Assembly: GCA_043824255.1 (NCBI GenBank)
Contig: JBDRTG010000040.1
Coordinates: forward strand, 1 to 64,000
Length of the DNA stretch: 64,000 bases
Origin: a bacterium
GTDB taxonomy: Bacteria > JAHJDO01
Direction of reading: 5' to 3'
Shown here: piece by piece, positions 1 through 64,000 of the stretch
Position numbering within the stretch: position 1 is the first letter of the stretch
Layout: every line of letters begins with the position of its first letter
Position numbers and translations under genes: made by a program
The notes under the pieces: generated by a model
The model's input: the letters and a program-made list of their open reading frames with translations, nothing else
What the model was told of the DNA's origin: nothing
Database searches by the model: none

Positions 1-127
1 AGGAGACAATGTAGATTTAGAGATAGAGTTAATAGCACCCATAGCAATGGAAGAAGGATTAAGATTTGCGATAAGAGAGGGAGGAAGGACAGTAGGTGCT
101 GGTGTTGTATCTAAAATTATTAAGTGA
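1..127 (+). CDS. tuf: Elongation factor Tu, 3' end (partial, runs off window)
   Basis: Frame from nt 2 reads [41 protein letters not shown], the EF-Tu C-terminus; precedes rpsJ. Not in ORF track. Confidence 0.98.
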
Positions 128-162
128 ACTTAGTAGATAGGTAGTACTTATAGGATAACAAA

Positions 163-471
163 ATGTCAAAAGAAAAGATAAGGGTAATGTTGAAAGCTAA
201 TGACCACAAATTGCTTGACCAGTCTGTTAAGGAGATAGTTAAGACAGTTGAGAAAACAGGTGCTGTTGTTATAGGACCTATTCCATTACCAACAAGAAAA
301 GAAAGATTTACAGTATTAAGATCCCCTCATGTTGATAAAAAATCACGTGAGCAGTTTGAAATAAGAACACACAAAAGACTGATAGATATTATAGATCCAA
401 CTCCTAAGACTGTGGATGCATTGATGAAGCTTGACTTACCATCTGGGGTTGATGTTGAGGTTGAATTATAG
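163..471 (+). CDS. rpsJ: 30S ribosomal protein S10
   Basis: [31 protein letters not shown] motifs; synteny. Confidence 0.99.
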
Positions 472-485
472 GAAATGAAATTATA

Positions 486-1118
486 ATGTTCTCTGGTCTA
501 ATAGGTAGAAAAGTAGGCATGACACAGATTTTTGGGGAGAAGAGAGAAGTTATACCTGTTACTTTGATTGAAGCTGGACCATGTGTTGTTTTGCAAAAAA
601 AGGCATCAGATCAAGAAGGATATGAGGCTATTCAGTTAGGATATGAGGATATAAAAGAAAAGAAATTAACAAAATCCTTGAAGGCTAAGTTTACTAAGAT
701 AAAAGTAAAGCCTAAAAGATATATAAGAGAATTCAGGGTGAATAATCCTGATGATTATGAAGTAGGACAGGAACTAAGGGTTGATATTTTCGAGGAAGGA
801 AGCTTTGTTGATGTATGTGGAACTTCCAAAGGAAAGGGGTTTGCTGGTGTAATAAAGCGATGGGGATTTAAAGGAGGGCCAAAGTCTCATGGCTCAAGGT
901 TCCACAGAGCTCCTGGATCCATAGGCGCTAGTTCTTCTCCTTCGCGTGTATTTAAGGGACAGAAATTACCGGGGCAGATGGGAAACAAGAAAGTTACTAT
1001 ACAAAGTCTTGAAATTGTGCGGTTGGATAAAGAGAAGAATTTATTAGTTATAAAGGGAGCTGTCCCTGGAGCGAGTAGAGGAATTGTGATGGTGGAAAAG
1101 GCTAAAAAGAAGAGTTAA
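486..1118 (+). CDS. rplC: 50S ribosomal protein L3
   Basis: [33 protein letters not shown] motifs; synteny. Confidence 0.99.
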
Positions 1119-1123
1119 TTACT

Positions 1124-1756
1124 ATGGCAACCATTAAAGTATATAGTATTGATAAGAAAGAATCAGAAGGAATGAAGCTGGATAGTAAAATATTTGATAA
1201 AAAGGTTAATGAAGCAGTTATACAACAAGCAGTGAGAATGTATCTGGCAAACAGGAGAAAGGGTTCTGCTAATACGAAGACAAGGGCTGAAGTTAGAGGA
1301 GGAGGTGCAAAACCCTGGAAACAAAAAGGAACAGGTAGAGCACGCGCAGGGAGTAATTCCTCTCCTTTATGGAGAAAAGGTGGCGTTACTTTTGGTCCGA
1401 AGCCAAGAAGCTTTCATTACTCTATCCCGCAAAAAGTAAAGGATTTGGCCCTAAGGTCTGCGGTAAATATTAAGTATAAGGATAATCAAATAATGCTGGT
1501 AGATAGCCTTGTTATTAAAAGTGGAAAGACAAAGGATGCAGCCTGCATCTTTTCTAAGTTTTGTCCTGGGAAAAAAGTTTTGGTTATAAAAGATGAAATA
1601 GACGAGAGTACAGCCGGGTCTATTAGGAATTTGCCGGATATAAGAGTTATGAGTTCAGCGAATGTTAGTACGTATGATGTTTTAGCACATGATATTTTAT
1701 TTTGCGACAGGGATAGCTTTGCTAATTTCTCAAATAGGATGATGCATAAAGAATGA
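1124..1756 (+). CDS. rplD: 50S ribosomal protein L4
   Basis: TKTRAEVRGGGAKPWKQKGTGRARAG motif; synteny. Confidence 0.99.
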   Translation: MATIKVYSIDKKESEGMKLDSKIFDKKVNEAVIQQAVRMYLANRRKGSANTKTRAEVRGGGAKPWKQKGTGRARAGSNSSPLWRKGGVTFGPKPRSFHYSIPQKVKDLALRSAVNIKYKDNQIMLVDSLVIKSGKTKDAACIFSKFCPGKKVLVIKDEIDESTAGSIRNLPDIRVMSSANVSTYDVLAHDILFCDRDSFANFSNRMMHKE

Positions 1757-2034
1757 AAAGCATATATGAAATTATAAAAGGTCCGCTGATTACGGAAAAG
1801 AGCACAGATCTTGGTGAGAAGCAGAATAAATATGTTTTCAAAGTAGGTTGTGATGCAAATAAAATTGAGATCAGAAACGCAATAGAGAAGATATTTAATG
1901 TAAAAATAGAGAAGGTTAATACTGTAAAACTACAGGGTAAAAAGAAAAGGGTCAGGAAAGTTGAGGGAAAAACCCCTGATTGGAAGAAGGCTGTTATAAC
2001 ACTTAAGGAAGGCAATAAAATAGAATTTATTTAG
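1753..2034 (+). CDS. rplW: 50S ribosomal protein L23
   Basis: PLITEKS, ANKIEI, WKKAVITL motifs; synteny. Confidence 0.98.
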   Translation: MKSIYEIIKGPLITEKSTDLGEKQNKYVFKVGCDANKIEIRNAIEKIFNVKIEKVNTVKLQGKKKRVRKVEGKTPDWKKAVITLKEGNKIEFI

Positions 2035-2043
2035 TGGGTAATT

Positions 2044-2874
2044 ATGGCAATAAAAAAACATAAACCAACAACTCCAAGTAGAAGATTTACGGCACTGCTT
2101 GCATTTGATGAACTTACAAAAGGCAAGCCTGAAAAGAGTCTCACTACATCATTGAATAAAAAGAGTGGGCGTAATGCTAGAGGGAAGATTACTGTAAGGC
2201 GCAGAGGCGGTGGGCATAAACGAAAATATCGCATTATTGATTTTATAAGAAGCAAAAAAGATATAGAGGGGGAAATAGTTTCAATTGAGTATGACCCAAA
2301 TAGAACGAGCAGAATTGCTCTAACGCAGTATCCTGACGGTGAAAAGAAATATATAATCGCGCCGGCAGAAATTAGAGTGGGTGACAAAATTATATCTGGA
2401 AAAACGGTAGAAATAAAAGCAGGTAATAGTCTGCCTTTAAGAAATATCCCTGCAGGTACTTTAATTCATAACGTGCAATTATATAAAAATAAGGGTGGTC
2501 AATTAGCACGTAGCGCTGGAGCAAGTGCTCAGTTAATGTCAAAAGAGGGAAACTATGCGCATGTAAGACTTCCATCAGGGGAGGTTAGAGCTATTTCCCT
2601 AGATTGCATGGCTACTATTGGGCAGGTTGGTAATATTGACCATGAAAGCATATCAAGCGGTAAAGCAGGTCGAAGCCGCTGGTTAGGTCGGCGTCCAAAG
2701 GTACGAGGTGTTGCTATGAATCCTGTTGATCATCCTCTTGGGGGCGGAGAGGGAAAGAGTTCAGGAGGACGACATCCTGTTTCCCCGTGGGGACAGCCTG
2801 CTAAAGGATTTAAAACAAGGAAGAAACGTAAAGAGTCTGATAAATACATTATAAAACATAGGAATAAAACATAG
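2044..2874 (+). CDS. rplB: 50S ribosomal protein L2
   Basis: [37 protein letters not shown] motifs. Confidence 0.99.
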
Positions 2875-2876
2875 AA

Positions 2877-3179
2877 ATGTCTAGATCAATTAAAAAAGGG
2901 CCATATTTAGACCAAAAGCTGGTAAAGAAAATGGAAGAAGCTAAAAGATCCGGTAATAAAAAGATTATTCAGACGTGGTCGCGTAGTTGTACTATTATAC
3001 CTGATTTTGTTGGTCAGAGCATTGGTGTACATAACGGGATGAAATTTATACCAGTGTACATAACAGAAAATATGGTGGGACACAAGCTGGGCGAATTTTC
3101 CCATACACGCACATTTCGCGCACATAGTGGACAAAGGTCTAAAATAGAGAAAGAAGAAAAAGGATCGAAAAAAGGATAA
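2877..3179 (+). CDS. rpsS: 30S ribosomal protein S19
   Basis: [21 protein letters not shown] motifs. Confidence 0.99.
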
Positions 3180-3189
3180 TAAAGACATC

Positions 3190-3621
3190 ATGTATGCAAG
3201 AGCAAAAGCACGATTTATCCATGCATCTCCAAGGAAGTTAAGGGATGTAGTAAATCTTATTAGAGGCAGAGACGTAACTAAAGCGCTCAATATTCTTAAA
3301 CTTGTCTCGAGAACATCTACTCCTGTTGAAAAAGTTTTGCGCTCAGCAGTAGCAAATGCTGCACAACTAGCAAATATAAATGAGGAAGATTTATATATCT
3401 CCAAGATTACAGTTGATATAGGACCTGTTATAAAGAGATTTAGGGCTGCGCCAATGGGGCGGGCGGTTAAAATAAGGAAAAGGACGAGTCATATTAATAT
3501 AGTATTGCAGGATAAAATTAAAAGGAAAGTATCGGTATTACAGAATAAGCAATCTAGGGAAACTAAAGAGTCAGAAAAAGGAATACAGAATGGGACAAAA
3601 GGTTCATCCAGTAGGGTTTAG
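3190..3621 (+). CDS. rplV: 50S ribosomal protein L22 with C-terminal extension
   Basis: SPRKLR, SAVANA, IRKRTSHINIV motifs; extension overlaps rpsC start. Confidence 0.97.
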   Translation: MYARAKARFIHASPRKLRDVVNLIRGRDVTKALNILKLVSRTSTPVEKVLRSAVANAAQLANINEEDLYISKITVDIGPVIKRFRAAPMGRAVKIRKRTSHINIVLQDKIKRKVSVLQNKQSRETKESEKGIQNGTKGSSSRV

Positions 3622-4213
3622 ATTAGGGGGAATAAAAACCTCTCAGTCATGTTGGATTGCGAAGAAAAATTATGCATCCCTTATTTTAGAGGATGCACAT
3701 GTTCGTGAATATATTAACAAGAATTTAGAACATGCAGGTGTAGCTGATATAGAAATTCGCCGGTCATTAGGAAAGGCAACTATAAATCTTCATACTGCAA
3801 GACCAGGAGTTATCATTGGTAGAAAAGGTACGGAAATTGATCGATTAAGAGAGAGCTTGGAAAAGATGACAAACAAGCAGATTGTTATAAATATTGTGGA
3901 AATCGAAAATCCAGCTATAAATGCACAATTGGTTGCAAAGGGCATAGGAGCGCAGTTAGTAAAAAGAATTCCATTTAGAAGAGCAATGAAAAAAGCTGTC
4001 AGCTTAGCAATGCAATCTGGAGCGCAGGGCATGAAAATAGTTTGTTCCGGGCGTCTGGGAGGAGTTGAAATAGCACGAAGGGAAACAGCAAAGGATGGAA
4101 AGATACCTCTGCATACTTTAAGAGCCGATATAGATTACGGTTTTGCAGAGGCGCATACTACGTACGGGATAATAGGTGTGAAGGTGTGGGTATGCAAAGG
4201 GGAGATTATATAA
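3590..4213 (+). CDS. rpsC: 30S ribosomal protein S3
   Basis: [35 protein letters not shown] motifs. Confidence 0.99.
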
Positions 4214-4214
4214 G

Positions 4215-4643
4215 ATGCCATTAATTCCCAAACGCGTTAAACATAGAAAGATGCAGAGGGGACGTATGAAAGGAATCTCCTGCAGGGGGCATAATATAAG
4301 TTTTGGAGAATATGGTTTGAAAGCTTTAGAATGTGCGTGGATAACTAGCCGTCAGCTTGAGGCTGCAAGAGTTGCAATGACAAGATATATTAAACGAGGT
4401 GGCAAGGTTTGGATAAGAGTAGTTGCTGACAAGCCTGTAACAAAAAAGCCAGCTGAGACCAGGATGGGAAAAGGGAAAGGAGCCCCTGAGTACTGGGTTT
4501 CAGTTATCAAGCCGGGTAGGGTCCTGTTTGAGCTAGGCGGTATTACAGAAGATTTAGCACAAGAGGCTATGAAACTTGCAGCAACAAAACTGCCTATAAA
4601 GACACGATTCATAGTCAGAGAAAAATTAGGTGTGACATCATAA
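4215..4643 (+). CDS. rplP: 50S ribosomal protein L16
   Basis: [19 protein letters not shown] motifs. Confidence 0.99.
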
Positions 4644-4870
4644 TGAAGGTTAGTAAGTTTAGGGATATGACAAATATAGAATTGGACCAGGAACTTGTTA
4701 ATTTAAAACAGGAAATATTTAATTTAAATGTTCGTTCATCTACAGGGCAATTGGAAGATCCAAAAAGGATTGGACGATTAAGAAAAGATATAGCAAGAAT
4801 TAATACTGTCTTGCGAGAGAGACAGATAGAGGAAGAAAAAAGTGAAAAGGATTCAAAAAGGAAAGACTAA
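4643..4870 (+). CDS. rpmC: 50S ribosomal protein L29
   Basis: [12 protein letters not shown] motif; synteny. Confidence 0.97.
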
Positions 4871-5102
4871 AGTAGGTAGTGTTGTTAGTGATAAGATGGA
4901 CAAGACGGTTGTCGTTTTAGTAGAAAGGCTGGTTTTACATTCGGTTTATAAACGAAGAGTGAGGAGATCTAGCAGGTTTAAAGCACACGATAAAGATAAC
5001 TCTGCGCATATAGGCGACAGGGTGGAAATTAAGGAAACCAGACCGCTAAGTAAAGATAAAAGATGGTATATTTCGAGGATTATAGAAAGGGCTAATAGCT
5101 AA
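4842..5102 (+). CDS. rpsQ: 30S ribosomal protein S17
   Basis: [27 protein letters not shown] motifs; GTG start. Confidence 0.98.
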
Positions 5103-5104
5103 AT

Positions 5105-5473
5105 ATGATACAAGCGCAAACCATTCTCAACGTAGCTGATAATTCAGGAGCAAAAAGGTTGATGTGCTTTAAGGTATTAGGAGGTACACGCAGAAGATAT
5201 GCCCAAATAGGCGATATTGTAGTAGCGTCTGTAAAAGAGTCAACTCCTGAGGGTGCTGTTAAAAAGGGGGATGTAGTAAAAGTTGTTATTGTGCGAACAA
5301 GAAAAGAGATTAGAAGAGAAGATGGTTCCTATATAAAATTTGATAAAAATGCTGGCGTTATAATTGATGCTCAGAAGAATCCGATTGGGACAAGGATTTT
5401 TGGACCAGTTGCCAGAGAATTGCGGGATAAAGGTTTTTCTAAAATTATTTCATTAGCTCCTGAGGTTATTTAA
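5105..5473 (+). CDS. rplN: 50S ribosomal protein L14
   Basis: [27 protein letters not shown] motifs. Confidence 0.99.
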
Positions 5474-5484
5474 AGGGGAATTAG

Positions 5485-5817
5485 ATGTCTAGAGGGTCTA
5501 ATTATATTAAAAAAGGCGAGCAGGTTGTGGTTATATCAGGGAAGGAGAAGGGCAAGACAGGGCGTATCTTACGTATGTTCCCGAAGAAACAGAGAGCTAT
5601 TGTAGAGAGAGTGAATTTTGTTAAGAAACATACAAAACCTTCACAGAAGAATCGACAAGGGGGGATAGTAGAAAAAGAGGCGTCTCTGCATGTGTCTAAT
5701 TTATTATTATATTGCATGCGATGTGAAAAAGGGTCGAGAATCGGATTCAAAATATTGGAAAATAAAACCAAAGTGAGATATTGTAAACGTTGCAATGAGT
5801 TAATTGATAAGAGTTAA
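5485..5817 (+). CDS. rplX: 50S ribosomal protein L24
   Basis: KOW motif [33 protein letters not shown]. Confidence 0.98.
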
Positions 5818-5819
5818 AG

Positions 5820-6368
5820 ATGATGCGATTAGAAAAGAAATATAAAGAAGAAGTAGTATCCAAAATGATGAAGAAATTTGGGTATAAAAATAAACTACAG
5901 GTCCCAAAATTGGAAAAGGTTGTGCTTAACACATGTCTAAAAGAGGCTATAGAGAATAAGAAGGTTTTAGATGGCGCATGTTTAGAACTGGGAGCAATAA
6001 CAGGGCAAAAACCAGTTATTACAAAGGCAAAGAAGTCTATAGCAGGATTTAAACTCAGGGCCGAAATGCCAATAGGTGCTAAAGTGACTCTACGGCGGAG
6101 TAGAATGTATGAATTTCTTGATCGCTTGTTAAATATAACTCTGCCACGTATAAGGGATTTTAGAGGAGTTTCTCCGAAATCTTTTGATGTTAGAGGAAAC
6201 TATACATTGGGCATTAAGGAACAAATTATATTTCCAGAGATAGATGTTGATAAAACAGAGAAAGTCCATGGTTTAGATATTACAATTGTCACTAGTGCGA
6301 AAACTCCTGATGAAGGAAGAGAGTTGTTAGGATTGTTAGGTATGCCTTTTACTAGAGATGATACATAA
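5820..6368 (+). CDS. rplE: 50S ribosomal protein L5
   Basis: [30 protein letters not shown] motifs. Confidence 0.99.
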
Positions 6369-6383
6369 GAAGGAAAAAGGGAG

Positions 6384-6569
6384 ATGGCAAGAAAAGCGCT
6401 TATAGCAAAAGCTAAAAGAGAGCCGAAATATAAAGTGCGAAGGTACAATAGGTGTAGTTTGTGCGGAAGACAGCGGGGATATCTAAGAAAATTCGGATTA
6501 TGTAGAATATGCTTTAGAAAATTAGCTCTGAGTGGAAAACTTCCTGGAGTTATAAAAGCTAGTTGGTAA
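6384..6569 (+). CDS. rpsN: 30S ribosomal protein S14 (short, Zn-binding type)
   Basis: 61 aa, RCSLCGR and CRICFR zinc motifs, ends KASW. Confidence 0.98.
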
Positions 6570-6584
6570 TTTGGGAGGATAAAA

Positions 6585-6980
6585 ATGCCTGTAACAGATC
6601 CAGTATCAGACATGCTTACATCCATTAGAAATGCTTATATGGTTAATAAAAGCCATTTATCTGTACCAGCCTCTATATTAAAGGTGGATGTAGTAAGTAT
6701 TCTAAAAAAAGAGGGGTTCATTCAGGATTATAAAGTTGAGGCTAATAATAGCCATAGAATTATAGAAATAGATTTGCGCTATGATAGAAATGAACCTATG
6801 GTAAGAGGTTTAGAAAGAGTAAGCAAACCAGGTCTGCGTATATATGTACCTGCTTCTAAAATCCCCAGAGTAAAGAGAGGGGCAGGAATAGCTATCTTAT
6901 CTACTTCAGAAGGCGTAATGACTGATAAAGAATGTCGTAGAAAGAAAATTGGGGGCGAGGTTATTTGTTATGCATGGTAG
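6585..6980 (+). CDS. rpsH: 30S ribosomal protein S8
   Basis: DPVSDMLTSIRNA, RVSKPGLRIY, ILSTSEGVMT, GGEVICY motifs. Confidence 0.99.
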   Translation: MPVTDPVSDMLTSIRNAYMVNKSHLSVPASILKVDVVSILKKEGFIQDYKVEANNSHRIIEIDLRYDRNEPMVRGLERVSKPGLRIYVPASKIPRVKRGAGIAILSTSEGVMTDKECRRKKIGGEVICYAW

Positions 6981-7009
6981 AGGGTTGACTAAAAAGGAGA
7001 TAAACTAAC

Positions 7010-9109
7010 ATGAAAAAACTTTCAGTATTTTTACTCATATTTTCAGTAATCTTAACCAGTGTAACTCCTGCCCATAGCTGGCCATGGTCCAGAAATCGTC
7101 GTCCACTTCCGCCAAGAACAGCAACGATTCAAGGACGAGTAACAGATTCAATAACAAATCAAGCCATATCCGGCGCAACAGTCCGGGCAGGCAGTCATAA
7201 AGCTGTTACAAATGCAAATGGAAATTATTCAATAAAGAATATTAAGGTATGGTTCTGGGGAAGGATATATAGAGTAAGAGCCGAAGCAAAAGGATATTAT
7301 ACAAGTTCCAGATGGATATATGTAAGGAAAGGAAGAACATACACATTAAACTTCAGATTGAGACCCAGAAAGCCGCTAATATTAGTCAAGATAGATTCGC
7401 CTGAAGATAATTCCTACATAAAAGGAACAAGCTTAGATGTAATAGTATCATGGCAGGGCAGAGCAGGAATAATAGATTTATATCTGGATAATAATTTAGC
7501 CGGCAGTTACAGGACATGGCGCTGGTGGCACAGGTCAGGAAATCATACATTCAAAGTAGACATTTCAGTTCAACAAGACGGAGAACACAAGCTCAAAGCA
7601 ATAGCATACAGATCGCACAGGAGACGAGGTTACAAAGCAGAATCTAAAGAGATAACATTTATTTTAGATAATAGTTTGCCTGTGATTTCAGACATCTCAC
7701 CAGTAGATAATGCTTTAATTAACAACAACCAGCCGGAGATCTCAACAGTATTGTCGGATGCAACAAGTGGGATTGATAAAGACACAATCATATTAAAAGT
7801 TGATGATGCAGAAGTAACTGCAGGTTATGATGAGGTAACAGGAAAGGTAAGTTACACACCAGAAACAGCGCTTGCTGATGGAACGCATACAATTTTAATA
7901 GAAGTGAAAGACAGGGCAAGAAACGAGGCAAGTGTTACATCAACATTTACAATAGACGCAACATCGCCAGTAATATCAAACATTCTGCCGGAAGATGGTT
8001 CGGAAACGACTGAGACAAGACCGCTAATTTCTGCCAATTATTCAGACTCTGGATCTGGAATAAATGCAACTACAGCAAAAATATTAGTAGGTAATATAAA
8101 CCAAACTTCACATGCTGTAGTCACAGAAACAGGTATTAGTTATAAGCCAGCAGAGGATTTGTTGTATGGCGTCATAGGAGTTCATATAGAGATAAAAGAC
8201 AATGCAGAAAATCTTGCCCAAGTAGATTATGAATTTACAATAAGGGACTATGTCCAGGAACTGGAAGATGGGGTTAGTGAAGGAGATTGGGATAAGATTT
8301 GTGAATCAGCAGATAAGATTATGAAAGAAGGAGGAAAGCTGGTAGATGAATTGATTGAAGCTGCAAAGGATGAAACAAAAGATATCGTGCTAAGATCAAT
8401 GTATTTAGAGATATTAGGAGAAATTGAAGATTCAAAAGCAGTAGACAGTTTAATAAACGTTGTTAAAGATGACTCTGAAGATTCGGAAATTAGAGCAAAT
8501 GCAGCCTACTCATTAGGTAAGATAGGTGATTCGAGGGCAGTTCAACCATTACTAGAAGAACTAGATAATGAGGATACAAACATACGCTCTACTATATCAT
8601 TAGCGCTTGGGTTACTAAACGCGCCTGAGGCTATAGCTCCTCTGCTTGACCAATTAAATAACAGTAAAGATCTTACAGAAAGGATAAGGGCAGGAAGCTC
8701 ATTAGCTAGTATGAAAGCTCAACAGGCGTATGATAGTTTTATAAGCATTTTAACAAGTGATGAAGATGAATCAATAAGACTGCTGTCAGCTTTGTGGTTA
8801 GGAGAACTTGGAGATATTCTAGCAGTTCCATCATTGATAAATGCGTTAAAGGATAAAAGTAGTTGTGTTGCCTGTAATGCAGCAATAGCATTGGGTATAC
8901 TAAAAGATACATCAGCAGTACAACCACTGATAGAAGCATTAGAGGATGAAGGGTTATTAAGAATAGAAGCAGCAGAAGCGCTTGCGGAAATAGGAGACCA
9001 AAGCGCAGCACAAGCAATTGCAGATGTAATAGAAATAGAGAAAGACACATGGGGATTAACGAAACTAAAAGAAGCTTATAAGAAGTTAACAGGCAATGAA
9101 TATGAATAA
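7010..9109 (+). CDS. Secreted protein A1: carboxypeptidase-regulatory-like domain, Ig-like domains, C-terminal HEAT (PBS-lyase-like) repeats
   Basis: Sec signal (TPAHS-W); ATIQGRVTDS...ISGATV...TNANGNYSI; Ig-like DGTHTILIEVKDRARN; HEAT repeats such as IRANAAYSLGKIGDSRAVQPLLEEL; paralog of 20263..22176. Confidence 0.8.
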   Translation: MKKLSVFLLIFSVILTSVTPAHSWPWSRNRRPLPPRTATIQGRVTDSITNQAISGATVRAGSHKAVTNANGNYSIKNIKVWFWGRIYRVRAEAKGYYTSSRWIYVRKGRTYTLNFRLRPRKPLILVKIDSPEDNSYIKGTSLDVIVSWQGRAGIIDLYLDNNLAGSYRTWRWWHRSGNHTFKVDISVQQDGEHKLKAIAYRSHRRRGYKAESKEITFILDNSLPVISDISPVDNALINNNQPEISTVLSDATSGIDKDTIILKVDDAEVTAGYDEVTGKVSYTPETALADGTHTILIEVKDRARNEASVTSTFTIDATSPVISNILPEDGSETTETRPLISANYSDSGSGINATTAKILVGNINQTSHAVVTETGISYKPAEDLLYGVIGVHIEIKDNAENLAQVDYEFTIRDYVQELEDGVSEGDWDKICESADKIMKEGGKLVDELIEAAKDETKDIVLRSMYLEILGEIEDSKAVDSLINVVKDDSEDSEIRANAAYSLGKIGDSRAVQPLLEELDNEDTNIRSTISLALGLLNAPEAIAPLLDQLNNSKDLTERIRAGSSLASMKAQQAYDSFISILTSDEDESIRLLSALWLGELGDILAVPSLINALKDKSSCVACNAAIALGILKDTSAVQPLIEALEDEGLLRIEAAEALAEIGDQSAAQAIADVIEIEKDTWGLTKLKEAYKKLTGNEYE

Positions 9110-10022
9110 TAAGAGCATTTTAAAAGCTTTAATAATTTTTGCAATCGTCTTATCTATTCCATTTTTGGCAGGTTGGAAAAATAGAATAGCGAGAATGGGG
9201 CTAAAGGGTAAAATTGCTTATGAAATACCCGGAATAGATGGAAGTAATAAAATAGGAATATTAAATTTAGAAACTGGAAAGCACAGAAAAATATATGTAG
9301 GAGAATGGGCTATTGATCCAGAAATCTCTCCAGATGGTGGAAAAATAGCGTATGTTGCACTTAGTGGAGGATATTGCTTAAAAATATTCAATATGGAAAG
9401 CAAAACCAAAAAATCATTTGGCGATATGGAAACAGTTCGCTGGCCCAAATGGTCCCCAGATGGTAAAAAAATACTCTACTATTCAAACAGATTGGCGATT
9501 GGTGGCACCGAGGGAACTTATGTAATAAATGTAGAAAGCGGCAAGGAAAAATTTATTGTTGAGTCTGTTTCAGACGCCTTGTGGTCATTTGATGGAGAAA
9601 AAATAATCGCATTCATATCTGGAAAAGGAACTTGTTTTATAGATATACAAAATAAAAAAGTATCGTCTTTTACTAGTCCAAACCTATTGAATAATGCTAT
9701 AGATCCTCGTTTTTCTCCAGATGGCAGTAAAGTTGTATATGAAGCAAATACAAAAGAGAGCTCGTATGAGGATATATTCATTATGGATAAAGACGGAAGT
9801 AATAAGAAAAAATTAACAAATGCTCCATATAAGGAACTAGATATCTTTTTACCGCATTTGTATGGGTGTTCGTACCCTAGATGGACACCTGACGGGAAAA
9901 AAATAATATATTTAAAATCACTGAGGGGAGGTTATTTCCCGCTTTTTTATTCAGCATCGTATTTATATATGATGAATCCGGATGGGACAGATAAGGTAAG
10001 AATAAGAAGATTTTGCTTTTAA
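9096..10022 (+). CDS. TolB-like/PD40 beta-propeller protein B1a
   Basis: N-terminal hydrophobic leader; repeats PEISPDGGKIAY, PKWSPDGKKILY, PRFSPDGSKVVY, PRWTPDGKKIIY. Confidence 0.85.
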   Translation: MNMNNKSILKALIIFAIVLSIPFLAGWKNRIARMGLKGKIAYEIPGIDGSNKIGILNLETGKHRKIYVGEWAIDPEISPDGGKIAYVALSGGYCLKIFNMESKTKKSFGDMETVRWPKWSPDGKKILYYSNRLAIGGTEGTYVINVESGKEKFIVESVSDALWSFDGEKIIAFISGKGTCFIDIQNKKVSSFTSPNLLNNAIDPRFSPDGSKVVYEANTKESSYEDIFIMDKDGSNKKKLTNAPYKELDIFLPHLYGCSYPRWTPDGKKIIYLKSLRGGYFPLFYSASYLYMMNPDGTDKVRIRRFCF

Positions 10023-10037
10023 CATTAAGGAGTCAAG

Positions 10038-11018
10038 ATGAAAAACTGTAACAAATTACAAATTGCAGGAATGATTTTTACAATCATTTTATCTATTCCA
10101 TTTTTGGCAGGCTGGTGTTGGAATAAACCAATAACAAATCCGGAGGTTGCTATAAATGATAAAGATGGCAAAGTATATATTATAGACACTAATAATAGAA
10201 TAAGAAGGGTAAGAATAAAAAACAGAGGATTTGATGTATCGCTTTCTCCTGACGGCACTAAAATTGCATATAATGATTATATTAGGCGCATTAGTGATAC
10301 AGAAGCCATTTACGGATTATGGGTGTGTAATATAGATGGAACAGACCAAAGGTTAATAAGTAACAGAGGAGGGAAAGGGGCTTTGCCTCGCTTAATAGCG
10401 TGGTCTCCAGATAGTAAAAGAATAGCTTTCAAAGCAGATTATGATAAAGGAGGAGGAATATATTTAGTAGAATCTTCAGGTAAAAACGAAAAGTTTTTAA
10501 TGAAGGCAGGATTGCTTGGTTGGGTTGACAATAGAACAGTAGTATGCGGCAAAGATAGAAAGATACTCTTATTGGATGTGATAACCTTAAAAACAAAGGA
10601 CAAAATTGTTCATAAGATATCTAGTGATGAAGAAAGGCTTTCTTATTCTGGAGATAAGATTGTTTATATGGAACATATTGAAAAAATTCGAGAGGGAAGT
10701 CGTTTTTATAGAACTGTTAAGAATATCTATATTTCGGGTATCAATGGGGAAAACAAAAAGCTTTTGGCCAAAGAGAGAATAAGCGAAAAGCCCAAACCTC
10801 AGCTATTTTCTTTTTCAAACTTAAAATGGGGAAGAAGCGGGAAGAAGATTTTTTATAATGCTAAACCATTGGTGCTCAGAGAACAGGGGTATAAATCTGA
10901 TACAAGAGGCTGGCGTTTTACCTCTTTCTATTATTTTTTAATGTGCATAGAGATTGACGATAATAATAACATTACTAATAAAACAAAATTAAAAGAGATT
11001 AGATATACCAGATTCTGA
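10038..11018 (+). CDS. TolB-like/PD40 beta-propeller protein B1b
   Basis: Leader shared with B1a (LSIPFLAGW); SLSPDGTKIAY, AWSPDSKRIAF repeats. Confidence 0.8.
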   Translation: MKNCNKLQIAGMIFTIILSIPFLAGWCWNKPITNPEVAINDKDGKVYIIDTNNRIRRVRIKNRGFDVSLSPDGTKIAYNDYIRRISDTEAIYGLWVCNIDGTDQRLISNRGGKGALPRLIAWSPDSKRIAFKADYDKGGGIYLVESSGKNEKFLMKAGLLGWVDNRTVVCGKDRKILLLDVITLKTKDKIVHKISSDEERLSYSGDKIVYMEHIEKIREGSRFYRTVKNIYISGINGENKKLLAKERISEKPKPQLFSFSNLKWGRSGKKIFYNAKPLVLREQGYKSDTRGWRFTSFYYFLMCIEIDDNNNITNKTKLKEIRYTRF

Positions 11019-11037
11019 AACATGGAGGTATTTTAGA

Positions 11038-13092
11038 ATGATCAGTAAAAGGTTAAAGTTCATCACAGTACTGTTTTTAATTTTTTTAGGTGCTATTTCC
11101 CTTTACGCAGAAGAAACTTCTGCGAAATTTGAAAAGGGAGATGCTATATATAGTGATTTAGGAGAGAATCATATATTAGGTTGGGTAGGACATGCAGGGT
11201 TATATATGTGGTGGGATAAAGCAGAGAAAAATGGTATTGTAAATCCTAAGGAAGCAAAAAATCATGTAGTCTATCAATCTAATCAAGAATCGATTCTCAC
11301 ATTCTTAGGTTTTTCAGTGTCTCCTGGTGTAGAACAAATCACATTCCACGATTTTCGCGAAGATGGCGATTTCTGGGGAGTAAAAACCATAAAACTCTCC
11401 AGTCTTCGGCGTCAACAAATAGTAAATATTGCAAAGAGCAAAAGGGGCTATAAGTATAATTTTTTTAAGGGTTATAAAGGACCGGACACTTTCAGGTGCG
11501 ATGGATTAGTGGAATACTGTTATGAACAAGCTGGAAAAGATATTGTTCCAGGAGATACATGGTCACCGGTTGTTGCCGCTCTTCCGGGCAGAATTTTACT
11601 TACTCCAAAAAAGCAAATGGACTATCTTGCAGATCCTGCGAGATTTGAGCAATATACGCCACAATTTGACCTGATAAAGTTTGGAGAGTTGGAAGATGTA
11701 ATTTGTATTGATGGAGAACCTGTAGAGCCTGATTATGATGGTTATTATCATATTAACAAAAACTGCGCTATAAAAGCGTATGTTTCTGACGGGGAATATG
11801 GCTCAGGAATTGCCAGGTTTGAATTATGGCTTGGAGAGCCTGATGACACTCCTGAAAAACAAGGAGAAGATGATAATACAGGAATACGTCTGGATAAAAA
11901 CAATGACAAACATGAACTTTGCAGTTGGAACAATTTTGATTGGGATATCAGCGATATTAAATCAGGCGATTACAAAGTTTATGCCAAAGTTTTTGATCAG
12001 GCAGGGAATACAAAAGAGACATATATAAATGTCAAAATAGAGGAACCACCCTACTACTTCCACGTCCAACTCTCCCCAGAATATGTAGTAACAGATGGCA
12101 GCGAAGAATCACAAACTCAAGCATTCACAATAACAGTTCAGTGTTACAACTACGGTACATCGGAAACAAAGCCACAGGTAGAGGGTAAAAGATACGTTGA
12201 TAAGAAGGAAGGAACAGAAAGCTGGTGGCACTATATAAATAAAGCACAAAACATTGATGAATGGCGAAAAGAAAAGATCAATCCAGATTGTATAGCTCCG
12301 GAAGAATGGGGAAAGAGTGATTATGCAGGAGAGGTAAGTTTTGGAATAGCCAATATCATAAATAACGCTTATGAGCTATACGCAGGCGGAGAAAAGCTGG
12401 AGACATTGGAGCTGGTAGATGGAGCAGGCTCAATATCAGGAGTAGTAATAAAAGCAGAAGATGGAAATATAGGAGATAATCATCTATTCCTGATTATCTC
12501 CGCATCAGACGGAGCAGGAAGCGGAAATAATGCGTTAATGGTGAATCCGATTTTAGTTGATGTAAATGTTTATGATGATGGGGAGACAAGCCCATTAAAG
12601 AAACTCGGCGGGATGGTTTTTTTTCAAACAGCAGACGAAGCATGGGAGCATGCTGTGAATACTTTTAATATTGGTAATTGGGATTATTCGTGGAGCTACA
12701 GATCGGTACAATTATATGGCTACGTGCATGAGCAATTTCCAGATTCAGGTTGGTACGATTCTGAAATTTGGGCAAGTAAATCAAGGTTAAGGGTTGATTT
12801 AACTGCGTATAATCCCGACGATTATATATCTGCAAATCTAGTTGTAAAACCAAAATTAGACGCTTATGATATTTATTACAATGAGCAAGGCTGGATAGAG
12901 GACAAATACAATTTTCTAAAAAATATAAAATCGGAATTGGGTACTATTTGGATAAGCACAGAGTATTATGCTCCGTCTTATACTCCGTCAAGACCACCGC
13001 TTGGAAAGAAAAAAGGATATTTAGCACAATATTCAGGATCAGGGGGGTATCAGGGATTTTATATTGCTTTAATACCAAAGATGCCGGAATAA
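11038..13092 (+). CDS. Secreted protein D1: permuted papain-like (NlpC/P60, YiiX/YebB-like) domain, Ig-like domain, shared core, variable C-terminal domain
   Basis: Sec signal (SLYA-EE); KGDAIY, GHAGLY then FRCDGLVEYCY (His before Cys); YKVYAKVFDQAGN Ig-like strand; core shared with 24722..27526. Confidence 0.7.
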   Translation: MISKRLKFITVLFLIFLGAISLYAEETSAKFEKGDAIYSDLGENHILGWVGHAGLYMWWDKAEKNGIVNPKEAKNHVVYQSNQESILTFLGFSVSPGVEQITFHDFREDGDFWGVKTIKLSSLRRQQIVNIAKSKRGYKYNFFKGYKGPDTFRCDGLVEYCYEQAGKDIVPGDTWSPVVAALPGRILLTPKKQMDYLADPARFEQYTPQFDLIKFGELEDVICIDGEPVEPDYDGYYHINKNCAIKAYVSDGEYGSGIARFELWLGEPDDTPEKQGEDDNTGIRLDKNNDKHELCSWNNFDWDISDIKSGDYKVYAKVFDQAGNTKETYINVKIEEPPYYFHVQLSPEYVVTDGSEESQTQAFTITVQCYNYGTSETKPQVEGKRYVDKKEGTESWWHYINKAQNIDEWRKEKINPDCIAPEEWGKSDYAGEVSFGIANIINNAYELYAGGEKLETLELVDGAGSISGVVIKAEDGNIGDNHLFLIISASDGAGSGNNALMVNPILVDVNVYDDGETSPLKKLGGMVFFQTADEAWEHAVNTFNIGNWDYSWSYRSVQLYGYVHEQFPDSGWYDSEIWASKSRLRVDLTAYNPDDYISANLVVKPKLDAYDIYYNEQGWIEDKYNFLKNIKSELGTIWISTEYYAPSYTPSRPPLGKKKGYLAQYSGSGGYQGFYIALIPKMPE
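12054..12548 (+). repeat. Shared core segment, copy 1 (homologous to 26389..26844)
   Basis: YFHVQLSP...ITVQCYNYG...YELYAGGEKLETL...ALMVNP in both genes; 53-nt identity 12442..12494 = 26738..26790. Confidence 0.9.
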
Positions 13093-13093
13093 A

Positions 13094-13153
13094 ATGATAA
13101 AAACAAAACCAGAACAAAAAGCATTGAACGAAGTGAAGGGATTGTATGTCTAG
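13094..13153 (+). other. 19-codon mini-ORF MIKTKPEQKALNEVKGLYV overlapping the rplF start
   Basis: ATG at 13094, TAG at 13151-13153; homologous to 27537..27596. Confidence 0.45.
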
Positions 13154-13697
13154 AATAGGGCTCATGCCAGTAGATGTCCCGGATGGTGTTAAGGTGCAAA
13201 TAGATGGAAATCTAATTAAGATTAGCGGATCTAAAGGCGCTCTGGAACATAAATTAGATGCAGAAGTATCTGCAGTTGTAGAGGATAACAAGATTATTGT
13301 AAAGAGGGGTTCAGATGAAAAATCAGCAAGGGCAAAACATGGATTAAATAGAGCTTTAATATCCAATATAGTGATAGGAGTAACTACAGGATTTGAAAAA
13401 ATTCTGGAAATCAAGGGAGTAGGATATAGAGCTCAAGTCCAGGGGCAAAAGCTGCAGATGCAATTGGGATTTTCACATCCAATAGTATATGAGGTTCCGT
13501 CAAATATAGAAATCGAAGTAAGGAAAAATAATCAGATTGTGGTGAAAGGAATTGATAAACAGTTGGTAGGCGAGATAGCTGCCACAATTAGGAATATGAG
13601 AAAGCCAGAGCCATATAAAGGAAAGGGGATTCGCTACTTAGGCGAGTACGTTAAACACAAGGTTGGTAAGACAGCTACAGCTGATGTGCAGGCATAA
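13146..13697 (+). CDS. rplF: 50S ribosomal protein L6
   Basis: MSRIG, GVGYRA, LGFSHP, PEPYKGKGIRY motifs. Confidence 0.99.
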   Translation: MSRIGLMPVDVPDGVKVQIDGNLIKISGSKGALEHKLDAEVSAVVEDNKIIVKRGSDEKSARAKHGLNRALISNIVIGVTTGFEKILEIKGVGYRAQVQGQKLQMQLGFSHPIVYEVPSNIEIEVRKNNQIVVKGIDKQLVGEIAATIRNMRKPEPYKGKGIRYLGEYVKHKVGKTATADVQA

Positions 13698-13709
13698 AGG
13701 ATACTGCTG

Positions 13710-14063
13710 ATGAAATTAAAAGGTAGAGCTAGAAGACATAAGAGAGTAAGAAAAAAAGTTATTGGTACAGCTCAAAGGCCAAGGTTGAGTGTCTTTAGAA
13801 GTTTGAAGCATATATATGTACAATTGCTTGATGATGAGAATAGTAAGACAATACTTTCAGTATCAACTCGTTCAAAAGACTGTAGTGCGGAAATAAAGTA
13901 CGGAGGAAACATACTAGCAGCAAAAGCTGTGGGAAAGATGCTGGGGGAGAGGGCGTTAAATAATAAGATTACAGATGTTGTGTTTGATAGTGGAGGATAT
14001 TTATATCATGGTCGCATAAAGGCTTTAGCAGACGCGGCCAGAGAAGCTGGACTTAAGTTTTAG
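13710..14063 (+). CDS. rplR: 50S ribosomal protein L18
   Basis: [35 protein letters not shown]. Confidence 0.99.
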
Positions 14064-14080
14064 CGTGAGGAGGAACTAGT

Positions 14081-14572
14081 TTGATAGAAAATAGAATAAA
14101 AGAGGCGTCAGAGGAGCAGGAGCTAATCGAGCGGGTTGTGAATGTAAATAGAGTTGGTAAGGTTGTAAAAGGTGGAAGAAAGCTGGGTTTTAGTAGTCTG
14201 GCTGTAGTAGGGGATGGAAATGGAAAAGTAGGATATGGCATAGGTAAGGCAAATGCAGTACCTGAGTCAATAAAAAAGGCTGTCCAATCAGCAAAGAAGA
14301 ATATGATAGATGTTTTAATTGTAGATACAACAATCCCATTTGAAATAATAGGCCATTATGATGCAGCAAGAATTATGTTAAAACCTGCTTCAAAGGGAAC
14401 AGGTGTAATTGCAGGAAGCGCGGTTAGGGCTGTATTAGAAGCGGTTGGTATTCAGAATGCTTTGACAAAATGTTTGGGATCCAATAACCCGATAAATGTT
14501 GTTAGAGCAACAATAGAAGGTTTGAGAAATATATCAGAGGTTTATGAGTTATCAAAGAAAAGGCACAGATAA
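14081..14572 (+). CDS. rpsE: 30S ribosomal protein S5
   Basis: [30 protein letters not shown] motifs; TTG start after AGGAGG. Confidence 0.98.
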
Positions 14573-15013
14573 ATGATATTAGGCAATTTGAAAGTTCCTA
14601 AGGGTGCTAAGAAGAGGAAGAAAATAGTTGGACGCGGCAATGGGTCTGGCCATGGGAAAACTGCTTGTAAGGGGAATAAGGGCCAGAAAGCAAGATCTGG
14701 TGGCAAGATTCGCCGTGGTTTTGAAGGCGGACAAATGCCTCTCTATCGTAGAGTACCAAAAAGAGGATTTACAAGTCGCTCAAGGGGGAAAATAGTAATT
14801 ATAAATATAGAGAAATTAAATTGTTTTAAGGATGGTTCGGTTGTGAATCTTGAGTGTCTTAGGGAAAAAGAGCTGTTAAAGTCTCAGAATGTTTTAGCCA
14901 AAATTTTAGGTATGGGGGAGTTAAAGAAAAAGTTAAACGTAAGAGCGCATAGCTTTAGTAAGAGCGCTATTAAGAAGATTATAGATGCTGGAGGAACTGC
15001 AGAGGTTATATAA
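14573..15013 (+). CDS. rplO: 50S ribosomal protein L15
   Basis: GRGNGSGHGKT, GFEGGQMPLYRRVPKRGF motifs. Confidence 0.99.
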   Translation: MILGNLKVPKGAKKRKKIVGRGNGSGHGKTACKGNKGQKARSGGKIRRGFEGGQMPLYRRVPKRGFTSRSRGKIVIINIEKLNCFKDGSVVNLECLREKELLKSQNVLAKILGMGELKKKLNVRAHSFSKSAIKKIIDAGGTAEVI

Positions 15014-16326
15014 TGCTATCAGGATTTCGAGATATATTTAGAATACCAGAATTAAAGAAAAGGGTTTTGTTTACTTTAACTATTATAGCTGTTTTTAGAA
15101 TAGGTGCTTTTGTCCCAACGCCAGGTATAGATACTAGTGCATTAGTTGAATATTTTGCTAGAATGCAGGGCACTCTCTTTGGAATGGCAGATCTGTTTTC
15201 AGGAGGAGCGTTACGAAAACTGTCCATATTTGCCCTGGGCATAATGCCGTATATCAGCGCTTCAATCATAATGCAGTTATTGACTCCAGTTATCCCTTAT
15301 TTAGAAAAATTGTCAAAAGAAGGAGATTTTGGGCGAAAGAAGATAACTCAGTATACTAGATACGGAACAATAGTAGTGAGTATAATTCAATCCACTGGTA
15401 TTAGTTTGTGGTTGTCTAATCCACATAGTTTTGGGGGATTAAAAATAGTTCCTAATCCAGGGCTTTACTTTCACTTCATAGTTGTAATAACTCTTACTAC
15501 AGGAACAGTGTTCATTATGTGGCTGGGAGAACAGATAACTGAACGCGGGATAGGCAATGGAATATCACTTATAATTTTTGCAGGAATTGTTGCTGGAATG
15601 CCCGGAGATCTACGCAGGACTTGGGGATTGCTTGATACCGGGCAGATGAGGTTCTTTACATTAATATTTCTCATAGCAATTATGATTGTAGTTATTGCAG
15701 CAGTGGTCTTAATTACACAAGGCTATAGGAAGATACCTGTTCAATATGCAAAGCGTATTGTTGGAAGGAAGATGTATGGAGGACAGAATACGCACATCCC
15801 TTTACGTGTAAACCAGGCAGGAGTGATCCCGATTATATTTGCAGTTTCTATCATGATGTTTCCACAGACAATAATGACCTTTTTACCAGCTAAAAGTTCA
15901 ATAATTGGGACCATTGTTTCCTATTTTTCGATGAACCAATGGCCTGGCATGATAATGTATGTTGTTTTAATTATATTATTCACCTACTTTTACACAGCTA
16001 TTACTTTTAATCCTGTAGAAATGGCTGATAATATGAAGAAATATGGTGGATTTGTTCCTGGTGTAAGACCCGGCAAACCAACTGCTGAATATTTTGATAG
16101 AATAATGACAAAAATTGCTTTTGCAGGAGGTATATTTTTAGGAGCTATAGCAATCTTACCAACATTGCTGACAAAGTGGCTGAATATTCCATTTTATTTT
16201 GGGGGAACTTCACTTTTAATAGTTGTCGGAGTTGCTCTGGATACAATGAAGCAGGTAGAATCGCACCTGTTAATGAGACACTATGAAGGGTTTATGAAAA
16301 AAGGAAGGTTGAGAGCACGGTACTAG
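15013..16326 (+). CDS. secY: Preprotein translocase subunit SecY
   Basis: SIFALGIMPYISASII, GIGNGISLIIFAGI, FGGTSLLIVVGV motifs. Confidence 0.99.
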   Translation: MLSGFRDIFRIPELKKRVLFTLTIIAVFRIGAFVPTPGIDTSALVEYFARMQGTLFGMADLFSGGALRKLSIFALGIMPYISASIIMQLLTPVIPYLEKLSKEGDFGRKKITQYTRYGTIVVSIIQSTGISLWLSNPHSFGGLKIVPNPGLYFHFIVVITLTTGTVFIMWLGEQITERGIGNGISLIIFAGIVAGMPGDLRRTWGLLDTGQMRFFTLIFLIAIMIVVIAAVVLITQGYRKIPVQYAKRIVGRKMYGGQNTHIPLRVNQAGVIPIIFAVSIMMFPQTIMTFLPAKSSIIGTIVSYFSMNQWPGMIMYVVLIILFTYFYTAITFNPVEMADNMKKYGGFVPGVRPGKPTAEYFDRIMTKIAFAGGIFLGAIAILPTLLTKWLNIPFYFGGTSLLIVVGVALDTMKQVESHLLMRHYEGFMKKGRLRARY

Positions 16327-16344
16327 AGAGGTAATAAAGGGGAT

Positions 16345-17004
16345 ATGCATATAATTCTATTAGGGGCTCCAGGAGTAGGTAAAGGAACACTAGCTAAAAT
16401 GATTGAGGGAAAATTTGACATACCTCATCTATCTACCGGGGATATTCTTAGAGATAATGTTAATAAGAAAACTTATGTGGGAAATCAAGCCAAAGAGTAT
16501 ATGGATAATGGGAAACTGGTTCCTGATGATATTATGATACAAATGGTAGAAGGAAGAGTTCTCGAAAAAGATTGTAAAACTGGTTTTATATTGGATGGAT
16601 TCCCAAGAACTATAAAACAAGCCGAGGCATTGAAATTGATATTTGATGAACTTAATATAGTTGTTGACGCGATTCTTAATTTAAAAGCATCTCAAGAGAT
16701 AATTATAGAAAGGCTTTCTGGGAGAAGGACGTGTAAGAATTGCGGGGCAATTTATCATATTAAAAATATTCCTCCTAAGGTTGAGGACGAATGTGACAAG
16801 TGTGGTGATAGGTTGTATCAGCGCGATGATGATAAAAAAGATATTGTGAAAGAGAGATTGATGGTGTATAAGACACAGACAAAAAAATTAATCTCATATT
16901 ATAAAAAGCGAGATTCATTCTGCGAAATTGATGCCAATAAAAAAGCTGGTGAAATGTTCGTGGAAGTCTGTAACTGCTTAGGAAAAGTGAGTAAAAGTGG
17001 GTAA
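16345..17004 (+). CDS. adk: Adenylate kinase (Zn-LID type)
   Basis: [27 protein letters not shown]...CDKC LID. Confidence 0.98.
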
Positions 17005-17215
17005 AGAAGAAGCAATAGAAGTAAGAGGCAAAGTAGTAGATTCATTACCCAATACAATGTTTAGAGTAGAATTAGAAAATGGGCATAAAGTGCTGGCTCA
17101 TCTTGGCGGTAAGATGAGAATGCGATATATAAAAATTCTTTCAGGAGATGAAGTAAGTGTTGAGCTTTCTCCTTATGATTTAACAAGAGGGCGAATCGTA
17201 TACAGGTTTAAATAA
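16997..17215 (+). CDS. infA: Translation initiation factor IF-1
   Basis: [32 protein letters not shown] start. Confidence 0.99.
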
Positions 17216-17217
17216 TT

Positions 17218-17331
17218 ATGAAAGTAAGGGTTTCCGTTAAGAGAATTTGTGATCAGTGTAAGGTAGTAAAAAGAGGTCGTGTTCTTAGGATTATTTGTAA
17301 AAATTCAAAACATAAGCAGAGACAGAAGTAG
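17218..17331 (+). CDS. rpmJ: 50S ribosomal protein L36
   Basis: Hand translation [37 protein letters not shown]; below ORF-track cutoff; between infA and rpsM. Confidence 0.97.
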
Positions 17332-17351
17332 AAAGCATAGATAGGAATAGA

Positions 17352-17741
17352 ATGGCTAGAATTCATGGTGTAGATTTACCAAAAGGTAAGAGAGTTGTAA
17401 TAGGATTAACATATATTTACGGTATAGGTAGGGCGTTATCCATAAAGATTCTAAAGATTGTGAATGTTTCTCCAGATAAACGAATAAAAGATTTAACAGA
17501 GGATGAAATAAACAAAATTGCCTCTATAATACAGGAAGGTTATGAAATAGAAGGGGCTTTGCGTCGTAATGTGGCTTCTCATATTAGAAGATTGATTGAT
17601 ATAGGTTCGTACAGAGGTACTAGGCATCGTAAAAATTTGCCGCTTAGAGGCCAAAGAACGAAGACCAATGCAAGAACTAGAAAGGGGCCGAGAAGGATTG
17701 TAATGAGGGCTAGGCAGAAAGAGAGTAAAGAGAGTAAATAA
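17352..17741 (+). CDS. rpsM: 30S ribosomal protein S13
   Basis: [22 protein letters not shown] motifs. Confidence 0.99.
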
Positions 17742-18139
17742 TGGCTAAAGTGAAGAAAAAAACTAAGAAATCAGTCAGGAAAGTAACTAAAAATATCCCT
17801 TCTGGTATTGTTTATATTCAGGCAACATTTAATAATACAATAGTTACTATAACAGATCTTTCAGGTAATGTTGTATCATGGGCAAGTGCTGGGAGCAGTG
17901 GCTTTTCAGGTTCAAGAAAAAGCACGCCGTTTGCAGCGCAAGTAACTGCTGGAGCAGCTGTGCAGAAGGCTATTGCGCATGGAATGAGACAGGTTGAGGT
18001 TTATGTAAAAGGACCTGGAAGTGGTAGAGAAACAGCAATAAGGGCTCTTCAGTCAGCAGGATTAGGAATAAATTTGATAAAGGATGTAACGCCTGTACCA
18101 CATAATGGGTGCAGGCCGCCTAAGAGAAGAAGAGTCTAA
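17741..18139 (+). CDS. rpsK: 30S ribosomal protein S11
   Basis: [30 protein letters not shown]. Confidence 0.99.
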
Positions 18140-18158
18140 TTAGCAGGAGGTTATAAAT

Positions 18159-18785
18159 TTGGGTAGATATATTGGACCAGTTTGTAGATTGTGCAAGAGA
18201 GAGGGAGAAAAGTTGTTTTTGAAAGGCAGAGTTTGCAATACGGAAAAGTGTGTTTTGGAGAAAAGGAACGCTGCTCTAGGTAAGCGCGTTCAGAGAAAAC
18301 GAAAGATGTCAGATTTTGGCTTAAGGTTAAGGGAAAAACAAAAGGCAAAGAGAATATACGGCATTTTAGAGAAGCAGTTCAAAGGATATTATAAAATAGC
18401 TGCTAAGAGTAAGGGTGTAACAGGAGAGATATTGTTGGAGTTATTAGAGAGGCGTTTAGATAATGTTATTTTTCGCTGTGGTTTTGCAACGACTAGAAGA
18501 GAGTCCAGGCAATTGATAAGACATGGTCACTTTCTTGTAACTGGAAGAGTGGTAGATATTCCCTCATATTTAGTGAATCCGAATGAAAAAGTACAGATAA
18601 AAGCGAAAGATAAAGAATGCGATTTTTTTAAAGATATAATTGAGCTAACAAAGGAAAAGGAGATTCCTCCTTGGTTGGAAGTTGATAAGAAAGACCTCAC
18701 AGGGAAAATACTCAGGATTCCATCTCGTGAGGAAATGGGAGTGTCCTTAAAGGAGCAACTGATTGTTGAATTGTATTCAAAATAG
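18159..18785 (+). CDS. rpsD: 30S ribosomal protein S4
   Basis: LREKQKAKRIYG, LERRLDNV, LIVELYSK; TTG start after GGAGG. Confidence 0.99.
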   Translation: MGRYIGPVCRLCKREGEKLFLKGRVCNTEKCVLEKRNAALGKRVQRKRKMSDFGLRLREKQKAKRIYGILEKQFKGYYKIAAKSKGVTGEILLELLERRLDNVIFRCGFATTRRESRQLIRHGHFLVTGRVVDIPSYLVNPNEKVQIKAKDKECDFFKDIIELTKEKEIPPWLEVDKKDLTGKILRIPSREEMGVSLKEQLIVELYSK

Positions 18786-18794
18786 GAGAAGAAT

Positions 18795-19823
18795 ATGCCT
18801 TTAAAGTTAAAAAATTTTGAGATGCCCAAAAAAGTGGAATGTGATGATAAAGTCTCTAATAATACATTTGGGAAATTTACAATAGAGCCTTTTGAGCGTG
18901 GTTTTGGTACAACAATAGGTAATGCGCTTCGTAGAGTTATGCTTTCTTCGTTAGAAGGCACGGCTGTTAAAGCTGTCAGAATAAAAAATGTTCTTCATGA
19001 ATTTTCTACAATAAAGGATGTAAAAGAGGATGTTGTTGAGATAATTTTGAATTTAAAACAGTTAATTGTAAAGAGTTCTGGGGATTCTCCTAAGGTACTG
19101 GCTCTTAAGGTAAAAGGCGCTAAAGAAGTAAAAGCATCTAATATTAAAGTAAGCAGCGGAGTAGAGATTATTAACCCGGATTTACATATAGCTACGCTCA
19201 ATAAAAATGGTGAGTTGGATATGGAGATTCATGTTGGTAAAGGAAGGGGATACATAACTGCAGAAGAAAATAAAGAGAAAAAGCAGCCAGTTGATTTAAT
19301 AAGTATTGATTCGTTCTTTTCCCCAGTAAAACGAGTGAATTATACTGTAGAAGATGTAAGAGTTGGGCAGCGGACAAATTATGATAGACTAATCTTGGAA
19401 GTACGGACAGATGAAACTATCTCTCCATATGATGCTATTGTTTCTGCTGCAGAGATTATTAATGAACATTTGATGTTATTTATAGCTCCTGAAAAGATAA
19501 AAACTGAGGAAGTAGAGCAGGTTAGCGAAGAGGAGAAAAAAAGAGATGGGTATTTAAAGCAGAACATAAACGAGTTAGAATTATCTGTTAGAGCGTCCAA
19601 TTGTCTGAAAGCAGCAAATATTAAAACAATTGGAGAGCTTGTACAAAAAACAGAATCTAACATGCTCAAATATAGAAATTTTGGGAAGAAATCTTTGAAT
19701 GAAATAAGGGGCATTTTGAGTAAAATGGGATTAGATTTTAAGGGCAAGTCAGAAGCCTCAAAGGATTTGAAAGAAGAGAAAAAAGAAGAAAAAACAAAAA
19801 CGCAAACTAAAAAGAAGAAGTAA
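18795..19823 (+). CDS. rpoA: RNA polymerase alpha subunit
   Basis: EPFERGFGTTIGNALRR, LELSVRASNCL, NFGKKSLNEI; K/E-rich tail. Confidence 0.99.
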   Translation: MPLKLKNFEMPKKVECDDKVSNNTFGKFTIEPFERGFGTTIGNALRRVMLSSLEGTAVKAVRIKNVLHEFSTIKDVKEDVVEIILNLKQLIVKSSGDSPKVLALKVKGAKEVKASNIKVSSGVEIINPDLHIATLNKNGELDMEIHVGKGRGYITAEENKEKKQPVDLISIDSFFSPVKRVNYTVEDVRVGQRTNYDRLILEVRTDETISPYDAIVSAAEIINEHLMLFIAPEKIKTEEVEQVSEEEKKRDGYLKQNINELELSVRASNCLKAANIKTIGELVQKTESNMLKYRNFGKKSLNEIRGILSKMGLDFKGKSEASKDLKEEKKEEKTKTQTKKKK

Positions 19824-19827
19824 AAAA

Positions 19828-20181
19828 ATGCGGCATAGAAAAGTGGGTAGAAAATTGGGTCGGACCTCAAGCCATAGGCAAGCTTTATTTATGAATTTAT
19901 TATGTGCTCTGTTTGAGCATGAAAAGATTAAAACAACAGAGGCAAAAGGTAAAGAGATTAAAAGATTAGGTGATAAATTAATCGGTTTAGCAAAAAGAGG
20001 GGATTTGCACGCCATGCGCATAGCAGCAGCTACAATTGTTAACAAAAAAATATTAACAAAGTTATTTAATAAAATCGCTCCTGAGCTTAAGGATAGGCAA
20101 GGGGGATATATACGTTTGATAAAGATAGGTGCACGGCTCGGAGATGCTGCTCCACAGGTTATTGTAGAAATTGTTAAGTAG
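19828..20181 (+). CDS. rplQ: 50S ribosomal protein L17
   Basis: MRHRKVGRKLGRTSSHR, GGYIRLIK, RLGDAAP. Confidence 0.99.
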   Translation: MRHRKVGRKLGRTSSHRQALFMNLLCALFEHEKIKTTEAKGKEIKRLGDKLIGLAKRGDLHAMRIAAATIVNKKILTKLFNKIAPELKDRQGGYIRLIKIGARLGDAAPQVIVEIVK

Positions 20182-20183
20182 TT

Positions 20184-20205
20184 GCTAATGGTGTTCACCA
20201 TTAGC
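20184..20205. terminator. Perfect inverted repeat after rplQ (possible weak terminator or processing hairpin)
   Basis: gctaatggtg-tt-caccattagc; no following U-tract on the + strand. Confidence 0.45.
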
Positions 20206-20262
20206 GAATGGCGACAAAAAGAGATAGCATGCAATTCCAAATTTTCAAGGAGATAAACTAAT

Positions 20263-22176
20263 ATGAAAAAACTTTCAATATTTTTACTCATATTTTCAGT
20301 AATCTTGACCAGTGTAACTCCTGCATATAGTTGGCCATGGTCCAGAAATCGTCGTCCACTTCCACCCAAAACAGCAACGATTCAGGGCAGAGTAACAAAT
20401 TCCATAACAAATCAAGCCATATCTGGTGCAGCAGTCCGGGCAGGCAGTTACAGAGCTACTACAGATGTAAATGGAAATTATGTAGTAAAAAGCATTAAAG
20501 TATGGTTTTGGGGAAGAATATATAGAGTAAAAGCCGAAGCAAAAGGATATTACGCAAGTTCCAGATGGATATATGTAAGGAAAGGAAGAACATACACCCT
20601 GAATTTCGGATTAAGACCCAAAAAGCCGTTAATATTGGTCAAGATAACTTCGCCTGAAGATAATTCCTACATAAAAGGATCAATTTTAGACGTATCAGTA
20701 GCATGGCAAGGCAGAGCGGGAATAATAGATTTATATTTAGATAATAGTTTAGCTGAAAGTTACAGAACATGGCGCTGGTGGCACAGATCAGGGAATCATA
20801 CATTTACAATAGCCCTTTCGGCTCAACAAGATGGAGAGCATAAGCTCAAAGCAATTGTGTACAGATCGCACAGGAGACGAGGCTACAAGGCAGAGTCTAA
20901 AGAAATAACATTTATCTTAGATAACACCCTGCCTGTGATTTCAGATATATCTCCAGAAAACAATGCGTTGATTAACAACAATCAGCCAGAAATCTCAGCG
21001 ATATTAGAAGATGCAACAAGTGGAATAGATAAAGAAACTATCATATTAAAACTTGATGATGCAGAAGTAAGTGCAAGTTATGATGAGACAACAGGAGAGT
21101 TAAGTTATACACCAGTTACAGCTCTTGAAGACGGGACACATGCAATTTCTATTGAGGTAAAGGATAAGGCGGGAAATGAAGCAAACGCAACATCAACATT
21201 TAGAGTGGAAACAGATACGGCGCCGCCAAACATAACTGATTTATCACCAAAGGACGCTTCTGCAATCTACTACACAACTCCAACAATCTCAGCAAAATAT
21301 TCTGATGATAAATCAGGAATAGATAAAAGCACAGTAAAGATATTAGTAAACGCAGTAGATGTAACAGCAGAAAACACAATTACAGATGAAGGCGTTTCGT
21401 ACACTCCTGATGAAGAGCTTACACAAGGCGGAGTAACAGTAAACATAGAGGTAAAGGATAATGCAGGGAATCTAGCGACGAAGGAATTCAGTTTTGAGAT
21501 AAAGATATTGACAGCGGAAGATCTTTTGCAGGCAGTAAAGAATAATCACGATTCAATTACCAGTATGAAGACAGACTATACTGTTGAATCATTGTTAAAT
21601 TCAGAGCCTGTTCTTGAGACACAGTATGTAAGGTGTTTTTATAAAGACCCTTCAAAAACAAAGTTATATACTTATGAAGATTCAAGTATGACATCCAAGC
21701 TAAGCATACTAATAATGGATGATACAAACATATATGACGTAGATCCAAATACAGGAGATATAGACGAAGTAAATACTTTTGAAGCAGAAGGGCTTGGAAT
21801 TGAATTTGAAGCATACGGTGACACAGAGCTGTTCTTTGAATCTCATGACGTAACCTCTGAGACAATAGATGGAATGAACGGGATAGGAGAAATAACAGCA
21901 GTTCCTGAGCATGCCAATGATACCTATTCCAAAATAAAGTTAAAAATAGATTATCCCAAAGAGCTTATCGTAGGAATGTCTTTTTATGACAATGATGATG
22001 AATATATAAGCGGATTTGAGGTGGTTGAAGCTATAGAGATTGATGGTGTCTGGGTTCCCAAAAAGGTAATTGAGACACCTGCGCTAGAGGGGATGCAGGT
22101 TATTCAAACGTACAGTAATATTGAAATAAATGTTGATATTCTTGATGACGCATTTGATCCGGAGAACCAATTATGA
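20263..22176 (+). CDS. Secreted protein A2: carboxypeptidase-regulatory-like domain, Ig-like domains, C-terminal LolA-like (lipoprotein-sorting-type) domain
   Basis: First ~315 aa nearly identical to A1; C-terminus LTAEDLLQAV...KIKLKID...GVWVPKKV...YSNIEINVDILDDAF resembles LolA-fold proteins. Confidence 0.72.
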   Translation: MKKLSIFLLIFSVILTSVTPAYSWPWSRNRRPLPPKTATIQGRVTNSITNQAISGAAVRAGSYRATTDVNGNYVVKSIKVWFWGRIYRVKAEAKGYYASSRWIYVRKGRTYTLNFGLRPKKPLILVKITSPEDNSYIKGSILDVSVAWQGRAGIIDLYLDNSLAESYRTWRWWHRSGNHTFTIALSAQQDGEHKLKAIVYRSHRRRGYKAESKEITFILDNTLPVISDISPENNALINNNQPEISAILEDATSGIDKETIILKLDDAEVSASYDETTGELSYTPVTALEDGTHAISIEVKDKAGNEANATSTFRVETDTAPPNITDLSPKDASAIYYTTPTISAKYSDDKSGIDKSTVKILVNAVDVTAENTITDEGVSYTPDEELTQGGVTVNIEVKDNAGNLATKEFSFEIKILTAEDLLQAVKNNHDSITSMKTDYTVESLLNSEPVLETQYVRCFYKDPSKTKLYTYEDSSMTSKLSILIMDDTNIYDVDPNTGDIDEVNTFEAEGLGIEFEAYGDTELFFESHDVTSETIDGMNGIGEITAVPEHANDTYSKIKLKIDYPKELIVGMSFYDNDDEYISGFEVVEAIEIDGVWVPKKVIETPALEGMQVIQTYSNIEINVDILDDAFDPENQL

Positions 22177-23680
22177 GCTCTGCTCGAAAAAAATTTAGTA
22201 TATTATTATTAATATTCGCAATAGCTTTAAGTGTAACTATTCCCTCTTATGCAAAAAGGCTAAAGGGATGTGATTATGTAAGTTATCATAGTCCCTGTTG
22301 GATGCCTGATTCAAAGCATATTGTATACATAAAACATATAAGTCATCACAAGTATCGCTACGGCTGGATAGCAGCAATAAGCAAGGGAGGAGATTTATGG
22401 GTAGGAAGTGATTGTTATGTCTACAAGATGAATATAGAGACGAGAAAAGAGGAAGTGATAAAGAAATTTATTACAACATACAATCATAAGATAAGTGAGG
22501 AAGGGAAGAAAAAAAGCGATAGGGAAAAGTATTTTGTTGAGGAGAATGGAAAAGCAAAGAGTTTTCCATACAAAATGGAATCTTTTAAGATAGATTGTTC
22601 TAAAGACGGGAAATGGATATGTTTTAATTCAGGGACATTACATCTTTTAAGCGCAGACGGAAAGATATTAAAAAGACTGCCTGTATCTGTTGGCAGTCCC
22701 AAATTTTCTCCGGATGGAAAGAGAATACTCTACGGTGTTTCTAGTGATGTAAGAACATCTGAAGGAGAATATGTGCGCAAGAAACCTGATTTAAGACTGA
22801 TAGATATAGATGGAACAAATGATAGATTATTGGTTGAAAACGCTACAAACGGCATCTGGCATCCGAGCGGGAAGAAGATAGCATATCACAGAGAAAAAGA
22901 TAACTATAGTACTTACATCATGGATTTGGAAACGAAAGAAAAAACGCTTTTAGTAGATAATACAGGCTATCCATCCGATTGGTCTCCTGATGGTAGGTAT
23001 ATAAATTTTATAGGAAGAGTTCTTGACATGGAAGGGAAAAGACTTAAGACGGGCTTTAAAAGTATTCCAAGATTTGGAAAGTTTTCTCCAGATGGGCTTA
23101 AAATGATTGGGGAAAAGTTAGGTATCACTTTCTCTAAAGTTGGCGATGGGGAAGAAACAATATTGCTTAAAGATTATTCAAAGGAATATTAGTAAGGGAG
23201 ATGATGTATGAGAAATAAGAGATTTAATTTTCTAATAATATTATTGGGCATGATGTTTTTGTTCATGTGCTTTTCGGTAGAAGCAGATGAATTATATACA
23301 GGCAAAACGGCTTGGGAAGATAATCCTGACGGCTATCGTCCCAATCCTGTATTATTCCTCCACGGTTTTGCAAAAGGTTCGCCTGAAACGTGGCAAAAGG
23401 TAATAGATAACCTTAGAAGTCATTTTGATTTTTATTATGAGGGAAACAATTATGGTCACAGTTTTGCTGATAAAGTTAGCCCGTATCTAGAATCTATTCA
23501 GTTTTTCGATGAAGCTGACGAGCCAACAGTGGGCAAGAACAACTCAGTGGATACATATAAGGCGGGGGATCATTATGTAGATATACTTTTGAGGAATATA
23601 AATGATCCGGGCGGCGCTGATAAGGTTTATTATTGGCTATATGAACTTGTTCCAGATGGTGTGAATGACAGATTATCTTT
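22140..23680 (+). repeat. Tandem duplication unit, copy 1 (A2 3' end, propeller gene, lipase 5' end)
   Basis: Colinear homology with 23681..25204; boundaries approximate. Confidence 0.8.
22173..23192 (+). CDS. TolB-like/PD40 beta-propeller protein B2a
   Basis: Sec signal (PSYA-KR); SPCWMPDSKHIVY, PKFSPDGKRILY, WSPDGRYI; paralog of 23714..24706. Confidence 0.85.
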   Translation: MSSARKKFSILLLIFAIALSVTIPSYAKRLKGCDYVSYHSPCWMPDSKHIVYIKHISHHKYRYGWIAAISKGGDLWVGSDCYVYKMNIETRKEEVIKKFITTYNHKISEEGKKKSDREKYFVEENGKAKSFPYKMESFKIDCSKDGKWICFNSGTLHLLSADGKILKRLPVSVGSPKFSPDGKRILYGVSSDVRTSEGEYVRKKPDLRLIDIDGTNDRLLVENATNGIWHPSGKKIAYHREKDNYSTYIMDLETKEKTLLVDNTGYPSDWSPDGRYINFIGRVLDMEGKRLKTGFKSIPRFGKFSPDGLKMIGEKLGITFSKVGDGEETILLKDYSKEY

Positions 23681-23717
23681 TCTTGATAATATATTCAATT
23701 TGGAAAACCAGTTATGA
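23208..23717 (+). pseudogene. Truncated chimeric copy of the lipase-like gene N-terminus fused to an A2-like tail
   Basis: Matches ~160 N-terminal aa of 24722..27526 (YRPNPVLFLHGF, GGADKVYYWLYELVP), lacks catalytic Ser, ends LDNIFNLENQL like A2 LDDAFDPENQL. Confidence 0.75.
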
Positions 23718-25204
23718 AAAAGCTTAGTTTATTATTATTTATGCTCACAATATGTTTAGTTGTAACTATACCTGCATATGCAAAAAGGCTAAAGGGATGT
23801 GATTATGTATATTATAAAAGTCCTTGCTGGATGCCAGACAGTAAACATATTCTCTATATAAAAAGCGTAAGCCATCATAAATATCGTTATGGCTGGCTGG
23901 CTGCGGTGAGCAAGAGCGGAGATTTATGGGTGGGCAGTGATACTTATATCTGCAAGATGAATATAGAGACAAGAAAAGAGGAAGTAATCAAAAAATATTT
24001 TTCAAAAGTAGATCGAATAAAGTCTAAATATGAGTATTTTGTTGAGGAGAATGGAAAAGCAAAGAGTTTTCCATACGAGATGGAGTTTCACAAGATAGAT
24101 TGTTCTCGGGATGGGAAGTGGATATGCTTTAATTCAGGGACGTTACACCTTTTAAGCGCAGATGGGAAAACGCTGAAGAAACTACTTGTAAATAGCAGAA
24201 GTCCAAAATTTTCTCCGGACGGCAAGAGAATACTTTATCAGATATATAGGAGAATAGTTATTCCTGAAAATCCGATTCAAAGTAGAGTCCAGAAGATAAG
24301 CGATTTAAGACTGATAGATATAGATGGGACAAATGATCATTTACTGGTAGAAAATGCTGGTCATGGTATCTGGCATCCGGGTGGGGAGAAAATAGGGTTT
24401 TACATAGAAAATACTGATGGTTTTTTCCGGACAATAAATGTTGATGGAACAGATAAAAAAGCTGTATTTGAAACAAATTGTTATCCTTCAGATTGGGCTC
24501 CTAGTGGTAAATATATAAACTTTCTATCAACATTTCTTGACATGGAGGGAAAGAGAGCAAAAACAGAATTTAAAGATGTTCCTACGTATGGTAGATTTTC
24601 CTCAGATGGGACTAAAATGGTTGGGGGTAACTTGGATATAAGTTTCTCTAAAGTTGGAGATGAAAAAGAGACAGTATTGCTTAAAAATTATTCAAAGGAA
24701 TATTAAGTATGGGAGAGAAAGATGCTAAATAAAAAATTCAATTTTTTTGTCATATTCTTATTGAGCGTTACGTTTCTATTTACATGCTTTTCAATAATAG
24801 AAGCTGATGAGTTATACACAGTTACGGATGCCTGGAAAAAGGAAGACGTTTACAGGCCAAATCCAGTTTTATTTCTTCACGGTTTTGCAGCCGGTTCGCC
24901 AGAAACATGGGAAAAAGTAGTAGGTAATCTTAATGTTCATCATTTTGCTTTTTATTATAGGGGAGAGAAGTATGGACACAGTTTCGGAAAAGAAATAACT
25001 CCGTATCTGGAATCTATTCAGTTTTTCAATGAAGCTGACCATCCAGAAGCAGGCAAAAACAATTCGGTGGATACATATAAAGCTGGGGATTATTATGTAG
25101 ATATAGGCTGGAGAAATCCGAATGACTCTGGTGGTGCTGATAAGGTTTATTATTGGCTATATGAACTTGTTCCACCTGGAGTAAATAATAGGTTATCTTA
25201 TCTT
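23681..25204 (+). repeat. Tandem duplication unit, copy 2
   Basis: Colinear homology with 22140..23680; boundaries approximate. Confidence 0.8.
23714..24706 (+). CDS. TolB-like/PD40 beta-propeller protein B2b
   Basis: Shares AKRLKGCDYV, GKWICFNSGTLHLLSADGK, DLRLIDIDGTND and YSKEY end with B2a. Confidence 0.85.
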   Translation: MKKLSLLLFMLTICLVVTIPAYAKRLKGCDYVYYKSPCWMPDSKHILYIKSVSHHKYRYGWLAAVSKSGDLWVGSDTYICKMNIETRKEEVIKKYFSKVDRIKSKYEYFVEENGKAKSFPYEMEFHKIDCSRDGKWICFNSGTLHLLSADGKTLKKLLVNSRSPKFSPDGKRILYQIYRRIVIPENPIQSRVQKISDLRLIDIDGTNDHLLVENAGHGIWHPGGEKIGFYIENTDGFFRTINVDGTDKKAVFETNCYPSDWAPSGKYINFLSTFLDMEGKRAKTEFKDVPTYGRFSSDGTKMVGGNLDISFSKVGDEKETVLLKNYSKEY

Positions 25205-27526
25205 AGTGAAAAGAATTCTACAGGTATAATTCCCACTTATACAATTGGCAGTGAAAAGCCAAAAGTAAACATGATTTGCCACAGTCTGGGAGGGGTATCT
25301 GCAAGACAATTTTTGAAGCAGTATGGTGCTGGTGATGTTGCAAAGCTTATAACAGTAGGCACTCCTCATAAGGGCTCTCCGCTTGCTACAGCGGCGCATG
25401 GTGGAGATGTGGGAACTGAGCTTATAGCTAAGGCAATTGCATCTACATTCTATCTTCCAAGACTATCAAAAATTCTAATTCCAAAGATTGAGGGAGCCTC
25501 ATTATGGCCGCCAAAGATTAAGATAGGCATCAGAAAATCCGCTTTTACTTCCTATGTTTCAGGTATAAATAATACACGCGTTAATCTTCTTGATTTAGCA
25601 GACATTGATATTCAGGGAGACGCAGTAAGAGATTTAATACCAGGATGCGCTTTTCTTACCCAGCTAAATAGTTCTATTCCTGGTGGTCTGAAATATTACT
25701 GCGTTTACGGGCAGTATTCTGCAATTCCATATATTCATATTGGGCTTAATGCGATAGGCGGAGATATGGTGGTTCTTGTAGCCAGCCAGAAAGCCGATGG
25801 AGTGGGAATACCATGGAAGGAAATGAAAAGAATTTATACATATCATTCAAATGAAGGAGCAACTCTAGCAAAAAATGATTGTAAAACTCTTTTAGGATTT
25901 CTTGATGACACGGAGCCAGTCCTTGACTTGGTCAGAGTTTTAGAATCAAAAGACATAAATCTTTCAACGCTTCCTGAAAGACCCGAAGAAGAAGGATGGG
26001 ATTGGGATAATGAAGGTACTGATTGGACGCAACACAAAGTTGGTGAGGATTCGCAGCCTTTTCTACTGGATCTGGATAAATACGGGAGAGCTTATATTGA
26101 AGGCAAGGTAGACAAAGAATATCTCCCTGCAACCACAAAAGTAAATATTAAGGTATATAAGGAAGGAGAGACAACAGTTGTATGGGATAATAGTTCAGAG
26201 GATCATAAACTCAAACCTTATGCAGGCATGCAACCAACGCCTGCAGGGTTTAGGTATGAGGTATTATTTGCAAAGGATAAGGACACTGCTCCAGAGCCGG
26301 GAGTATATGAGATAAAAGTTTTTGTTGAAAATCCGGCAGAGCTAAAATCAGAAGAAAAGACAGTAAAAGTGAGAATAGGAGCAGGACACTACTTCCACGT
26401 CCAGCTTTCTCCGTCATATGTAGGAACTGGTAGCCCTGTATCACAAACTCAAACATTCAGTATAACAGTTCAGTGTTACAACTACGGGGAGGCAACCGAG
26501 ACTCCCGCAGGAACAGTGAACAAGCTTGACGGAACTCAAAGCTGGGTGAAGGACGATACAGGAGTGTGGCAGAAAGAGGAAATAAATCCAAATCAGGATA
26601 TAAAGTCGGCAGAGACAAAAAGTGATTGTGCAGGTGAGGTAAGTTTTGGATTGAATACACAAGGTTATGAATTATATGCAGGTGGAGAGAAGCTGGAGAC
26701 ATTGTGGCTTGTAGATGGGGCAGGCACAATATCAGGGGTAGTAATAAAAGCAGAAGATGGAAATATAGGAGATAATCATCTATTCCTGATCATCTCCGCA
26801 TCAGATGGAACAGGAAACGGAAACGGAGCGTTAATGGTGAATCCATTAACATCCTCGACAATAGACGTTCCTCGGTATGCTCGTAGAGAGATATCCCTAG
26901 GAAGGAAGGTTATTATTGACACGCAAGAAGTGTTTGATAGAGAATGGAACTGTTTAGAAATAGGATGGTATCATGATTGGAGGTACCTAGGCAAAGACAC
27001 GTGTCTTTTGCATGGGGAATCTTGGACGCCAGGATGGCCGGAAAAAGAGTGGGGGGATTATGAACCGGATTATTGGGCAAGTGCAGGTTTTTATGGACTT
27101 CTTTACCGGGTGTACAATAACTTTGTTGATTTGGTCGCGCGTAAGTTTTTCGTTAGATTTAATTTATCAGGGTGGACCCCAGAACAAGTAGAAAAAGCAT
27201 GGATGAGAGTTGTGCTTCTGGATTGGAGGGCCAACCCCGTGTATGTATATGCCGGAAGTCTAAAAAATATAACAACAGGGAAAGTGGGTACCTTGAAACT
27301 TGATGAGGATGTGCCATATGTCTATTTTTATGACATACCAGCATCGGATTTTGGAGATTGTAAAGAGTATAATCTTGGCCCCTCATTAGATTTAAGCAAT
27401 CCGAGTTTGGTAAAACCACAGAATATAGATTGGTCTGAATATCATCAGGAATATAGGAGAGGTTTAGAAACAGCACATGGATATCATGTGGCGCAGATTC
27501 TATTTATTCCAAAAACTGTGGAATAG
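24722..27526 (+). CDS. Secreted protein D2: alpha/beta-hydrolase (PGAP1/lipase-like) domain, Ig-like domain, shared core, variable C-terminal domain
   Basis: Signal peptide; PVLFLHGF, ICHSLGG nucleophile elbow, GTPHKGSPLA, GDMVV, YHS; core shared with D1. Confidence 0.8.
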   Translation: MLNKKFNFFVIFLLSVTFLFTCFSIIEADELYTVTDAWKKEDVYRPNPVLFLHGFAAGSPETWEKVVGNLNVHHFAFYYRGEKYGHSFGKEITPYLESIQFFNEADHPEAGKNNSVDTYKAGDYYVDIGWRNPNDSGGADKVYYWLYELVPPGVNNRLSYLSEKNSTGIIPTYTIGSEKPKVNMICHSLGGVSARQFLKQYGAGDVAKLITVGTPHKGSPLATAAHGGDVGTELIAKAIASTFYLPRLSKILIPKIEGASLWPPKIKIGIRKSAFTSYVSGINNTRVNLLDLADIDIQGDAVRDLIPGCAFLTQLNSSIPGGLKYYCVYGQYSAIPYIHIGLNAIGGDMVVLVASQKADGVGIPWKEMKRIYTYHSNEGATLAKNDCKTLLGFLDDTEPVLDLVRVLESKDINLSTLPERPEEEGWDWDNEGTDWTQHKVGEDSQPFLLDLDKYGRAYIEGKVDKEYLPATTKVNIKVYKEGETTVVWDNSSEDHKLKPYAGMQPTPAGFRYEVLFAKDKDTAPEPGVYEIKVFVENPAELKSEEKTVKVRIGAGHYFHVQLSPSYVGTGSPVSQTQTFSITVQCYNYGEATETPAGTVNKLDGTQSWVKDDTGVWQKEEINPNQDIKSAETKSDCAGEVSFGLNTQGYELYAGGEKLETLWLVDGAGTISGVVIKAEDGNIGDNHLFLIISASDGTGNGNGALMVNPLTSSTIDVPRYARREISLGRKVIIDTQEVFDREWNCLEIGWYHDWRYLGKDTCLLHGESWTPGWPEKEWGDYEPDYWASAGFYGLLYRVYNNFVDLVARKFFVRFNLSGWTPEQVEKAWMRVVLLDWRANPVYVYAGSLKNITTGKVGTLKLDEDVPYVYFYDIPASDFGDCKEYNLGPSLDLSNPSLVKPQNIDWSEYHQEYRRGLETAHGYHVAQILFIPKTVE
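26389..26844 (+). repeat. Shared core segment, copy 2 (homologous to 12054..12548)
   Basis: Protein and nucleotide match to copy 1, including a 53-nt identity. Confidence 0.9.
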
Positions 27527-27536
27527 GATTATTAAA

Positions 27537-27596
27537 ATGATAAAAACCATTACAAAACCAAAACAAAAAGCGTTGAAGGGGATAGATGTCTCTTAA
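27537..27596 (+). other. 19-codon mini-ORF MIKTITKPKQKALKGIDVS overlapping the MNT gene start
   Basis: ATG at 27537, TAA at 27594-27596; homologous to 13094..13153. Confidence 0.45.
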
Positions 27597-27915
27597 CAAA
27601 CAGGAAGAAAAAATCGTAAGAAGGTTTGCTGAGAAAATAAAAGAATCACTTAATGATAATATAGTTTTTTTAGAATTATTTGGGTCTAAGGTTAGGGGCG
27701 ATTTCTCTTCTGATTCCGATATAGATATTTTATTAGTAGTCAAAAAGAAGACTCCTGAAGTGCGTGATGCGATATTTAATGTTCTTTTTGATATTGACCC
27801 GTACTATAAATTTAAGGTTTCTCCTGTTATATATTCAGAGTTTGAATATCAGAAGAACAGAGAATTGGAGTCAACATTTGTTGAGACAATCAGTAAAGAA
27901 GGCATAATGCTATGA
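27586..27915 (+). CDS. Minimal nucleotidyltransferase (MNT)
   Basis: LFGSKVRGDFSSDSDIDILLV motif; 109 aa; overlaps HEPN gene. Confidence 0.9.
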   Translation: MSLNKQEEKIVRRFAEKIKESLNDNIVFLELFGSKVRGDFSSDSDIDILLVVKKKTPEVRDAIFNVLFDIDPYYKFKVSPVIYSEFEYQKNRELESTFVETISKEGIML

Positions 27916-28292
27916 AGAATAAAAGAGAGCTTGCTCTTTATCGGTTAAATGATAGTAAGGAAAAATTAAATGCATCAAAAATACTCTTTAAAAATGGCAG
28001 CTACAAGGATTCTGTTTCAAGGTCTTATTATGCAATGTTTACTTCAGCAAGAGCACTATTAGCTACAAAAAGTTTAGACAGCGCAAAACATTCAGGTGTA
28101 ATATCTCTTTTTAACCTGCATTTTGTAAAGGCAGGAATAGTCGGGAAAGAATATGGAAAACTATTGGCTGAAGCCAAAAATATCAGAGAAGAAAGCGATT
28201 ATGGAGATTTTGTTATAGTTTCCAAAGAAGAAGGCGGAATTCAAATTAAACATGCAGAACAATTTATTAAAGAAATAGAAAAAGCTATATAA
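27912..28292 (+). CDS. HEPN-domain protein
   Basis: SRSYYAMF, KHSGVISLFNLHFVKAG, REESDY; MNT partner. Confidence 0.9.
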   Translation: MKNKRELALYRLNDSKEKLNASKILFKNGSYKDSVSRSYYAMFTSARALLATKSLDSAKHSGVISLFNLHFVKAGIVGKEYGKLLAEAKNIREESDYGDFVIVSKEEGGIQIKHAEQFIKEIEKAI

Positions 28293-28296
28293 CATC

Positions 28297-29484
28297 ATGC
28301 CAATAAAAATTATTCTTAACAAATGCACGGGTTGCAGAAAATGCATCCCTGTCTGTCCATTCTCTGCTATAGAGGTAGCAGAGAAAAAAGCTAAAATTCT
28401 GGATAATTGTACATTATGCGGAGCATGTGTGGATGCGTGCAAATTTGATGCAATAGTTTTGGACAAAGAAGAAAAAAAAATATTAACTGATGAATATAAG
28501 GGTATATTGGTTTTTGCAGAACAAAGACATGATGAACTTCAGACTGTAACACTGGAACTATTAAATGAGGCAAGGAAATTAGCAGATATATTAAAGGAAG
28601 AATTATCAGTAGTTTTGCTTGGGAATAAAGTTGATAAAATTGCCAAGGAGCTGATATCCTTTGGCGCAGACAGGGTATACTTAGCAAGTGATCCTGAATT
28701 AGAATCTTACCAAAATAGTATGTATACGAATATTTTAGTGGATGTAATTAATAAGTATAAGCCAGAGATTTTTCTTATTGGTGCAACAACAATAGGTAGG
28801 TCTTTAGCCCCAAGAGTAGCTACAAGGATTCAGACTGGTCTAACAGCAGATTGTACAGGGCTAAGTATTGACATCAATAAGAGACTGTTATTACAAACTA
28901 GACCTGCATTTGGCGGTAATATTATGGCAACAATTATATGTCCTCAGCATCGTCCTCAGATGGCAACAGTTAGACCTAAGGTTTTTAAAAAGCCAGAGAG
29001 AAATCCTGATAGAAAAGGAGAGGTAGTAAAAATAGGGTTTGAACTAAAAATCGATGATTTAGTTGCAAAGATTGTAGATACAATAGTAGTGGAATCGCAA
29101 GTAGTTGATCTACAGGAGGCGGAAATCATTGTCTCTGGTGGACGAGGATTAGGTAAAGCGGAGAATTTTGACTTAATAAAAGACCTTGCCAATAGTATTG
29201 GCGCAGCAGTGGGTGCGTCAAGAGCAACAGTTGATGCAGGATGGATTCCTTCTTATCATCAAGTAGGCCAGACAGGAAAGACAGTTCAACCTAGACTGTA
29301 TATCGCATGTGGAATATCTGGAGCAGTTCAACATTTAGTTGGCATGCGTTCATCTGATATAATTGTAGCTATTAACAAAGATCCAGACGCCCCCATATTC
29401 CAAGTTGCAACTTATGGAATTGTCGCAGATCTGTTTGATATAGTTCCAGCTCTTACTAGTAAACTAAAACAAGTTTTATCTTGA
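28297..29484 (+). CDS. etfA: Electron transfer flavoprotein alpha subunit with N-terminal 2x[4Fe-4S] ferredoxin domain
   Basis: CTGCRKCIPVCP and CTLCGACVDAC; TGLTADCT, QVGQTGKTV, GISGAVQH, AINKDPDAPIF. Confidence 0.95.
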   Translation: MPIKIILNKCTGCRKCIPVCPFSAIEVAEKKAKILDNCTLCGACVDACKFDAIVLDKEEKKILTDEYKGILVFAEQRHDELQTVTLELLNEARKLADILKEELSVVLLGNKVDKIAKELISFGADRVYLASDPELESYQNSMYTNILVDVINKYKPEIFLIGATTIGRSLAPRVATRIQTGLTADCTGLSIDINKRLLLQTRPAFGGNIMATIICPQHRPQMATVRPKVFKKPERNPDRKGEVVKIGFELKIDDLVAKIVDTIVVESQVVDLQEAEIIVSGGRGLGKAENFDLIKDLANSIGAAVGASRATVDAGWIPSYHQVGQTGKTVQPRLYIACGISGAVQHLVGMRSSDIIVAINKDPDAPIFQVATYGIVADLFDIVPALTSKLKQVLS

Positions 29485-30413
29485 AACATAATCTAAATAA
29501 CGCACTTTTCAAAACAAGATCTCGTATACTCTTAGGATTAAAGAAAATAAAGAGTGTTTTGGGACCACATCTAGAACATGAGATTCTGGAGAAATTGGAA
29601 GAGATACTGATAACAGCTGATATTGGAGTTAGGACAACCCGTAAGATCATAAATAATTTAGAAAACTCAATACATAATACTGATAAAAATGATTTTCAGG
29701 CTATTTTGTGTACATTAGAAAGAGAATTACTAAAGGTTTTTGAAAGAAATAATCAGAGAGAAATTCTTCCACAACACCAGTTGACTGGATGTAAGATGCC
29801 TTTGAAAATTATATTAGCTGTTGGTGTAAATGGGGTTGGCAAAACAACCAGTATTGTAAAGATTGCACATAGATATAAAAAGCAGGGGAAAGAGGTTTTA
29901 CTTGTTGCAACAGATACATTTAGAGCAGCAGCAAACGAGCAGATAGAGATATTGGCTAACAGGGCAAATTTGGAACTTATAAAATCTCAATATGGAGCTG
30001 ACCCTGCTTCTGTTTTGTATGATGGAATGATATCAGCAGAAAAAACCAGAAAGGATGTTGTGTTAGTTGATACAGCCGGCAGATTACATACAAAAACAAA
30101 TCTAATGGAAGAAATGGAAAAGATGAACAGGGTAATATGCAAAAATATACAACCATCTAATATTGAAGTGTTATTAATGATAGACTCTACAGCAGGACAT
30201 AATGCTGTGTATCAGACAAGGATTTTTTTAGAGAATCTGGGAGTTACAGGCATAATGTTAACAAAGTTGGATGGCACAGCAAAAGGAGGCATAGTTATTG
30301 CTATTGAGGACGAATTAGAAATACCTGTGAAACTTGTTGGTATAGGAGAGGGAATAGATGATATAGAGAATTTTGTGCCTGCTGACTTTGTAAAGGCAAT
30401 ATTATATGAATAA
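29481..30413 (+). CDS. ftsY: Signal recognition particle receptor FtsY
   Basis: GVNGVGKTT, DTFRAAA, DTAGR, TKLDGTAKGG; TTG start uncertain. Confidence 0.95.
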   Translation: MKHNLNNALFKTRSRILLGLKKIKSVLGPHLEHEILEKLEEILITADIGVRTTRKIINNLENSIHNTDKNDFQAILCTLERELLKVFERNNQREILPQHQLTGCKMPLKIILAVGVNGVGKTTSIVKIAHRYKKQGKEVLLVATDTFRAAANEQIEILANRANLELIKSQYGADPASVLYDGMISAEKTRKDVVLVDTAGRLHTKTNLMEEMEKMNRVICKNIQPSNIEVLLMIDSTAGHNAVYQTRIFLENLGVTGIMLTKLDGTAKGGIVIAIEDELEIPVKLVGIGEGIDDIENFVPADFVKAILYE

Positions 30414-30639
30414 CAGAGCAAACAGATATATTGAAACAATACTGATATTTCTAGCAATATTTAGTGTATGGCCGGCTGTTTTTAGAATAGATAATATTTA
30501 TTTTAAAGTCGTCATGTATGTGTTTTTGGTTGTTATGGCAATTATTTTTTTTAAAAGAATAAGAAGAATTAGAGCATATATGAGTGAACATTCAAATTTT
30601 AAAAAGAAAAAAGTAAGACATTCAAAGAAAAGCGATTGA
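30406..30639 (+). CDS. Small hypothetical membrane protein
   Basis: Two hydrophobic segments and a basic tail; overlaps the ftsY stop. Confidence 0.6.
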   Translation: MNNRANRYIETILIFLAIFSVWPAVFRIDNIYFKVVMYVFLVVMAIIFFKRIRRIRAYMSEHSNFKKKKVRHSKKSD

Positions 30640-30665
30640 CTAGTATTTAAAATATATGTTAGTAT
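30636..30665 (+). promoter_or_regulatory. Putative sigma70 promoter for the 30722..38978 operon
   Basis: TTGACT-18 nt-TAGTAT with extended -10 TG. Confidence 0.55.
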
Positions 30666-30721
30666 TTCGCAATGAAGAAGTGTAAATTCGAAGCACGAAA
30701 TACGAGAAAATTATTAATTCA

Positions 30722-33700
30722 TTGAAAATTAAAAATTCAGTCTTTTTTTTCTGTTATATAACTCTGTTGATCGTGATATCCTTTTCCACAATTTATAGTG
30801 ATAATCTAAATCTAACACAAATTTCAGAACAGGTAGACGCGCAATATATAAAGACTATAGTTTCTGATTTAGCTAATCTTGGATCTAGGGTTCCTGGTTA
30901 TCAAGGTAATGAGGAAGCTTCAAAATATATAGAAAATATTTTTCAAAAGATTGGGCTTGAGAATGTAAAAAGCGAGAATTTTTCAGTCACAGTTCCGATA
31001 GATAAGGGAGCTTCTTTAGTTATTTCCAATACTAATAAAGAGCTTTTGCTGTATTGTTTATGGCCGAATCTTATCAGAACTCCCACTCTTCCATCAGTTG
31101 GTATGAGGAGCCAAGTAATTGATGGAAAAACAGGAAGCTTTGAGGATCTTAACGGCAAGACTATTCAGGATAAGGTTGTCTTACTTGATTTTAACTGTGG
31201 AAATAGATGGCTCGATATTTCAATGCTTGGAGCCAAGGCGTTTATTTTTATAGAGCCAGAGGATACAACGCGTGTTGAAGCTGAAAAGAAGTATCTGAAT
31301 CTGCCATTAAATATACCAAGATATTGGATATCCGGGCAGGATGGGCTTTATCTCAGAGGATTAATAAAAGAAAGTGATGAGAAGTTATTAGATGTTCATC
31401 TTAAGGCAAAGATGGATTGGGAAAGAAAGGTTACCAAGAATGTGCTTGGATGGATTTCTGGAAGCGATTCTGAACTCAAGAAAGAAGTTATAGTTATAGA
31501 GGCATATTATGACAGTATCTCTGTTGTGCCTTCTATAGCACCTGGAGCAGATAGTGCGTGCAGTATAGCTGCTCTTATTCAAATAGCAAAGATTCTCCGT
31601 AACAACCCTCCTTCAAGAACAGTTCTGTTTTTAGCTACATCCGGACATTTCTTAGAGCGACGTGGAATAGATGCCTTTTTACAGGCCCATTGTAGATGGG
31701 AAGAGCCGTTTAAAAGCAAGATTACAGACCCAATGGATATAAAACTTTTCTTGTGTATAGATTTGTCAAGTCACAATAATGAGTTAGTAATATATCATGA
31801 TATAGATACGGATAAAAACCTTGGATATTTTGCTAGTTTTGGTAAAACATTTATGTCTTTTGCAACTGAAATTGGGAGAATATTTAATAAATCCAGAGAC
31901 ACTGTTCTAATCAATGGCATTAGCCCGGAAAAGGGACTGAATATAGATTCAATAACTGCTGGGAAGATTAATACAGATGCGGGCATAATAGGAGTCTGTG
32001 GAATTCCTGCGCTTTGTTTTATAACTGCACATGACAGCAGAAGATTGGTAGATACACCATTGGATAGACTGGAAACTGTTGATTTCAAAAATCTCCTTAC
32101 CCAGGTTAATCATATTAGCTGTTTATTTTATATGGTATTGAATAAAAAAGAACTTTTCCCTGATATCAGGGCGAAGTTCAAGGATAATTTATGTACTTTG
32201 AAAGGTAGAATAGTAACTTTTGATCCTAGAAAAAGCTTTGTGCCTGATCAGCCTGTTGCAGGGGGGCTAGCTGTTTTGAAACTACTTAATATGACCACGG
32301 AGGTCTTTAAGGGCGTGAGACCAGAGTTGATAGAACTGACTGACAAAAATGGCGCATTTGAGATGTCCAGAGTTGGAGGAAACTGTCGATTAGAAGCATA
32401 CTCTTTGAACGCTGAATCTGGGGATATAGTCTATGCTCCTGATATGGGTGTTTACGGAGATGAAATGTATCCAATAGAATTTAAAATTGATTGGAGACTT
32501 GTCGAACATACTATTGTTCTGTTTCCATGTATAGCCACTAATGTTTATGAATTATTAGATCCAAGATATTTGGCACAGCTTGATAATATCGATGTATTTG
32601 AAGAAGGAAATAGTATCCCTTCTTCATATGGGTATTCATTCATAAAGGTAAAACCTTGGGATTGGACGTCTTCTATGGAAACATACGGGGTGGTTTATTC
32701 CTCTCCAAATACACGTATAAAGCTTGCTTTTGGAGCAGGACCTCTTGGAATGCGACTGCTGTTGTTAAATTCAAAAGACGCGGAAAATAAAATTCATTCT
32801 GAAGGCGATGGGTTTTTGATATCTAAGGATGGAACAATAGGAAATACTTCGTTTCAGGCAGCAAAGGATATGCTACTTTTAAACCAGTTTAGAATGGAGA
32901 ATCTGGAAAAGTATGGAATATCGAATGATAGGCTTTGGCATTTACATAAGAAAGCGGAACAAGCTCTGCAAAAAGCTAGTCAGGCTAAAGAGAATAAAAA
33001 ATGGGATGAATTTGTAAAGTATTCAAGAAGAGCAGTTGGAATAGAATCCAGGGCGTATCCAGATGTAAAGGCTACAGCAAATGATGTAATAAAAGGTATT
33101 ATCTTCTATCTTGCACTTCTTATCCCATTTGCTTATTTTATGGAGCGGTTGCTATTTGGGTTTGTAGATATTAAAAAGCAAATTGGCGGAGTAGCAGGCA
33201 TATTTATCGCAATATATATGATCATGCGTTTTGTTCATCCTGCATTTAAGTTGACAAATGCCCCAGAGATAATTCTTCTTGCGTTCATTATAATGATGCT
33301 TTCTGTGATTGTTTTATTGATAATAAGCTCTAAATTTGAAGAGCGAATGCAGAATTTAAAGCGAAAGATGACAAGGTCTTATGAAAGCGATGTTAGCAGA
33401 GCAAGTGTATCAGCTGCTGCATTCTCCTTGGGTATTTCTAATATGAAAAAGCGTAAGATTAGAACTTTATTAACCTCTACAACCCTTATTCTTCTCACGT
33501 TTACAGTGCTTTCATTCACGTCAGTAAAGTCATTTATGAAGTTTAATCAAGTTCCTAGGGATAATAAGCCTCTTTACGAGGGAGCCATGATAAGAGATCG
33601 AACTTGGAATCCGATAGAAGAGTCTGCTTATGAATATATGAAGGCTGAATTCAAAGATATAGCTGATGTGTCTCCAAGGGCATGGTATATTCCCAATAAG

Positions 33701-35170
33701 GATTTTACTACAGGTAAGAGCTACATTAAGGTGAAGAATGGGAATAAATCTGCTTATGTACTTGGATTAATTGGCTTAACTCCTCAAGAAGAAAGGATTA
33801 CAGGTATTAGTAAGTATCTTAAGAATGGGAAATGGTTCAATGATGGAGATAAAAATGTCTGTATTATTTCGGATAAGTTGGCAGACTTGATATCAATATC
33901 TTCAAAGGATGTAGGGAAAAACTATATCCAGATGTTTGGAAATAAACTATTAGTTAAGGGAATATTTAATGCGTCAGATATGTTTGATCTCAATGACCTT
34001 GACGATGAGAGATTGACCCCTGTTGATTTTATGATTACAGATCCTGAGTCAATAAAGAAGTTTAAGCAGCCAAAAGCTGAAAGGATGAGTATTGGGGGAG
34101 GAGGCACGTTAGAATCATTTAATCATTTAGAATATGAAAATGTTATTATGGTTCCGTACAAATTAGTGCAAGAGTTGGGAGGCACTATACAGTCAGTTGC
34201 GATTAAGTTTAATGAAGGTGTAGATGTAAGAAAAAGCATAGAGGATTTTATATCCAGATTGGCAGTTACTCTTTTTGCAGGAATTGATAGAAAGGTTACA
34301 ATATATAGTTCATTAGGACTTAGCTCATTGTCAGGTATGGGAAATTTATTTATACCAATTCTTATTGCTTCTTTAATAGTTCTTAACACTATGATGGGAT
34401 CTGTATATGAGAGATTTAACGAGATTGGAATTTATTCCTCAGTTGGGCTAGCTCCTATTCATATTTCAGCCTTATTTATAGCAGAATCATGTGTATATGC
34501 AGTTTTGGGAGCTGTAGCAGGTTATTTGCTTGGACAGGTAGTAGCAAAGGTTTTAACTGTTTTTGACTTACTGGGGGGATTAACTCTAAATTATTCCTCT
34601 ACTTCAGCAGTAGCTTCTACATTAATTGTAATGGCAACAGTGATTTTATCTACTATCTATCCTGCTAGAAAGGCGGCAGAGCTTGCTGTCCCTGATGTAA
34701 CTAGAAAATGGGAAATTCCTGAACCAATAGGAGATAATTGGGAATTTGATTTTCCATTTACAGTAAGTGGCACAGAAATTCTGGGGTTGAATGTGTTCTT
34801 GAAGGATTATTTTGCATCGTATGAAGAGGAGTCTGTGGGAGATTTCTATACAAATGGAGCAAATCTGTATGCTTTCAAGGAGAAAGAAGAAACAGGGTAT
34901 ATACTTAAGACAAGAGCATGGTTAGCTCCATTTGATCTAGGAGTAAGTCAGGATTTTCAGTTAAAAGCAATTCCTGCAGGAGAATACAATGTGTATAATA
35001 TAAAGTTATTGATTGTGAGACTAAGCGGAGAAACAGGTGCGTGGAAGAGATTAAACAGGCATTTTCTGGACACATTGAGAAAACAGTTTCTTGTGTGGAG
35101 AACCATTAGCCCAGAGATAAAGAATGAATACAAAGAAGAAGGAAAGAAGATGGAGTTAGGAAAAGTGTAG
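30722..35170 (+). CDS. Large membrane protein: degenerate M28-peptidase-like domain, carboxypeptidase-regulatory-like domain, FtsX/MacB-like permease
   Basis: GSRVPGYQGN, AYYDS...PGADS...VLFLATSGH; TLKGRIV...TDKNGAF; MMGSVYERFNEIGIYSSVGL permease motif; several TM helices; TTG start. Confidence 0.8.
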   Translation: MKIKNSVFFFCYITLLIVISFSTIYSDNLNLTQISEQVDAQYIKTIVSDLANLGSRVPGYQGNEEASKYIENIFQKIGLENVKSENFSVTVPIDKGASLVISNTNKELLLYCLWPNLIRTPTLPSVGMRSQVIDGKTGSFEDLNGKTIQDKVVLLDFNCGNRWLDISMLGAKAFIFIEPEDTTRVEAEKKYLNLPLNIPRYWISGQDGLYLRGLIKESDEKLLDVHLKAKMDWERKVTKNVLGWISGSDSELKKEVIVIEAYYDSISVVPSIAPGADSACSIAALIQIAKILRNNPPSRTVLFLATSGHFLERRGIDAFLQAHCRWEEPFKSKITDPMDIKLFLCIDLSSHNNELVIYHDIDTDKNLGYFASFGKTFMSFATEIGRIFNKSRDTVLINGISPEKGLNIDSITAGKINTDAGIIGVCGIPALCFITAHDSRRLVDTPLDRLETVDFKNLLTQVNHISCLFYMVLNKKELFPDIRAKFKDNLCTLKGRIVTFDPRKSFVPDQPVAGGLAVLKLLNMTTEVFKGVRPELIELTDKNGAFEMSRVGGNCRLEAYSLNAESGDIVYAPDMGVYGDEMYPIEFKIDWRLVEHTIVLFPCIATNVYELLDPRYLAQLDNIDVFEEGNSIPSSYGYSFIKVKPWDWTSSMETYGVVYSSPNTRIKLAFGAGPLGMRLLLLNSKDAENKIHSEGDGFLISKDGTIGNTSFQAAKDMLLLNQFRMENLEKYGISNDRLWHLHKKAEQALQKASQAKENKKWDEFVKYSRRAVGIESRAYPDVKATANDVIKGIIFYLALLIPFAYFMERLLFGFVDIKKQIGGVAGIFIAIYMIMRFVHPAFKLTNAPEIILLAFIIMMLSVIVLLIISSKFEERMQNLKRKMTRSYESDVSRASVSAAAFSLGISNMKKRKIRTLLTSTTLILLTFTVLSFTSVKSFMKFNQVPRDNKPLYEGAMIRDRTWNPIEESAYEYMKAEFKDIADVSPRAWYIPNKDFTTGKSYIKVKNGNKSAYVLGLIGLTPQEERITGISKYLKNGKWFNDGDKNVCIISDKLADLISISSKDVGKNYIQMFGNKLLVKGIFNASDMFDLNDLDDERLTPVDFMITDPESIKKFKQPKAERMSIGGGGTLESFNHLEYENVIMVPYKLVQELGGTIQSVAIKFNEGVDVRKSIEDFISRLAVTLFAGIDRKVTIYSSLGLSSLSGMGNLFIPILIASLIVLNTMMGSVYERFNEIGIYSSVGLAPIHISALFIAESCVYAVLGAVAGYLLGQVVAKVLTVFDLLGGLTLNYSSTSAVASTLIVMATVILSTIYPARKAAELAVPDVTRKWEIPEPIGDNWEFDFPFTVSGTEILGLNVFLKDYFASYEEESVGDFYTNGANLYAFKEKEETGYILKTRAWLAPFDLGVSQDFQLKAIPAGEYNVYNIKLLIVRLSGETGAWKRLNRHFLDTLRKQFLVWRTISPEIKNEYKEEGKKMELGKV

Positions 35171-35173
35171 ATT

Positions 35174-37165
35174 ATGGATAAAGAATTTGAACCTGAAGTA
35201 AAGCAGGAATCAGAAGAATTTCTAGACGGATTTAATGTAAAAACCATAATTGCTGGTATTTTTATCGGTCTTGTAATGTTGCCGGGATCTATTTATCTTG
35301 GCTTAATTACAGGTGGTATTATCCCAACTATGTGGGTGACCATGATCTTGTTTGTTGAAATAGCGAAAAGGTCATTTATTAAGCTAAAGAAACAAGAAAT
35401 ATACATAATTGGATATGTAGCAGCAACCTTGGTTGCTGCTGGCATGACAATGGGCGCAGCCAGTCTGGTTCTTCAGGGAGGTATATTTAGCGAAAAGATC
35501 TGGCAGCAGTATTTTATAAGAACTCCGCAAGCGCACTATTTTGGAATTGACAAATTAATTCCTTCATGGGTAGTCCCGTCTCCTGATTCAGGAGTTTTGG
35601 TGAAAAGAACATTTTTAGACTCTGCGTGGATAGTTCCATTACTGATTCTTGTTGGAAGCAATATCTTATTTAGGTTAACTCAATTTGGTCTTGGATATGC
35701 CTTATTCAGAATAACTAATGATGTTGAAAAGCTAGAATTTCCAATGGCGCCAGTTATATCAGAGGGGGTTATGGCTCTTGAGGATATGAGCGCAAAAAAA
35801 GACAGTTGGCGTATGCAGGTATTTACTATTGCAGGTATGATAGGCATAGTCTATGGATTAATTTATGTTGTGATCCCGACTCTAACAGGACTTGTTGCGG
35901 CAAAGCCTTTGATGTTGATTCCTATTCCTTGGGTTGATGCAACAGCTAAGATAAGCAGCTTTCTTCCAGGCGCTATATTGGGATCAATGACAGATCTTGG
36001 ATTTCTCTTTGCTGGCTTTGTCCTACCGTTTTGGGTAATGGCAGGAGGTTTTATAGGCTCTATTTTAGCTAATGTTGTTGGGAATCCCATTTTGCACAAA
36101 TTTGGATTAATTCCACATTGGACGGCAGGTATGGATGTAAGGCAAACAGTTATAGCAACAAGAATGGATTTCTGGATAAGTATTACAATTGGACTTGGTA
36201 TTGTAGTAGCTCTTATAGGTATAGGTGGATTAGTAATGAGTATAATAAAAAAGAAAAGAAGCCAAGGAGTCAATAAGACAGTAGTAGACAATTACAGACC
36301 TCCAAAGGGTAGAGGAGATATTCCTATATGGGTGGCTCTAGGTATCTGGATATTTGCAACCATAGGATATATTTTGCTTTGCCATAAACTTGTTCCTAGC
36401 TTTCCAGTATTATTATTAGTATTGTTTGGCTTTATTCTGACACCGCTTCTCTCGTATATATCAGCAAGACTTTTTGGTATAGCAGGTATGCCAACAGGTG
36501 TTTCATTCCCGTATCTTAGAGAAGGGATATTCATTAAAAGTGGATTTTCTGGGGTAGCTATATGGTTTGCACCAATACCATTTTTTAATGTAGGTGGATA
36601 TACACAAAAGTTTAAAGAACTTGAATTAACAAGAACAAAGCTGAGCAGTCTGATAAAGGCTGAGCTGTTCTCTTTTGTTATTATGGCATTTTGCAGTTTT
36701 CTTTTTTGGGAAGTAATATGGCGGATGGGTCCGATTCCTGCTGCAGCTTATGCATATATAAATAAAATGTGGCCTCTTACAGCAACGTTTCAGGCATTAT
36801 GGGTTTCCACAACAATTAAAGGAGGAAATCCATGGATGCTGGAAGCTATTAAATTATCCAATGTTACATGGAGCATGGTAGCTGGATTAGGAGTGTTTGG
36901 TTTAATAAGTATTTTAAAATTACCTATTACGCTTTTTTACGGAATAATTGTAGGGATAACTGGTTGGTGGCCGCATCATATAATTCCTATGTTTATTGGC
37001 GCCCTATTGGGCAGATTCTATTTTGCTAAGAAATTTGGTGAGAAAAGATGGAGATCGTTTACGCCATTACTGGCTGCAGGTTATGCTTGTGGAGTTGGAT
37101 TGATAGCTATGGTATCAATAGCCATTGCGCTTATTTTTAAATCAGTGTCACAGATTATATTTTGA
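35174..37165 (+). CDS. OPT/YSL-like polytopic membrane protein (putative peptide transporter)
   Basis: Many TM segments; PGSIYLGL, KQEIY, EKLEFPMAPV, LAAGYACG motifs. Confidence 0.7.
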   Translation: MDKEFEPEVKQESEEFLDGFNVKTIIAGIFIGLVMLPGSIYLGLITGGIIPTMWVTMILFVEIAKRSFIKLKKQEIYIIGYVAATLVAAGMTMGAASLVLQGGIFSEKIWQQYFIRTPQAHYFGIDKLIPSWVVPSPDSGVLVKRTFLDSAWIVPLLILVGSNILFRLTQFGLGYALFRITNDVEKLEFPMAPVISEGVMALEDMSAKKDSWRMQVFTIAGMIGIVYGLIYVVIPTLTGLVAAKPLMLIPIPWVDATAKISSFLPGAILGSMTDLGFLFAGFVLPFWVMAGGFIGSILANVVGNPILHKFGLIPHWTAGMDVRQTVIATRMDFWISITIGLGIVVALIGIGGLVMSIIKKKRSQGVNKTVVDNYRPPKGRGDIPIWVALGIWIFATIGYILLCHKLVPSFPVLLLVLFGFILTPLLSYISARLFGIAGMPTGVSFPYLREGIFIKSGFSGVAIWFAPIPFFNVGGYTQKFKELELTRTKLSSLIKAELFSFVIMAFCSFLFWEVIWRMGPIPAAAYAYINKMWPLTATFQALWVSTTIKGGNPWMLEAIKLSNVTWSMVAGLGVFGLISILKLPITLFYGIIVGITGWWPHHIIPMFIGALLGRFYFAKKFGEKRWRSFTPLLAAGYACGVGLIAMVSIAIALIFKSVSQIIF

Positions 37166-37534
37166 ATGAGAGGAATGTCGAAGAAGGAAAGACTTTTAAT
37201 GTCAAGACCAATCAGTAATGAAGCAGTAAGTGCGAAAAAATTCGACAATGATGAATTAGAAATTACTATATATAGAAAGAAGACAAAATTAGTGATTTTA
37301 TTATCAAAGTTGTTTAGATTACCTGAAACCAGAAAGATTATTTTAGATAAAATAGGCGCTTGTGTGTGGACATTGTGTGATGGAAGCAAAACCGTAAATG
37401 ATATAATAAAAGTATTTAGTAGGAAGTATAGCTTGGGCAGAGAAAAGGCAGAAAGATCGTTCCTTGTATATTTAGAGCAATTAGTACGTAGAGGGCTTAT
37501 AGCAATCGCAGCGCCTAAACAGGAGAAAATCTAA
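37166..37534 (+). CDS. PqqD-like (RRE-fold) protein
   Basis: LDKIGACVWTLCDGSKTVNDII...YLEQLVRRGLI. Confidence 0.8.
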   Translation: MRGMSKKERLLMSRPISNEAVSAKKFDNDELEITIYRKKTKLVILLSKLFRLPETRKIILDKIGACVWTLCDGSKTVNDIIKVFSRKYSLGREKAERSFLVYLEQLVRRGLIAIAAPKQEKI

Positions 37535-38184
37535 TGACGGATCAAAAAGAGAAGATTGGAAAGCAAGTAATTCTTCCGCTAAGTAAAGCGGTTGAAATAA
37601 GTGTAAAAAGTATAAAAACAAGGCTGGGACGTTCTATGATAACAGCAAGCGGCATAGTGCTGGCAATAGCGTTTTTAATGTCTATCTTTGTGTCTGGTTC
37701 TATAAATAAGGCATTGCTTGAGAAAGGTTCTGTGGAAGTCAGGGTTCAATTACAGAACACGGGCGGAGAAGGAGAAGAACAGGGTAAGCAAATATGGCTT
37801 GTGGTATTATCACTCATGGTTTGTGTTGTTGGAATCGCAAATGCAATGTTAATGTCAGTTACTGAGAGATACAAGGAAATAGGAACAATGAAGTGTCTTG
37901 GAGCTCTGGATAAATTTATTATTAAATTGTTTCTGCTGGAGTCAGGTTTTATGGGATTATTTGGTTCAATTGCAGGCGCATTATTAGGTGGGTTGCTTAT
38001 GACTATTGTATCAAGTATAAATTATGGATTAGAGGTTATTACTAAGTTTCCAATAATTAGTTTTCTATATTATTTTGTAATTGCGGTAATTTTGGGCACA
38101 GTATTAGCTATTATAGGAGCTATATATCCTGCTTATACTGCTGCTAGAATGGTTCCCGCTGACGCAATGCGCTCGGAAATTTAA
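37534..38184 (+). CDS. FtsX-like ABC permease (short)
   Basis: NAMLMSVTERYKEIGTMKCLGA, YPAYTAARMVPADAMR. Confidence 0.9.
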   Translation: MTDQKEKIGKQVILPLSKAVEISVKSIKTRLGRSMITASGIVLAIAFLMSIFVSGSINKALLEKGSVEVRVQLQNTGGEGEEQGKQIWLVVLSLMVCVVGIANAMLMSVTERYKEIGTMKCLGALDKFIIKLFLLESGFMGLFGSIAGALLGGLLMTIVSSINYGLEVITKFPIISFLYYFVIAVILGTVLAIIGAIYPAYTAARMVPADAMRSEI

Positions 38185-38246
38185 TAAAAGGAAAATTGAT
38201 AATTAATAATTGCTGCTTAAAGCGGCTGATATGGGGGTAGATTATA

Positions 38247-38978
38247 ATGGCTGAAGAAAATGTTGTGAGAACAAGAAATGTTAAAAAAGTTTTTATAATG
38301 GGTGATCTTTCTTTAGAGGCGCTAAAAGGGATTAATCTAGAGATAAAAAGAGGCGAATACATCTCTATAATGGGCCCTTCAGGCTCAGGTAAGTCCACCT
38401 TATTCAATATGATAGGAGGACTTGATAAGCCAAGTGATGGTAAAGTTTATATAGATGAGGTGGATGTTGCTCAATTAGATGCGTATGAATTAGCATGGCT
38501 TAGGTGTCGAAAGATAGGGTATATATTTCAAACCTTTAATTTGATTCCTGTTATGACAGCTTTAGAGAATGTTACTTTGCCAATGACTTTTGCAGGAATG
38601 TCAACAGATGACTCAATAGATAAGGGAATAAGACTTCTTACAATGGTAGGATTAGGAGATAGGATTCAGCACAAACCAATTGAATTATCAGGCGGACAGC
38701 AGCAAAGGGTGGCTGTGGCAAGAGCCTTGGCAAATGACCCCGCTATTGTTCTAGCAGATGAACCAACAGGGAATTTGGATTTAAAAACAGGTAAAGAGAT
38801 CATAGACCTTCTGCGCAAGATGAACAAAGAGCAAGAAGTTACTATTATTTCTGCTACGCATGATTTAAAGATGCTGGATGTTTCTGATAGAGTTTTCTGG
38901 ATTCGTGATGGGAAAGTAGAAAGAGTTGAAAGACGTGCCGATCTTGATCTTAATATTGGCACTGTTGAGGGAGAGTAG
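38247..38978 (+). CDS. ABC ATP-binding protein, LolD/MacB family
   Basis: GPSGSGKST, LSGGQQQRVA, LADEPTGNLD, ATHD. Confidence 0.95.
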   Translation: MAEENVVRTRNVKKVFIMGDLSLEALKGINLEIKRGEYISIMGPSGSGKSTLFNMIGGLDKPSDGKVYIDEVDVAQLDAYELAWLRCRKIGYIFQTFNLIPVMTALENVTLPMTFAGMSTDDSIDKGIRLLTMVGLGDRIQHKPIELSGGQQQRVAVARALANDPAIVLADEPTGNLDLKTGKEIIDLLRKMNKEQEVTIISATHDLKMLDVSDRVFWIRDGKVERVERRADLDLNIGTVEGE

Positions 38979-38993
38979 CAAATTAATATTTTC

Positions 38994-40097
38994 GTGATAT
39001 TCGGGATTATATTGTTATCTGTTATTCTTGTATGGCATGTTTCCTATGCGAATTTGCACAGGAGACTGGAAATCTTGCGTCGTGAGCATGAAAAATTGGA
39101 GCTGCTTTTAATGGATAGCCGTAGGCAGTCATACATCCTGAATGTTATAAAGCAAGCTATAGATATATTTGGAGAGGAGCAAGATTTAGAACAAGTATTA
39201 AGAAGAATAGTAAATGCTGTAGCTAAGATATTACAGGTAGATGTAATTATTCTACAACTATATAGTGATGAACAACAAGATTTCTTTATGCGGGTTATAA
39301 AAGGAAGAAAAGAATTGACTCTTGGAGAGCAGATAAAAGAAGATGTAATAAATAAAGGGCAGTCACATCTGATAAATGATTTATCCTCTTTTCCTAAATA
39401 TAAGTTTTTGAGTGATCAGGGCATAAAGTCTTTGATTGTTGCGCCGTTGCGAAGGAGAAAAAAAGTTATAGGATTAATAGGAGGATTAGCAGATAAGCCG
39501 CGTGATTTTACTGGGGAAGAGCTGGACCTTCTAACAACTGTTGCAAGTCAGGCAGGGTTATTGGCAGAAAATGCGCAGCTACTAGAGAAAACAAAGTTGC
39601 TTTCAATTACAGACGGATTAACTAATTTATATAATCATCGCCATTTTCAGAAAAAATTAATGAGTGAAGTAAAGAGAGCAAAAGAGGAGAAGAAGTCTCT
39701 TTCACTTATAATGGGAGATGTTGATGACTTTAAGCATTACAATGATACTAATGGTCATCCTGCCGGGGATGAAGTGCTACGACAGATTGGAAAGATATTA
39801 AAAAATAATACTAAAAGAGGGGATATTGTTGCTCGTTATGGCGGGGAAGAGTTTGTTATAATACTTCCGAATACATCAGGAAAGGATGCTAAAATTGTAG
39901 CAGAAAAATTAAGAAAAGCTGTTGAAGAGTATAAATTTGTTAATGAAAAAAGTCAGCCAGGCGGCAAGGTCACAATAACTTTTGGACTTGCAGATTATCC
40001 TGAGGATACAGATTCAGCAGAAGAGCTTATGAAGAAAGCAGATGATGCTTTATACAGAGGCAAAGAGTCTGGTAAAAATCAGGTTATTGCTGCATAA
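38994..40097 (+). CDS. Membrane-anchored GAF-GGDEF diguanylate cyclase
   Basis: N-terminal TM; GAF (SLIVAPL...FTGEELDLL); TDGLT, DVDDFKHYND, RYGGEEF. Confidence 0.95.
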   Translation: MIFGIILLSVILVWHVSYANLHRRLEILRREHEKLELLLMDSRRQSYILNVIKQAIDIFGEEQDLEQVLRRIVNAVAKILQVDVIILQLYSDEQQDFFMRVIKGRKELTLGEQIKEDVINKGQSHLINDLSSFPKYKFLSDQGIKSLIVAPLRRRKKVIGLIGGLADKPRDFTGEELDLLTTVASQAGLLAENAQLLEKTKLLSITDGLTNLYNHRHFQKKLMSEVKRAKEEKKSLSLIMGDVDDFKHYNDTNGHPAGDEVLRQIGKILKNNTKRGDIVARYGGEEFVIILPNTSGKDAKIVAEKLRKAVEEYKFVNEKSQPGGKVTITFGLADYPEDTDSAEELMKKADDALYRGKESGKNQVIAA

Positions 40098-40100
40098 AAT

Positions 40101-41186
40101 TTAATTTCTTGCCTTGATTAGTATTACTAGGTGAAGAAGCGCAAAAATGATATTAGCCAGCCATGCAGCAAGCCAGGGATTAATAGCCCCATCTCTTCCA
40201 ATCGCTAATGTAATAGGAATTGCTATACCATAATAGATAAATCCAATACCCAGAGCAATTCCAATGCTTTCCTTTTTCCCCTTTTTGTCCATAACTAGCA
40301 TTATAGAAAAAGCAATAATTACCATTACAAGATTTGAGAACGGAAGCGATATTCTTGAATGCAGCTCTGTCAATTCCCTGTATGGGTAGCATTTAATTTT
40401 CATTAAACTTTTAATGCGGCGTTTTAAGAGCTTTATGTCTAGATGCGGTAATTCAGCTTGTTTAATCAAAAGATCACGAGGTGTTTCTGTAATGTCAGAT
40501 CCTAATTGTTTAAAGTTTTCAGTTTTAATAATAGACCCTTCTATATCAAATACACGAACTAACCCGTTAAAAAGTATCCATTTCTTATTTATCCATTTTG
40601 CCTCTTTAGCATTAACTGTATTTTTAATATTATAATTTTTATCATACTGAGTTATTTTAATATTATGCATATATTTATCTTTTGCATTAAAAAGACCCAC
40701 GTGAACGATTCTGTTTTTTACATCTAAAAATGCAAAATCAGTCCATACTTTCTTTTTAAGTTGGTATTGTTTACCAATGTTGACTTTCCATATGTAGCGC
40801 GCTTTTGACATTGATTTAGGAGCAATATTCATACTTACAGGTATAGACACTAAACTTATGATTGCAGAAACCAACAAAAATGGCATTAAAATTTTCATAG
40901 AGCTTACTCCACTAGCCCACAATGCCATTAGCTCGTTATGTTTATTAAGATAGTTCAAGGTTATTATTATGCCTATGAGAGTTGATATGGGCACGATTTT
41001 TATATATATATCCGGCAACAGGTTTCTGTAATAGCTTAGAATGTCAGTGAATTTTGCGCCTTCTGATACAAATTCGTCTGTATTGCTTATTAGATCTATT
41101 ATCAGATAGAGACATATAAATGCTGTTAGGCAGTAGAATAATGAGCACAAAAAACTTTTTATAAGATAGCGATCTATAACCTTCAT
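40101..41186 (-). CDS. lptG: LPS export permease LptG (LptF/G family)
   Basis: IDRYL start, KHNELMALWASGVS, PWLAAWLANI; second of pair. Confidence 0.85.
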   Translation of the reverse strand: MKVIDRYLIKSFLCSLFYCLTAFICLYLIIDLISNTDEFVSEGAKFTDILSYYRNLLPDIYIKIVPISTLIGIIITLNYLNKHNELMALWASGVSSMKILMPFLLVSAIISLVSIPVSMNIAPKSMSKARYIWKVNIGKQYQLKKKVWTDFAFLDVKNRIVHVGLFNAKDKYMHNIKITQYDKNYNIKNTVNAKEAKWINKKWILFNGLVRVFDIEGSIIKTENFKQLGSDITETPRDLLIKQAELPHLDIKLLKRRIKSLMKIKCYPYRELTELHSRISLPFSNLVMVIIAFSIMLVMDKKGKKESIGIALGIGFIYYGIAIPITLAIGRDGAINPWLAAWLANIIFALLHLVILIKARN

Positions 41187-41196
41187 TTATAAAATT

Positions 41197-42285
41197 CTAA
41201 CATAGATAGCGTGTTTTATGAATTAAGTATACACCCGTTGTTCCAATTATAATGTTTGGTAGCCACATTGCTACAGCAGGTGGCATGTAGCCTTTTTGCG
41301 CTATTATTGATCCTGATATCATTAATAAGTAGTGAAGAAGAATAACAGGCATACCTATTCCTATAGCTGCAAATTTGCTGCTACGGTGATATCTAATACT
41401 CAGAGGAATGCCGATTAGGATAAATGGAATAAATGCAAAAGAAAGAGAAGCTTTTCTGTATAATTCCACATATAATTTATTTGTATTAGCCTTTGCATTT
41501 ATAATTTTGTTTTTCAAATCACTAGAAGTCATTTCAATAGTGCTCTTTTCTAACTTAATCGTATCATAAGCAATAGATCCAAAATCTATAGGGTAAATCT
41601 TAAAAGAGCCTTTAAAATATTCGTTTGAATTTTTGGCGTTGAACTCTTCAGTAAACACATTCTCTAATTTGAGTACCAGACTTTTGTCTTTTGGATTAGA
41701 TATAAAACGTCCTTGTTTTGCAGTTATTGTTCTTACAGAAAAGTCTGCTTTTAACTGGTGAATTATAACATTGTACAGAATATTATTTCTAATTTTATCC
41801 ACATAAAAAGTATATCCTTTGAATATCTTCATCGGCTTTTTTTCTTCCAGAAGAGCTGAGGGATTCAAAATACCGATTTCTTTGAATAATTTTTTTGAAG
41901 AGAAGTTTGCCTTAGGAGCGATTGTATTATTTAACGGCAAAGAGACTAGACACAATATTATACCAATAGCAAGGATTGGAGGCATGATTATTCTGTAAGG
42001 ATTTATCCCATTTGCTTTCATGGCAGTTATTTCATTGTCAGAAGAGAGCCTGCCAATAGAAGTAAGAGTAGCCACCAGTATTGCCATTGGTAAGGTGTAG
42101 GTCAGGATAAAAGGGAGAAGATATACAACTAGTTTTAAGACGCTAAGCACACTAATTCGCTCTTTAACCAGCATATTTGCCAGTCTAAACATGTTTCCAA
42201 GAAATAGAATAAATGTAAAGACGCACAGGCTTGAGAAGAAAGGGTCTATAAATTCTCTTAGGATATAGCGCGTTAATATTCGCAT
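41197..42285 (-). CDS. lptF: LPS export permease LptF (LptF/G family)
   Basis: ILTRYILRE, GRLSSDNEITAMKANGI, MWLPNII. Confidence 0.88.
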   Translation of the reverse strand: MRILTRYILREFIDPFFSSLCVFTFILFLGNMFRLANMLVKERISVLSVLKLVVYLLPFILTYTLPMAILVATLTSIGRLSSDNEITAMKANGINPYRIIMPPILAIGIILCLVSLPLNNTIAPKANFSSKKLFKEIGILNPSALLEEKKPMKIFKGYTFYVDKIRNNILYNVIIHQLKADFSVRTITAKQGRFISNPKDKSLVLKLENVFTEEFNAKNSNEYFKGSFKIYPIDFGSIAYDTIKLEKSTIEMTSSDLKNKIINAKANTNKLYVELYRKASLSFAFIPFILIGIPLSIRYHRSSKFAAIGIGMPVILLHYLLMISGSIIAQKGYMPPAVAMWLPNIIIGTTGVYLIHKTRYLC

Positions 42286-42301
42286 AGAAAAAATAGGGGT
42301 G

Positions 42302-43558
42302 TTATCTTGCTGCGCCCATTAAGCCAACAAGGTATTTGAGATCCTGGTCATTATATTCTATTTTTACACCTGCTATAAATGATGGTCTGTCCAGAATATC
42401 TTCTGCTCCAGCAACTATATAGTAGCTTTTATCTTCCCATATTTTATAGCTCAGATTTGTTCTAAGAAAGAATGGAGAGCTGTAAACAGCACTATGCCCT
42501 TCAACTGTAATGCTGGTTTTTTTATCAGGAAGTATATAGTCTGCTCCCAGTCCTACGCCTGAGTTTATCAGACCGCCCCTGACTGTTAGGTTATTGTCAA
42601 AGAATTTTAATGCAAGCTGTACGTCATATTCAATTTTATATCTCTCCTCTTTTGAATTGCTTGTGCCCAGCTTGCTTGCTCCTACAAGGTAATATTTATC
42701 CTCAGCAGGTTCAATCCTTATATAACCTTTATTTCTAAAAGCTCCCTCTCTGGCAGAATATACACTTTCGTCTCCTAACCAAGTTTTCATTTCTCTCATT
42801 TTGCCCAGTACATCTTTTGCACCTTCAGAGGCAGCCTTTGCTGATTTCATGGTTTTTCTGGCGTCATTATACAACTCTTCGTCATAAATTAGTTTCCCAA
42901 CAGTGCCTTCTCCTTTATCAATTTTTTTTACAATTTTCTTAATTGTCTTAACTGTCTCTTTTACTTCTGTACCAACTTCTTGGAATTCATCCATGATTTT
43001 TTGTGCTTTATCAGACGTTTCCTTTGCAGACTTCATAAACTCAGAAGTATTCTTATAAAGTTCTTCGTCAGTTAAGAGTTTTCCTGCTGTTCCCTCTCCC
43101 TTTTCAATCTTTTCCACAAGCTTCCCAATACTATCTGATATTTCCCCGGCTTTAGTAAAGAGCTGATCCAGTTGATAGGAATCTTTACCATCAACAATAC
43201 TCCCGGGCTTTAGAACAAGGCTATCTGCGGTTCCCATTGTGATACCAACATATTTGCCCCCCATGAGGCTTACGTCATTAATGCTAAATATAGAGTTTTG
43301 CCTGAGTGTTGTTTCTTTTTTTATCCACAAAGAAACCTGTATTTTATTGTCTTTTATATCAAAGTCTTCAACGCGTCCTACTTTCATCCCGGCCAGTGTT
43401 ACTGTGTCTCCTTTTTTGAGTCCGCCTATCTGGCTAAAGTTAACTTTTATTATATATCCATTTTCAAATATTCTGATTTTCCCTACCCAAAAGGTTAGAG
43501 CCATAAGTAGCACAATGCCTACAAAAAATGCTATCCCGACCTTCTTTTCAATATTCAA
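42302..43558 (-). CDS. mlaD: Long MlaD/MCE protein with helical stalk and C-terminal beta-rich domain
   Basis: N-terminal TM; GLKKGDTVTLAGMKVGRV MCE motif; two KGEGTxGKL...DEELY repeats. Confidence 0.9.
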   Translation of the reverse strand: MNIEKKVGIAFFVGIVLLMALTFWVGKIRIFENGYIIKVNFSQIGGLKKGDTVTLAGMKVGRVEDFDIKDNKIQVSLWIKKETTLRQNSIFSINDVSLMGGKYVGITMGTADSLVLKPGSIVDGKDSYQLDQLFTKAGEISDSIGKLVEKIEKGEGTAGKLLTDEELYKNTSEFMKSAKETSDKAQKIMDEFQEVGTEVKETVKTIKKIVKKIDKGEGTVGKLIYDEELYNDARKTMKSAKAASEGAKDVLGKMREMKTWLGDESVYSAREGAFRNKGYIRIEPAEDKYYLVGASKLGTSNSKEERYKIEYDVQLALKFFDNNLTVRGGLINSGVGLGADYILPDKKTSITVEGHSAVYSSPFFLRTNLSYKIWEDKSYYIVAGAEDILDRPSFIAGVKIEYNDQDLKYLVGLMGAAR

Positions 43559-43585
43559 AATATACCTCCGAATTTAATCTTCTTG

Positions 43586-44719
43586 TCATTTTATAGGACC
43601 CACATTACTTCCTGTAATAAACTGTTTAACAATGGGACTGTCCGTATTTTTAATTTCCTGAACAGTTCCCACCTGAATAATTACGCCATTATATAACATT
43701 GCTATGCGATCTGCAATCTGATATGTGCTAACTATATCATGAGTTATTACTATTGATGTAGTATTTAGTGTATTCTCAAGTTCTAAAATAAGTTTATTAA
43801 TAGAAGCTGCTCTAACTGGATCAAGTCCCGTTGTAGGTTCGTCATAGAGTATAATTTCCGGATCCATACTAATTGCTCTTGCAAGTCCAACTCTCTTTCT
43901 CATACCTCCACTCAAGTCAGCAGGTTTTAATCTTTGAGCACCGTCTAATCCAACTATCCCAAGCTTATTTTTGACTATTTTATCCATATCTTCTTCGCTC
44001 AGGTTTGTGTGCTCTTGCAATCCCAGTTTTACGTTTTCTTCAACAGTAAGAGAAGCAAGTAATGCAGCAGATTGAAAAAGCATGCCGAATTTTCTTCTGA
44101 TATTATCAAGTTCATTATCCGAAATTTTTGAAATATCAACTCCGTCCACCTCTACTATGCCAAAATCGGGTTTTATAAGACCAATTATATGTCTTAAAAG
44201 CACGGTCTTGCCACATCCGCTGCATCCAATAATAACAATTGTTTCTCCACGTCTAATTTCAAGATTAACGCCTTTTAATATCTTTTCATCTCCAAAACTT
44301 TTGTGTAGATCACTAATCTTAATTATTATTTCTTTAGTTTTTACAAATTCAATAATTCTTTGCTTTGCGTTTTTCTCTATTTGCGCAAATTCCAGGCCGG
44401 TTTCATAGTATTTTTCTCCACTTGAAATCACCATTGTTCTCTGCCGTTTCACAATACCACTTGCAGATATTTCTTCTTTACTACTGTCAGGAAGGGAGAA
44501 CCTTAAATGTATCAGAGAATTAGTTTTTATCTGTTTTTTAGTCTTAAAACAGATGCCTCCACCGCTTAGATCTTTAGATTTTCTTTCTTCTTGGTGTGCA
44601 AAGGCTGTATGTTCAGGAAGGTCAGTGCTTATTAATACATTTATTTCAATTGGCAAGCGAGAATATCTTCTGCGTTCATGAAAACTAATTTTTTCATCTA
44701 GCTTGTCTATTTCTATCAT
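43586..44719 (-). CDS. mlaF: PilZ-domain::MlaF/Mkl ABC ATPase fusion
   Basis: ERRRYSR and DLSGGG PilZ motifs; GCSGCGKT, LSGGMRKRVGLARA, YDEPTTGLDP; between mlaE and mlaD. Confidence 0.9.
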   Translation of the reverse strand: MIEIDKLDEKISFHERRRYSRLPIEINVLISTDLPEHTAFAHQEERKSKDLSGGGICFKTKKQIKTNSLIHLRFSLPDSSKEEISASGIVKRQRTMVISSGEKYYETGLEFAQIEKNAKQRIIEFVKTKEIIIKISDLHKSFGDEKILKGVNLEIRRGETIVIIGCSGCGKTVLLRHIIGLIKPDFGIVEVDGVDISKISDNELDNIRRKFGMLFQSAALLASLTVEENVKLGLQEHTNLSEEDMDKIVKNKLGIVGLDGAQRLKPADLSGGMRKRVGLARAISMDPEIILYDEPTTGLDPVRAASINKLILELENTLNTTSIVITHDIVSTYQIADRIAMLYNGVIIQVGTVQEIKNTDSPIVKQFITGSNVGPIK

Positions 44720-44723
44720 TTTA

Positions 44724-45497
44724 TTAGCTCTTTTGAAAAAACATTCTGGTTAAGAAGTAATCAAACACTATGATCAATAGAAACGAAATAACAACAGAGG
44801 CAGTAGTTGATTTACCCACACCTTCGGCTCCACCTCTGGTTCTAAATCCCTGATAACATGATATTATTGAGACAACTATGCCAAAGACAAATGCCTTTAC
44901 TAATCCGCTATATACGTCCTTTATTGTTAAGAAGTTTTTAATGCTGTCTAGGTATGTACTGGTGTCTACGCCTATCTGAAATTTTGATACAATAAATCCT
45001 CCTGCCATGCCTACACAATCCGAGTATATAACCAGAATGGGAAGCATAATTATGCATGCCAGAAATCTTGGCATTACCAGGTATCTGATAGGGTTTATTG
45101 CCAGTGTTTTAAGCGCGTCTATCTCCTCAGACACCTGCATTGTTCCAAGTTCTGCTGTCATTGATGCTCCGACTCTTCCTGCAACTATAAGTCCGGTAAG
45201 CACAGGACCCATTTCTCTGCACATGGATGCTGATACTATTGATCCTATCAGGTGCTGGATATGATATTTTGAAAGTTCAGTTCCTGTCTGAAGTGCGAGC
45301 ACCATTCCTGTAAAAATTGACATTAAGGATGTGATAGGAAGCGTATAAACGCCAATTTCTAGCATTTGTTTTGTAATAGGTTTTAGATTTTTAAATGCTG
45401 ATTTACACCAATATACGGTTTTTGCCAGTAATATTAAGACTTCCCCTGTATAATCCAGAGCGTCTGCAATTCTGCCATATATACTTTGCTTCATCAC
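44724..45497 (-). CDS. mlaE: MlaE family permease
   Basis: REMGPVLTGLIVAGRVGASMTAELGTMQVSEEIDAL, GAEGVGKSTT. Confidence 0.95.
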   Translation of the reverse strand: MMKQSIYGRIADALDYTGEVLILLAKTVYWCKSAFKNLKPITKQMLEIGVYTLPITSLMSIFTGMVLALQTGTELSKYHIQHLIGSIVSASMCREMGPVLTGLIVAGRVGASMTAELGTMQVSEEIDALKTLAINPIRYLVMPRFLACIIMLPILVIYSDCVGMAGGFIVSKFQIGVDTSTYLDSIKNFLTIKDVYSGLVKAFVFGIVVSIISCYQGFRTRGGAEGVGKSTTASVVISFLLIIVFDYFLTRMFFQKS

Positions 45498-45536
45498 ATT
45501 AACTTAAAATTTACAATTAAAAATTCAAAACTTATT

Positions 45537-45613
45537 TGGTACGCCTGGCCCGATTCGAACGGGCGACCTTCAGATTCGAAGTCTGCCGCTCTATCCAGCT
45601 GAGCTACAGGCGC
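45537..45613 (-). tRNA. tRNA-Arg (UCG)
   Basis: Reverse strand GCGCCTGTAGCTCAGCTGGATAGAGCGGCAGACTTCGAATCTGAAGGTCGCCCGTTCGAATCGGGCCAGGCGTACCA; loop CT-TCG-AA; encoded CCA. Confidence 0.95.
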
Positions 45614-45617
45614 GGGT

Positions 45618-45695
45618 TGGGGTGAGTGACGGGAGTCGAACCCGCGACTTCCAGAACCACAATCTGGCGCTCTAACCAACTGAGCTACACCCACC
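45618..45695 (-). tRNA. tRNA-His (GUG)
   Basis: Reverse strand GGTGGGTGTAGCTCAGTTGGTTAGAGCGCCAGATTGTGGTTCTGGAAGTCGCGGGTTCGACTCCCGTCACTCACCCCA; G-1:C73; encoded CCA. Confidence 0.96.
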
Positions 45696-45708
45696 ACGAT
45701 GCTGAATA

Positions 45709-45737
45709 ATACTAATATATAGGGTTGCAAAAAGCAA
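45709..45737 (-). promoter_or_regulatory. Putative sigma70 promoter upstream of tRNA-His
   Basis: Minus strand TTGCTT-17 nt-TAGTAT, 13 nt before the tRNA. Confidence 0.6.
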
Positions 45738-45762
45738 GAGTATTAATTTGGTGTCAGTGAAG

Positions 45763-47949
45763 CTACATTTTGGATTTCGCCTCAATTGCAAATTTTGTTC
45801 CTGGATAATCAGTGGTTATTTGTTTGTAAAGTTTATCTGCTTTTGAGAAATTTCCTTTAGCTCTGTAGCAATGAGCAAGGAATAATTTGGCTTCTGGGAG
45901 TATTGTGCTTTCAGGATTGATTTTTATCAACATATTTAGCTCTTTTATTGCTTCTGAATAGCATTGCGTATAGTAATAACACTCAGCTTTATATAACGAA
46001 CTATATCCTAGTTTACTCAGAGGATACTGATCTTCCCATTTTTTTATTTTTTCCATAGCATCATTGATCTTTTTTCTTTTTATATAGTTTGAGATTGTAT
46101 GCATATAGTAACCTTGCATATAAATATCTTTTTTGCCGGATGCACTAATGTAGTATTTAGCTGCATTATTAATGTCACCCAGAGCCTTGTAGGAATCTCC
46201 AAGATTAATGAGAATTTGTTTTATCTCCTCATTTTTTTTATTTTCATATTCTTTCAGGATATTTTTATATTCAATAATAGCTTTGTCATAGTTTTTAAAG
46301 TCAAAGGCTACTATATCTGCCATTTTCCACCTTGCAAGTAAAACTATATTTTTCTCATTAGAAATGTGTAAAACTTTTTTATATGTTTCAAAAGCTTGTT
46401 CGGGATTTTTTTTGCTGTTTTTGTAAAAGTCACCCAAGATTATAAACACTTTGGCAATTTGAATTGGATCCAGGCTGCTAAACTGTTCTAGAAACAAGTT
46501 ACATGCCTTAGCAGTAAGGGGATCCTCTCTGACTTGCAAAAAGAAGTTTATGCTTGCCATGAGTGTTTTTGGAGAATCACATTTATTTAAATATTCTGAG
46601 ATAATCTTAGTATATTTTCTAGAGCGGTTTTTATAGTCTTCGTCCTTATTAAAAAAAACATCCATGGTTCTTATATTTTGGCTGGTAGTGTCTGATATGT
46701 CTTTTTCTATTGACTGAACCTCCTTAGCTGGGAATAAACATGTTCCATTTGGGATTTCAATTTCAAGAGCATGAGAGATACTTTTAATTTGTCCTCTGAT
46801 TTCTCTAGCATCTTTAAGAATTACTTTATCTGCTATTATTTTTAGTTTAACTTTATATTCTCCAGGTTGAAGGTAGACATGTAGAGGATTTGTCTTTTTA
46901 CTTGTTGTTCCGTCTCCAAAGTCCCAGATGCAGAGACCTCCAAGTTTTTGATCTCCTGATAGATTATAGAATTGCAAGCATGAGTAAATATTTTTATCTA
47001 TTTTATAATTGCTTATTTGCTCCCATGTAAAGTCAGCCGCTATAGGATTATCATACTTCTCAAAGTTTGTTACTTTAGTATGAATGGGAGATAAAAACGC
47101 TTGCGCAGGTATAAGCTTAAAGTATTTATCCTCAGGCTTCTTCCATCCTGCTACAGCGGTGGTAACACCGCTGAATTGAGTATGATAATAGTCAATCTTG
47201 TGTATACCCGCCTTAAGATGAATTTTCCCTCCGTATTTACCATAGACTCCCTCAGATGCTCCATGACCTCCAGGCCACTGTGTAACAAGTCTATTGTCTA
47301 TGAATAAGAAAGAGGCATCATCAGAAGCGGTTGCAAACCAGTACAGGCCTGTTTGGGCGCAGTATATATGTCCGCTATAGATACTAATAAATCTTTCAGA
47401 TGTACCAAATAGATTGTAGCCCTGAAAAATATTAGGAACATATCCTTTCCCATATATCTGTTCATTCCTATCTAGTAGTCTTTTCATTTGGTGCCAATTC
47501 TTGCAGTATCCTGAGCCAAGTTTTCTGGTTTCCAGTAAAAGTCCTGTATATAAAGGATTCCAGTTATAGTTCGCAGGTTGTGCATTTGGATTATTGAAGT
47601 AAATATAGTAGTTTTCAAAACTGATTTTAGCATCAAATATGATCTTTGTCTTGCCCAGTGGGTCACAATGTATCAATTTATGCGACACAATATTGCCCAA
47701 ATTATCTATTACTCTTATGTCAGAACCATTATCCTTTATAAGACCACCAGTAGTAAAGGTTGTGTATACTATGCCAGAAGGTTGTTGTGTCTTTTCCCAT
47801 AAAAGCGGGTAAACAGTCTTTCTGCATTTAAAATCAGAATTCCACCATTTAATATTAGAAGAAGAGTATGCAGAGAGCAGTGAAGCGAGAGGATGGAAAA
47901 TGGAGAAGCAAAGAGTTAATAATGCAAAAATAATAGATTTATGTTTCAT
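45763..47949 (-). CDS. Secreted PA14-like + PKD + TPR protein
   Basis: Signal peptide; GSDIRV; FATASDDASFLFID (PA14-like); WDFGDG...NPLHVYLQPGEYKVKL (PKD); C-terminal TPRs. Confidence 0.8.
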   Translation of the reverse strand: MKHKSIIFALLTLCFSIFHPLASLLSAYSSSNIKWWNSDFKCRKTVYPLLWEKTQQPSGIVYTTFTTGGLIKDNGSDIRVIDNLGNIVSHKLIHCDPLGKTKIIFDAKISFENYYIYFNNPNAQPANYNWNPLYTGLLLETRKLGSGYCKNWHQMKRLLDRNEQIYGKGYVPNIFQGYNLFGTSERFISIYSGHIYCAQTGLYWFATASDDASFLFIDNRLVTQWPGGHGASEGVYGKYGGKIHLKAGIHKIDYYHTQFSGVTTAVAGWKKPEDKYFKLIPAQAFLSPIHTKVTNFEKYDNPIAADFTWEQISNYKIDKNIYSCLQFYNLSGDQKLGGLCIWDFGDGTTSKKTNPLHVYLQPGEYKVKLKIIADKVILKDAREIRGQIKSISHALEIEIPNGTCLFPAKEVQSIEKDISDTTSQNIRTMDVFFNKDEDYKNRSRKYTKIISEYLNKCDSPKTLMASINFFLQVREDPLTAKACNLFLEQFSSLDPIQIAKVFIILGDFYKNSKKNPEQAFETYKKVLHISNEKNIVLLARWKMADIVAFDFKNYDKAIIEYKNILKEYENKKNEEIKQILINLGDSYKALGDINNAAKYYISASGKKDIYMQGYYMHTISNYIKRKKINDAMEKIKKWEDQYPLSKLGYSSLYKAECYYYTQCYSEAIKELNMLIKINPESTILPEAKLFLAHCYRAKGNFSKADKLYKQITTDYPGTKFAIEAKSKM

Positions 47950-47953
47950 GTTG

Positions 47954-49624
47954 CTATTCGAATACTAAATATCCAAATCTTTCGGGTACATGAAATGATA
48001 TCAAAGTGAGTGACCAGCAGCTAAGTTCGGTTTTGCCTGCTCTGCGAGCTCTGTTAAAGTTTATTCCCCAGACTTCATTATTATAAATAGGATATTTTAT
48101 ATTCAGAGAAGAATAGTCAATGCTCGCCTCACCTGTCCAATAACCTTTTGAGCTATGAATCTTAGCTTTACCATTCCAATTCCCATTCCATGCTTTAGAG
48201 TAGGACTTATATCCAGCAGGTGCGAAACCATCATAAAAAACGCTTTTTGGGTTCATGATAAAATGGTAGTAACTACAATAGTCTCTTTTGGTATCCAAGA
48301 AAAGCTCCATGCAGTCATCACTCCAAACGTTATCATCTCTGGTTTTTGCTTTAATAAGTAGCTTTGATAGATTTTTTTCATATAAAATAAACCCAAAGTA
48401 TATTCTTTTATCATCATAAGTAACCATAGCTACACTCTGCAGAGAAGCCTTTTTGTTGCTTTTATAGTCAAAATAATCAGTGGCTTTCTGGGCTTTGCTC
48501 CAGCATGCATCAGATAGGTATCCATCTATTTTAGGTGGAGAAGAAGTTCTTTTTGCAATATATACTCGTTTAGGACATTTGAGAGAGCGGTCACGTACCC
48601 AGAGCTCTCCCATCGCATTTTTTGCCCAGATTGTATCTGGATTGTTAGTTATGATATCATTATATATCTCTGTTGCAGTGTCTGATTTACCCAAACGTTC
48701 TTCTAGTCTGGCGATATGAAAATACCTACCTAAATATTTGGGGTCTTTTTTGACAATGTTTTTATAGATTTCTAAGGATTTCTGGTAATTACCCATAGAT
48801 TCATTGATTAAGGCTATTTGTTCTAAAATCTGTATCTTATCTGCTTCAAGTGTAGATGTTGATAAAACTTTATTACAGACATCAATTGCTTCTGAATATT
48901 TTTCCTGAAAAGAGAGAATGTTAGATTTTGATAGATATATTTCCACAATATCTTTTACTGTTGCTATATCATGGAACTCTTTAAGTATCTTATTATAGAT
49001 TTCAAGCGCTTTTTGGTTATCTCCTGATGCAAGATATGCTTTTGCAGACTTTTTTAGAATGTTTAGTTGTTCCTTCCTTGAGGCATATTTTGCAGCTATT
49101 TCATAGAATTTTAGAGCTTCTTCTTTTTGTTTTCTCTCCTCCAGCATTTTGGCGTATCCTTTATATACATCTGCTAGACGCCTATCATCAGGAAATTTTT
49201 TACTTACATCCCGATAAACTTTAAACAAAGCTGATTTTTTATTTCTAACTGAGTTTATAAGAAGCAGGTAAATTTTTATAATCTCAGGATTGTCTCCCTC
49301 TTTTCGAATGGCGGATTTATAGGTCCAGTAAGCTTCTCGTCTTGATTTTATTTGCTCGAAAATTTTACCAAGTTCAATGTATTTATCTATTACTTCAGAA
49401 GTATGTGGATGCTTTTTAATGAATTTCCTCAGCTCTTTTATTTGCTTCCGTTTGGACATGTATGGCTGCAGATAACCCTCTGTTCCTTTCGGGCTGGTTT
49501 CTATAAGCAGTGCAAATTTAAATTTTTTTGATAAATAATTGTTGATAACAATCAGACAGAAGACCAATACAAGCAGTGTTATAAGAATTGACAGATTTCC
49601 TTTATCCTTAAGATTGAGCAGCAT
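47954..49624 (-). CDS. Membrane-anchored TPR protein with C-terminal CBM9-like domain
   Basis: N-terminal TM; TPRs; PPKIDGYLSDACW, RDDNVWSDDCMELFLD, WGINFNR, FHVPERFG. Confidence 0.8.
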   Translation of the reverse strand: MLLNLKDKGNLSILITLLVLVFCLIVINNYLSKKFKFALLIETSPKGTEGYLQPYMSKRKQIKELRKFIKKHPHTSEVIDKYIELGKIFEQIKSRREAYWTYKSAIRKEGDNPEIIKIYLLLINSVRNKKSALFKVYRDVSKKFPDDRRLADVYKGYAKMLEERKQKEEALKFYEIAAKYASRKEQLNILKKSAKAYLASGDNQKALEIYNKILKEFHDIATVKDIVEIYLSKSNILSFQEKYSEAIDVCNKVLSTSTLEADKIQILEQIALINESMGNYQKSLEIYKNIVKKDPKYLGRYFHIARLEERLGKSDTATEIYNDIITNNPDTIWAKNAMGELWVRDRSLKCPKRVYIAKRTSSPPKIDGYLSDACWSKAQKATDYFDYKSNKKASLQSVAMVTYDDKRIYFGFILYEKNLSKLLIKAKTRDDNVWSDDCMELFLDTKRDYCSYYHFIMNPKSVFYDGFAPAGYKSYSKAWNGNWNGKAKIHSSKGYWTGEASIDYSSLNIKYPIYNNEVWGINFNRARRAGKTELSCWSLTLISFHVPERFGYLVFE

Positions 49625-51055
49625 CTAATTCTTTTCTAATGATTCAAGGGAATCAATTCCCTGAGGCAGTGGAAGGATATATTTAACTTTTTGTATACTA
49701 CTATCTTTTCTTATTGTTCTACATACGCGCTGCTTTATAAGAACAGAATGTTCAATCCAATTATCTTTTTCTATTATTGATCCAAAGATATAACTGGTAC
49801 CTTTAATTAGGCAATTATCATTAATATGTGTAGGGAATTCGTCACTGCCTGTTATATTAACGCTGGATTCAATCCTGACATTTTTCCCAATAGTAGTGTT
49901 TCCTTTAATAATATCTCCCTGCAGAATTTGGGAATTCTCACCGATTTTTAGTGTTTGATCCGGATATGTTGAAATATTGACGTTTTTATCAATCCACGAG
50001 TTTTCTCCAAGCACAATATTGCCATCAAGCACAGTGTGCCTACCTATGGCAACCCCCTTGTTCAGCTTGACTCCACTTGAGATATAAACATCTTCTCCTA
50101 CTGAGATATCCAGTGGTCCATATTCTTCATCCTGTTTAATAATGTCTTTTATTACCTGTTCATGTATGAAAAATTTTTCTTTGTCCTGAATAGTTATTAT
50201 ATTCTTTAACTGCTCGTAGTACTTTTCTCTTAGAACGGATTCCATATATTTAAGAACAGTTTTGTTGTTGAAAGCAATGATTAAATCTTTGTTCTCTATT
50301 TTAAAACCATCTACAGAAAGCTCTAATCTGTTATAAATTTTTACCATATCAGTGAGATATATCTCTTTTTTTACATTATTGTTTTTTATCCTATTAATAT
50401 GCTTAATGAGCTTATTTACTCTGAAAGCATACATTCCTGAGTTAAATTCATTGTTCCGGAGAAGTTTCTTTTGTTCTTGGCTATTTGTAAGCTTAAGTAT
50501 ATCTTTATGTTCGATTAAATCTATTATTCTATGATTTTTGCTTAATATTCTGCCATAGTAATTTAACTCAGGAGGTCCTTTATAAATGCCAGTAGCAAGC
50601 ATCATATCTGAGTTCAGGGACTCAAAGTATTTGGCGAATCTTCTGATTGTGTCTTGGTCCATAAGACACATATCTCCAGGGAATATGAACGCACTGCCTT
50701 TAAACTTGTTTTCCAATGCATCAAGAGCGGTTTTTGCGGCATGGCCTGTTCCTTTTTGCTCTGGCTGATAAACAAAAACTGTGTTTTCGGTCTTACCTAT
50801 TGTATCAATTACTTCAACAGCCTTATGCCCAACAACAATGATCTGATTTTTGCATGCAAGACCTTGCTTGGCAGATTCTGCTATCCTTTTTACGGAAGGG
50901 ATTCCCCAGACTTTATGCAATACTTTCTGTGATTCCGTTTTAAGTCTTTTCCCATGACCAGCTGCAAGAATTATTGAAACAATGTTTTTTGAATAATCAA
51001 TTTTGTCCGAACATTCTGATATGTGTTTCTGGATTTCTTTATTGTTATTAACCAT
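49625..51055 (-). CDS. GlmU-like sugar-nucleotidyltransferase with left-handed beta-helix region
   Basis: IILAAGHGKRLK, QKGTGHA, GD, EFNSGMY, EIYLTD; hexapeptide repeats; atypical C-terminus. Confidence 0.8.
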   Translation of the reverse strand: MVNNNKEIQKHISECSDKIDYSKNIVSIILAAGHGKRLKTESQKVLHKVWGIPSVKRIAESAKQGLACKNQIIVVGHKAVEVIDTIGKTENTVFVYQPEQKGTGHAAKTALDALENKFKGSAFIFPGDMCLMDQDTIRRFAKYFESLNSDMMLATGIYKGPPELNYYGRILSKNHRIIDLIEHKDILKLTNSQEQKKLLRNNEFNSGMYAFRVNKLIKHINRIKNNNVKKEIYLTDMVKIYNRLELSVDGFKIENKDLIIAFNNKTVLKYMESVLREKYYEQLKNIITIQDKEKFFIHEQVIKDIIKQDEEYGPLDISVGEDVYISSGVKLNKGVAIGRHTVLDGNIVLGENSWIDKNVNISTYPDQTLKIGENSQILQGDIIKGNTTIGKNVRIESSVNITGSDEFPTHINDNCLIKGTSYIFGSIIEKDNWIEHSVLIKQRVCRTIRKDSSIQKVKYILPLPQGIDSLESLEKN

Positions 51056-51169
51056 AAACTTATTGCCAACTATATGTTTAACGGATTATAATATATATAG
51101 GTATTAGTGTCCAATGAAAATTACTTTGTCATTTATCCATTTCTGACTTATAATCAAAAAGGGTTGATT

Positions 51170-51907
51170 ATGAATATAAAACTAAAGGATGTCTCAAAAG
51201 TATTAAAAGAGAGAGGCGGAGTTAAGAAAGTTCTCCTAGATAAGGTCAATCTTGAAATTAATGAAGGAGAAATTGCATGTATTATGGGTCCTTCAGAATC
51301 TGGAAAAACGTACCTATTAAAAGTACTTGCTGGTTTAGAACCCTTTGATAGCGGAGACATATTTATTGATAACATTCACGTGGATCATCTTCCTAAAGAT
51401 AAATGGCCTATTTGCACAGTATATGAGGATTATTTTTCCTATAAAAAGTGGAGAAAATGTAAATTCTCACTCCCTTATTTTCTAGCCATTAGAAAATGGA
51501 GAAAAAATACAATACCTGAGAGGGTAAAAACTGTTGCAAATCTTATGTGTATTAATAAAATGAAACTATTAGATAAAATGCCGCATAAACTATCTAAAGG
51601 CGAGCAACAGAAGTTAGATATTGCAAGATATTTAATAACAAAACATCATGCCTATTTATTTGACAACCCTCTTGCTGCGCTTGATGCAGGGACAAAGATT
51701 GAAGTACAACAACAGTTAAGACAGATTATAAAAACTCTAAATGTTCCAAGTATGTATGTTAGTTACATGCTGAATGAAGCCAAGGCTCTGAGTGACAAGA
51801 TTATCATAATGAACAAAGGCAAAATCGAACAGATAGAGAAATACGCTGAAATCACCTCACATCCTGCCAATCAGTTTGTATCTGATTTTATTGGATGTCT
51901 TTCCTGA
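51170..51907 (+). CDS. MalK/PotA-like ABC ATPase with degenerate motifs
   Basis: GPSESGKT, LSKGEQQ, LFDNPLAALD, HPANQFVSDFIG; start moved from 51107 to the ATG of MNIKLKDVSK. Confidence 0.75.
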   Translation: MNIKLKDVSKVLKERGGVKKVLLDKVNLEINEGEIACIMGPSESGKTYLLKVLAGLEPFDSGDIFIDNIHVDHLPKDKWPICTVYEDYFSYKKWRKCKFSLPYFLAIRKWRKNTIPERVKTVANLMCINKMKLLDKMPHKLSKGEQQKLDIARYLITKHHAYLFDNPLAALDAGTKIEVQQQLRQIIKTLNVPSMYVSYMLNEAKALSDKIIIMNKGKIEQIEKYAEITSHPANQFVSDFIGCLS

Positions 51908-51914
51908 TTGATTT

Positions 51915-52613
51915 TCACAGAATTGCTTTTATTGCTCTATCAGCTTTATTTCTTAATTTGTTATCAGTTGAAGTCTTCAGGATTTCTGCAGCAACTCGAA
52001 CCAGTTCTCTTTTCGCTATTTGCACACTAGCAGAATCTGAGGAGTTGTATAATGATTCCCACAGCATCAGAGCAGTGCCTAGATCCCCTGCTCGGGCTTT
52101 TGCTAAAGCTTGCATTCTTTTTAAAAACATTGGACTGTCTTTTACTTCTGAGGCAAGAGCAAAGTACTTAGCGGATTTATAATAATCTTTCATATTATGC
52201 ATACTTACAACTCCTGCGAACATAGGTATACGCCAACCTATATTGGGATTGTGAGCAATAGCTTTATCAAATAGTATTAGGGATTTTGCAGGAGCCTTGT
52301 GTGATATTATCAATCCACCAAATGTATATGCTGTAGTAAACAAAGGATCCAGATCTGTTACTCTTTCAAACATTTGATAGATTATATCAGCTGATTCAAC
52401 ATCCATTTTTTCCACACCCGCCATATATTGTATTGCTTTAATCCATAATACGTCTGAAGCAATATTATCAAAACCCAATGCAGGTCGCTGAATAAACCTA
52501 TCCGCTAACCCAGCATCTTCTTTTATGTCATTTAGAATATTTCCCAGCGGCATTAACCCAACAAACAACATAATCGCTACAATTATCTGAATTGAGGCTT
52601 TTGAAGATTTCAT
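51915..52613 (-). CDS. PilG-like (Myxococcus-type) membrane-anchored helical protein
   Basis: LGFDNIASDVLWIKAIQY, VTDLDPLFTTAYTFGG; follows ABC ATPase and permease. Confidence 0.55.
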   Translation of the reverse strand: MKSSKASIQIIVAIMLFVGLMPLGNILNDIKEDAGLADRFIQRPALGFDNIASDVLWIKAIQYMAGVEKMDVESADIIYQMFERVTDLDPLFTTAYTFGGLIISHKAPAKSLILFDKAIAHNPNIGWRIPMFAGVVSMHNMKDYYKSAKYFALASEVKDSPMFLKRMQALAKARAGDLGTALMLWESLYNSSDSASVQIAKRELVRVAAEILKTSTDNKLRNKADRAIKAIL

Positions 52614-52637
52614 AATTATTTCTCCTTGTTTTTTTGT

Positions 52638-53405
52638 TTATGCAAAATCTTTATTCTTAAATATTGCAAGTGAAACCAGCAACATTATCGCAGTATATAT
52701 AGCCCCATACAGAATAACACCAAAGATCAATCCCCATGGAACATAAATTCCATGAACGACCGGAGCCTTTACATTGAAGTACTGAAAGTTCGGTAATGCA
52801 TAATAGAGAAGTAGGCCTGCGAACTTAGTTACCACATTACCTGCCTTTTCCACTAGAAATGGTATCTGATATGACAGATGCCCAGCTATATAAACCACTA
52901 TAGCTAATATGGAACTTACCATGGACGAACAAAAAGTAGAAAAAAGCACAGACACTGCTACCAGAATTATGGCTTCAAAACAGACAAGTATTAATGGCTT
53001 AAACATAACTAAATTTAAAGCGTGAGTTTTTATAGCCAGGATTATTATAAACCCTACAGCCATTATAGCTATTGAAAGTAATGCAACGTATACTGCTCCC
53101 ATGAATTGTCCAAGAACAAATTCATGCTTCCTTACAGGTTTTGATATTAATGTTTGAATCGTTCTTGATTCTATCTCCGTTGGAATAGCTGTAGAACCCA
53201 CCATAATTGATATTAGCATTGCTGCTACAGCAATGCCTGCCAAGCCAATATCTTTCATAAGCCTTGTCTCTTCACCTGCTGTAACTGCACTATACAATGT
53301 AGAATATGCTATAGCAAACAAACAAAAAACAACTATTACATAGAGAATTCTACTTTTTATCACCCTTTGATATACACCTTGCGCAATCGTTAAGATAATG
53401 TTCAC
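52638..53405 (-). CDS. ABC-2 type permease, PilI-like
   Basis: EIESRTIQTLISKPVRKHEFVLGQF, LPNFQYFN, FKNKDF. Confidence 0.85.
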   Translation of the reverse strand: MNIILTIAQGVYQRVIKSRILYVIVVFCLFAIAYSTLYSAVTAGEETRLMKDIGLAGIAVAAMLISIMVGSTAIPTEIESRTIQTLISKPVRKHEFVLGQFMGAVYVALLSIAIMAVGFIIILAIKTHALNLVMFKPLILVCFEAIILVAVSVLFSTFCSSMVSSILAIVVYIAGHLSYQIPFLVEKAGNVVTKFAGLLLYYALPNFQYFNVKAPVVHGIYVPWGLIFGVILYGAIYTAIMLLVSLAIFKNKDFA

Positions 53406-54328
53406 GCTTTCTCTCCTCCCTTTTTTTCTATTGATTTCAAAAAATACTCTTCTAATGATTCTTTGTGCGGCATTACAGAGATTCTTTTCCCATTATTAGC
53501 TTCCATTATACCCTCAATCTCCGAAACTTGCCTTTTGTCATTAACAGTCACAGTCACTATATCTCCATCAATTCTAAACCCGTCTACTTTTCCTTTTACC
53601 ATATCAAGCCCTTTTTTGTCAAGCTGTTCTACAGATATTTCTATTTCTTTTGCTTTGAGCAAATCTTTTAGTCTGCCAGAGACAATAAGTTGCCCCTTAT
53701 CCAGAACTCCTATACTGTCACAGAGCATTTCTACATCATGCAGAACATGGGAACAAAAAAAGACTGTTCTACCCTGCTTCTTTATATTAAGTATTGTATC
53801 CATCACCTCCTTTCTACCCACTGGGTCTAATCCCGCGATTGGCTCATCAAAAAAAACTAAATCCGGATCATTAATCAATGTCTGAGCAATACCAATACGT
53901 TGAAGCATGCCTCTGGAAAACTTTCTTAAAGGAATTTTTCGACTATCTGTTAATCCAGCCATGTCTAACAACTCCTCGATTTTCTTGTATCGTTCTTTTC
54001 TTGGGATTTTAAATATCTTGCCATAAAAATTTAATAATTCAACAGACGAAAACGATTCATAAAAATAGGGGCTCTGTGGAAGAAATCCTATTTTTTGCTT
54101 TATTTTTATATCCCCAATTTGTTTTTCTAAAATCCAGGCTGTGCCGGATGTAGGTGCAGTAAGACCCAGTAATACATTAATAGCTGTTGTTTTACCTGCT
54201 CCGTTTGGTCCTAAAAATCCATATATTTGATTAGGAGAGACTTGAAGATTCAAATCTTCAAGAGCCTTTGTTTCTTTCCTGCTGCCCTTATAAATTTTGG
54301 TAAGATGTTCTGTCTTTATAGCTAACAT
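53402..54328 (-). CDS. ABC-2 type ATPase, PilH-like
   Basis: GFLGPNGAGKTT, FSRGMLQRIGIAQ, DEPIAGLDPVGR, SHVLHDVE. Confidence 0.9.
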   Translation of the reverse strand: MLAIKTEHLTKIYKGSRKETKALEDLNLQVSPNQIYGFLGPNGAGKTTAINVLLGLTAPTSGTAWILEKQIGDIKIKQKIGFLPQSPYFYESFSSVELLNFYGKIFKIPRKERYKKIEELLDMAGLTDSRKIPLRKFSRGMLQRIGIAQTLINDPDLVFFDEPIAGLDPVGRKEVMDTILNIKKQGRTVFFCSHVLHDVEMLCDSIGVLDKGQLIVSGRLKDLLKAKEIEISVEQLDKKGLDMVKGKVDGFRIDGDIVTVTVNDKRQVSEIEGIMEANNGKRISVMPHKESLEEYFLKSIEKKGGEKA

Positions 54329-54358
54329 TATCCAGTAAGACTTATTTACACTTTCTCG

Positions 54359-54387
54359 ATGCTACTAATAAATCTTTCTAAAAGCAA
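54359..54387 (-). promoter_or_regulatory. Putative sigma70 promoter upstream of the pilH-like gene
   Basis: Minus strand TTGCTT-17 nt-TAGCAT. Confidence 0.5.
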
Positions 54388-54398
54388 GTGATTTTATT

Positions 54399-55319
54399 TC
54401 AAGGTGTTACCTTCAACATTCTATCTACTGCTCTCTTGGCTCTAATTTGAATATCTTCAGGGACTTTGACCTCATAACGCATATCTTCTAAGCACCATAA
54501 TGCTTTTTCCAAGGTGGTCAGTTTCATATTTGGGCATATGGCTTGGGCTGAAAGGGGGTAGAATTTTTTCCCAGGGTTTTCCTTGCGTAATCTATAGAGC
54601 AGTCCTACCTCAGTGCCTACAATTATTTCAGAGGCGTCAGACAGTTTTGCGTACGCACACATTCCACTGGTAGAGAGAGCTTCATCAGCAAGTTTAATTA
54701 CCTGTGGCGTGCACTCAGGATGAACAATAACTTTCGCTTCGGGATGGGTTTTTCTTTGTCTCGCAATATCCTCCGGTAAGATTTTGGCGTGAACAGGACA
54801 ATAACCGTTCCAAAAAATAAGCCTGCGATTAACTTTGGTAGATACATAATGCCCCAAATATTTATCAGGAACAAAGATAATCTCTACTACATCCTTTAAC
54901 GACTCTATTACCTTAGCAGCATTTCCAGAAGTGCAGCAGATGTCAATCTCTGCCTTAACATCAGCAGAAGTATTAACGTAACCTACTACTGTTGCTTTTG
55001 GATGTTCTTTTTTAAAAGCTTTTAGCTCGTCTCTGGTAATCATATCAGCCATAGGACACCCCGCGTTTACATCAGGCATAAGAACTATCTTGTCCGGGCA
55101 AAGGATGGATGCTGTCTCAGCCATAAAGCGGACTCCGCAGAAAACAATTACATCAGCATTGGTCTTACTGGCAGCTCGGCTTAATCCTAAAGAATCACCA
55201 ATGTAGTCAGCAATATCCTGCACTTCACCTATTTGGTAATTATGGACAAGGATTACAGCATGCCTTTTCTTTTTTAATTCTAAAATCTTTTCTGTAATTT
55301 TTAGTTTTGCATTTTGCAT
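54399..55319 (-). CDS. nadA: Quinolinate synthase
   Basis: HNYQ, GDSLGL, FCGVRFMAETA, AGCPMA, YVNTSA, CPVH, HPEC, CPNMK. Confidence 0.97.
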   Translation of the reverse strand: MQNAKLKITEKILELKKKRHAVILVHNYQIGEVQDIADYIGDSLGLSRAASKTNADVIVFCGVRFMAETASILCPDKIVLMPDVNAGCPMADMITRDELKAFKKEHPKATVVGYVNTSADVKAEIDICCTSGNAAKVIESLKDVVEIIFVPDKYLGHYVSTKVNRRLIFWNGYCPVHAKILPEDIARQRKTHPEAKVIVHPECTPQVIKLADEALSTSGMCAYAKLSDASEIIVGTEVGLLYRLRKENPGKKFYPLSAQAICPNMKLTTLEKALWCLEDMRYEVKVPEDIQIRAKRAVDRMLKVTP

Positions 55320-56380
55320 TTTGATTTTTCTATTGTTCCTCCTCCGATAACTTCTTCCCCGTTGTAAAATACTACTGCCTGACCTGGTGTAACTGCTCGC
55401 TGTGGAGAATCAAACTTCACCTTCACCTTACCTTCTTTTAATGGAATGATCGTTGCCTGTGAGGGCTGATGCAGATATCTTATTTTTGCTTCCACTTTAA
55501 TAGGGGTTTCTAATTTTTCTATATTTATAAAATTTATATTATCGGCAATTAATTCATTTGTATAGAGTTCTTCTTCCTTGCCTGCCCTAATGGTATTGTT
55601 CTTCTTGTCAATAGCAATTACGTATAAAGGATTCTTATCCGCTATCCCCATTCCTTTGCGTTGGCCAATGGTATAAAAAATGATTCCTTTGTGCTCTCCG
55701 ATAACTTTCCCTTCTTTATTTACAATAGGACCGGGTTTTATCTCTTCAGGAACACATTCCTTAACGAACTCTCCATAGTTATTATCAGGGATAAAACATA
55801 TTTCCTGAGATTCCGGGCTATTTACCACATGTAAATTTCTCTCTTCAGCAATCTTCCTTACTCGCTCTTTGGTAAGATCTCCAAGAGGCATCAAAGTGTA
55901 TTTCAACTGTTCCTGAGTCATTGTATATAACACATAGGACTGATCCTTTTTAGTATCAATCCCTTTTTTAAGGACATATCTGTTCTCTGTCCTCTGTATC
56001 CTTGCGTAGTGACCTGTAGCGATATAATTTGCGCTTAACTCTTTTGCTTTTTTAGCTAAAGCGTCAAACTTTATGTATTTATTGCATCTAATACAGGGAT
56101 TAGGAGTACGACCCTCTTTGTATTCTTCACAGAAATTAGTGATTACTTTCTCTTGAAAAATATCCCTGAAATCCAACACATAATGAGGTATTCCTAATCT
56201 ATTAGCTACCCTCTTTGCATCCTCTACGCCCGCTGCGCCGCAACAGCTATCCCAATCTTTGGAACGCTCCCAGATATGCATAGTGATGCCTATAATTTCA
56301 AATCCCTTATCTTTAAGCAAAGCGGCAGTAACAGATGAATCCACTCCACCGCTCATTGCTACAACTACTCTTTTCTTCAT
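55301..56380 (-). CDS. mnmA: tRNA 2-thiouridylase
   Basis: AMSGGVDSS, TPNPCIRCN, ATGHYA, KDQSY, SQEICF; start set at MKKRVVV (ORF track gives 56398). Confidence 0.97.
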   Translation of the reverse strand: MKKRVVVAMSGGVDSSVTAALLKDKGFEIIGITMHIWERSKDWDSCCGAAGVEDAKRVANRLGIPHYVLDFRDIFQEKVITNFCEEYKEGRTPNPCIRCNKYIKFDALAKKAKELSANYIATGHYARIQRTENRYVLKKGIDTKKDQSYVLYTMTQEQLKYTLMPLGDLTKERVRKIAEERNLHVVNSPESQEICFIPDNNYGEFVKECVPEEIKPGPIVNKEGKVIGEHKGIIFYTIGQRKGMGIADKNPLYVIAIDKKNNTIRAGKEEELYTNELIADNINFINIEKLETPIKVEAKIRYLHQPSQATIIPLKEGKVKVKFDSPQRAVTPGQAVVFYNGEEVIGGGTIEKSKCKMQN

Positions 56381-56382
56381 CT

Positions 56383-57546
56383 TTATCCATTCTTCCACAA
56401 TGGCGACATAGAACGAAGTCTATCTACAATTCTCGGTAAGACCTCTAAAAGAAAATCAATATCTTCTTCCTTTGTATATCTGCCCAGGGTAAACCTCAAA
56501 GAGCCATGTGCTAATTCATGTGATAACCCGAGTGCCAGTAAAACATGCGATGCTTCAAGGCTTGAAGATGTACAGGCAGAACCTGTAGAAGCAGCAATCC
56601 TTTCCATATCCAGATTAAGCAGTAAAGATTCTCCTTCTACATATTCTATAGAGACATTTACATTGTTAGGAAGTCTTTTTGTGGGGTGCCCGTTTAATCT
56701 GCTATGCCCTATATTATCAAGGATTCCTTTGATGAGCCTATCTCTCAATGAAATCAATCTCTTCATTTCTGCGTCCATTTCTTCTTTGACCAACTCGACT
56801 GCCTTGCCAAGTCCCACAATGCCCGAGACATTATGAGTAGATGCACGACGGTTCCTTTCATGGTCACCTCCATGCATAAATGGAACAATTCTCGTGCCCT
56901 TTCTCACATAGAGCGCACCCACTCCCTTAGGTCCGTATAGCTTATGACCTGATATACTGAGTAGGTCTACATTAAGTTCATCAACATTTATGGGTAGATG
57001 TCCAAAAGTCTGAACTGTGTCCGTATGAAAAGGAATTCCCTTTTCTTTGGCAATTCTTCCAATTTCCTGGATAGGCTGGATTACTCCTATCTCGTTATTG
57101 GCATGCATAATAGAGATAAGAATAGTCTTATCAGTAATCGCCTTTTTCACATCTTCCGGATCCAGCAGTCCATCTTCGTTTACAGGAAGATAGGTTACTT
57201 TAAAACCCATCTTCTCCAGAAATTTACAGGAGTTAATTACTGCATGATGTTCAATAGATGATGTAATAATATGATTTCCTTTATTCTGGTTGGAATAGGC
57301 TACGCCTTTTATAGCAAAGTTATCACTTTCTGTACCTCCGCTGGTAAAAATTATTTCTTCTTGCTTTGCGCCCAAAAAAGAGGATACTTTTTCTCGTGAC
57401 TCCTCCATTGCAGCTTTGGCTTCCTGTCCAAAAGAGTGGATACTTGAAGGGTTGCCAAATCTATCGGTAAAATATGGTAACATTGCCTTTACTACTTCCG
57501 GGTCCGTAGGCGTAGTAGCCGCATAATCGAGGTATATTTTTTTCAT
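56383..57546 (-). CDS. iscS: Cysteine desulfurase (NifS/IscS group I)
   Basis: YLDYAATTP, FTSGGTE, SGHKLYGPKG, STGSACTS. Confidence 0.95.
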   Translation of the reverse strand: MKKIYLDYAATTPTDPEVVKAMLPYFTDRFGNPSSIHSFGQEAKAAMEESREKVSSFLGAKQEEIIFTSGGTESDNFAIKGVAYSNQNKGNHIITSSIEHHAVINSCKFLEKMGFKVTYLPVNEDGLLDPEDVKKAITDKTILISIMHANNEIGVIQPIQEIGRIAKEKGIPFHTDTVQTFGHLPINVDELNVDLLSISGHKLYGPKGVGALYVRKGTRIVPFMHGGDHERNRRASTHNVSGIVGLGKAVELVKEEMDAEMKRLISLRDRLIKGILDNIGHSRLNGHPTKRLPNNVNVSIEYVEGESLLLNLDMERIAASTGSACTSSSLEASHVLLALGLSHELAHGSLRFTLGRYTKEEDIDFLLEVLPRIVDRLRSMSPLWKNG

Positions 57547-57560
57547 TCTTCATCATCTCC

Positions 57561-60500
57561 TTAATATTTTTTTAACTGTCTTTCTTTTATCCAACAATAC
57601 AATACTGGGACTAAGATCAAATTAGACAATGTTGCGGTTATAAGTCCACCCACTGTTGGTGAAGCCATTGGTTTCATAATCTCAGAACCAGTCCCTGTAG
57701 AAAGCATTATCGGCATTAGAGCTAAAATTGTCGTCACAGTAGTCATCATCGCTGGCCTTACCCTTAATAATCCACCAGCGATCACAGTTTGACGAATATC
57801 TTCTATGGTTTTAGGAACCTTCTTTTTAAATAAATCATCTAAGGTGGAAAGTAGTACTACTGCGTTATCCGTGGCCACACCAAATAAGGCAATAAATCCT
57901 ACCCACACCGCAGTAGAAAATTTAAACCCTAGCAGAAATAATAAAATAATACCGCCCATAAGCGATACAGGAATACCTGTTGAGAGAATAAATAAAGCAC
58001 CAAAGTTTTTGAATGCCATATATAGGAGAAGCATTATTATGCTTAAAGCTATAATCAGTGAAGGAATAAGTCTCTTTCTTGACTCCATCTCTGATTCAAA
58101 CTGTCCAGACCAAGAAATAAAGTATTGGGATGGGAGTTTTAACTCACCGCTGGTTATCTTTTCTTTAACCGCAGCTTGAGCATTATGAACAAAATCAATT
58201 AAACCTACCTTCTCTTGATTCACATTCACAAATACGCGGGCATAAGTTAAGGTGTTCTCTGAATTAACCACTGCCGGCCCTAACACCTTCTTTAATTTCG
58301 CAAGTTGTGCTAAAGGAATATGCTCGCCATTAGGTGTGGAAACAAAAATTCTATTTAAAGCTTCGGGACTATCGCGCAATTCTCTTAAATACCTAATCCT
58401 CACAGGATAACGCTCTCTACCTTCAACCGTAGTAGTTAAATTCATTCCGCCAATCGCTGTCATAATGATATGCTGTATATCTCCAACCTTTACGCCATAT
58501 CGGGCTGCTTGTTCTCTATCTATATCAATTTCAAAGTATGGCCTATTGGATATGCGTTCAGCATATGGACTTACTGCACCCTCAACTTTGGCCACTATCT
58601 TTTCTATTTGAGTAGCGATTTCAACAATTTTGTTTAAATCCGAACCAAACACCTTGATTCCGACTGGCGTTTGAATTCCAGTAGCTAACATATCAATTCG
58701 GTTTCTAATAGGCTGAGTCATTATGGGGCTAACCCCCGGCATCCGGGTTTTCTCTTGAATTTCCGAAATTAACTTTTCCCGCATCATACCCTTTCGCCAG
58801 AATTTTTTATCTTTAAGATGAATCATGGTTTCAATCATCACTACCGGTGCAGGATCAGTAGAGGTCTCGGCACGCCCCAACTTTCCCACTACCCATTCTA
58901 CTTCAGGAAGCTTTTTAATAATAATATCCTGTTTCCTCATTACCTCCATAACCTGAGTTAAAGATGCCCCGGGAAGGAGTACCGGCATAAACAATAAATC
59001 CCCCTCATTTAATGGAGGCATAAACTCCTGTTTCATTAAAGACGCACATAATAGGCCTACAATTATAACTGCAAGAGAAATCAGGATTACAATCTTTTTA
59101 TGCTTCAGGGACCAGCCAATAATAGGATTATATCCTTTGTGCAAAATTCGTGTGGTTTTATTCTCGGAAGCATCTCGTAATCTACCCCTTAATAGATAAT
59201 AGCAAAGTGTTGGTAGGAGTGTAAGAGCAATTACAGCTGCACCTACCATAGCAAATGTCTTTGTAAAGGCGAGCGGTCTGAAAAGTTTTCCGGCTTGACC
59301 GGTTAAGACAAAAACTGGCATAAAGCCTACAACAGTTGTAAGCAAAGCAAAAAAAACAGGTTTGCCTACCTCTTGAGCGCCTTCTATACAGGTGTTTAAT
59401 CTTTCTTCTGATGTAAGTCGTGAAACTCCTGTTTCTTTTTGTCTTGTAGCTAACTTCCTATAAATATTCTCAACCAATACACAGCCAGAGTCCACCATAA
59501 CGCCAATGGCTATGGCAATACCACCTAAAGACATTATGTTAGCATCTACGCCAAATTGACGCATAAAGATAAAGGCAATCAATACGCCAATCGGCAATAC
59601 GATAGATATAACGACACTGCCCCAGAAATGCAATAAAAATACAATAATGACGAATACTGTAATAATGATTTCTTGAGTTAAGGCACTTTTAAGTGTTCCA
59701 ATGGCGCGCAAAATTAAGCTGGTACGGTCATAAAAAGGAACTATTTTTACACCTTTTGGTAAGCCTACGGATAACTCTTCTATTTTTTCCTTAATACGTT
59801 CAATTACTTTTAAAGGATTCTCCCCATAACGCATTAAGATTACACCTCCGGTAACTTCTTTACCTGCCTTATCTAATGCCCCACGTCGAAAATCCGGACC
59901 AATAGTCACAGTAGAAAGATTCTTTACATAAATAGGAGTACCGGCTTTAACGGCTACAACAATATTTTCGATGTCAGAAACACTTTTTATAAATCCCAAC
60001 CCCCGGACTATAAACTCTACTCCGCCTTCTTCAAAAACCTTGGCGCCAACATCAATATTAGATTTCTGAACGGCGCTTATAACCTCATGAATTTTAATAT
60101 TATGAGCAAGGAGTTTGTTGGGATCTATATCTATTTGATATTGCTTCACATACCCGCCGACTGAAGCAACTTCTGAGACTCCTTCAACAGCATTTAATTG
60201 ATAGCGGATATACCAGTCATGGATAGAACGAAGCTTGACCAAATCATAACCATCCCCCTCAACTGTATACCAGAAAATCTGGCCTAGGGCTGTTGCATCC
60301 GGGCCCAAGGTAATAGAGACATCTTTGGGGACATCCTTCTTTGCAAAATCTAACCTCTCCAAAACTCTTGTCCTTGCCCAATAAAAGTCTGTCCCTTCTT
60401 TAAAAATCATATTTACCAGGCCGAAGCCGAAGGCGCTTGTTGAACGCACCACCTTTACTTCAGGAGTACCCATAAGTCCAGTAGTCAAAGGATATATTAC

Positions 60501-60692
60501 CTGATCCTCTACATCTTTCGGACTTCTCCCCGGCCAATCTGCATAGACAATTACCTGAAGCTCGCCAATATCGGGAATGGCGTCTATGGGAGTATTTTTC
60601 ATTGAAGAGAAACCCCAGACGATAAGGAGGGCAAAAGCTGCTATAACCAGAAATCTATTTTTAAGACAGCTTTCGATAATTTTGTTTATCAT
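57561..60692 (-). CDS. cusA: CusA/CzcA heavy-metal RND efflux pump
   Basis: IDAIPD, LGPDATALG, NIMSLGGIAIAIG, EFMPPLNEG, RIDMLATG. Confidence 0.93.
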   Translation of the reverse strand: MINKIIESCLKNRFLVIAAFALLIVWGFSSMKNTPIDAIPDIGELQVIVYADWPGRSPKDVEDQVIYPLTTGLMGTPEVKVVRSTSAFGFGLVNMIFKEGTDFYWARTRVLERLDFAKKDVPKDVSITLGPDATALGQIFWYTVEGDGYDLVKLRSIHDWYIRYQLNAVEGVSEVASVGGYVKQYQIDIDPNKLLAHNIKIHEVISAVQKSNIDVGAKVFEEGGVEFIVRGLGFIKSVSDIENIVVAVKAGTPIYVKNLSTVTIGPDFRRGALDKAGKEVTGGVILMRYGENPLKVIERIKEKIEELSVGLPKGVKIVPFYDRTSLILRAIGTLKSALTQEIIITVFVIIVFLLHFWGSVVISIVLPIGVLIAFIFMRQFGVDANIMSLGGIAIAIGVMVDSGCVLVENIYRKLATRQKETGVSRLTSEERLNTCIEGAQEVGKPVFFALLTTVVGFMPVFVLTGQAGKLFRPLAFTKTFAMVGAAVIALTLLPTLCYYLLRGRLRDASENKTTRILHKGYNPIIGWSLKHKKIVILISLAVIIVGLLCASLMKQEFMPPLNEGDLLFMPVLLPGASLTQVMEVMRKQDIIIKKLPEVEWVVGKLGRAETSTDPAPVVMIETMIHLKDKKFWRKGMMREKLISEIQEKTRMPGVSPIMTQPIRNRIDMLATGIQTPVGIKVFGSDLNKIVEIATQIEKIVAKVEGAVSPYAERISNRPYFEIDIDREQAARYGVKVGDIQHIIMTAIGGMNLTTTVEGRERYPVRIRYLRELRDSPEALNRIFVSTPNGEHIPLAQLAKLKKVLGPAVVNSENTLTYARVFVNVNQEKVGLIDFVHNAQAAVKEKITSGELKLPSQYFISWSGQFESEMESRKRLIPSLIIALSIIMLLLYMAFKNFGALFILSTGIPVSLMGGIILLFLLGFKFSTAVWVGFIALFGVATDNAVVLLSTLDDLFKKKVPKTIEDIRQTVIAGGLLRVRPAMMTTVTTILALMPIMLSTGTGSEIMKPMASPTVGGLITATLSNLILVPVLYCWIKERQLKKY

Positions 60693-60702
60693 AATTTATG
60701 CT

Positions 60703-61911
60703 TTAATGTTGATGAACAGGGGCTGGCTTTTTTTCTTCCATACCCATCGCTCCGCCATACGCCGCTGCTGCAACCCCGCTAATCTGGCTTTGTGAATCAA
60801 TAAGAAAGTTTGCTTTGGTTACCACAAGTTCACCTTCTTTAAGACCCCCAAGAACAGGATAAAATTTAGTAACTCTGCCATCTATTTTAGATGTAGCTTC
60901 GGGTCCAGTTTTAACAATTTTCCCCTCATACTCCCCATTTCTTTTGTCAATCCAGACAATCTTACGCGTGCCTGTATCCAATACCGCATCTTTAGGAATT
61001 GCCAAAACCATATGCTCGCCGTCTGGGCTCATGTACATACTTATAATTACTATATCCACATACATCTCTGGTTTTAATTTTAAATCAGGATTGTCGACTT
61101 GTGTTCTGAATCTTACTGAACGCGTTTTTGGATCAATCACAGGATTTACAGAAGAAATAACCCCATCAAATTCCTCGCCAGGAAAGGCCGAAGTAGTAAC
61201 TTTCACTCTCTGACCTGCTTTTATCCAACTTAATTCATATTCGTAAACATCACCATAAATCCACATCTTTTTTTCTGGTAAAATAAGGCTAGTGTGAACT
61301 TCTCTCTTTTTCTCTAATTCTTTGATTTGTTTTTTACCTAAACCTAAAAGTCTTAATTTTCTTTTTGAAGACTCAAGCAAATTTTTGGCTCTTTCTTTAA
61401 TCTCGGAGATTCTTCCCTCTTGCATTTTATCCAGGGTCTTCAGGGCAGAAATAAATTCCTCTTGGGCAATTGCCAGTTGCGGATCATAGGCAACTCTACC
61501 TACAGTGCGTATCTCTTTATAAAGATGAAGTTTTCTTACCGGCTTAGTCTTGACCCCAGCCAACCTTATTTGCTCACCTTTTATCTTAACCCTGCTTACA
61601 ACGTCTTTTGACTTATCTATTTCTTCTTCATCTTTGGCATCTTCTCTATAAACTGGTATCAATTTCATATTGCAAATTGGACAGTTCACATTCCCTCTAT
61701 TGTACTCTTCTGGCGAAACTTTTACGCTCGGATGCATACCGCAGGTATAATGAACTATTTCTTTCTCTACGGATTCTTTGCTAACTTGCGACGAGACTGC
61801 TGACTCTTTTTTGCTGCAAGATGTAAGAGAAGATATCACTGCAGCTAAAATAATAAGACCTATTAGAATCCACATATATTTATTAAATTTAGAACTTCCA
61901 CAACAACTCAT
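60703..61911 (-). CDS. cusB: RND periplasmic adaptor, CusB-like, with heavy-metal-binding motif
   Basis: YTCGMHP...CPICNMKL; LKPEMY; FLIDSQS. Confidence 0.88.
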   Translation of the reverse strand: MSCCGSSKFNKYMWILIGLIILAAVISSLTSCSKKESAVSSQVSKESVEKEIVHYTCGMHPSVKVSPEEYNRGNVNCPICNMKLIPVYREDAKDEEEIDKSKDVVSRVKIKGEQIRLAGVKTKPVRKLHLYKEIRTVGRVAYDPQLAIAQEEFISALKTLDKMQEGRISEIKERAKNLLESSKRKLRLLGLGKKQIKELEKKREVHTSLILPEKKMWIYGDVYEYELSWIKAGQRVKVTTSAFPGEEFDGVISSVNPVIDPKTRSVRFRTQVDNPDLKLKPEMYVDIVIISMYMSPDGEHMVLAIPKDAVLDTGTRKIVWIDKRNGEYEGKIVKTGPEATSKIDGRVTKFYPVLGGLKEGELVVTKANFLIDSQSQISGVAAAAYGGAMGMEEKKPAPVHQH

Positions 61912-61923
61912 CTTAAACCCTCC

Positions 61924-63207
61924 TTATAAATTTTTACCCACAACCCTTTCTAAAAATGCAATGGATTTCTGATAATCAACCATTGCTCTGTAATAAGCTA
62001 ACCTTGTTTGTAAAAGTGCTCTTTCCGCATCAAGCCAGTTTAAAAAATCAACTCTGCCTGTTTCGTAACCGGTTCTTGCCGCTTCAAAAGACTGCTCTGT
62101 CTGTGGTATTAATGCAGTTTTATATAATGAAATGATATCTTTATAAGTAGTAATCTTAAAATATACATCCTCTATCTCATAAGTTGCACTATTTTCTATA
62201 TTTTGATAATTTTTTTTAATTGCTTTCAATTTAACTTCTTTCTCTTTAATTTGAGAGTTCAATTTGCCAAACCATATAGGAATATTTACTGAAACCGTTC
62301 CCATCCAGGCGTCCTGGCCATCATTAGACATTGAGGTATGACCATTTCCCACTTGAATATAGTCAAATCCCAATGTAAAATCAGGGAAACGATCCAATCT
62401 GGCCAAAGATTTTTCATATTCAGCCTTCTCTACATCCAAATTAGCTATCAATAGGTCCTGCTTTGAGGATTTAGCTATTCGGTGCAGCTCATCAAGCTTA
62501 TATTTAAACTCTGTGGGTTTGACAGTATCAATTCTTCTCAACTCTGTACCTTTTAGTCTATCAAGGATACTATTCATCTTCGCCTCAAGGCTCTTTCTAT
62601 TTTGTTTCAATAGAAATAATTTATTGATTAACTTTGAAAGTTCTACCTGGGCTTTAATCACATCCTGTTGAGGTACAATGTCTGACTCATATTTTCTTTG
62701 AGCCACTCTCTCTAAACTTTCTAATATAGTCTTTTCTTCCTCAGTTATCTGAATAGCTTTATCTACCCAGAAAATATCATAATAAACAAGTTTAATATTT
62801 TTTATGACTTCACGTTTTGTGGCTTCATATTTTTCTCTGAACATATCTACATGTTTAGACTGAACCTTTGCTTTTAGGCTGAGTTTCCCTGGAAAAGGAA
62901 TTTTCTGTGACAAGCCATATTTAGCTTCCTGCGGACCAACTTTAGTTTCAACTTTTTCTCCAAAGTAGGTATAACTTGCCTTAGGGTCAGGAAGACTTGA
63001 TACCTGTTTGATCTTTTCCATAGCGGCCTGCCAATTATAGTAAGCAGCTTGAATCTTTGGATTATTCCTTAGCGCCTCATTGACTAAATCATCTAAAACT
63101 AGTGTTTCCCCCTTTATTAAAGGCTCAGCAAATAAAAGAGAAGAATAGGCATAGAACATTAAGGTAACGGGGAAAACAATTTTCTTCCAAAACATATGCT
63201 CTATCAT
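61924..63207 (-). CDS. TolC-family outer membrane efflux protein (CusC-like)
   Basis: ALRNNPKI, SLPDP, SQKIPFPGKL, YETGRVDFL. Confidence 0.9.
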   Translation of the reverse strand: MIEHMFWKKIVFPVTLMFYAYSSLLFAEPLIKGETLVLDDLVNEALRNNPKIQAAYYNWQAAMEKIKQVSSLPDPKASYTYFGEKVETKVGPQEAKYGLSQKIPFPGKLSLKAKVQSKHVDMFREKYEATKREVIKNIKLVYYDIFWVDKAIQITEEEKTILESLERVAQRKYESDIVPQQDVIKAQVELSKLINKLFLLKQNRKSLEAKMNSILDRLKGTELRRIDTVKPTEFKYKLDELHRIAKSSKQDLLIANLDVEKAEYEKSLARLDRFPDFTLGFDYIQVGNGHTSMSNDGQDAWMGTVSVNIPIWFGKLNSQIKEKEVKLKAIKKNYQNIENSATYEIEDVYFKITTYKDIISLYKTALIPQTEQSFEAARTGYETGRVDFLNWLDAERALLQTRLAYYRAMVDYQKSIAFLERVVGKNL

Positions 63208-63305
63208 CTTCTAGGATTAGTCTAACATAATCTTCAATCTTTTTAAATATCTGCTCCATCGCTGAATTTTCTCGAAGATAATAAAAGTCCTTTCACGATT
63301 TCCCT

Positions 63306-63713
63306 TTAAAAATGCACCTCCATTGCTCGCACCGGACAAGCCTTTACACAAAATCCACAAGCAATACATTTATTGTCATAGAAATGGACCTTTCTAGTTA
63401 AAGACTCTACTACTAAGGCAGCAGTAGGACAAATCGGAACACAGACGCCACAATCAGTGCATCTTCTTTCATTACGAACAATATCTTGAGATAAAGGCTG
63501 TACTTTTACTCCGACCTCTGTCAAATACTGAATGCCTTGTTTATAGTCTTCGCCCTCTCCGCTCAATTCTAAAACTAAGAGACCTTCTTCTCTGGGGGTA
63601 ACATAAGCCTTTAAGATATTAAACTCGAGATTATAGTCTCTAACCAACTTACATACTATCGGTTGGTCTACAAGTTTATGGGGAAAATGAAGAACCATTC
63701 TTTTAGAGATCAT
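63306..63713 (-). CDS. NIL-domain ferredoxin (partner of DUF39 homocysteine biosynthesis enzyme)
   Basis: QPIVCKLVRDYNLEFNILKA NIL domain; CTDCGVCVPICP and CIACGFCVKACP. Confidence 0.9.
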   Translation of the reverse strand: MISKRMVLHFPHKLVDQPIVCKLVRDYNLEFNILKAYVTPREEGLLVLELSGEGEDYKQGIQYLTEVGVKVQPLSQDIVRNERRCTDCGVCVPICPTAALVVESLTRKVHFYDNKCIACGFCVKACPVRAMEVHF

Positions 63714-63750
63714 CTCTATCGTCTCCTACTTCTTTACTCTATCCTGAGTG

Positions 63751-64000
63751 TTATTCAATCGGCCTTTCATTTAGTGGCTTGAAGGTATATCCTGTCTCTG
63801 GGCCGGGCAGATAGGCTACAGGCTCACTCAGAAGAAAATCGCCTTTTTCAATCCATTCCTTCAGAATGTTGGCAATCTCTACTGCTTTGGAGTAACTTGA
63901 TAGATTTCCGGTAGGTACTTTCTTTCCTTCAACAGTAATCTCTCCACTATTGAGCTGAGCATAGTTCACTTCACCAAGACTGTCCTTTTTCCCCTGCGGA
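63751..64000 (-). CDS. DUF39 homocysteine biosynthesis (sulfur-incorporating) protein, 3' end (partial)
   Basis: Frame open to window edge: PQGKKDSLGEVNYAQLNSGEI...SSYSKAVEIANILKEWIEKGDFLL; adjacent to NIL-ferredoxin. Confidence 0.85.
   Translation of the reverse strand, partial: PQGKKDSLGEVNYAQLNSGEITVEGKKVPTGNLSSYSKAVEIANILKEWIEKGDFLLSEPVAYLPGPETGYTFKPLNERPIE

What the first reader, a model, noticed from the sequence alone, without database searches (positions are those of the whole stretch)
6994..27596. Candidate new system: paired modular secreted-effector cassettes attached to the ribosomal cluster
Seen: cassettes 6994..13153 and 20247..27596 share gene order (Ig-like protein A, two PD40 propellers B, enzyme D), the 5' boundary aaggagataaacta, a 3' mini-ORF, the A N-terminus and the D core. 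The A C-terminus, the D catalytic domain, the D C-terminus and the propellers all differ. All genes have N-terminal export signals. Established: constant/variable alternation with duplicated neighbouring partner genes is typical of polymorphic toxin loci. Inference: a Sec-exported effector system (envelope-lytic enzyme, cognate propeller immunity or chaperone, display protein), possibly for antagonism or predation, diversified by recombination at the constant blocks. I do not recognise a described system with this plan.
Basis: partly seen in the sequence, partly recalled or inferred. Interest (0 to 1): 0.9.

Follow-up and report, generated by a model that had tools for sequence, protein, structure and literature searches.

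The report
Shuffled secreted-enzyme cassettes inside ribosomal operons
An uncultured bacterium carries three related gene sets for exported envelope-degrading enzymes and their matched partner proteins, wedged inside its ribosomal-protein operons; that is a very unusual place, and it hints at a new way for swappable gene sets to spread and be expressed.

Summary
The genome holds three paralogous A-B-D cassettes, not two. They lie between rpsH and rplF, after rplQ, and (on another contig) between rplK and rplA. Related species carry the same cassettes at these and other housekeeping junctions.

D is a mosaic Sec-exported hydrolase. Its variable head is NlpC/P60-like, lipase-like or Zn-phospholipase-C-like. 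Behind the head come an Ig domain, a highly conserved 165-aa Ig-like core, a variable beta-sandwich domain and a short tail.

The head type matches the C-terminal domain of A (HEAT, LolA-like or NHL) in 13 of 13 cassettes. The middle genes follow the head class in the 11 scored. The core is shuffled against the heads (AU tests reject head-type clades).

The "3' mini-ORF" is a decayed MNT-HEPN toxin-antitoxin gene start. It contains a roughly 35-nt junction element, found at 18 places in 9 of 9 genomes of the genus and in 0 of 32 others. Different frames read through it, so it is conserved as DNA or RNA.

Effector-immunity function is plausible but untested; the one complex prediction gave no verdict. 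No transposase or integrase is linked. This is a new variant of polymorphic secreted-effector loci, and its operon-embedded placement is notable.

The parts
6585..6980 (+). rpsH (ribosomal protein S8), upstream host gene of cassette 1
   Evidence: Pfam Ribosomal_S8 E 4.8e-47. In 6 relatives its stop lies 12 nt from the rplF start.
6981..7009 (+). 5' junction of cassette 1: TTGACTAAA scar followed by the RBS block AAGGAGATAAACTAAC
   Evidence: TTGACTAAA also lies 4 nt after the S8 stop in the unrelated S8|L6 insert of G005.
7010..9109 (+). A1: signal peptide, CarboxypepD_reg, Ig-like domains (constant, residues 1-414), then a HEAT-repeat C-terminus (variable)
   Evidence: Pfam; 74% identity to A2 over 414 aa.
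9096..10022 (+). B1a: exported PD40 / TolB-like beta-propeller
   Evidence: Pfam PD40 E 1.3e-15. NCBIfam TolB 96 bits, below the 343-bit cut-off.
10038..11018 (+). B1b: second, divergent PD40 propeller (25% identical to B1a)
   Evidence: Absent from the orthologous cassette of G004.
11038..13092 (+). D1: signal peptide, permuted NlpC/P60 (C92-like) head (to about residue 207), Ig domain (207-337), conserved core (residues 338-504, nt 12049-12549), CTD type b (nt 12550-13089) ending in the tail ..ALIPKMPE
13095..13154 (+). Mini-ORF 1 (19 codons): remnant of the MNT gene start fused to a HEPN-type gene end. Contains the junction element at 13105-13128. Its stop overlaps the rplF start (ATGTCTAG).
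13146..13697 (+). rplF (L6), downstream host gene. Its start codon is ATG here and GTG in the 6 relatives without an insert.
19828..20181 (+). rplQ (L17), upstream host gene of cassette 2
   Evidence: Pfam. A remnant of A lies at the same site in G008.
20247..20262 (+). RBS block AAGGAGATAAACTAAT of A2
20263..22176 (+). A2: the same constant N-terminal part, with a LolA-like C-terminus
   Evidence: Pfam LolA_like E 1e-8.
22173..23192 (+). B2a: exported propeller of the type II cassettes
23208..23717 (+). C2: truncated duplicate of the first 160 residues of D2 (71% identity), without the catalytic serine; probably a pseudogene left by a tandem B-D duplication
23714..24706 (+). B2b: propeller, 64% identical to B2a
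24722..27526 (+). D2: signal peptide, alpha/beta-hydrolase (PGAP1-like lipase, HSLGG) head, beta-sandwich, conserved core (nt 26384-26845), CTD type a, tail ..ILFIPKTVE
27537..27596 (+). Mini-ORF 2 (19 codons) with the junction element at 27554-27577; it overlaps the start of the next gene
27586..28292 (+). Intact MNT (27586-27915) and HEPN (27912-28292) toxin-antitoxin pair directly behind cassette 2
   Evidence: Pfam NTP_transf_2 37.4 bits (cut-off 21) and HEPN 76.1 bits (cut-off 22).

Best explanation
Shown. These are copies of a lineage-specific, recombination-shuffled cassette that carries no recognisable promoter. It sits co-directionally, 8-35 nt behind a housekeeping gene, and in this genome that means inside ribosomal-protein operons. 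Each cassette encodes only Sec-exported proteins. D is a modular hydrolase made of a variable head (NlpC/P60-like amidase, lipase-like serine hydrolase or Zn-phospholipase-C-like), an Ig domain, a conserved Ig-like core, a variable beta-sandwich domain and a short conserved tail. A has a constant CarboxypepD_reg plus Ig stalk and a variable C-terminal domain that always matches the D head. One or two middle genes follow the head class. The 3' border is a decayed MNT-HEPN toxin-antitoxin module, and its roughly 35-nt start segment is kept as a nucleotide-level junction element.

Inferred. The cassette is read through from the host operon, so it is expressed with growth. D is exported, probably by one of the many secretin systems, and attacks the lipids and peptidoglycan of other cells (prey, host or competitor). 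The matched A C-terminus and the middle proteins are the head's cognate binders, acting as inhibitor, chaperone or adaptor. New head, partner, core and CTD combinations arise by recombination in the constant blocks. The toxin-antitoxin module once stabilised the insert. Its remnant now keeps the downstream essential gene translationally coupled, or serves as a recombination joint.
For: Architecture and paralogy.

Distribution. The core is found in 6 of 9 genomes of the genus and in 0 of 32 other genomes. Only 28 proteins reach E<=1e-3 among 1.84 billion representatives, and the distant ones have the same layout. Sixteen close relatives of the A N-terminus were found among 5.8 billion clusters: 4 with HEAT, 8 with LolA_like, 3 with NHL and 1 truncated.

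Heads. PGAP1-like is above the Pfam cut-off, with an invariant HSxGG. The Zn-PLC-type head matches PDB 8cqm at E 2.9e-6. The NlpC/P60-type head has invariant His and Cys and weak hits.

Co-variation. A C-terminus and D head match in 13 of 13 cassettes, down to subtypes IIa and IIb.

Shuffling. Head type needs 5 changes on the core tree (minimum 2, shuffled mean 5.1). AU tests reject one clade per head type (p 0.0026, 0.00013, 1.9e-16). CTD types cut across both head and core.

Operon embedding. The insertion sites are S8|L6, L17|, L11|L1 and L3|L4, and also behind IleRS, PPDK, FabF, dut, FTHFS, LptC and pseudopilin genes. S8 and L6 are 12 nt apart in 6 relatives. L11 and L1 are adjacent in 4 relatives. 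Promoter-like sites do not exceed the shuffles and no terminator-like site lies at a cassette border.

TA remnant and element.

Weak hint of co-transcription. An RNA-library contig identical to the window spans 13009-13379, that is the D1 end, the mini-ORF and rplF.

Export route. The genome has 7 secretin-domain hits and no TssC hit.
Against: - No binding, toxicity or secretion has been demonstrated.
- The type I and type III head assignments fall below Pfam gathering scores.
- The partner genes lie upstream of D and nothing immunity-like follows it, unlike classical effector-immunity pairs.
- The constant parts are not obligatory. At least two D genes with type IIa heads lack the core, and one locus has a core-bearing D without the A N-terminus.
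- No recombinase or transposase is adjacent in any locus scanned.
- The RNA evidence comes from assembled contigs of a library that may hold DNA, and from the same study as the probable source sample.
- All genomes are metagenome bins.
Confidence: 0.5

Rival explanations
1. Surface-displayed or secreted feeding enzymes. A is a stalk that presents a substrate- or product-binding domain (for example the LolA-like lipid binder) next to D. The complex scavenges lipids and wall fragments from the surroundings or from a host cell, without any killing or immunity function. The propellers are periplasmic folding or export helpers.
For: D has the layout of secreted polymer hydrolases: an enzyme, Ig domains and a beta-sandwich end domain. 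The best CTD match is a carbohydrate-binding module at Z 5.6, which is weak. The LolA-like domain is paired with the lipase. No immunity-like gene follows D. The genomes are small, 1.1-2.7 Mb.
Against: The rapid turnover, pseudogene fragments (C2, A remnants), mosaicism and several alternative heads per genome are more typical of conflict systems. No substrate binding has been shown. The CTD match is below the noise level quoted by the tool.
Confidence: 0.25
2. Growth-coupled remodelling of the cell's own envelope. Wall endopeptidase, phospholipases, and TolB-like and LolA-like proteins are co-expressed with ribosomes so that wall and outer-membrane turnover scales with growth.
For: The cassettes sit in growth-rate-regulated operons. 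The domain vocabulary (NlpC/P60, TolB-like, LolA-like) is that of envelope maintenance.
Against: Presence, site and type differ between sister species. The closest relatives, G004 and G007, lack the S8|L6 and L11|L1 inserts. B1a scores far below the TolB cut-off. The fragments and duplications argue against a core function.
Confidence: 0.12
3. Assembly artefact. The repeated A and D blocks caused the binning or assembly to join accessory DNA to ribosomal contigs.
For: Many A copies lie at contig ends. All genomes are metagenome bins.
Against: The same junctions recur in different species' assemblies: L11|A in G000, G008 and G002; L3|A in G002 with a remnant in G007; L17|A in G000 with a remnant in G008. 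Logan contigs bridge S8|A1 and D1|L6 at even depth of about 430. GC content is uniform at 0.35-0.39.
Confidence: 0.03

Closest known systems
Polymorphic toxin / effector-immunity loci (T6SS Tle lipases and Tae amidases, CDI, Rhs); comparison from established knowledge, recalled
   Same: Constant blocks alternate with swappable enzyme domains. There are several paralogous loci per genome. The enzyme classes attack lipid and peptidoglycan. Neighbouring genes co-vary strictly with the enzyme. Truncated orphan fragments occur.
   Different: Only a Sec signal is present; Pfam found no T5, T6 or T7 trafficking domain. The variable enzyme is N-terminal and the constant part follows it. The matched genes lie upstream and no downstream immunity gene exists. 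No TssC was found in the genome, which is 87% complete.
Integron gene cassettes and attC-only clusters (recalled)
   Same: Promoterless, co-directional modules rely on an upstream promoter. Each module (A-B-D, ORF6N, a GH-like gene) is followed by a copy of one short conserved element.
   Different: No IntI or attI lies beside any locus. The element is A-rich with no inverted repeat or attC-type hairpin. The sites are scattered in housekeeping operons instead of forming one array.
MNT-HEPN (type VII) toxin-antitoxin modules
   Same: An intact pair lies at 27586-28292, and another lies in the S8|L6 insert of G005. The mini-ORFs match the MNT start (74% over 19 aa) and HEPN residues 29-52 (75% over 24 aa).
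   Different: Most copies are reduced to 19-57 codons. The retained segment is read in three frames behind ORF6N genes, so it is conserved as DNA or RNA rather than as protein.
Operon-cluster rearrangements described by Brandis 2021 (PMC8046335; abstract and 12 matched passages read)
   Same: [quoted passage not shown]
   Different: That paper describes insertions between operons that break the concatenation of operons. Here 5.7-6.2 kb lie between adjacent genes within the L11, S10 and spc operons.

Membership tests
Polymorphic toxin systems | N-terminal trafficking or secretion domain of a dedicated pathway (T5SS, T6SS, T7SS, PrsW and the like) | tested here: not met
   Pfam and NCBIfam scans of A, B and D found only Sec-type N-termini plus Ig, CarboxypepD_reg, HEAT, LolA-like and NHL domains.
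Polymorphic toxin systems | Variable toxin domain at the C-terminus, with the immunity gene directly downstream | tested here: not met
   The variable enzyme is N-terminal. Downstream lie the TA remnant and then a housekeeping gene.
Polymorphic toxin systems | Alternative toxin modules exchanged by recombination on a constant scaffold | tested here: met
   Three head classes sit on one core. AU tests reject head-type clades on the core tree.
Integron cassettes | attC-type imperfect inverted repeat and an IntI/attI platform | tested here: not met
   No inverted repeat is seen in or around the element in 22 aligned instances. No integrase lies in any scanned locus; the 7 PF00589 hits are on other contigs.
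NlpC/P60 superfamily, permuted C92 (YaeF/YiiX) type (D1 head) | Family profile match above the curated cut-off | tested here: not met
   Peptidase_C92 scores 19.9 bits against a cut-off of 27, E 8e-4. PDB NlpC/P60 chains score E 0.008-0.2.
NlpC/P60 superfamily, permuted C92 (YaeF/YiiX) type (D1 head) | Catalytic His before Cys (permuted order), both conserved | tested here: met
   H52 (GHAGLY) and C154 (FRCDGLVE) are invariant in alignment A6 and present in distant homologues. The role of these residues is inferred by analogy, from recall.
Alpha/beta-hydrolase lipases, PGAP1-like (D2 head) | Profile match above the cut-off and a GxSxG-type nucleophile motif | tested here: met
   PGAP1 scores 27.7 bits against a cut-off of 24.3. 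H187, S188, G190 and G191 are invariant in 8 sequences.
Zinc-dependent phospholipase C (type III heads of relatives) | Profile match and conserved His/Asp/Glu metal ligands | tested here: inconclusive
   The profile of 3 sequences hits PDB 8cqm 'Phospholipase C' at E 2.9e-6 over 82 residues. Pfam Zn_dep_PLPC gives only E 0.1. The HFYDP and H..LEDMAVPxHVRND motifs are invariant. Ligand roles are recalled, not tested.
TolB (Tol-Pal) (B1a) | Equivalog score of TIGR02800 | tested here: not met
   96.2 bits against a cut-off of 343. It is a PD40 propeller only.
MNT-HEPN toxin-antitoxin (27586-28292) | Adjacent, overlapping NTase and HEPN genes above the Pfam cut-offs | tested here: met
   the two genes overlap by 4 nt.

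The most novel reading that the evidence does not exclude
The genus has an integron-like but integrase-independent cassette system. Promoterless modules (A-B-D hydrolase sets, ORF6N genes, TA pairs, a glycosidase-like gene) are each closed by one conserved roughly 35-nt element. They are inserted and exchanged at junctions inside essential, highly expressed operons, including between adjacent ribosomal-protein genes. The element acts both as the recombination joint and as a device that restores translation of the downstream essential gene. The A-B-D sets are a new class of Sec and secretin-exported polymorphic envelope toxins whose specificity partner is fused to a carrier protein.
Probability: 0.2. 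Interest if true: 0.88.

Novelty: new variant of a known kind. Interest (0 to 1): 0.7.

Why it matters
Gene order within ribosomal-protein operons is among the most conserved in bacteria. Here 5.7-6.2 kb of accessory, fast-evolving, secreted-protein genes lie between adjacent ribosomal genes at four different junctions in one genus. If the cassettes are truly read through from these operons, the lineage has coupled an apparently conflict-type arsenal to ribosome synthesis, and must have solved the resulting polarity and translational-coupling problem.

The D core, the D end domain and the A N-terminus match no described family in Pfam or NCBIfam. They define a small family that can be tested at the bench: three enzyme heads, each with clear candidate partners.

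The short junction element gives a concrete handle on how such modules move without any visible recombinase.

Tried and rejected
- Complex prediction of the A2 C-terminus, B2b and the D2 head: no verdict, score 0.00 in both runs, controls not run. This says nothing either way.
- An 11-bp-stem palindrome inside the D core (the GDNHLFLIIS codons, flagged) was rejected as an element, because synonymous sites vary among the 10 copies.
- Promoter and terminator scans: promoter-like sites did not exceed the shuffles, and no terminator-like site lies at a cassette border.
- Rfam gathering search of the window and three junction loci found only tRNAs.
- The D core has no PDB sequence match better than E 0.28. 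By fold it is a generic Ig-like sandwich: GH2 C-terminal domains Z 9.6-9.8, intimin and invasin Z 9.1-9.3.
- The CTD was modelled at pLDDT 89. Foldseek found no hit at E<=0.001, and the best VIA Z was 5.6.
- The D1 head was modelled below pLDDT 50, so no fold test of it was possible.
- ESM Atlas: best score 0.83, below the 0.9 mark.
- The junction element was not found in viral contigs by exact pattern.
- Earlier scan notes: no look-alike.
- Literature searches found no description of such inserts or of this family. Only listings were seen, except PMC8046335, whose abstract and matched passages were read.
- The metagenome scan added one short and one redundant locus.
- A REP-like palindrome and the Y1 transposase and tyrosine recombinase genes could not be tied to the cassettes.
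Full report
**What is in the window**

The first 20 kb hold the S10-spc-alpha ribosomal cluster on the + strand. It is interrupted once and extended once.

- Cassette 1 lies between rpsH (6585-6980) and rplF (13146-13697). It comprises A1, B1a, B1b and D1.
- Cassette 2 follows rplQ (19828-20181). It comprises A2, B2a, a 169-aa ORF, B2b and D2. An intact MNT-HEPN pair (27586-28292) comes next, then an ETF-alpha gene and ftsY.
- Inside each cassette the genes overlap or lie 15-19 nt apart.
- GC content is even, 0.35-0.39.
- Promoter-like sites are no more frequent than in shuffled sequence, and none of the terminator-like sites lies at a cassette border.

- The A N-termini are 74% identical over 414 aa, and then the proteins diverge completely: HEAT repeats in A1, LolA-like in A2.
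- D1 and D2 share only a central block.
- Corrections: the extra ORF in cassette 2 is a truncated duplicate of the first 160 residues of D2. B2a and B2b are recent duplicates (64% identity), while B1a and B1b share 25%.
- A third cassette (A3, B3, D3) lies on contig C6 between rplK and rplA.

**Distribution**

- The 165-aa D core (alignment A3) is found in 6 of 9 genomes of the genus and in 0 of 32 other genomes searched.
- A profile search of 1.84 billion representative proteins gave 28 hits at E<=1e-3. Nine of these are below 1e-30. About a dozen are distant full-length core hits with the same layout of signal peptide, enzyme head, Ig, core, end domain and hydrophobic ..[IV]P[KR] tail.
- The A N-terminus has 16 close relatives among 5.8 billion clusters. 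Four carry HEAT, eight LolA_like, three NHL and one is truncated. Beyond these there are only generic Ig-domain matches.
- Sources name these proteins only "Ig-like" or "HEAT repeat domain-containing protein".

**Anatomy of D**

The D1 model is confident for an Ig domain (207-337), the core (338-504) and the end domain.

- The core is a generic Ig-like sandwich.
- The end domain, folded alone at pLDDT 89, has no convincing structural relative; the best Z is 5.6.

The heads fall into three classes:
- Type I is a permuted NlpC/P60 (C92-like) head. His and Cys are invariant but the profile scores are weak.
- Type II is a PGAP1-like alpha/beta hydrolase with an invariant HSxGG motif.
- Type III is similar to Zn-phospholipase C, matching PDB 8cqm at E 2.9e-6.

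**Co-variation and shuffling**

- In 13 of 13 cassettes where both are known, the head class matches the C-terminal domain of A. The pairs are I with HEAT (4 cassettes, one of them with free-standing HEAT proteins), II with LolA-like (6) and III with NHL (3).
- The match extends to subtypes. Within the IIa and IIb groups the A C-termini are 91-95% identical and the heads 70-82%. Between the groups the figures are 33-34% and 34-45%.
- The middle genes follow the head class, in the 11 of the 13 cassettes where they were scored by family scan or BLAST; the middle genes of the L026 and L027 cassettes were seen only as tblastn matches. These are TolB-like propellers in 2 of the 3 scored type I cassettes (G001 has only HEAT proteins), a different propeller in the 5 scored type II cassettes, and a 190-220 aa protein in the 3 type III cassettes.
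- The core, in contrast, is shuffled. On its tree, head type needs 5 changes (minimum 2, shuffled mean 5.1). Holding any head type together is rejected (p 0.0026, 0.00013, 1.9e-16). The groups were defined from the head domains, but only after I had seen the identity tables.
- End-domain types cut across both head and core.
- At least two IIa-type D genes lack the core altogether. The homology breaks at the Ig-core border.

**Where the cassettes sit**

Every A copy begins 8-35 nt behind, and in the same direction as, a housekeeping gene:
- S8 in G000.
- L17 in G000, with a remnant in G008.
- L11 in G000, G008 and G002.
- L3 in G002, with a 38-codon remnant plus an MNT-HEPN pair in G007.
- IleRS, PPDK, FabF, dut, FTHFS, LptC and pseudopilin genes in other loci.

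S8 and L6 are separated by 12 nt in 6 relatives. L11 and L1 are adjacent in 4 relatives. At L11|L1, G000 carries a type IIb cassette and G008 a type III cassette, so the variable parts have been replaced in place.

A paper on this operon cluster reports that insertions typically fall between operons (PMC8046335; abstract and matched passages read).

**The 3' mini-ORF**

- In G005 the S8|L6 junction holds a glycosidase-like gene followed by an intact MNT-HEPN pair. The MNT begins MNKMLKTITKPEQKAL.
- The C6 mini-ORF matches that MNT start (74% over 19 aa) and HEPN residues 29-52 (75% over 24 aa). It is therefore a deletion remnant.
- The G000 and G005 inserts share TTGACTAAA 4 nt after the S8 stop. 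Both have an ATG start for rplF where the other relatives have GTG.
- The mini-ORF stops overlap the starts of rplF (ATGTCTAG) and rplA (ATGA).

**The junction element**

- The 24-nt core of the remnant occurs at 18 places in 9 of 9 genomes of the genus and in 0 of 32 other genomes. The reversed-pattern control gave one hit across all 41 genomes.
- It closes 10 of 10 core-bearing cassettes.
- It also follows ORF6N genes, where it is read in three different frames.
- It lies at dnaN|gyrB in two species, and at L11|L1 of G001 with no cassette present.
- It is therefore conserved at the nucleotide level. What it does is unknown.

**Expression and export**

- A metatranscriptome run from the study of the probable source sample holds contigs identical to the window over 24 of 30 bins. 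One of them spans the D1 end, the mini-ORF and rplF. These are contigs, and DNA carry-over is not excluded, so this is only a hint.
- The genome has 7 secretin-domain hits and no TssC hit at 87% completeness.
- Four cassettes in relatives follow pseudopilin-type upstream regions: three where a pseudopilin gene was identified and one judged only by sequence likeness of the region upstream of A.

**Reading**

The genetics are well supported: a lineage-restricted, mosaic cassette embedded in operons and bordered by a TA remnant. The function is inferred. The heads attack lipid and wall, the matched A C-terminus and middle proteins are their cognate binders, and the pace of turnover points to conflict or predation. 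Feeding and self-remodelling remain possible. How the cassettes move is open.

Noticed in passing
L004 (G000 contig C6) 9265-17127: rpoB and rpoC form one open reading frame of 2620 aa, a fused beta-beta' subunit. The same long ORF begins in G008 (L016, 10906 onward).
   Followed up: partly
L022 (G005) 5377-8385: In a sister species the S8|L6 junction holds a 746-aa GHL6 / GH42M-like glycosidase-type gene plus an intact MNT-HEPN pair in place of an A-B-D cassette. The insertion slot is the same but the cargo differs.
   Followed up: partly
G000 contigs C27, C8, C43, C47, C28, C37; L012, L014, L046, L047, L050: A REP-like 30-nt imperfect palindrome (..GATTGCTTC..GCAATGAC..) is dispersed in at least 8 copies in G000 and lies next to the junction element in several loci. 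One copy lies about 840 nt from a Y1 (IS200/RAYT-type) transposase gene at C8:18978-19343.
   Followed up: partly
whole genome G000: There are seven secretin-domain genes in a 2.0-Mb genome, which is unusually many for this size.
   Followed up: no
window 30722-35170: A 1482-aa ORF combines a Peptidase_M28 domain with a C-terminal FtsX-type permease domain. It is followed by a 663-aa ORF without family, a second FtsX protein and an ABC ATPase.
   Followed up: no
window 43586-44719 (-): The ABC ATPase of an Mla-type lipid transport operon (MlaE, MlaD beside it) carries an N-terminal PilZ domain, which suggests c-di-GMP control of lipid trafficking. A GAF-GGDEF cyclase lies at 38994-40097.
   Followed up: no
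L026 (G007 contig C19) 4806-6754 (-): A D1-like gene is split into 148-aa and 462-aa ORFs. Instead of the core it carries a C-terminus with GLUG motifs: another head joined to a different back end, and possibly frameshifted.
   Followed up: no
L044 (G003) and L049 (G005), dnaN|gyrB junction: The dnaN-gyrB interval holds accessory genes (958-aa and 305-aa ORFs in one species; a HicA/HicB-like pair, ORF6N and MNT in the other). Each set is closed by the same junction element.
   Followed up: partly
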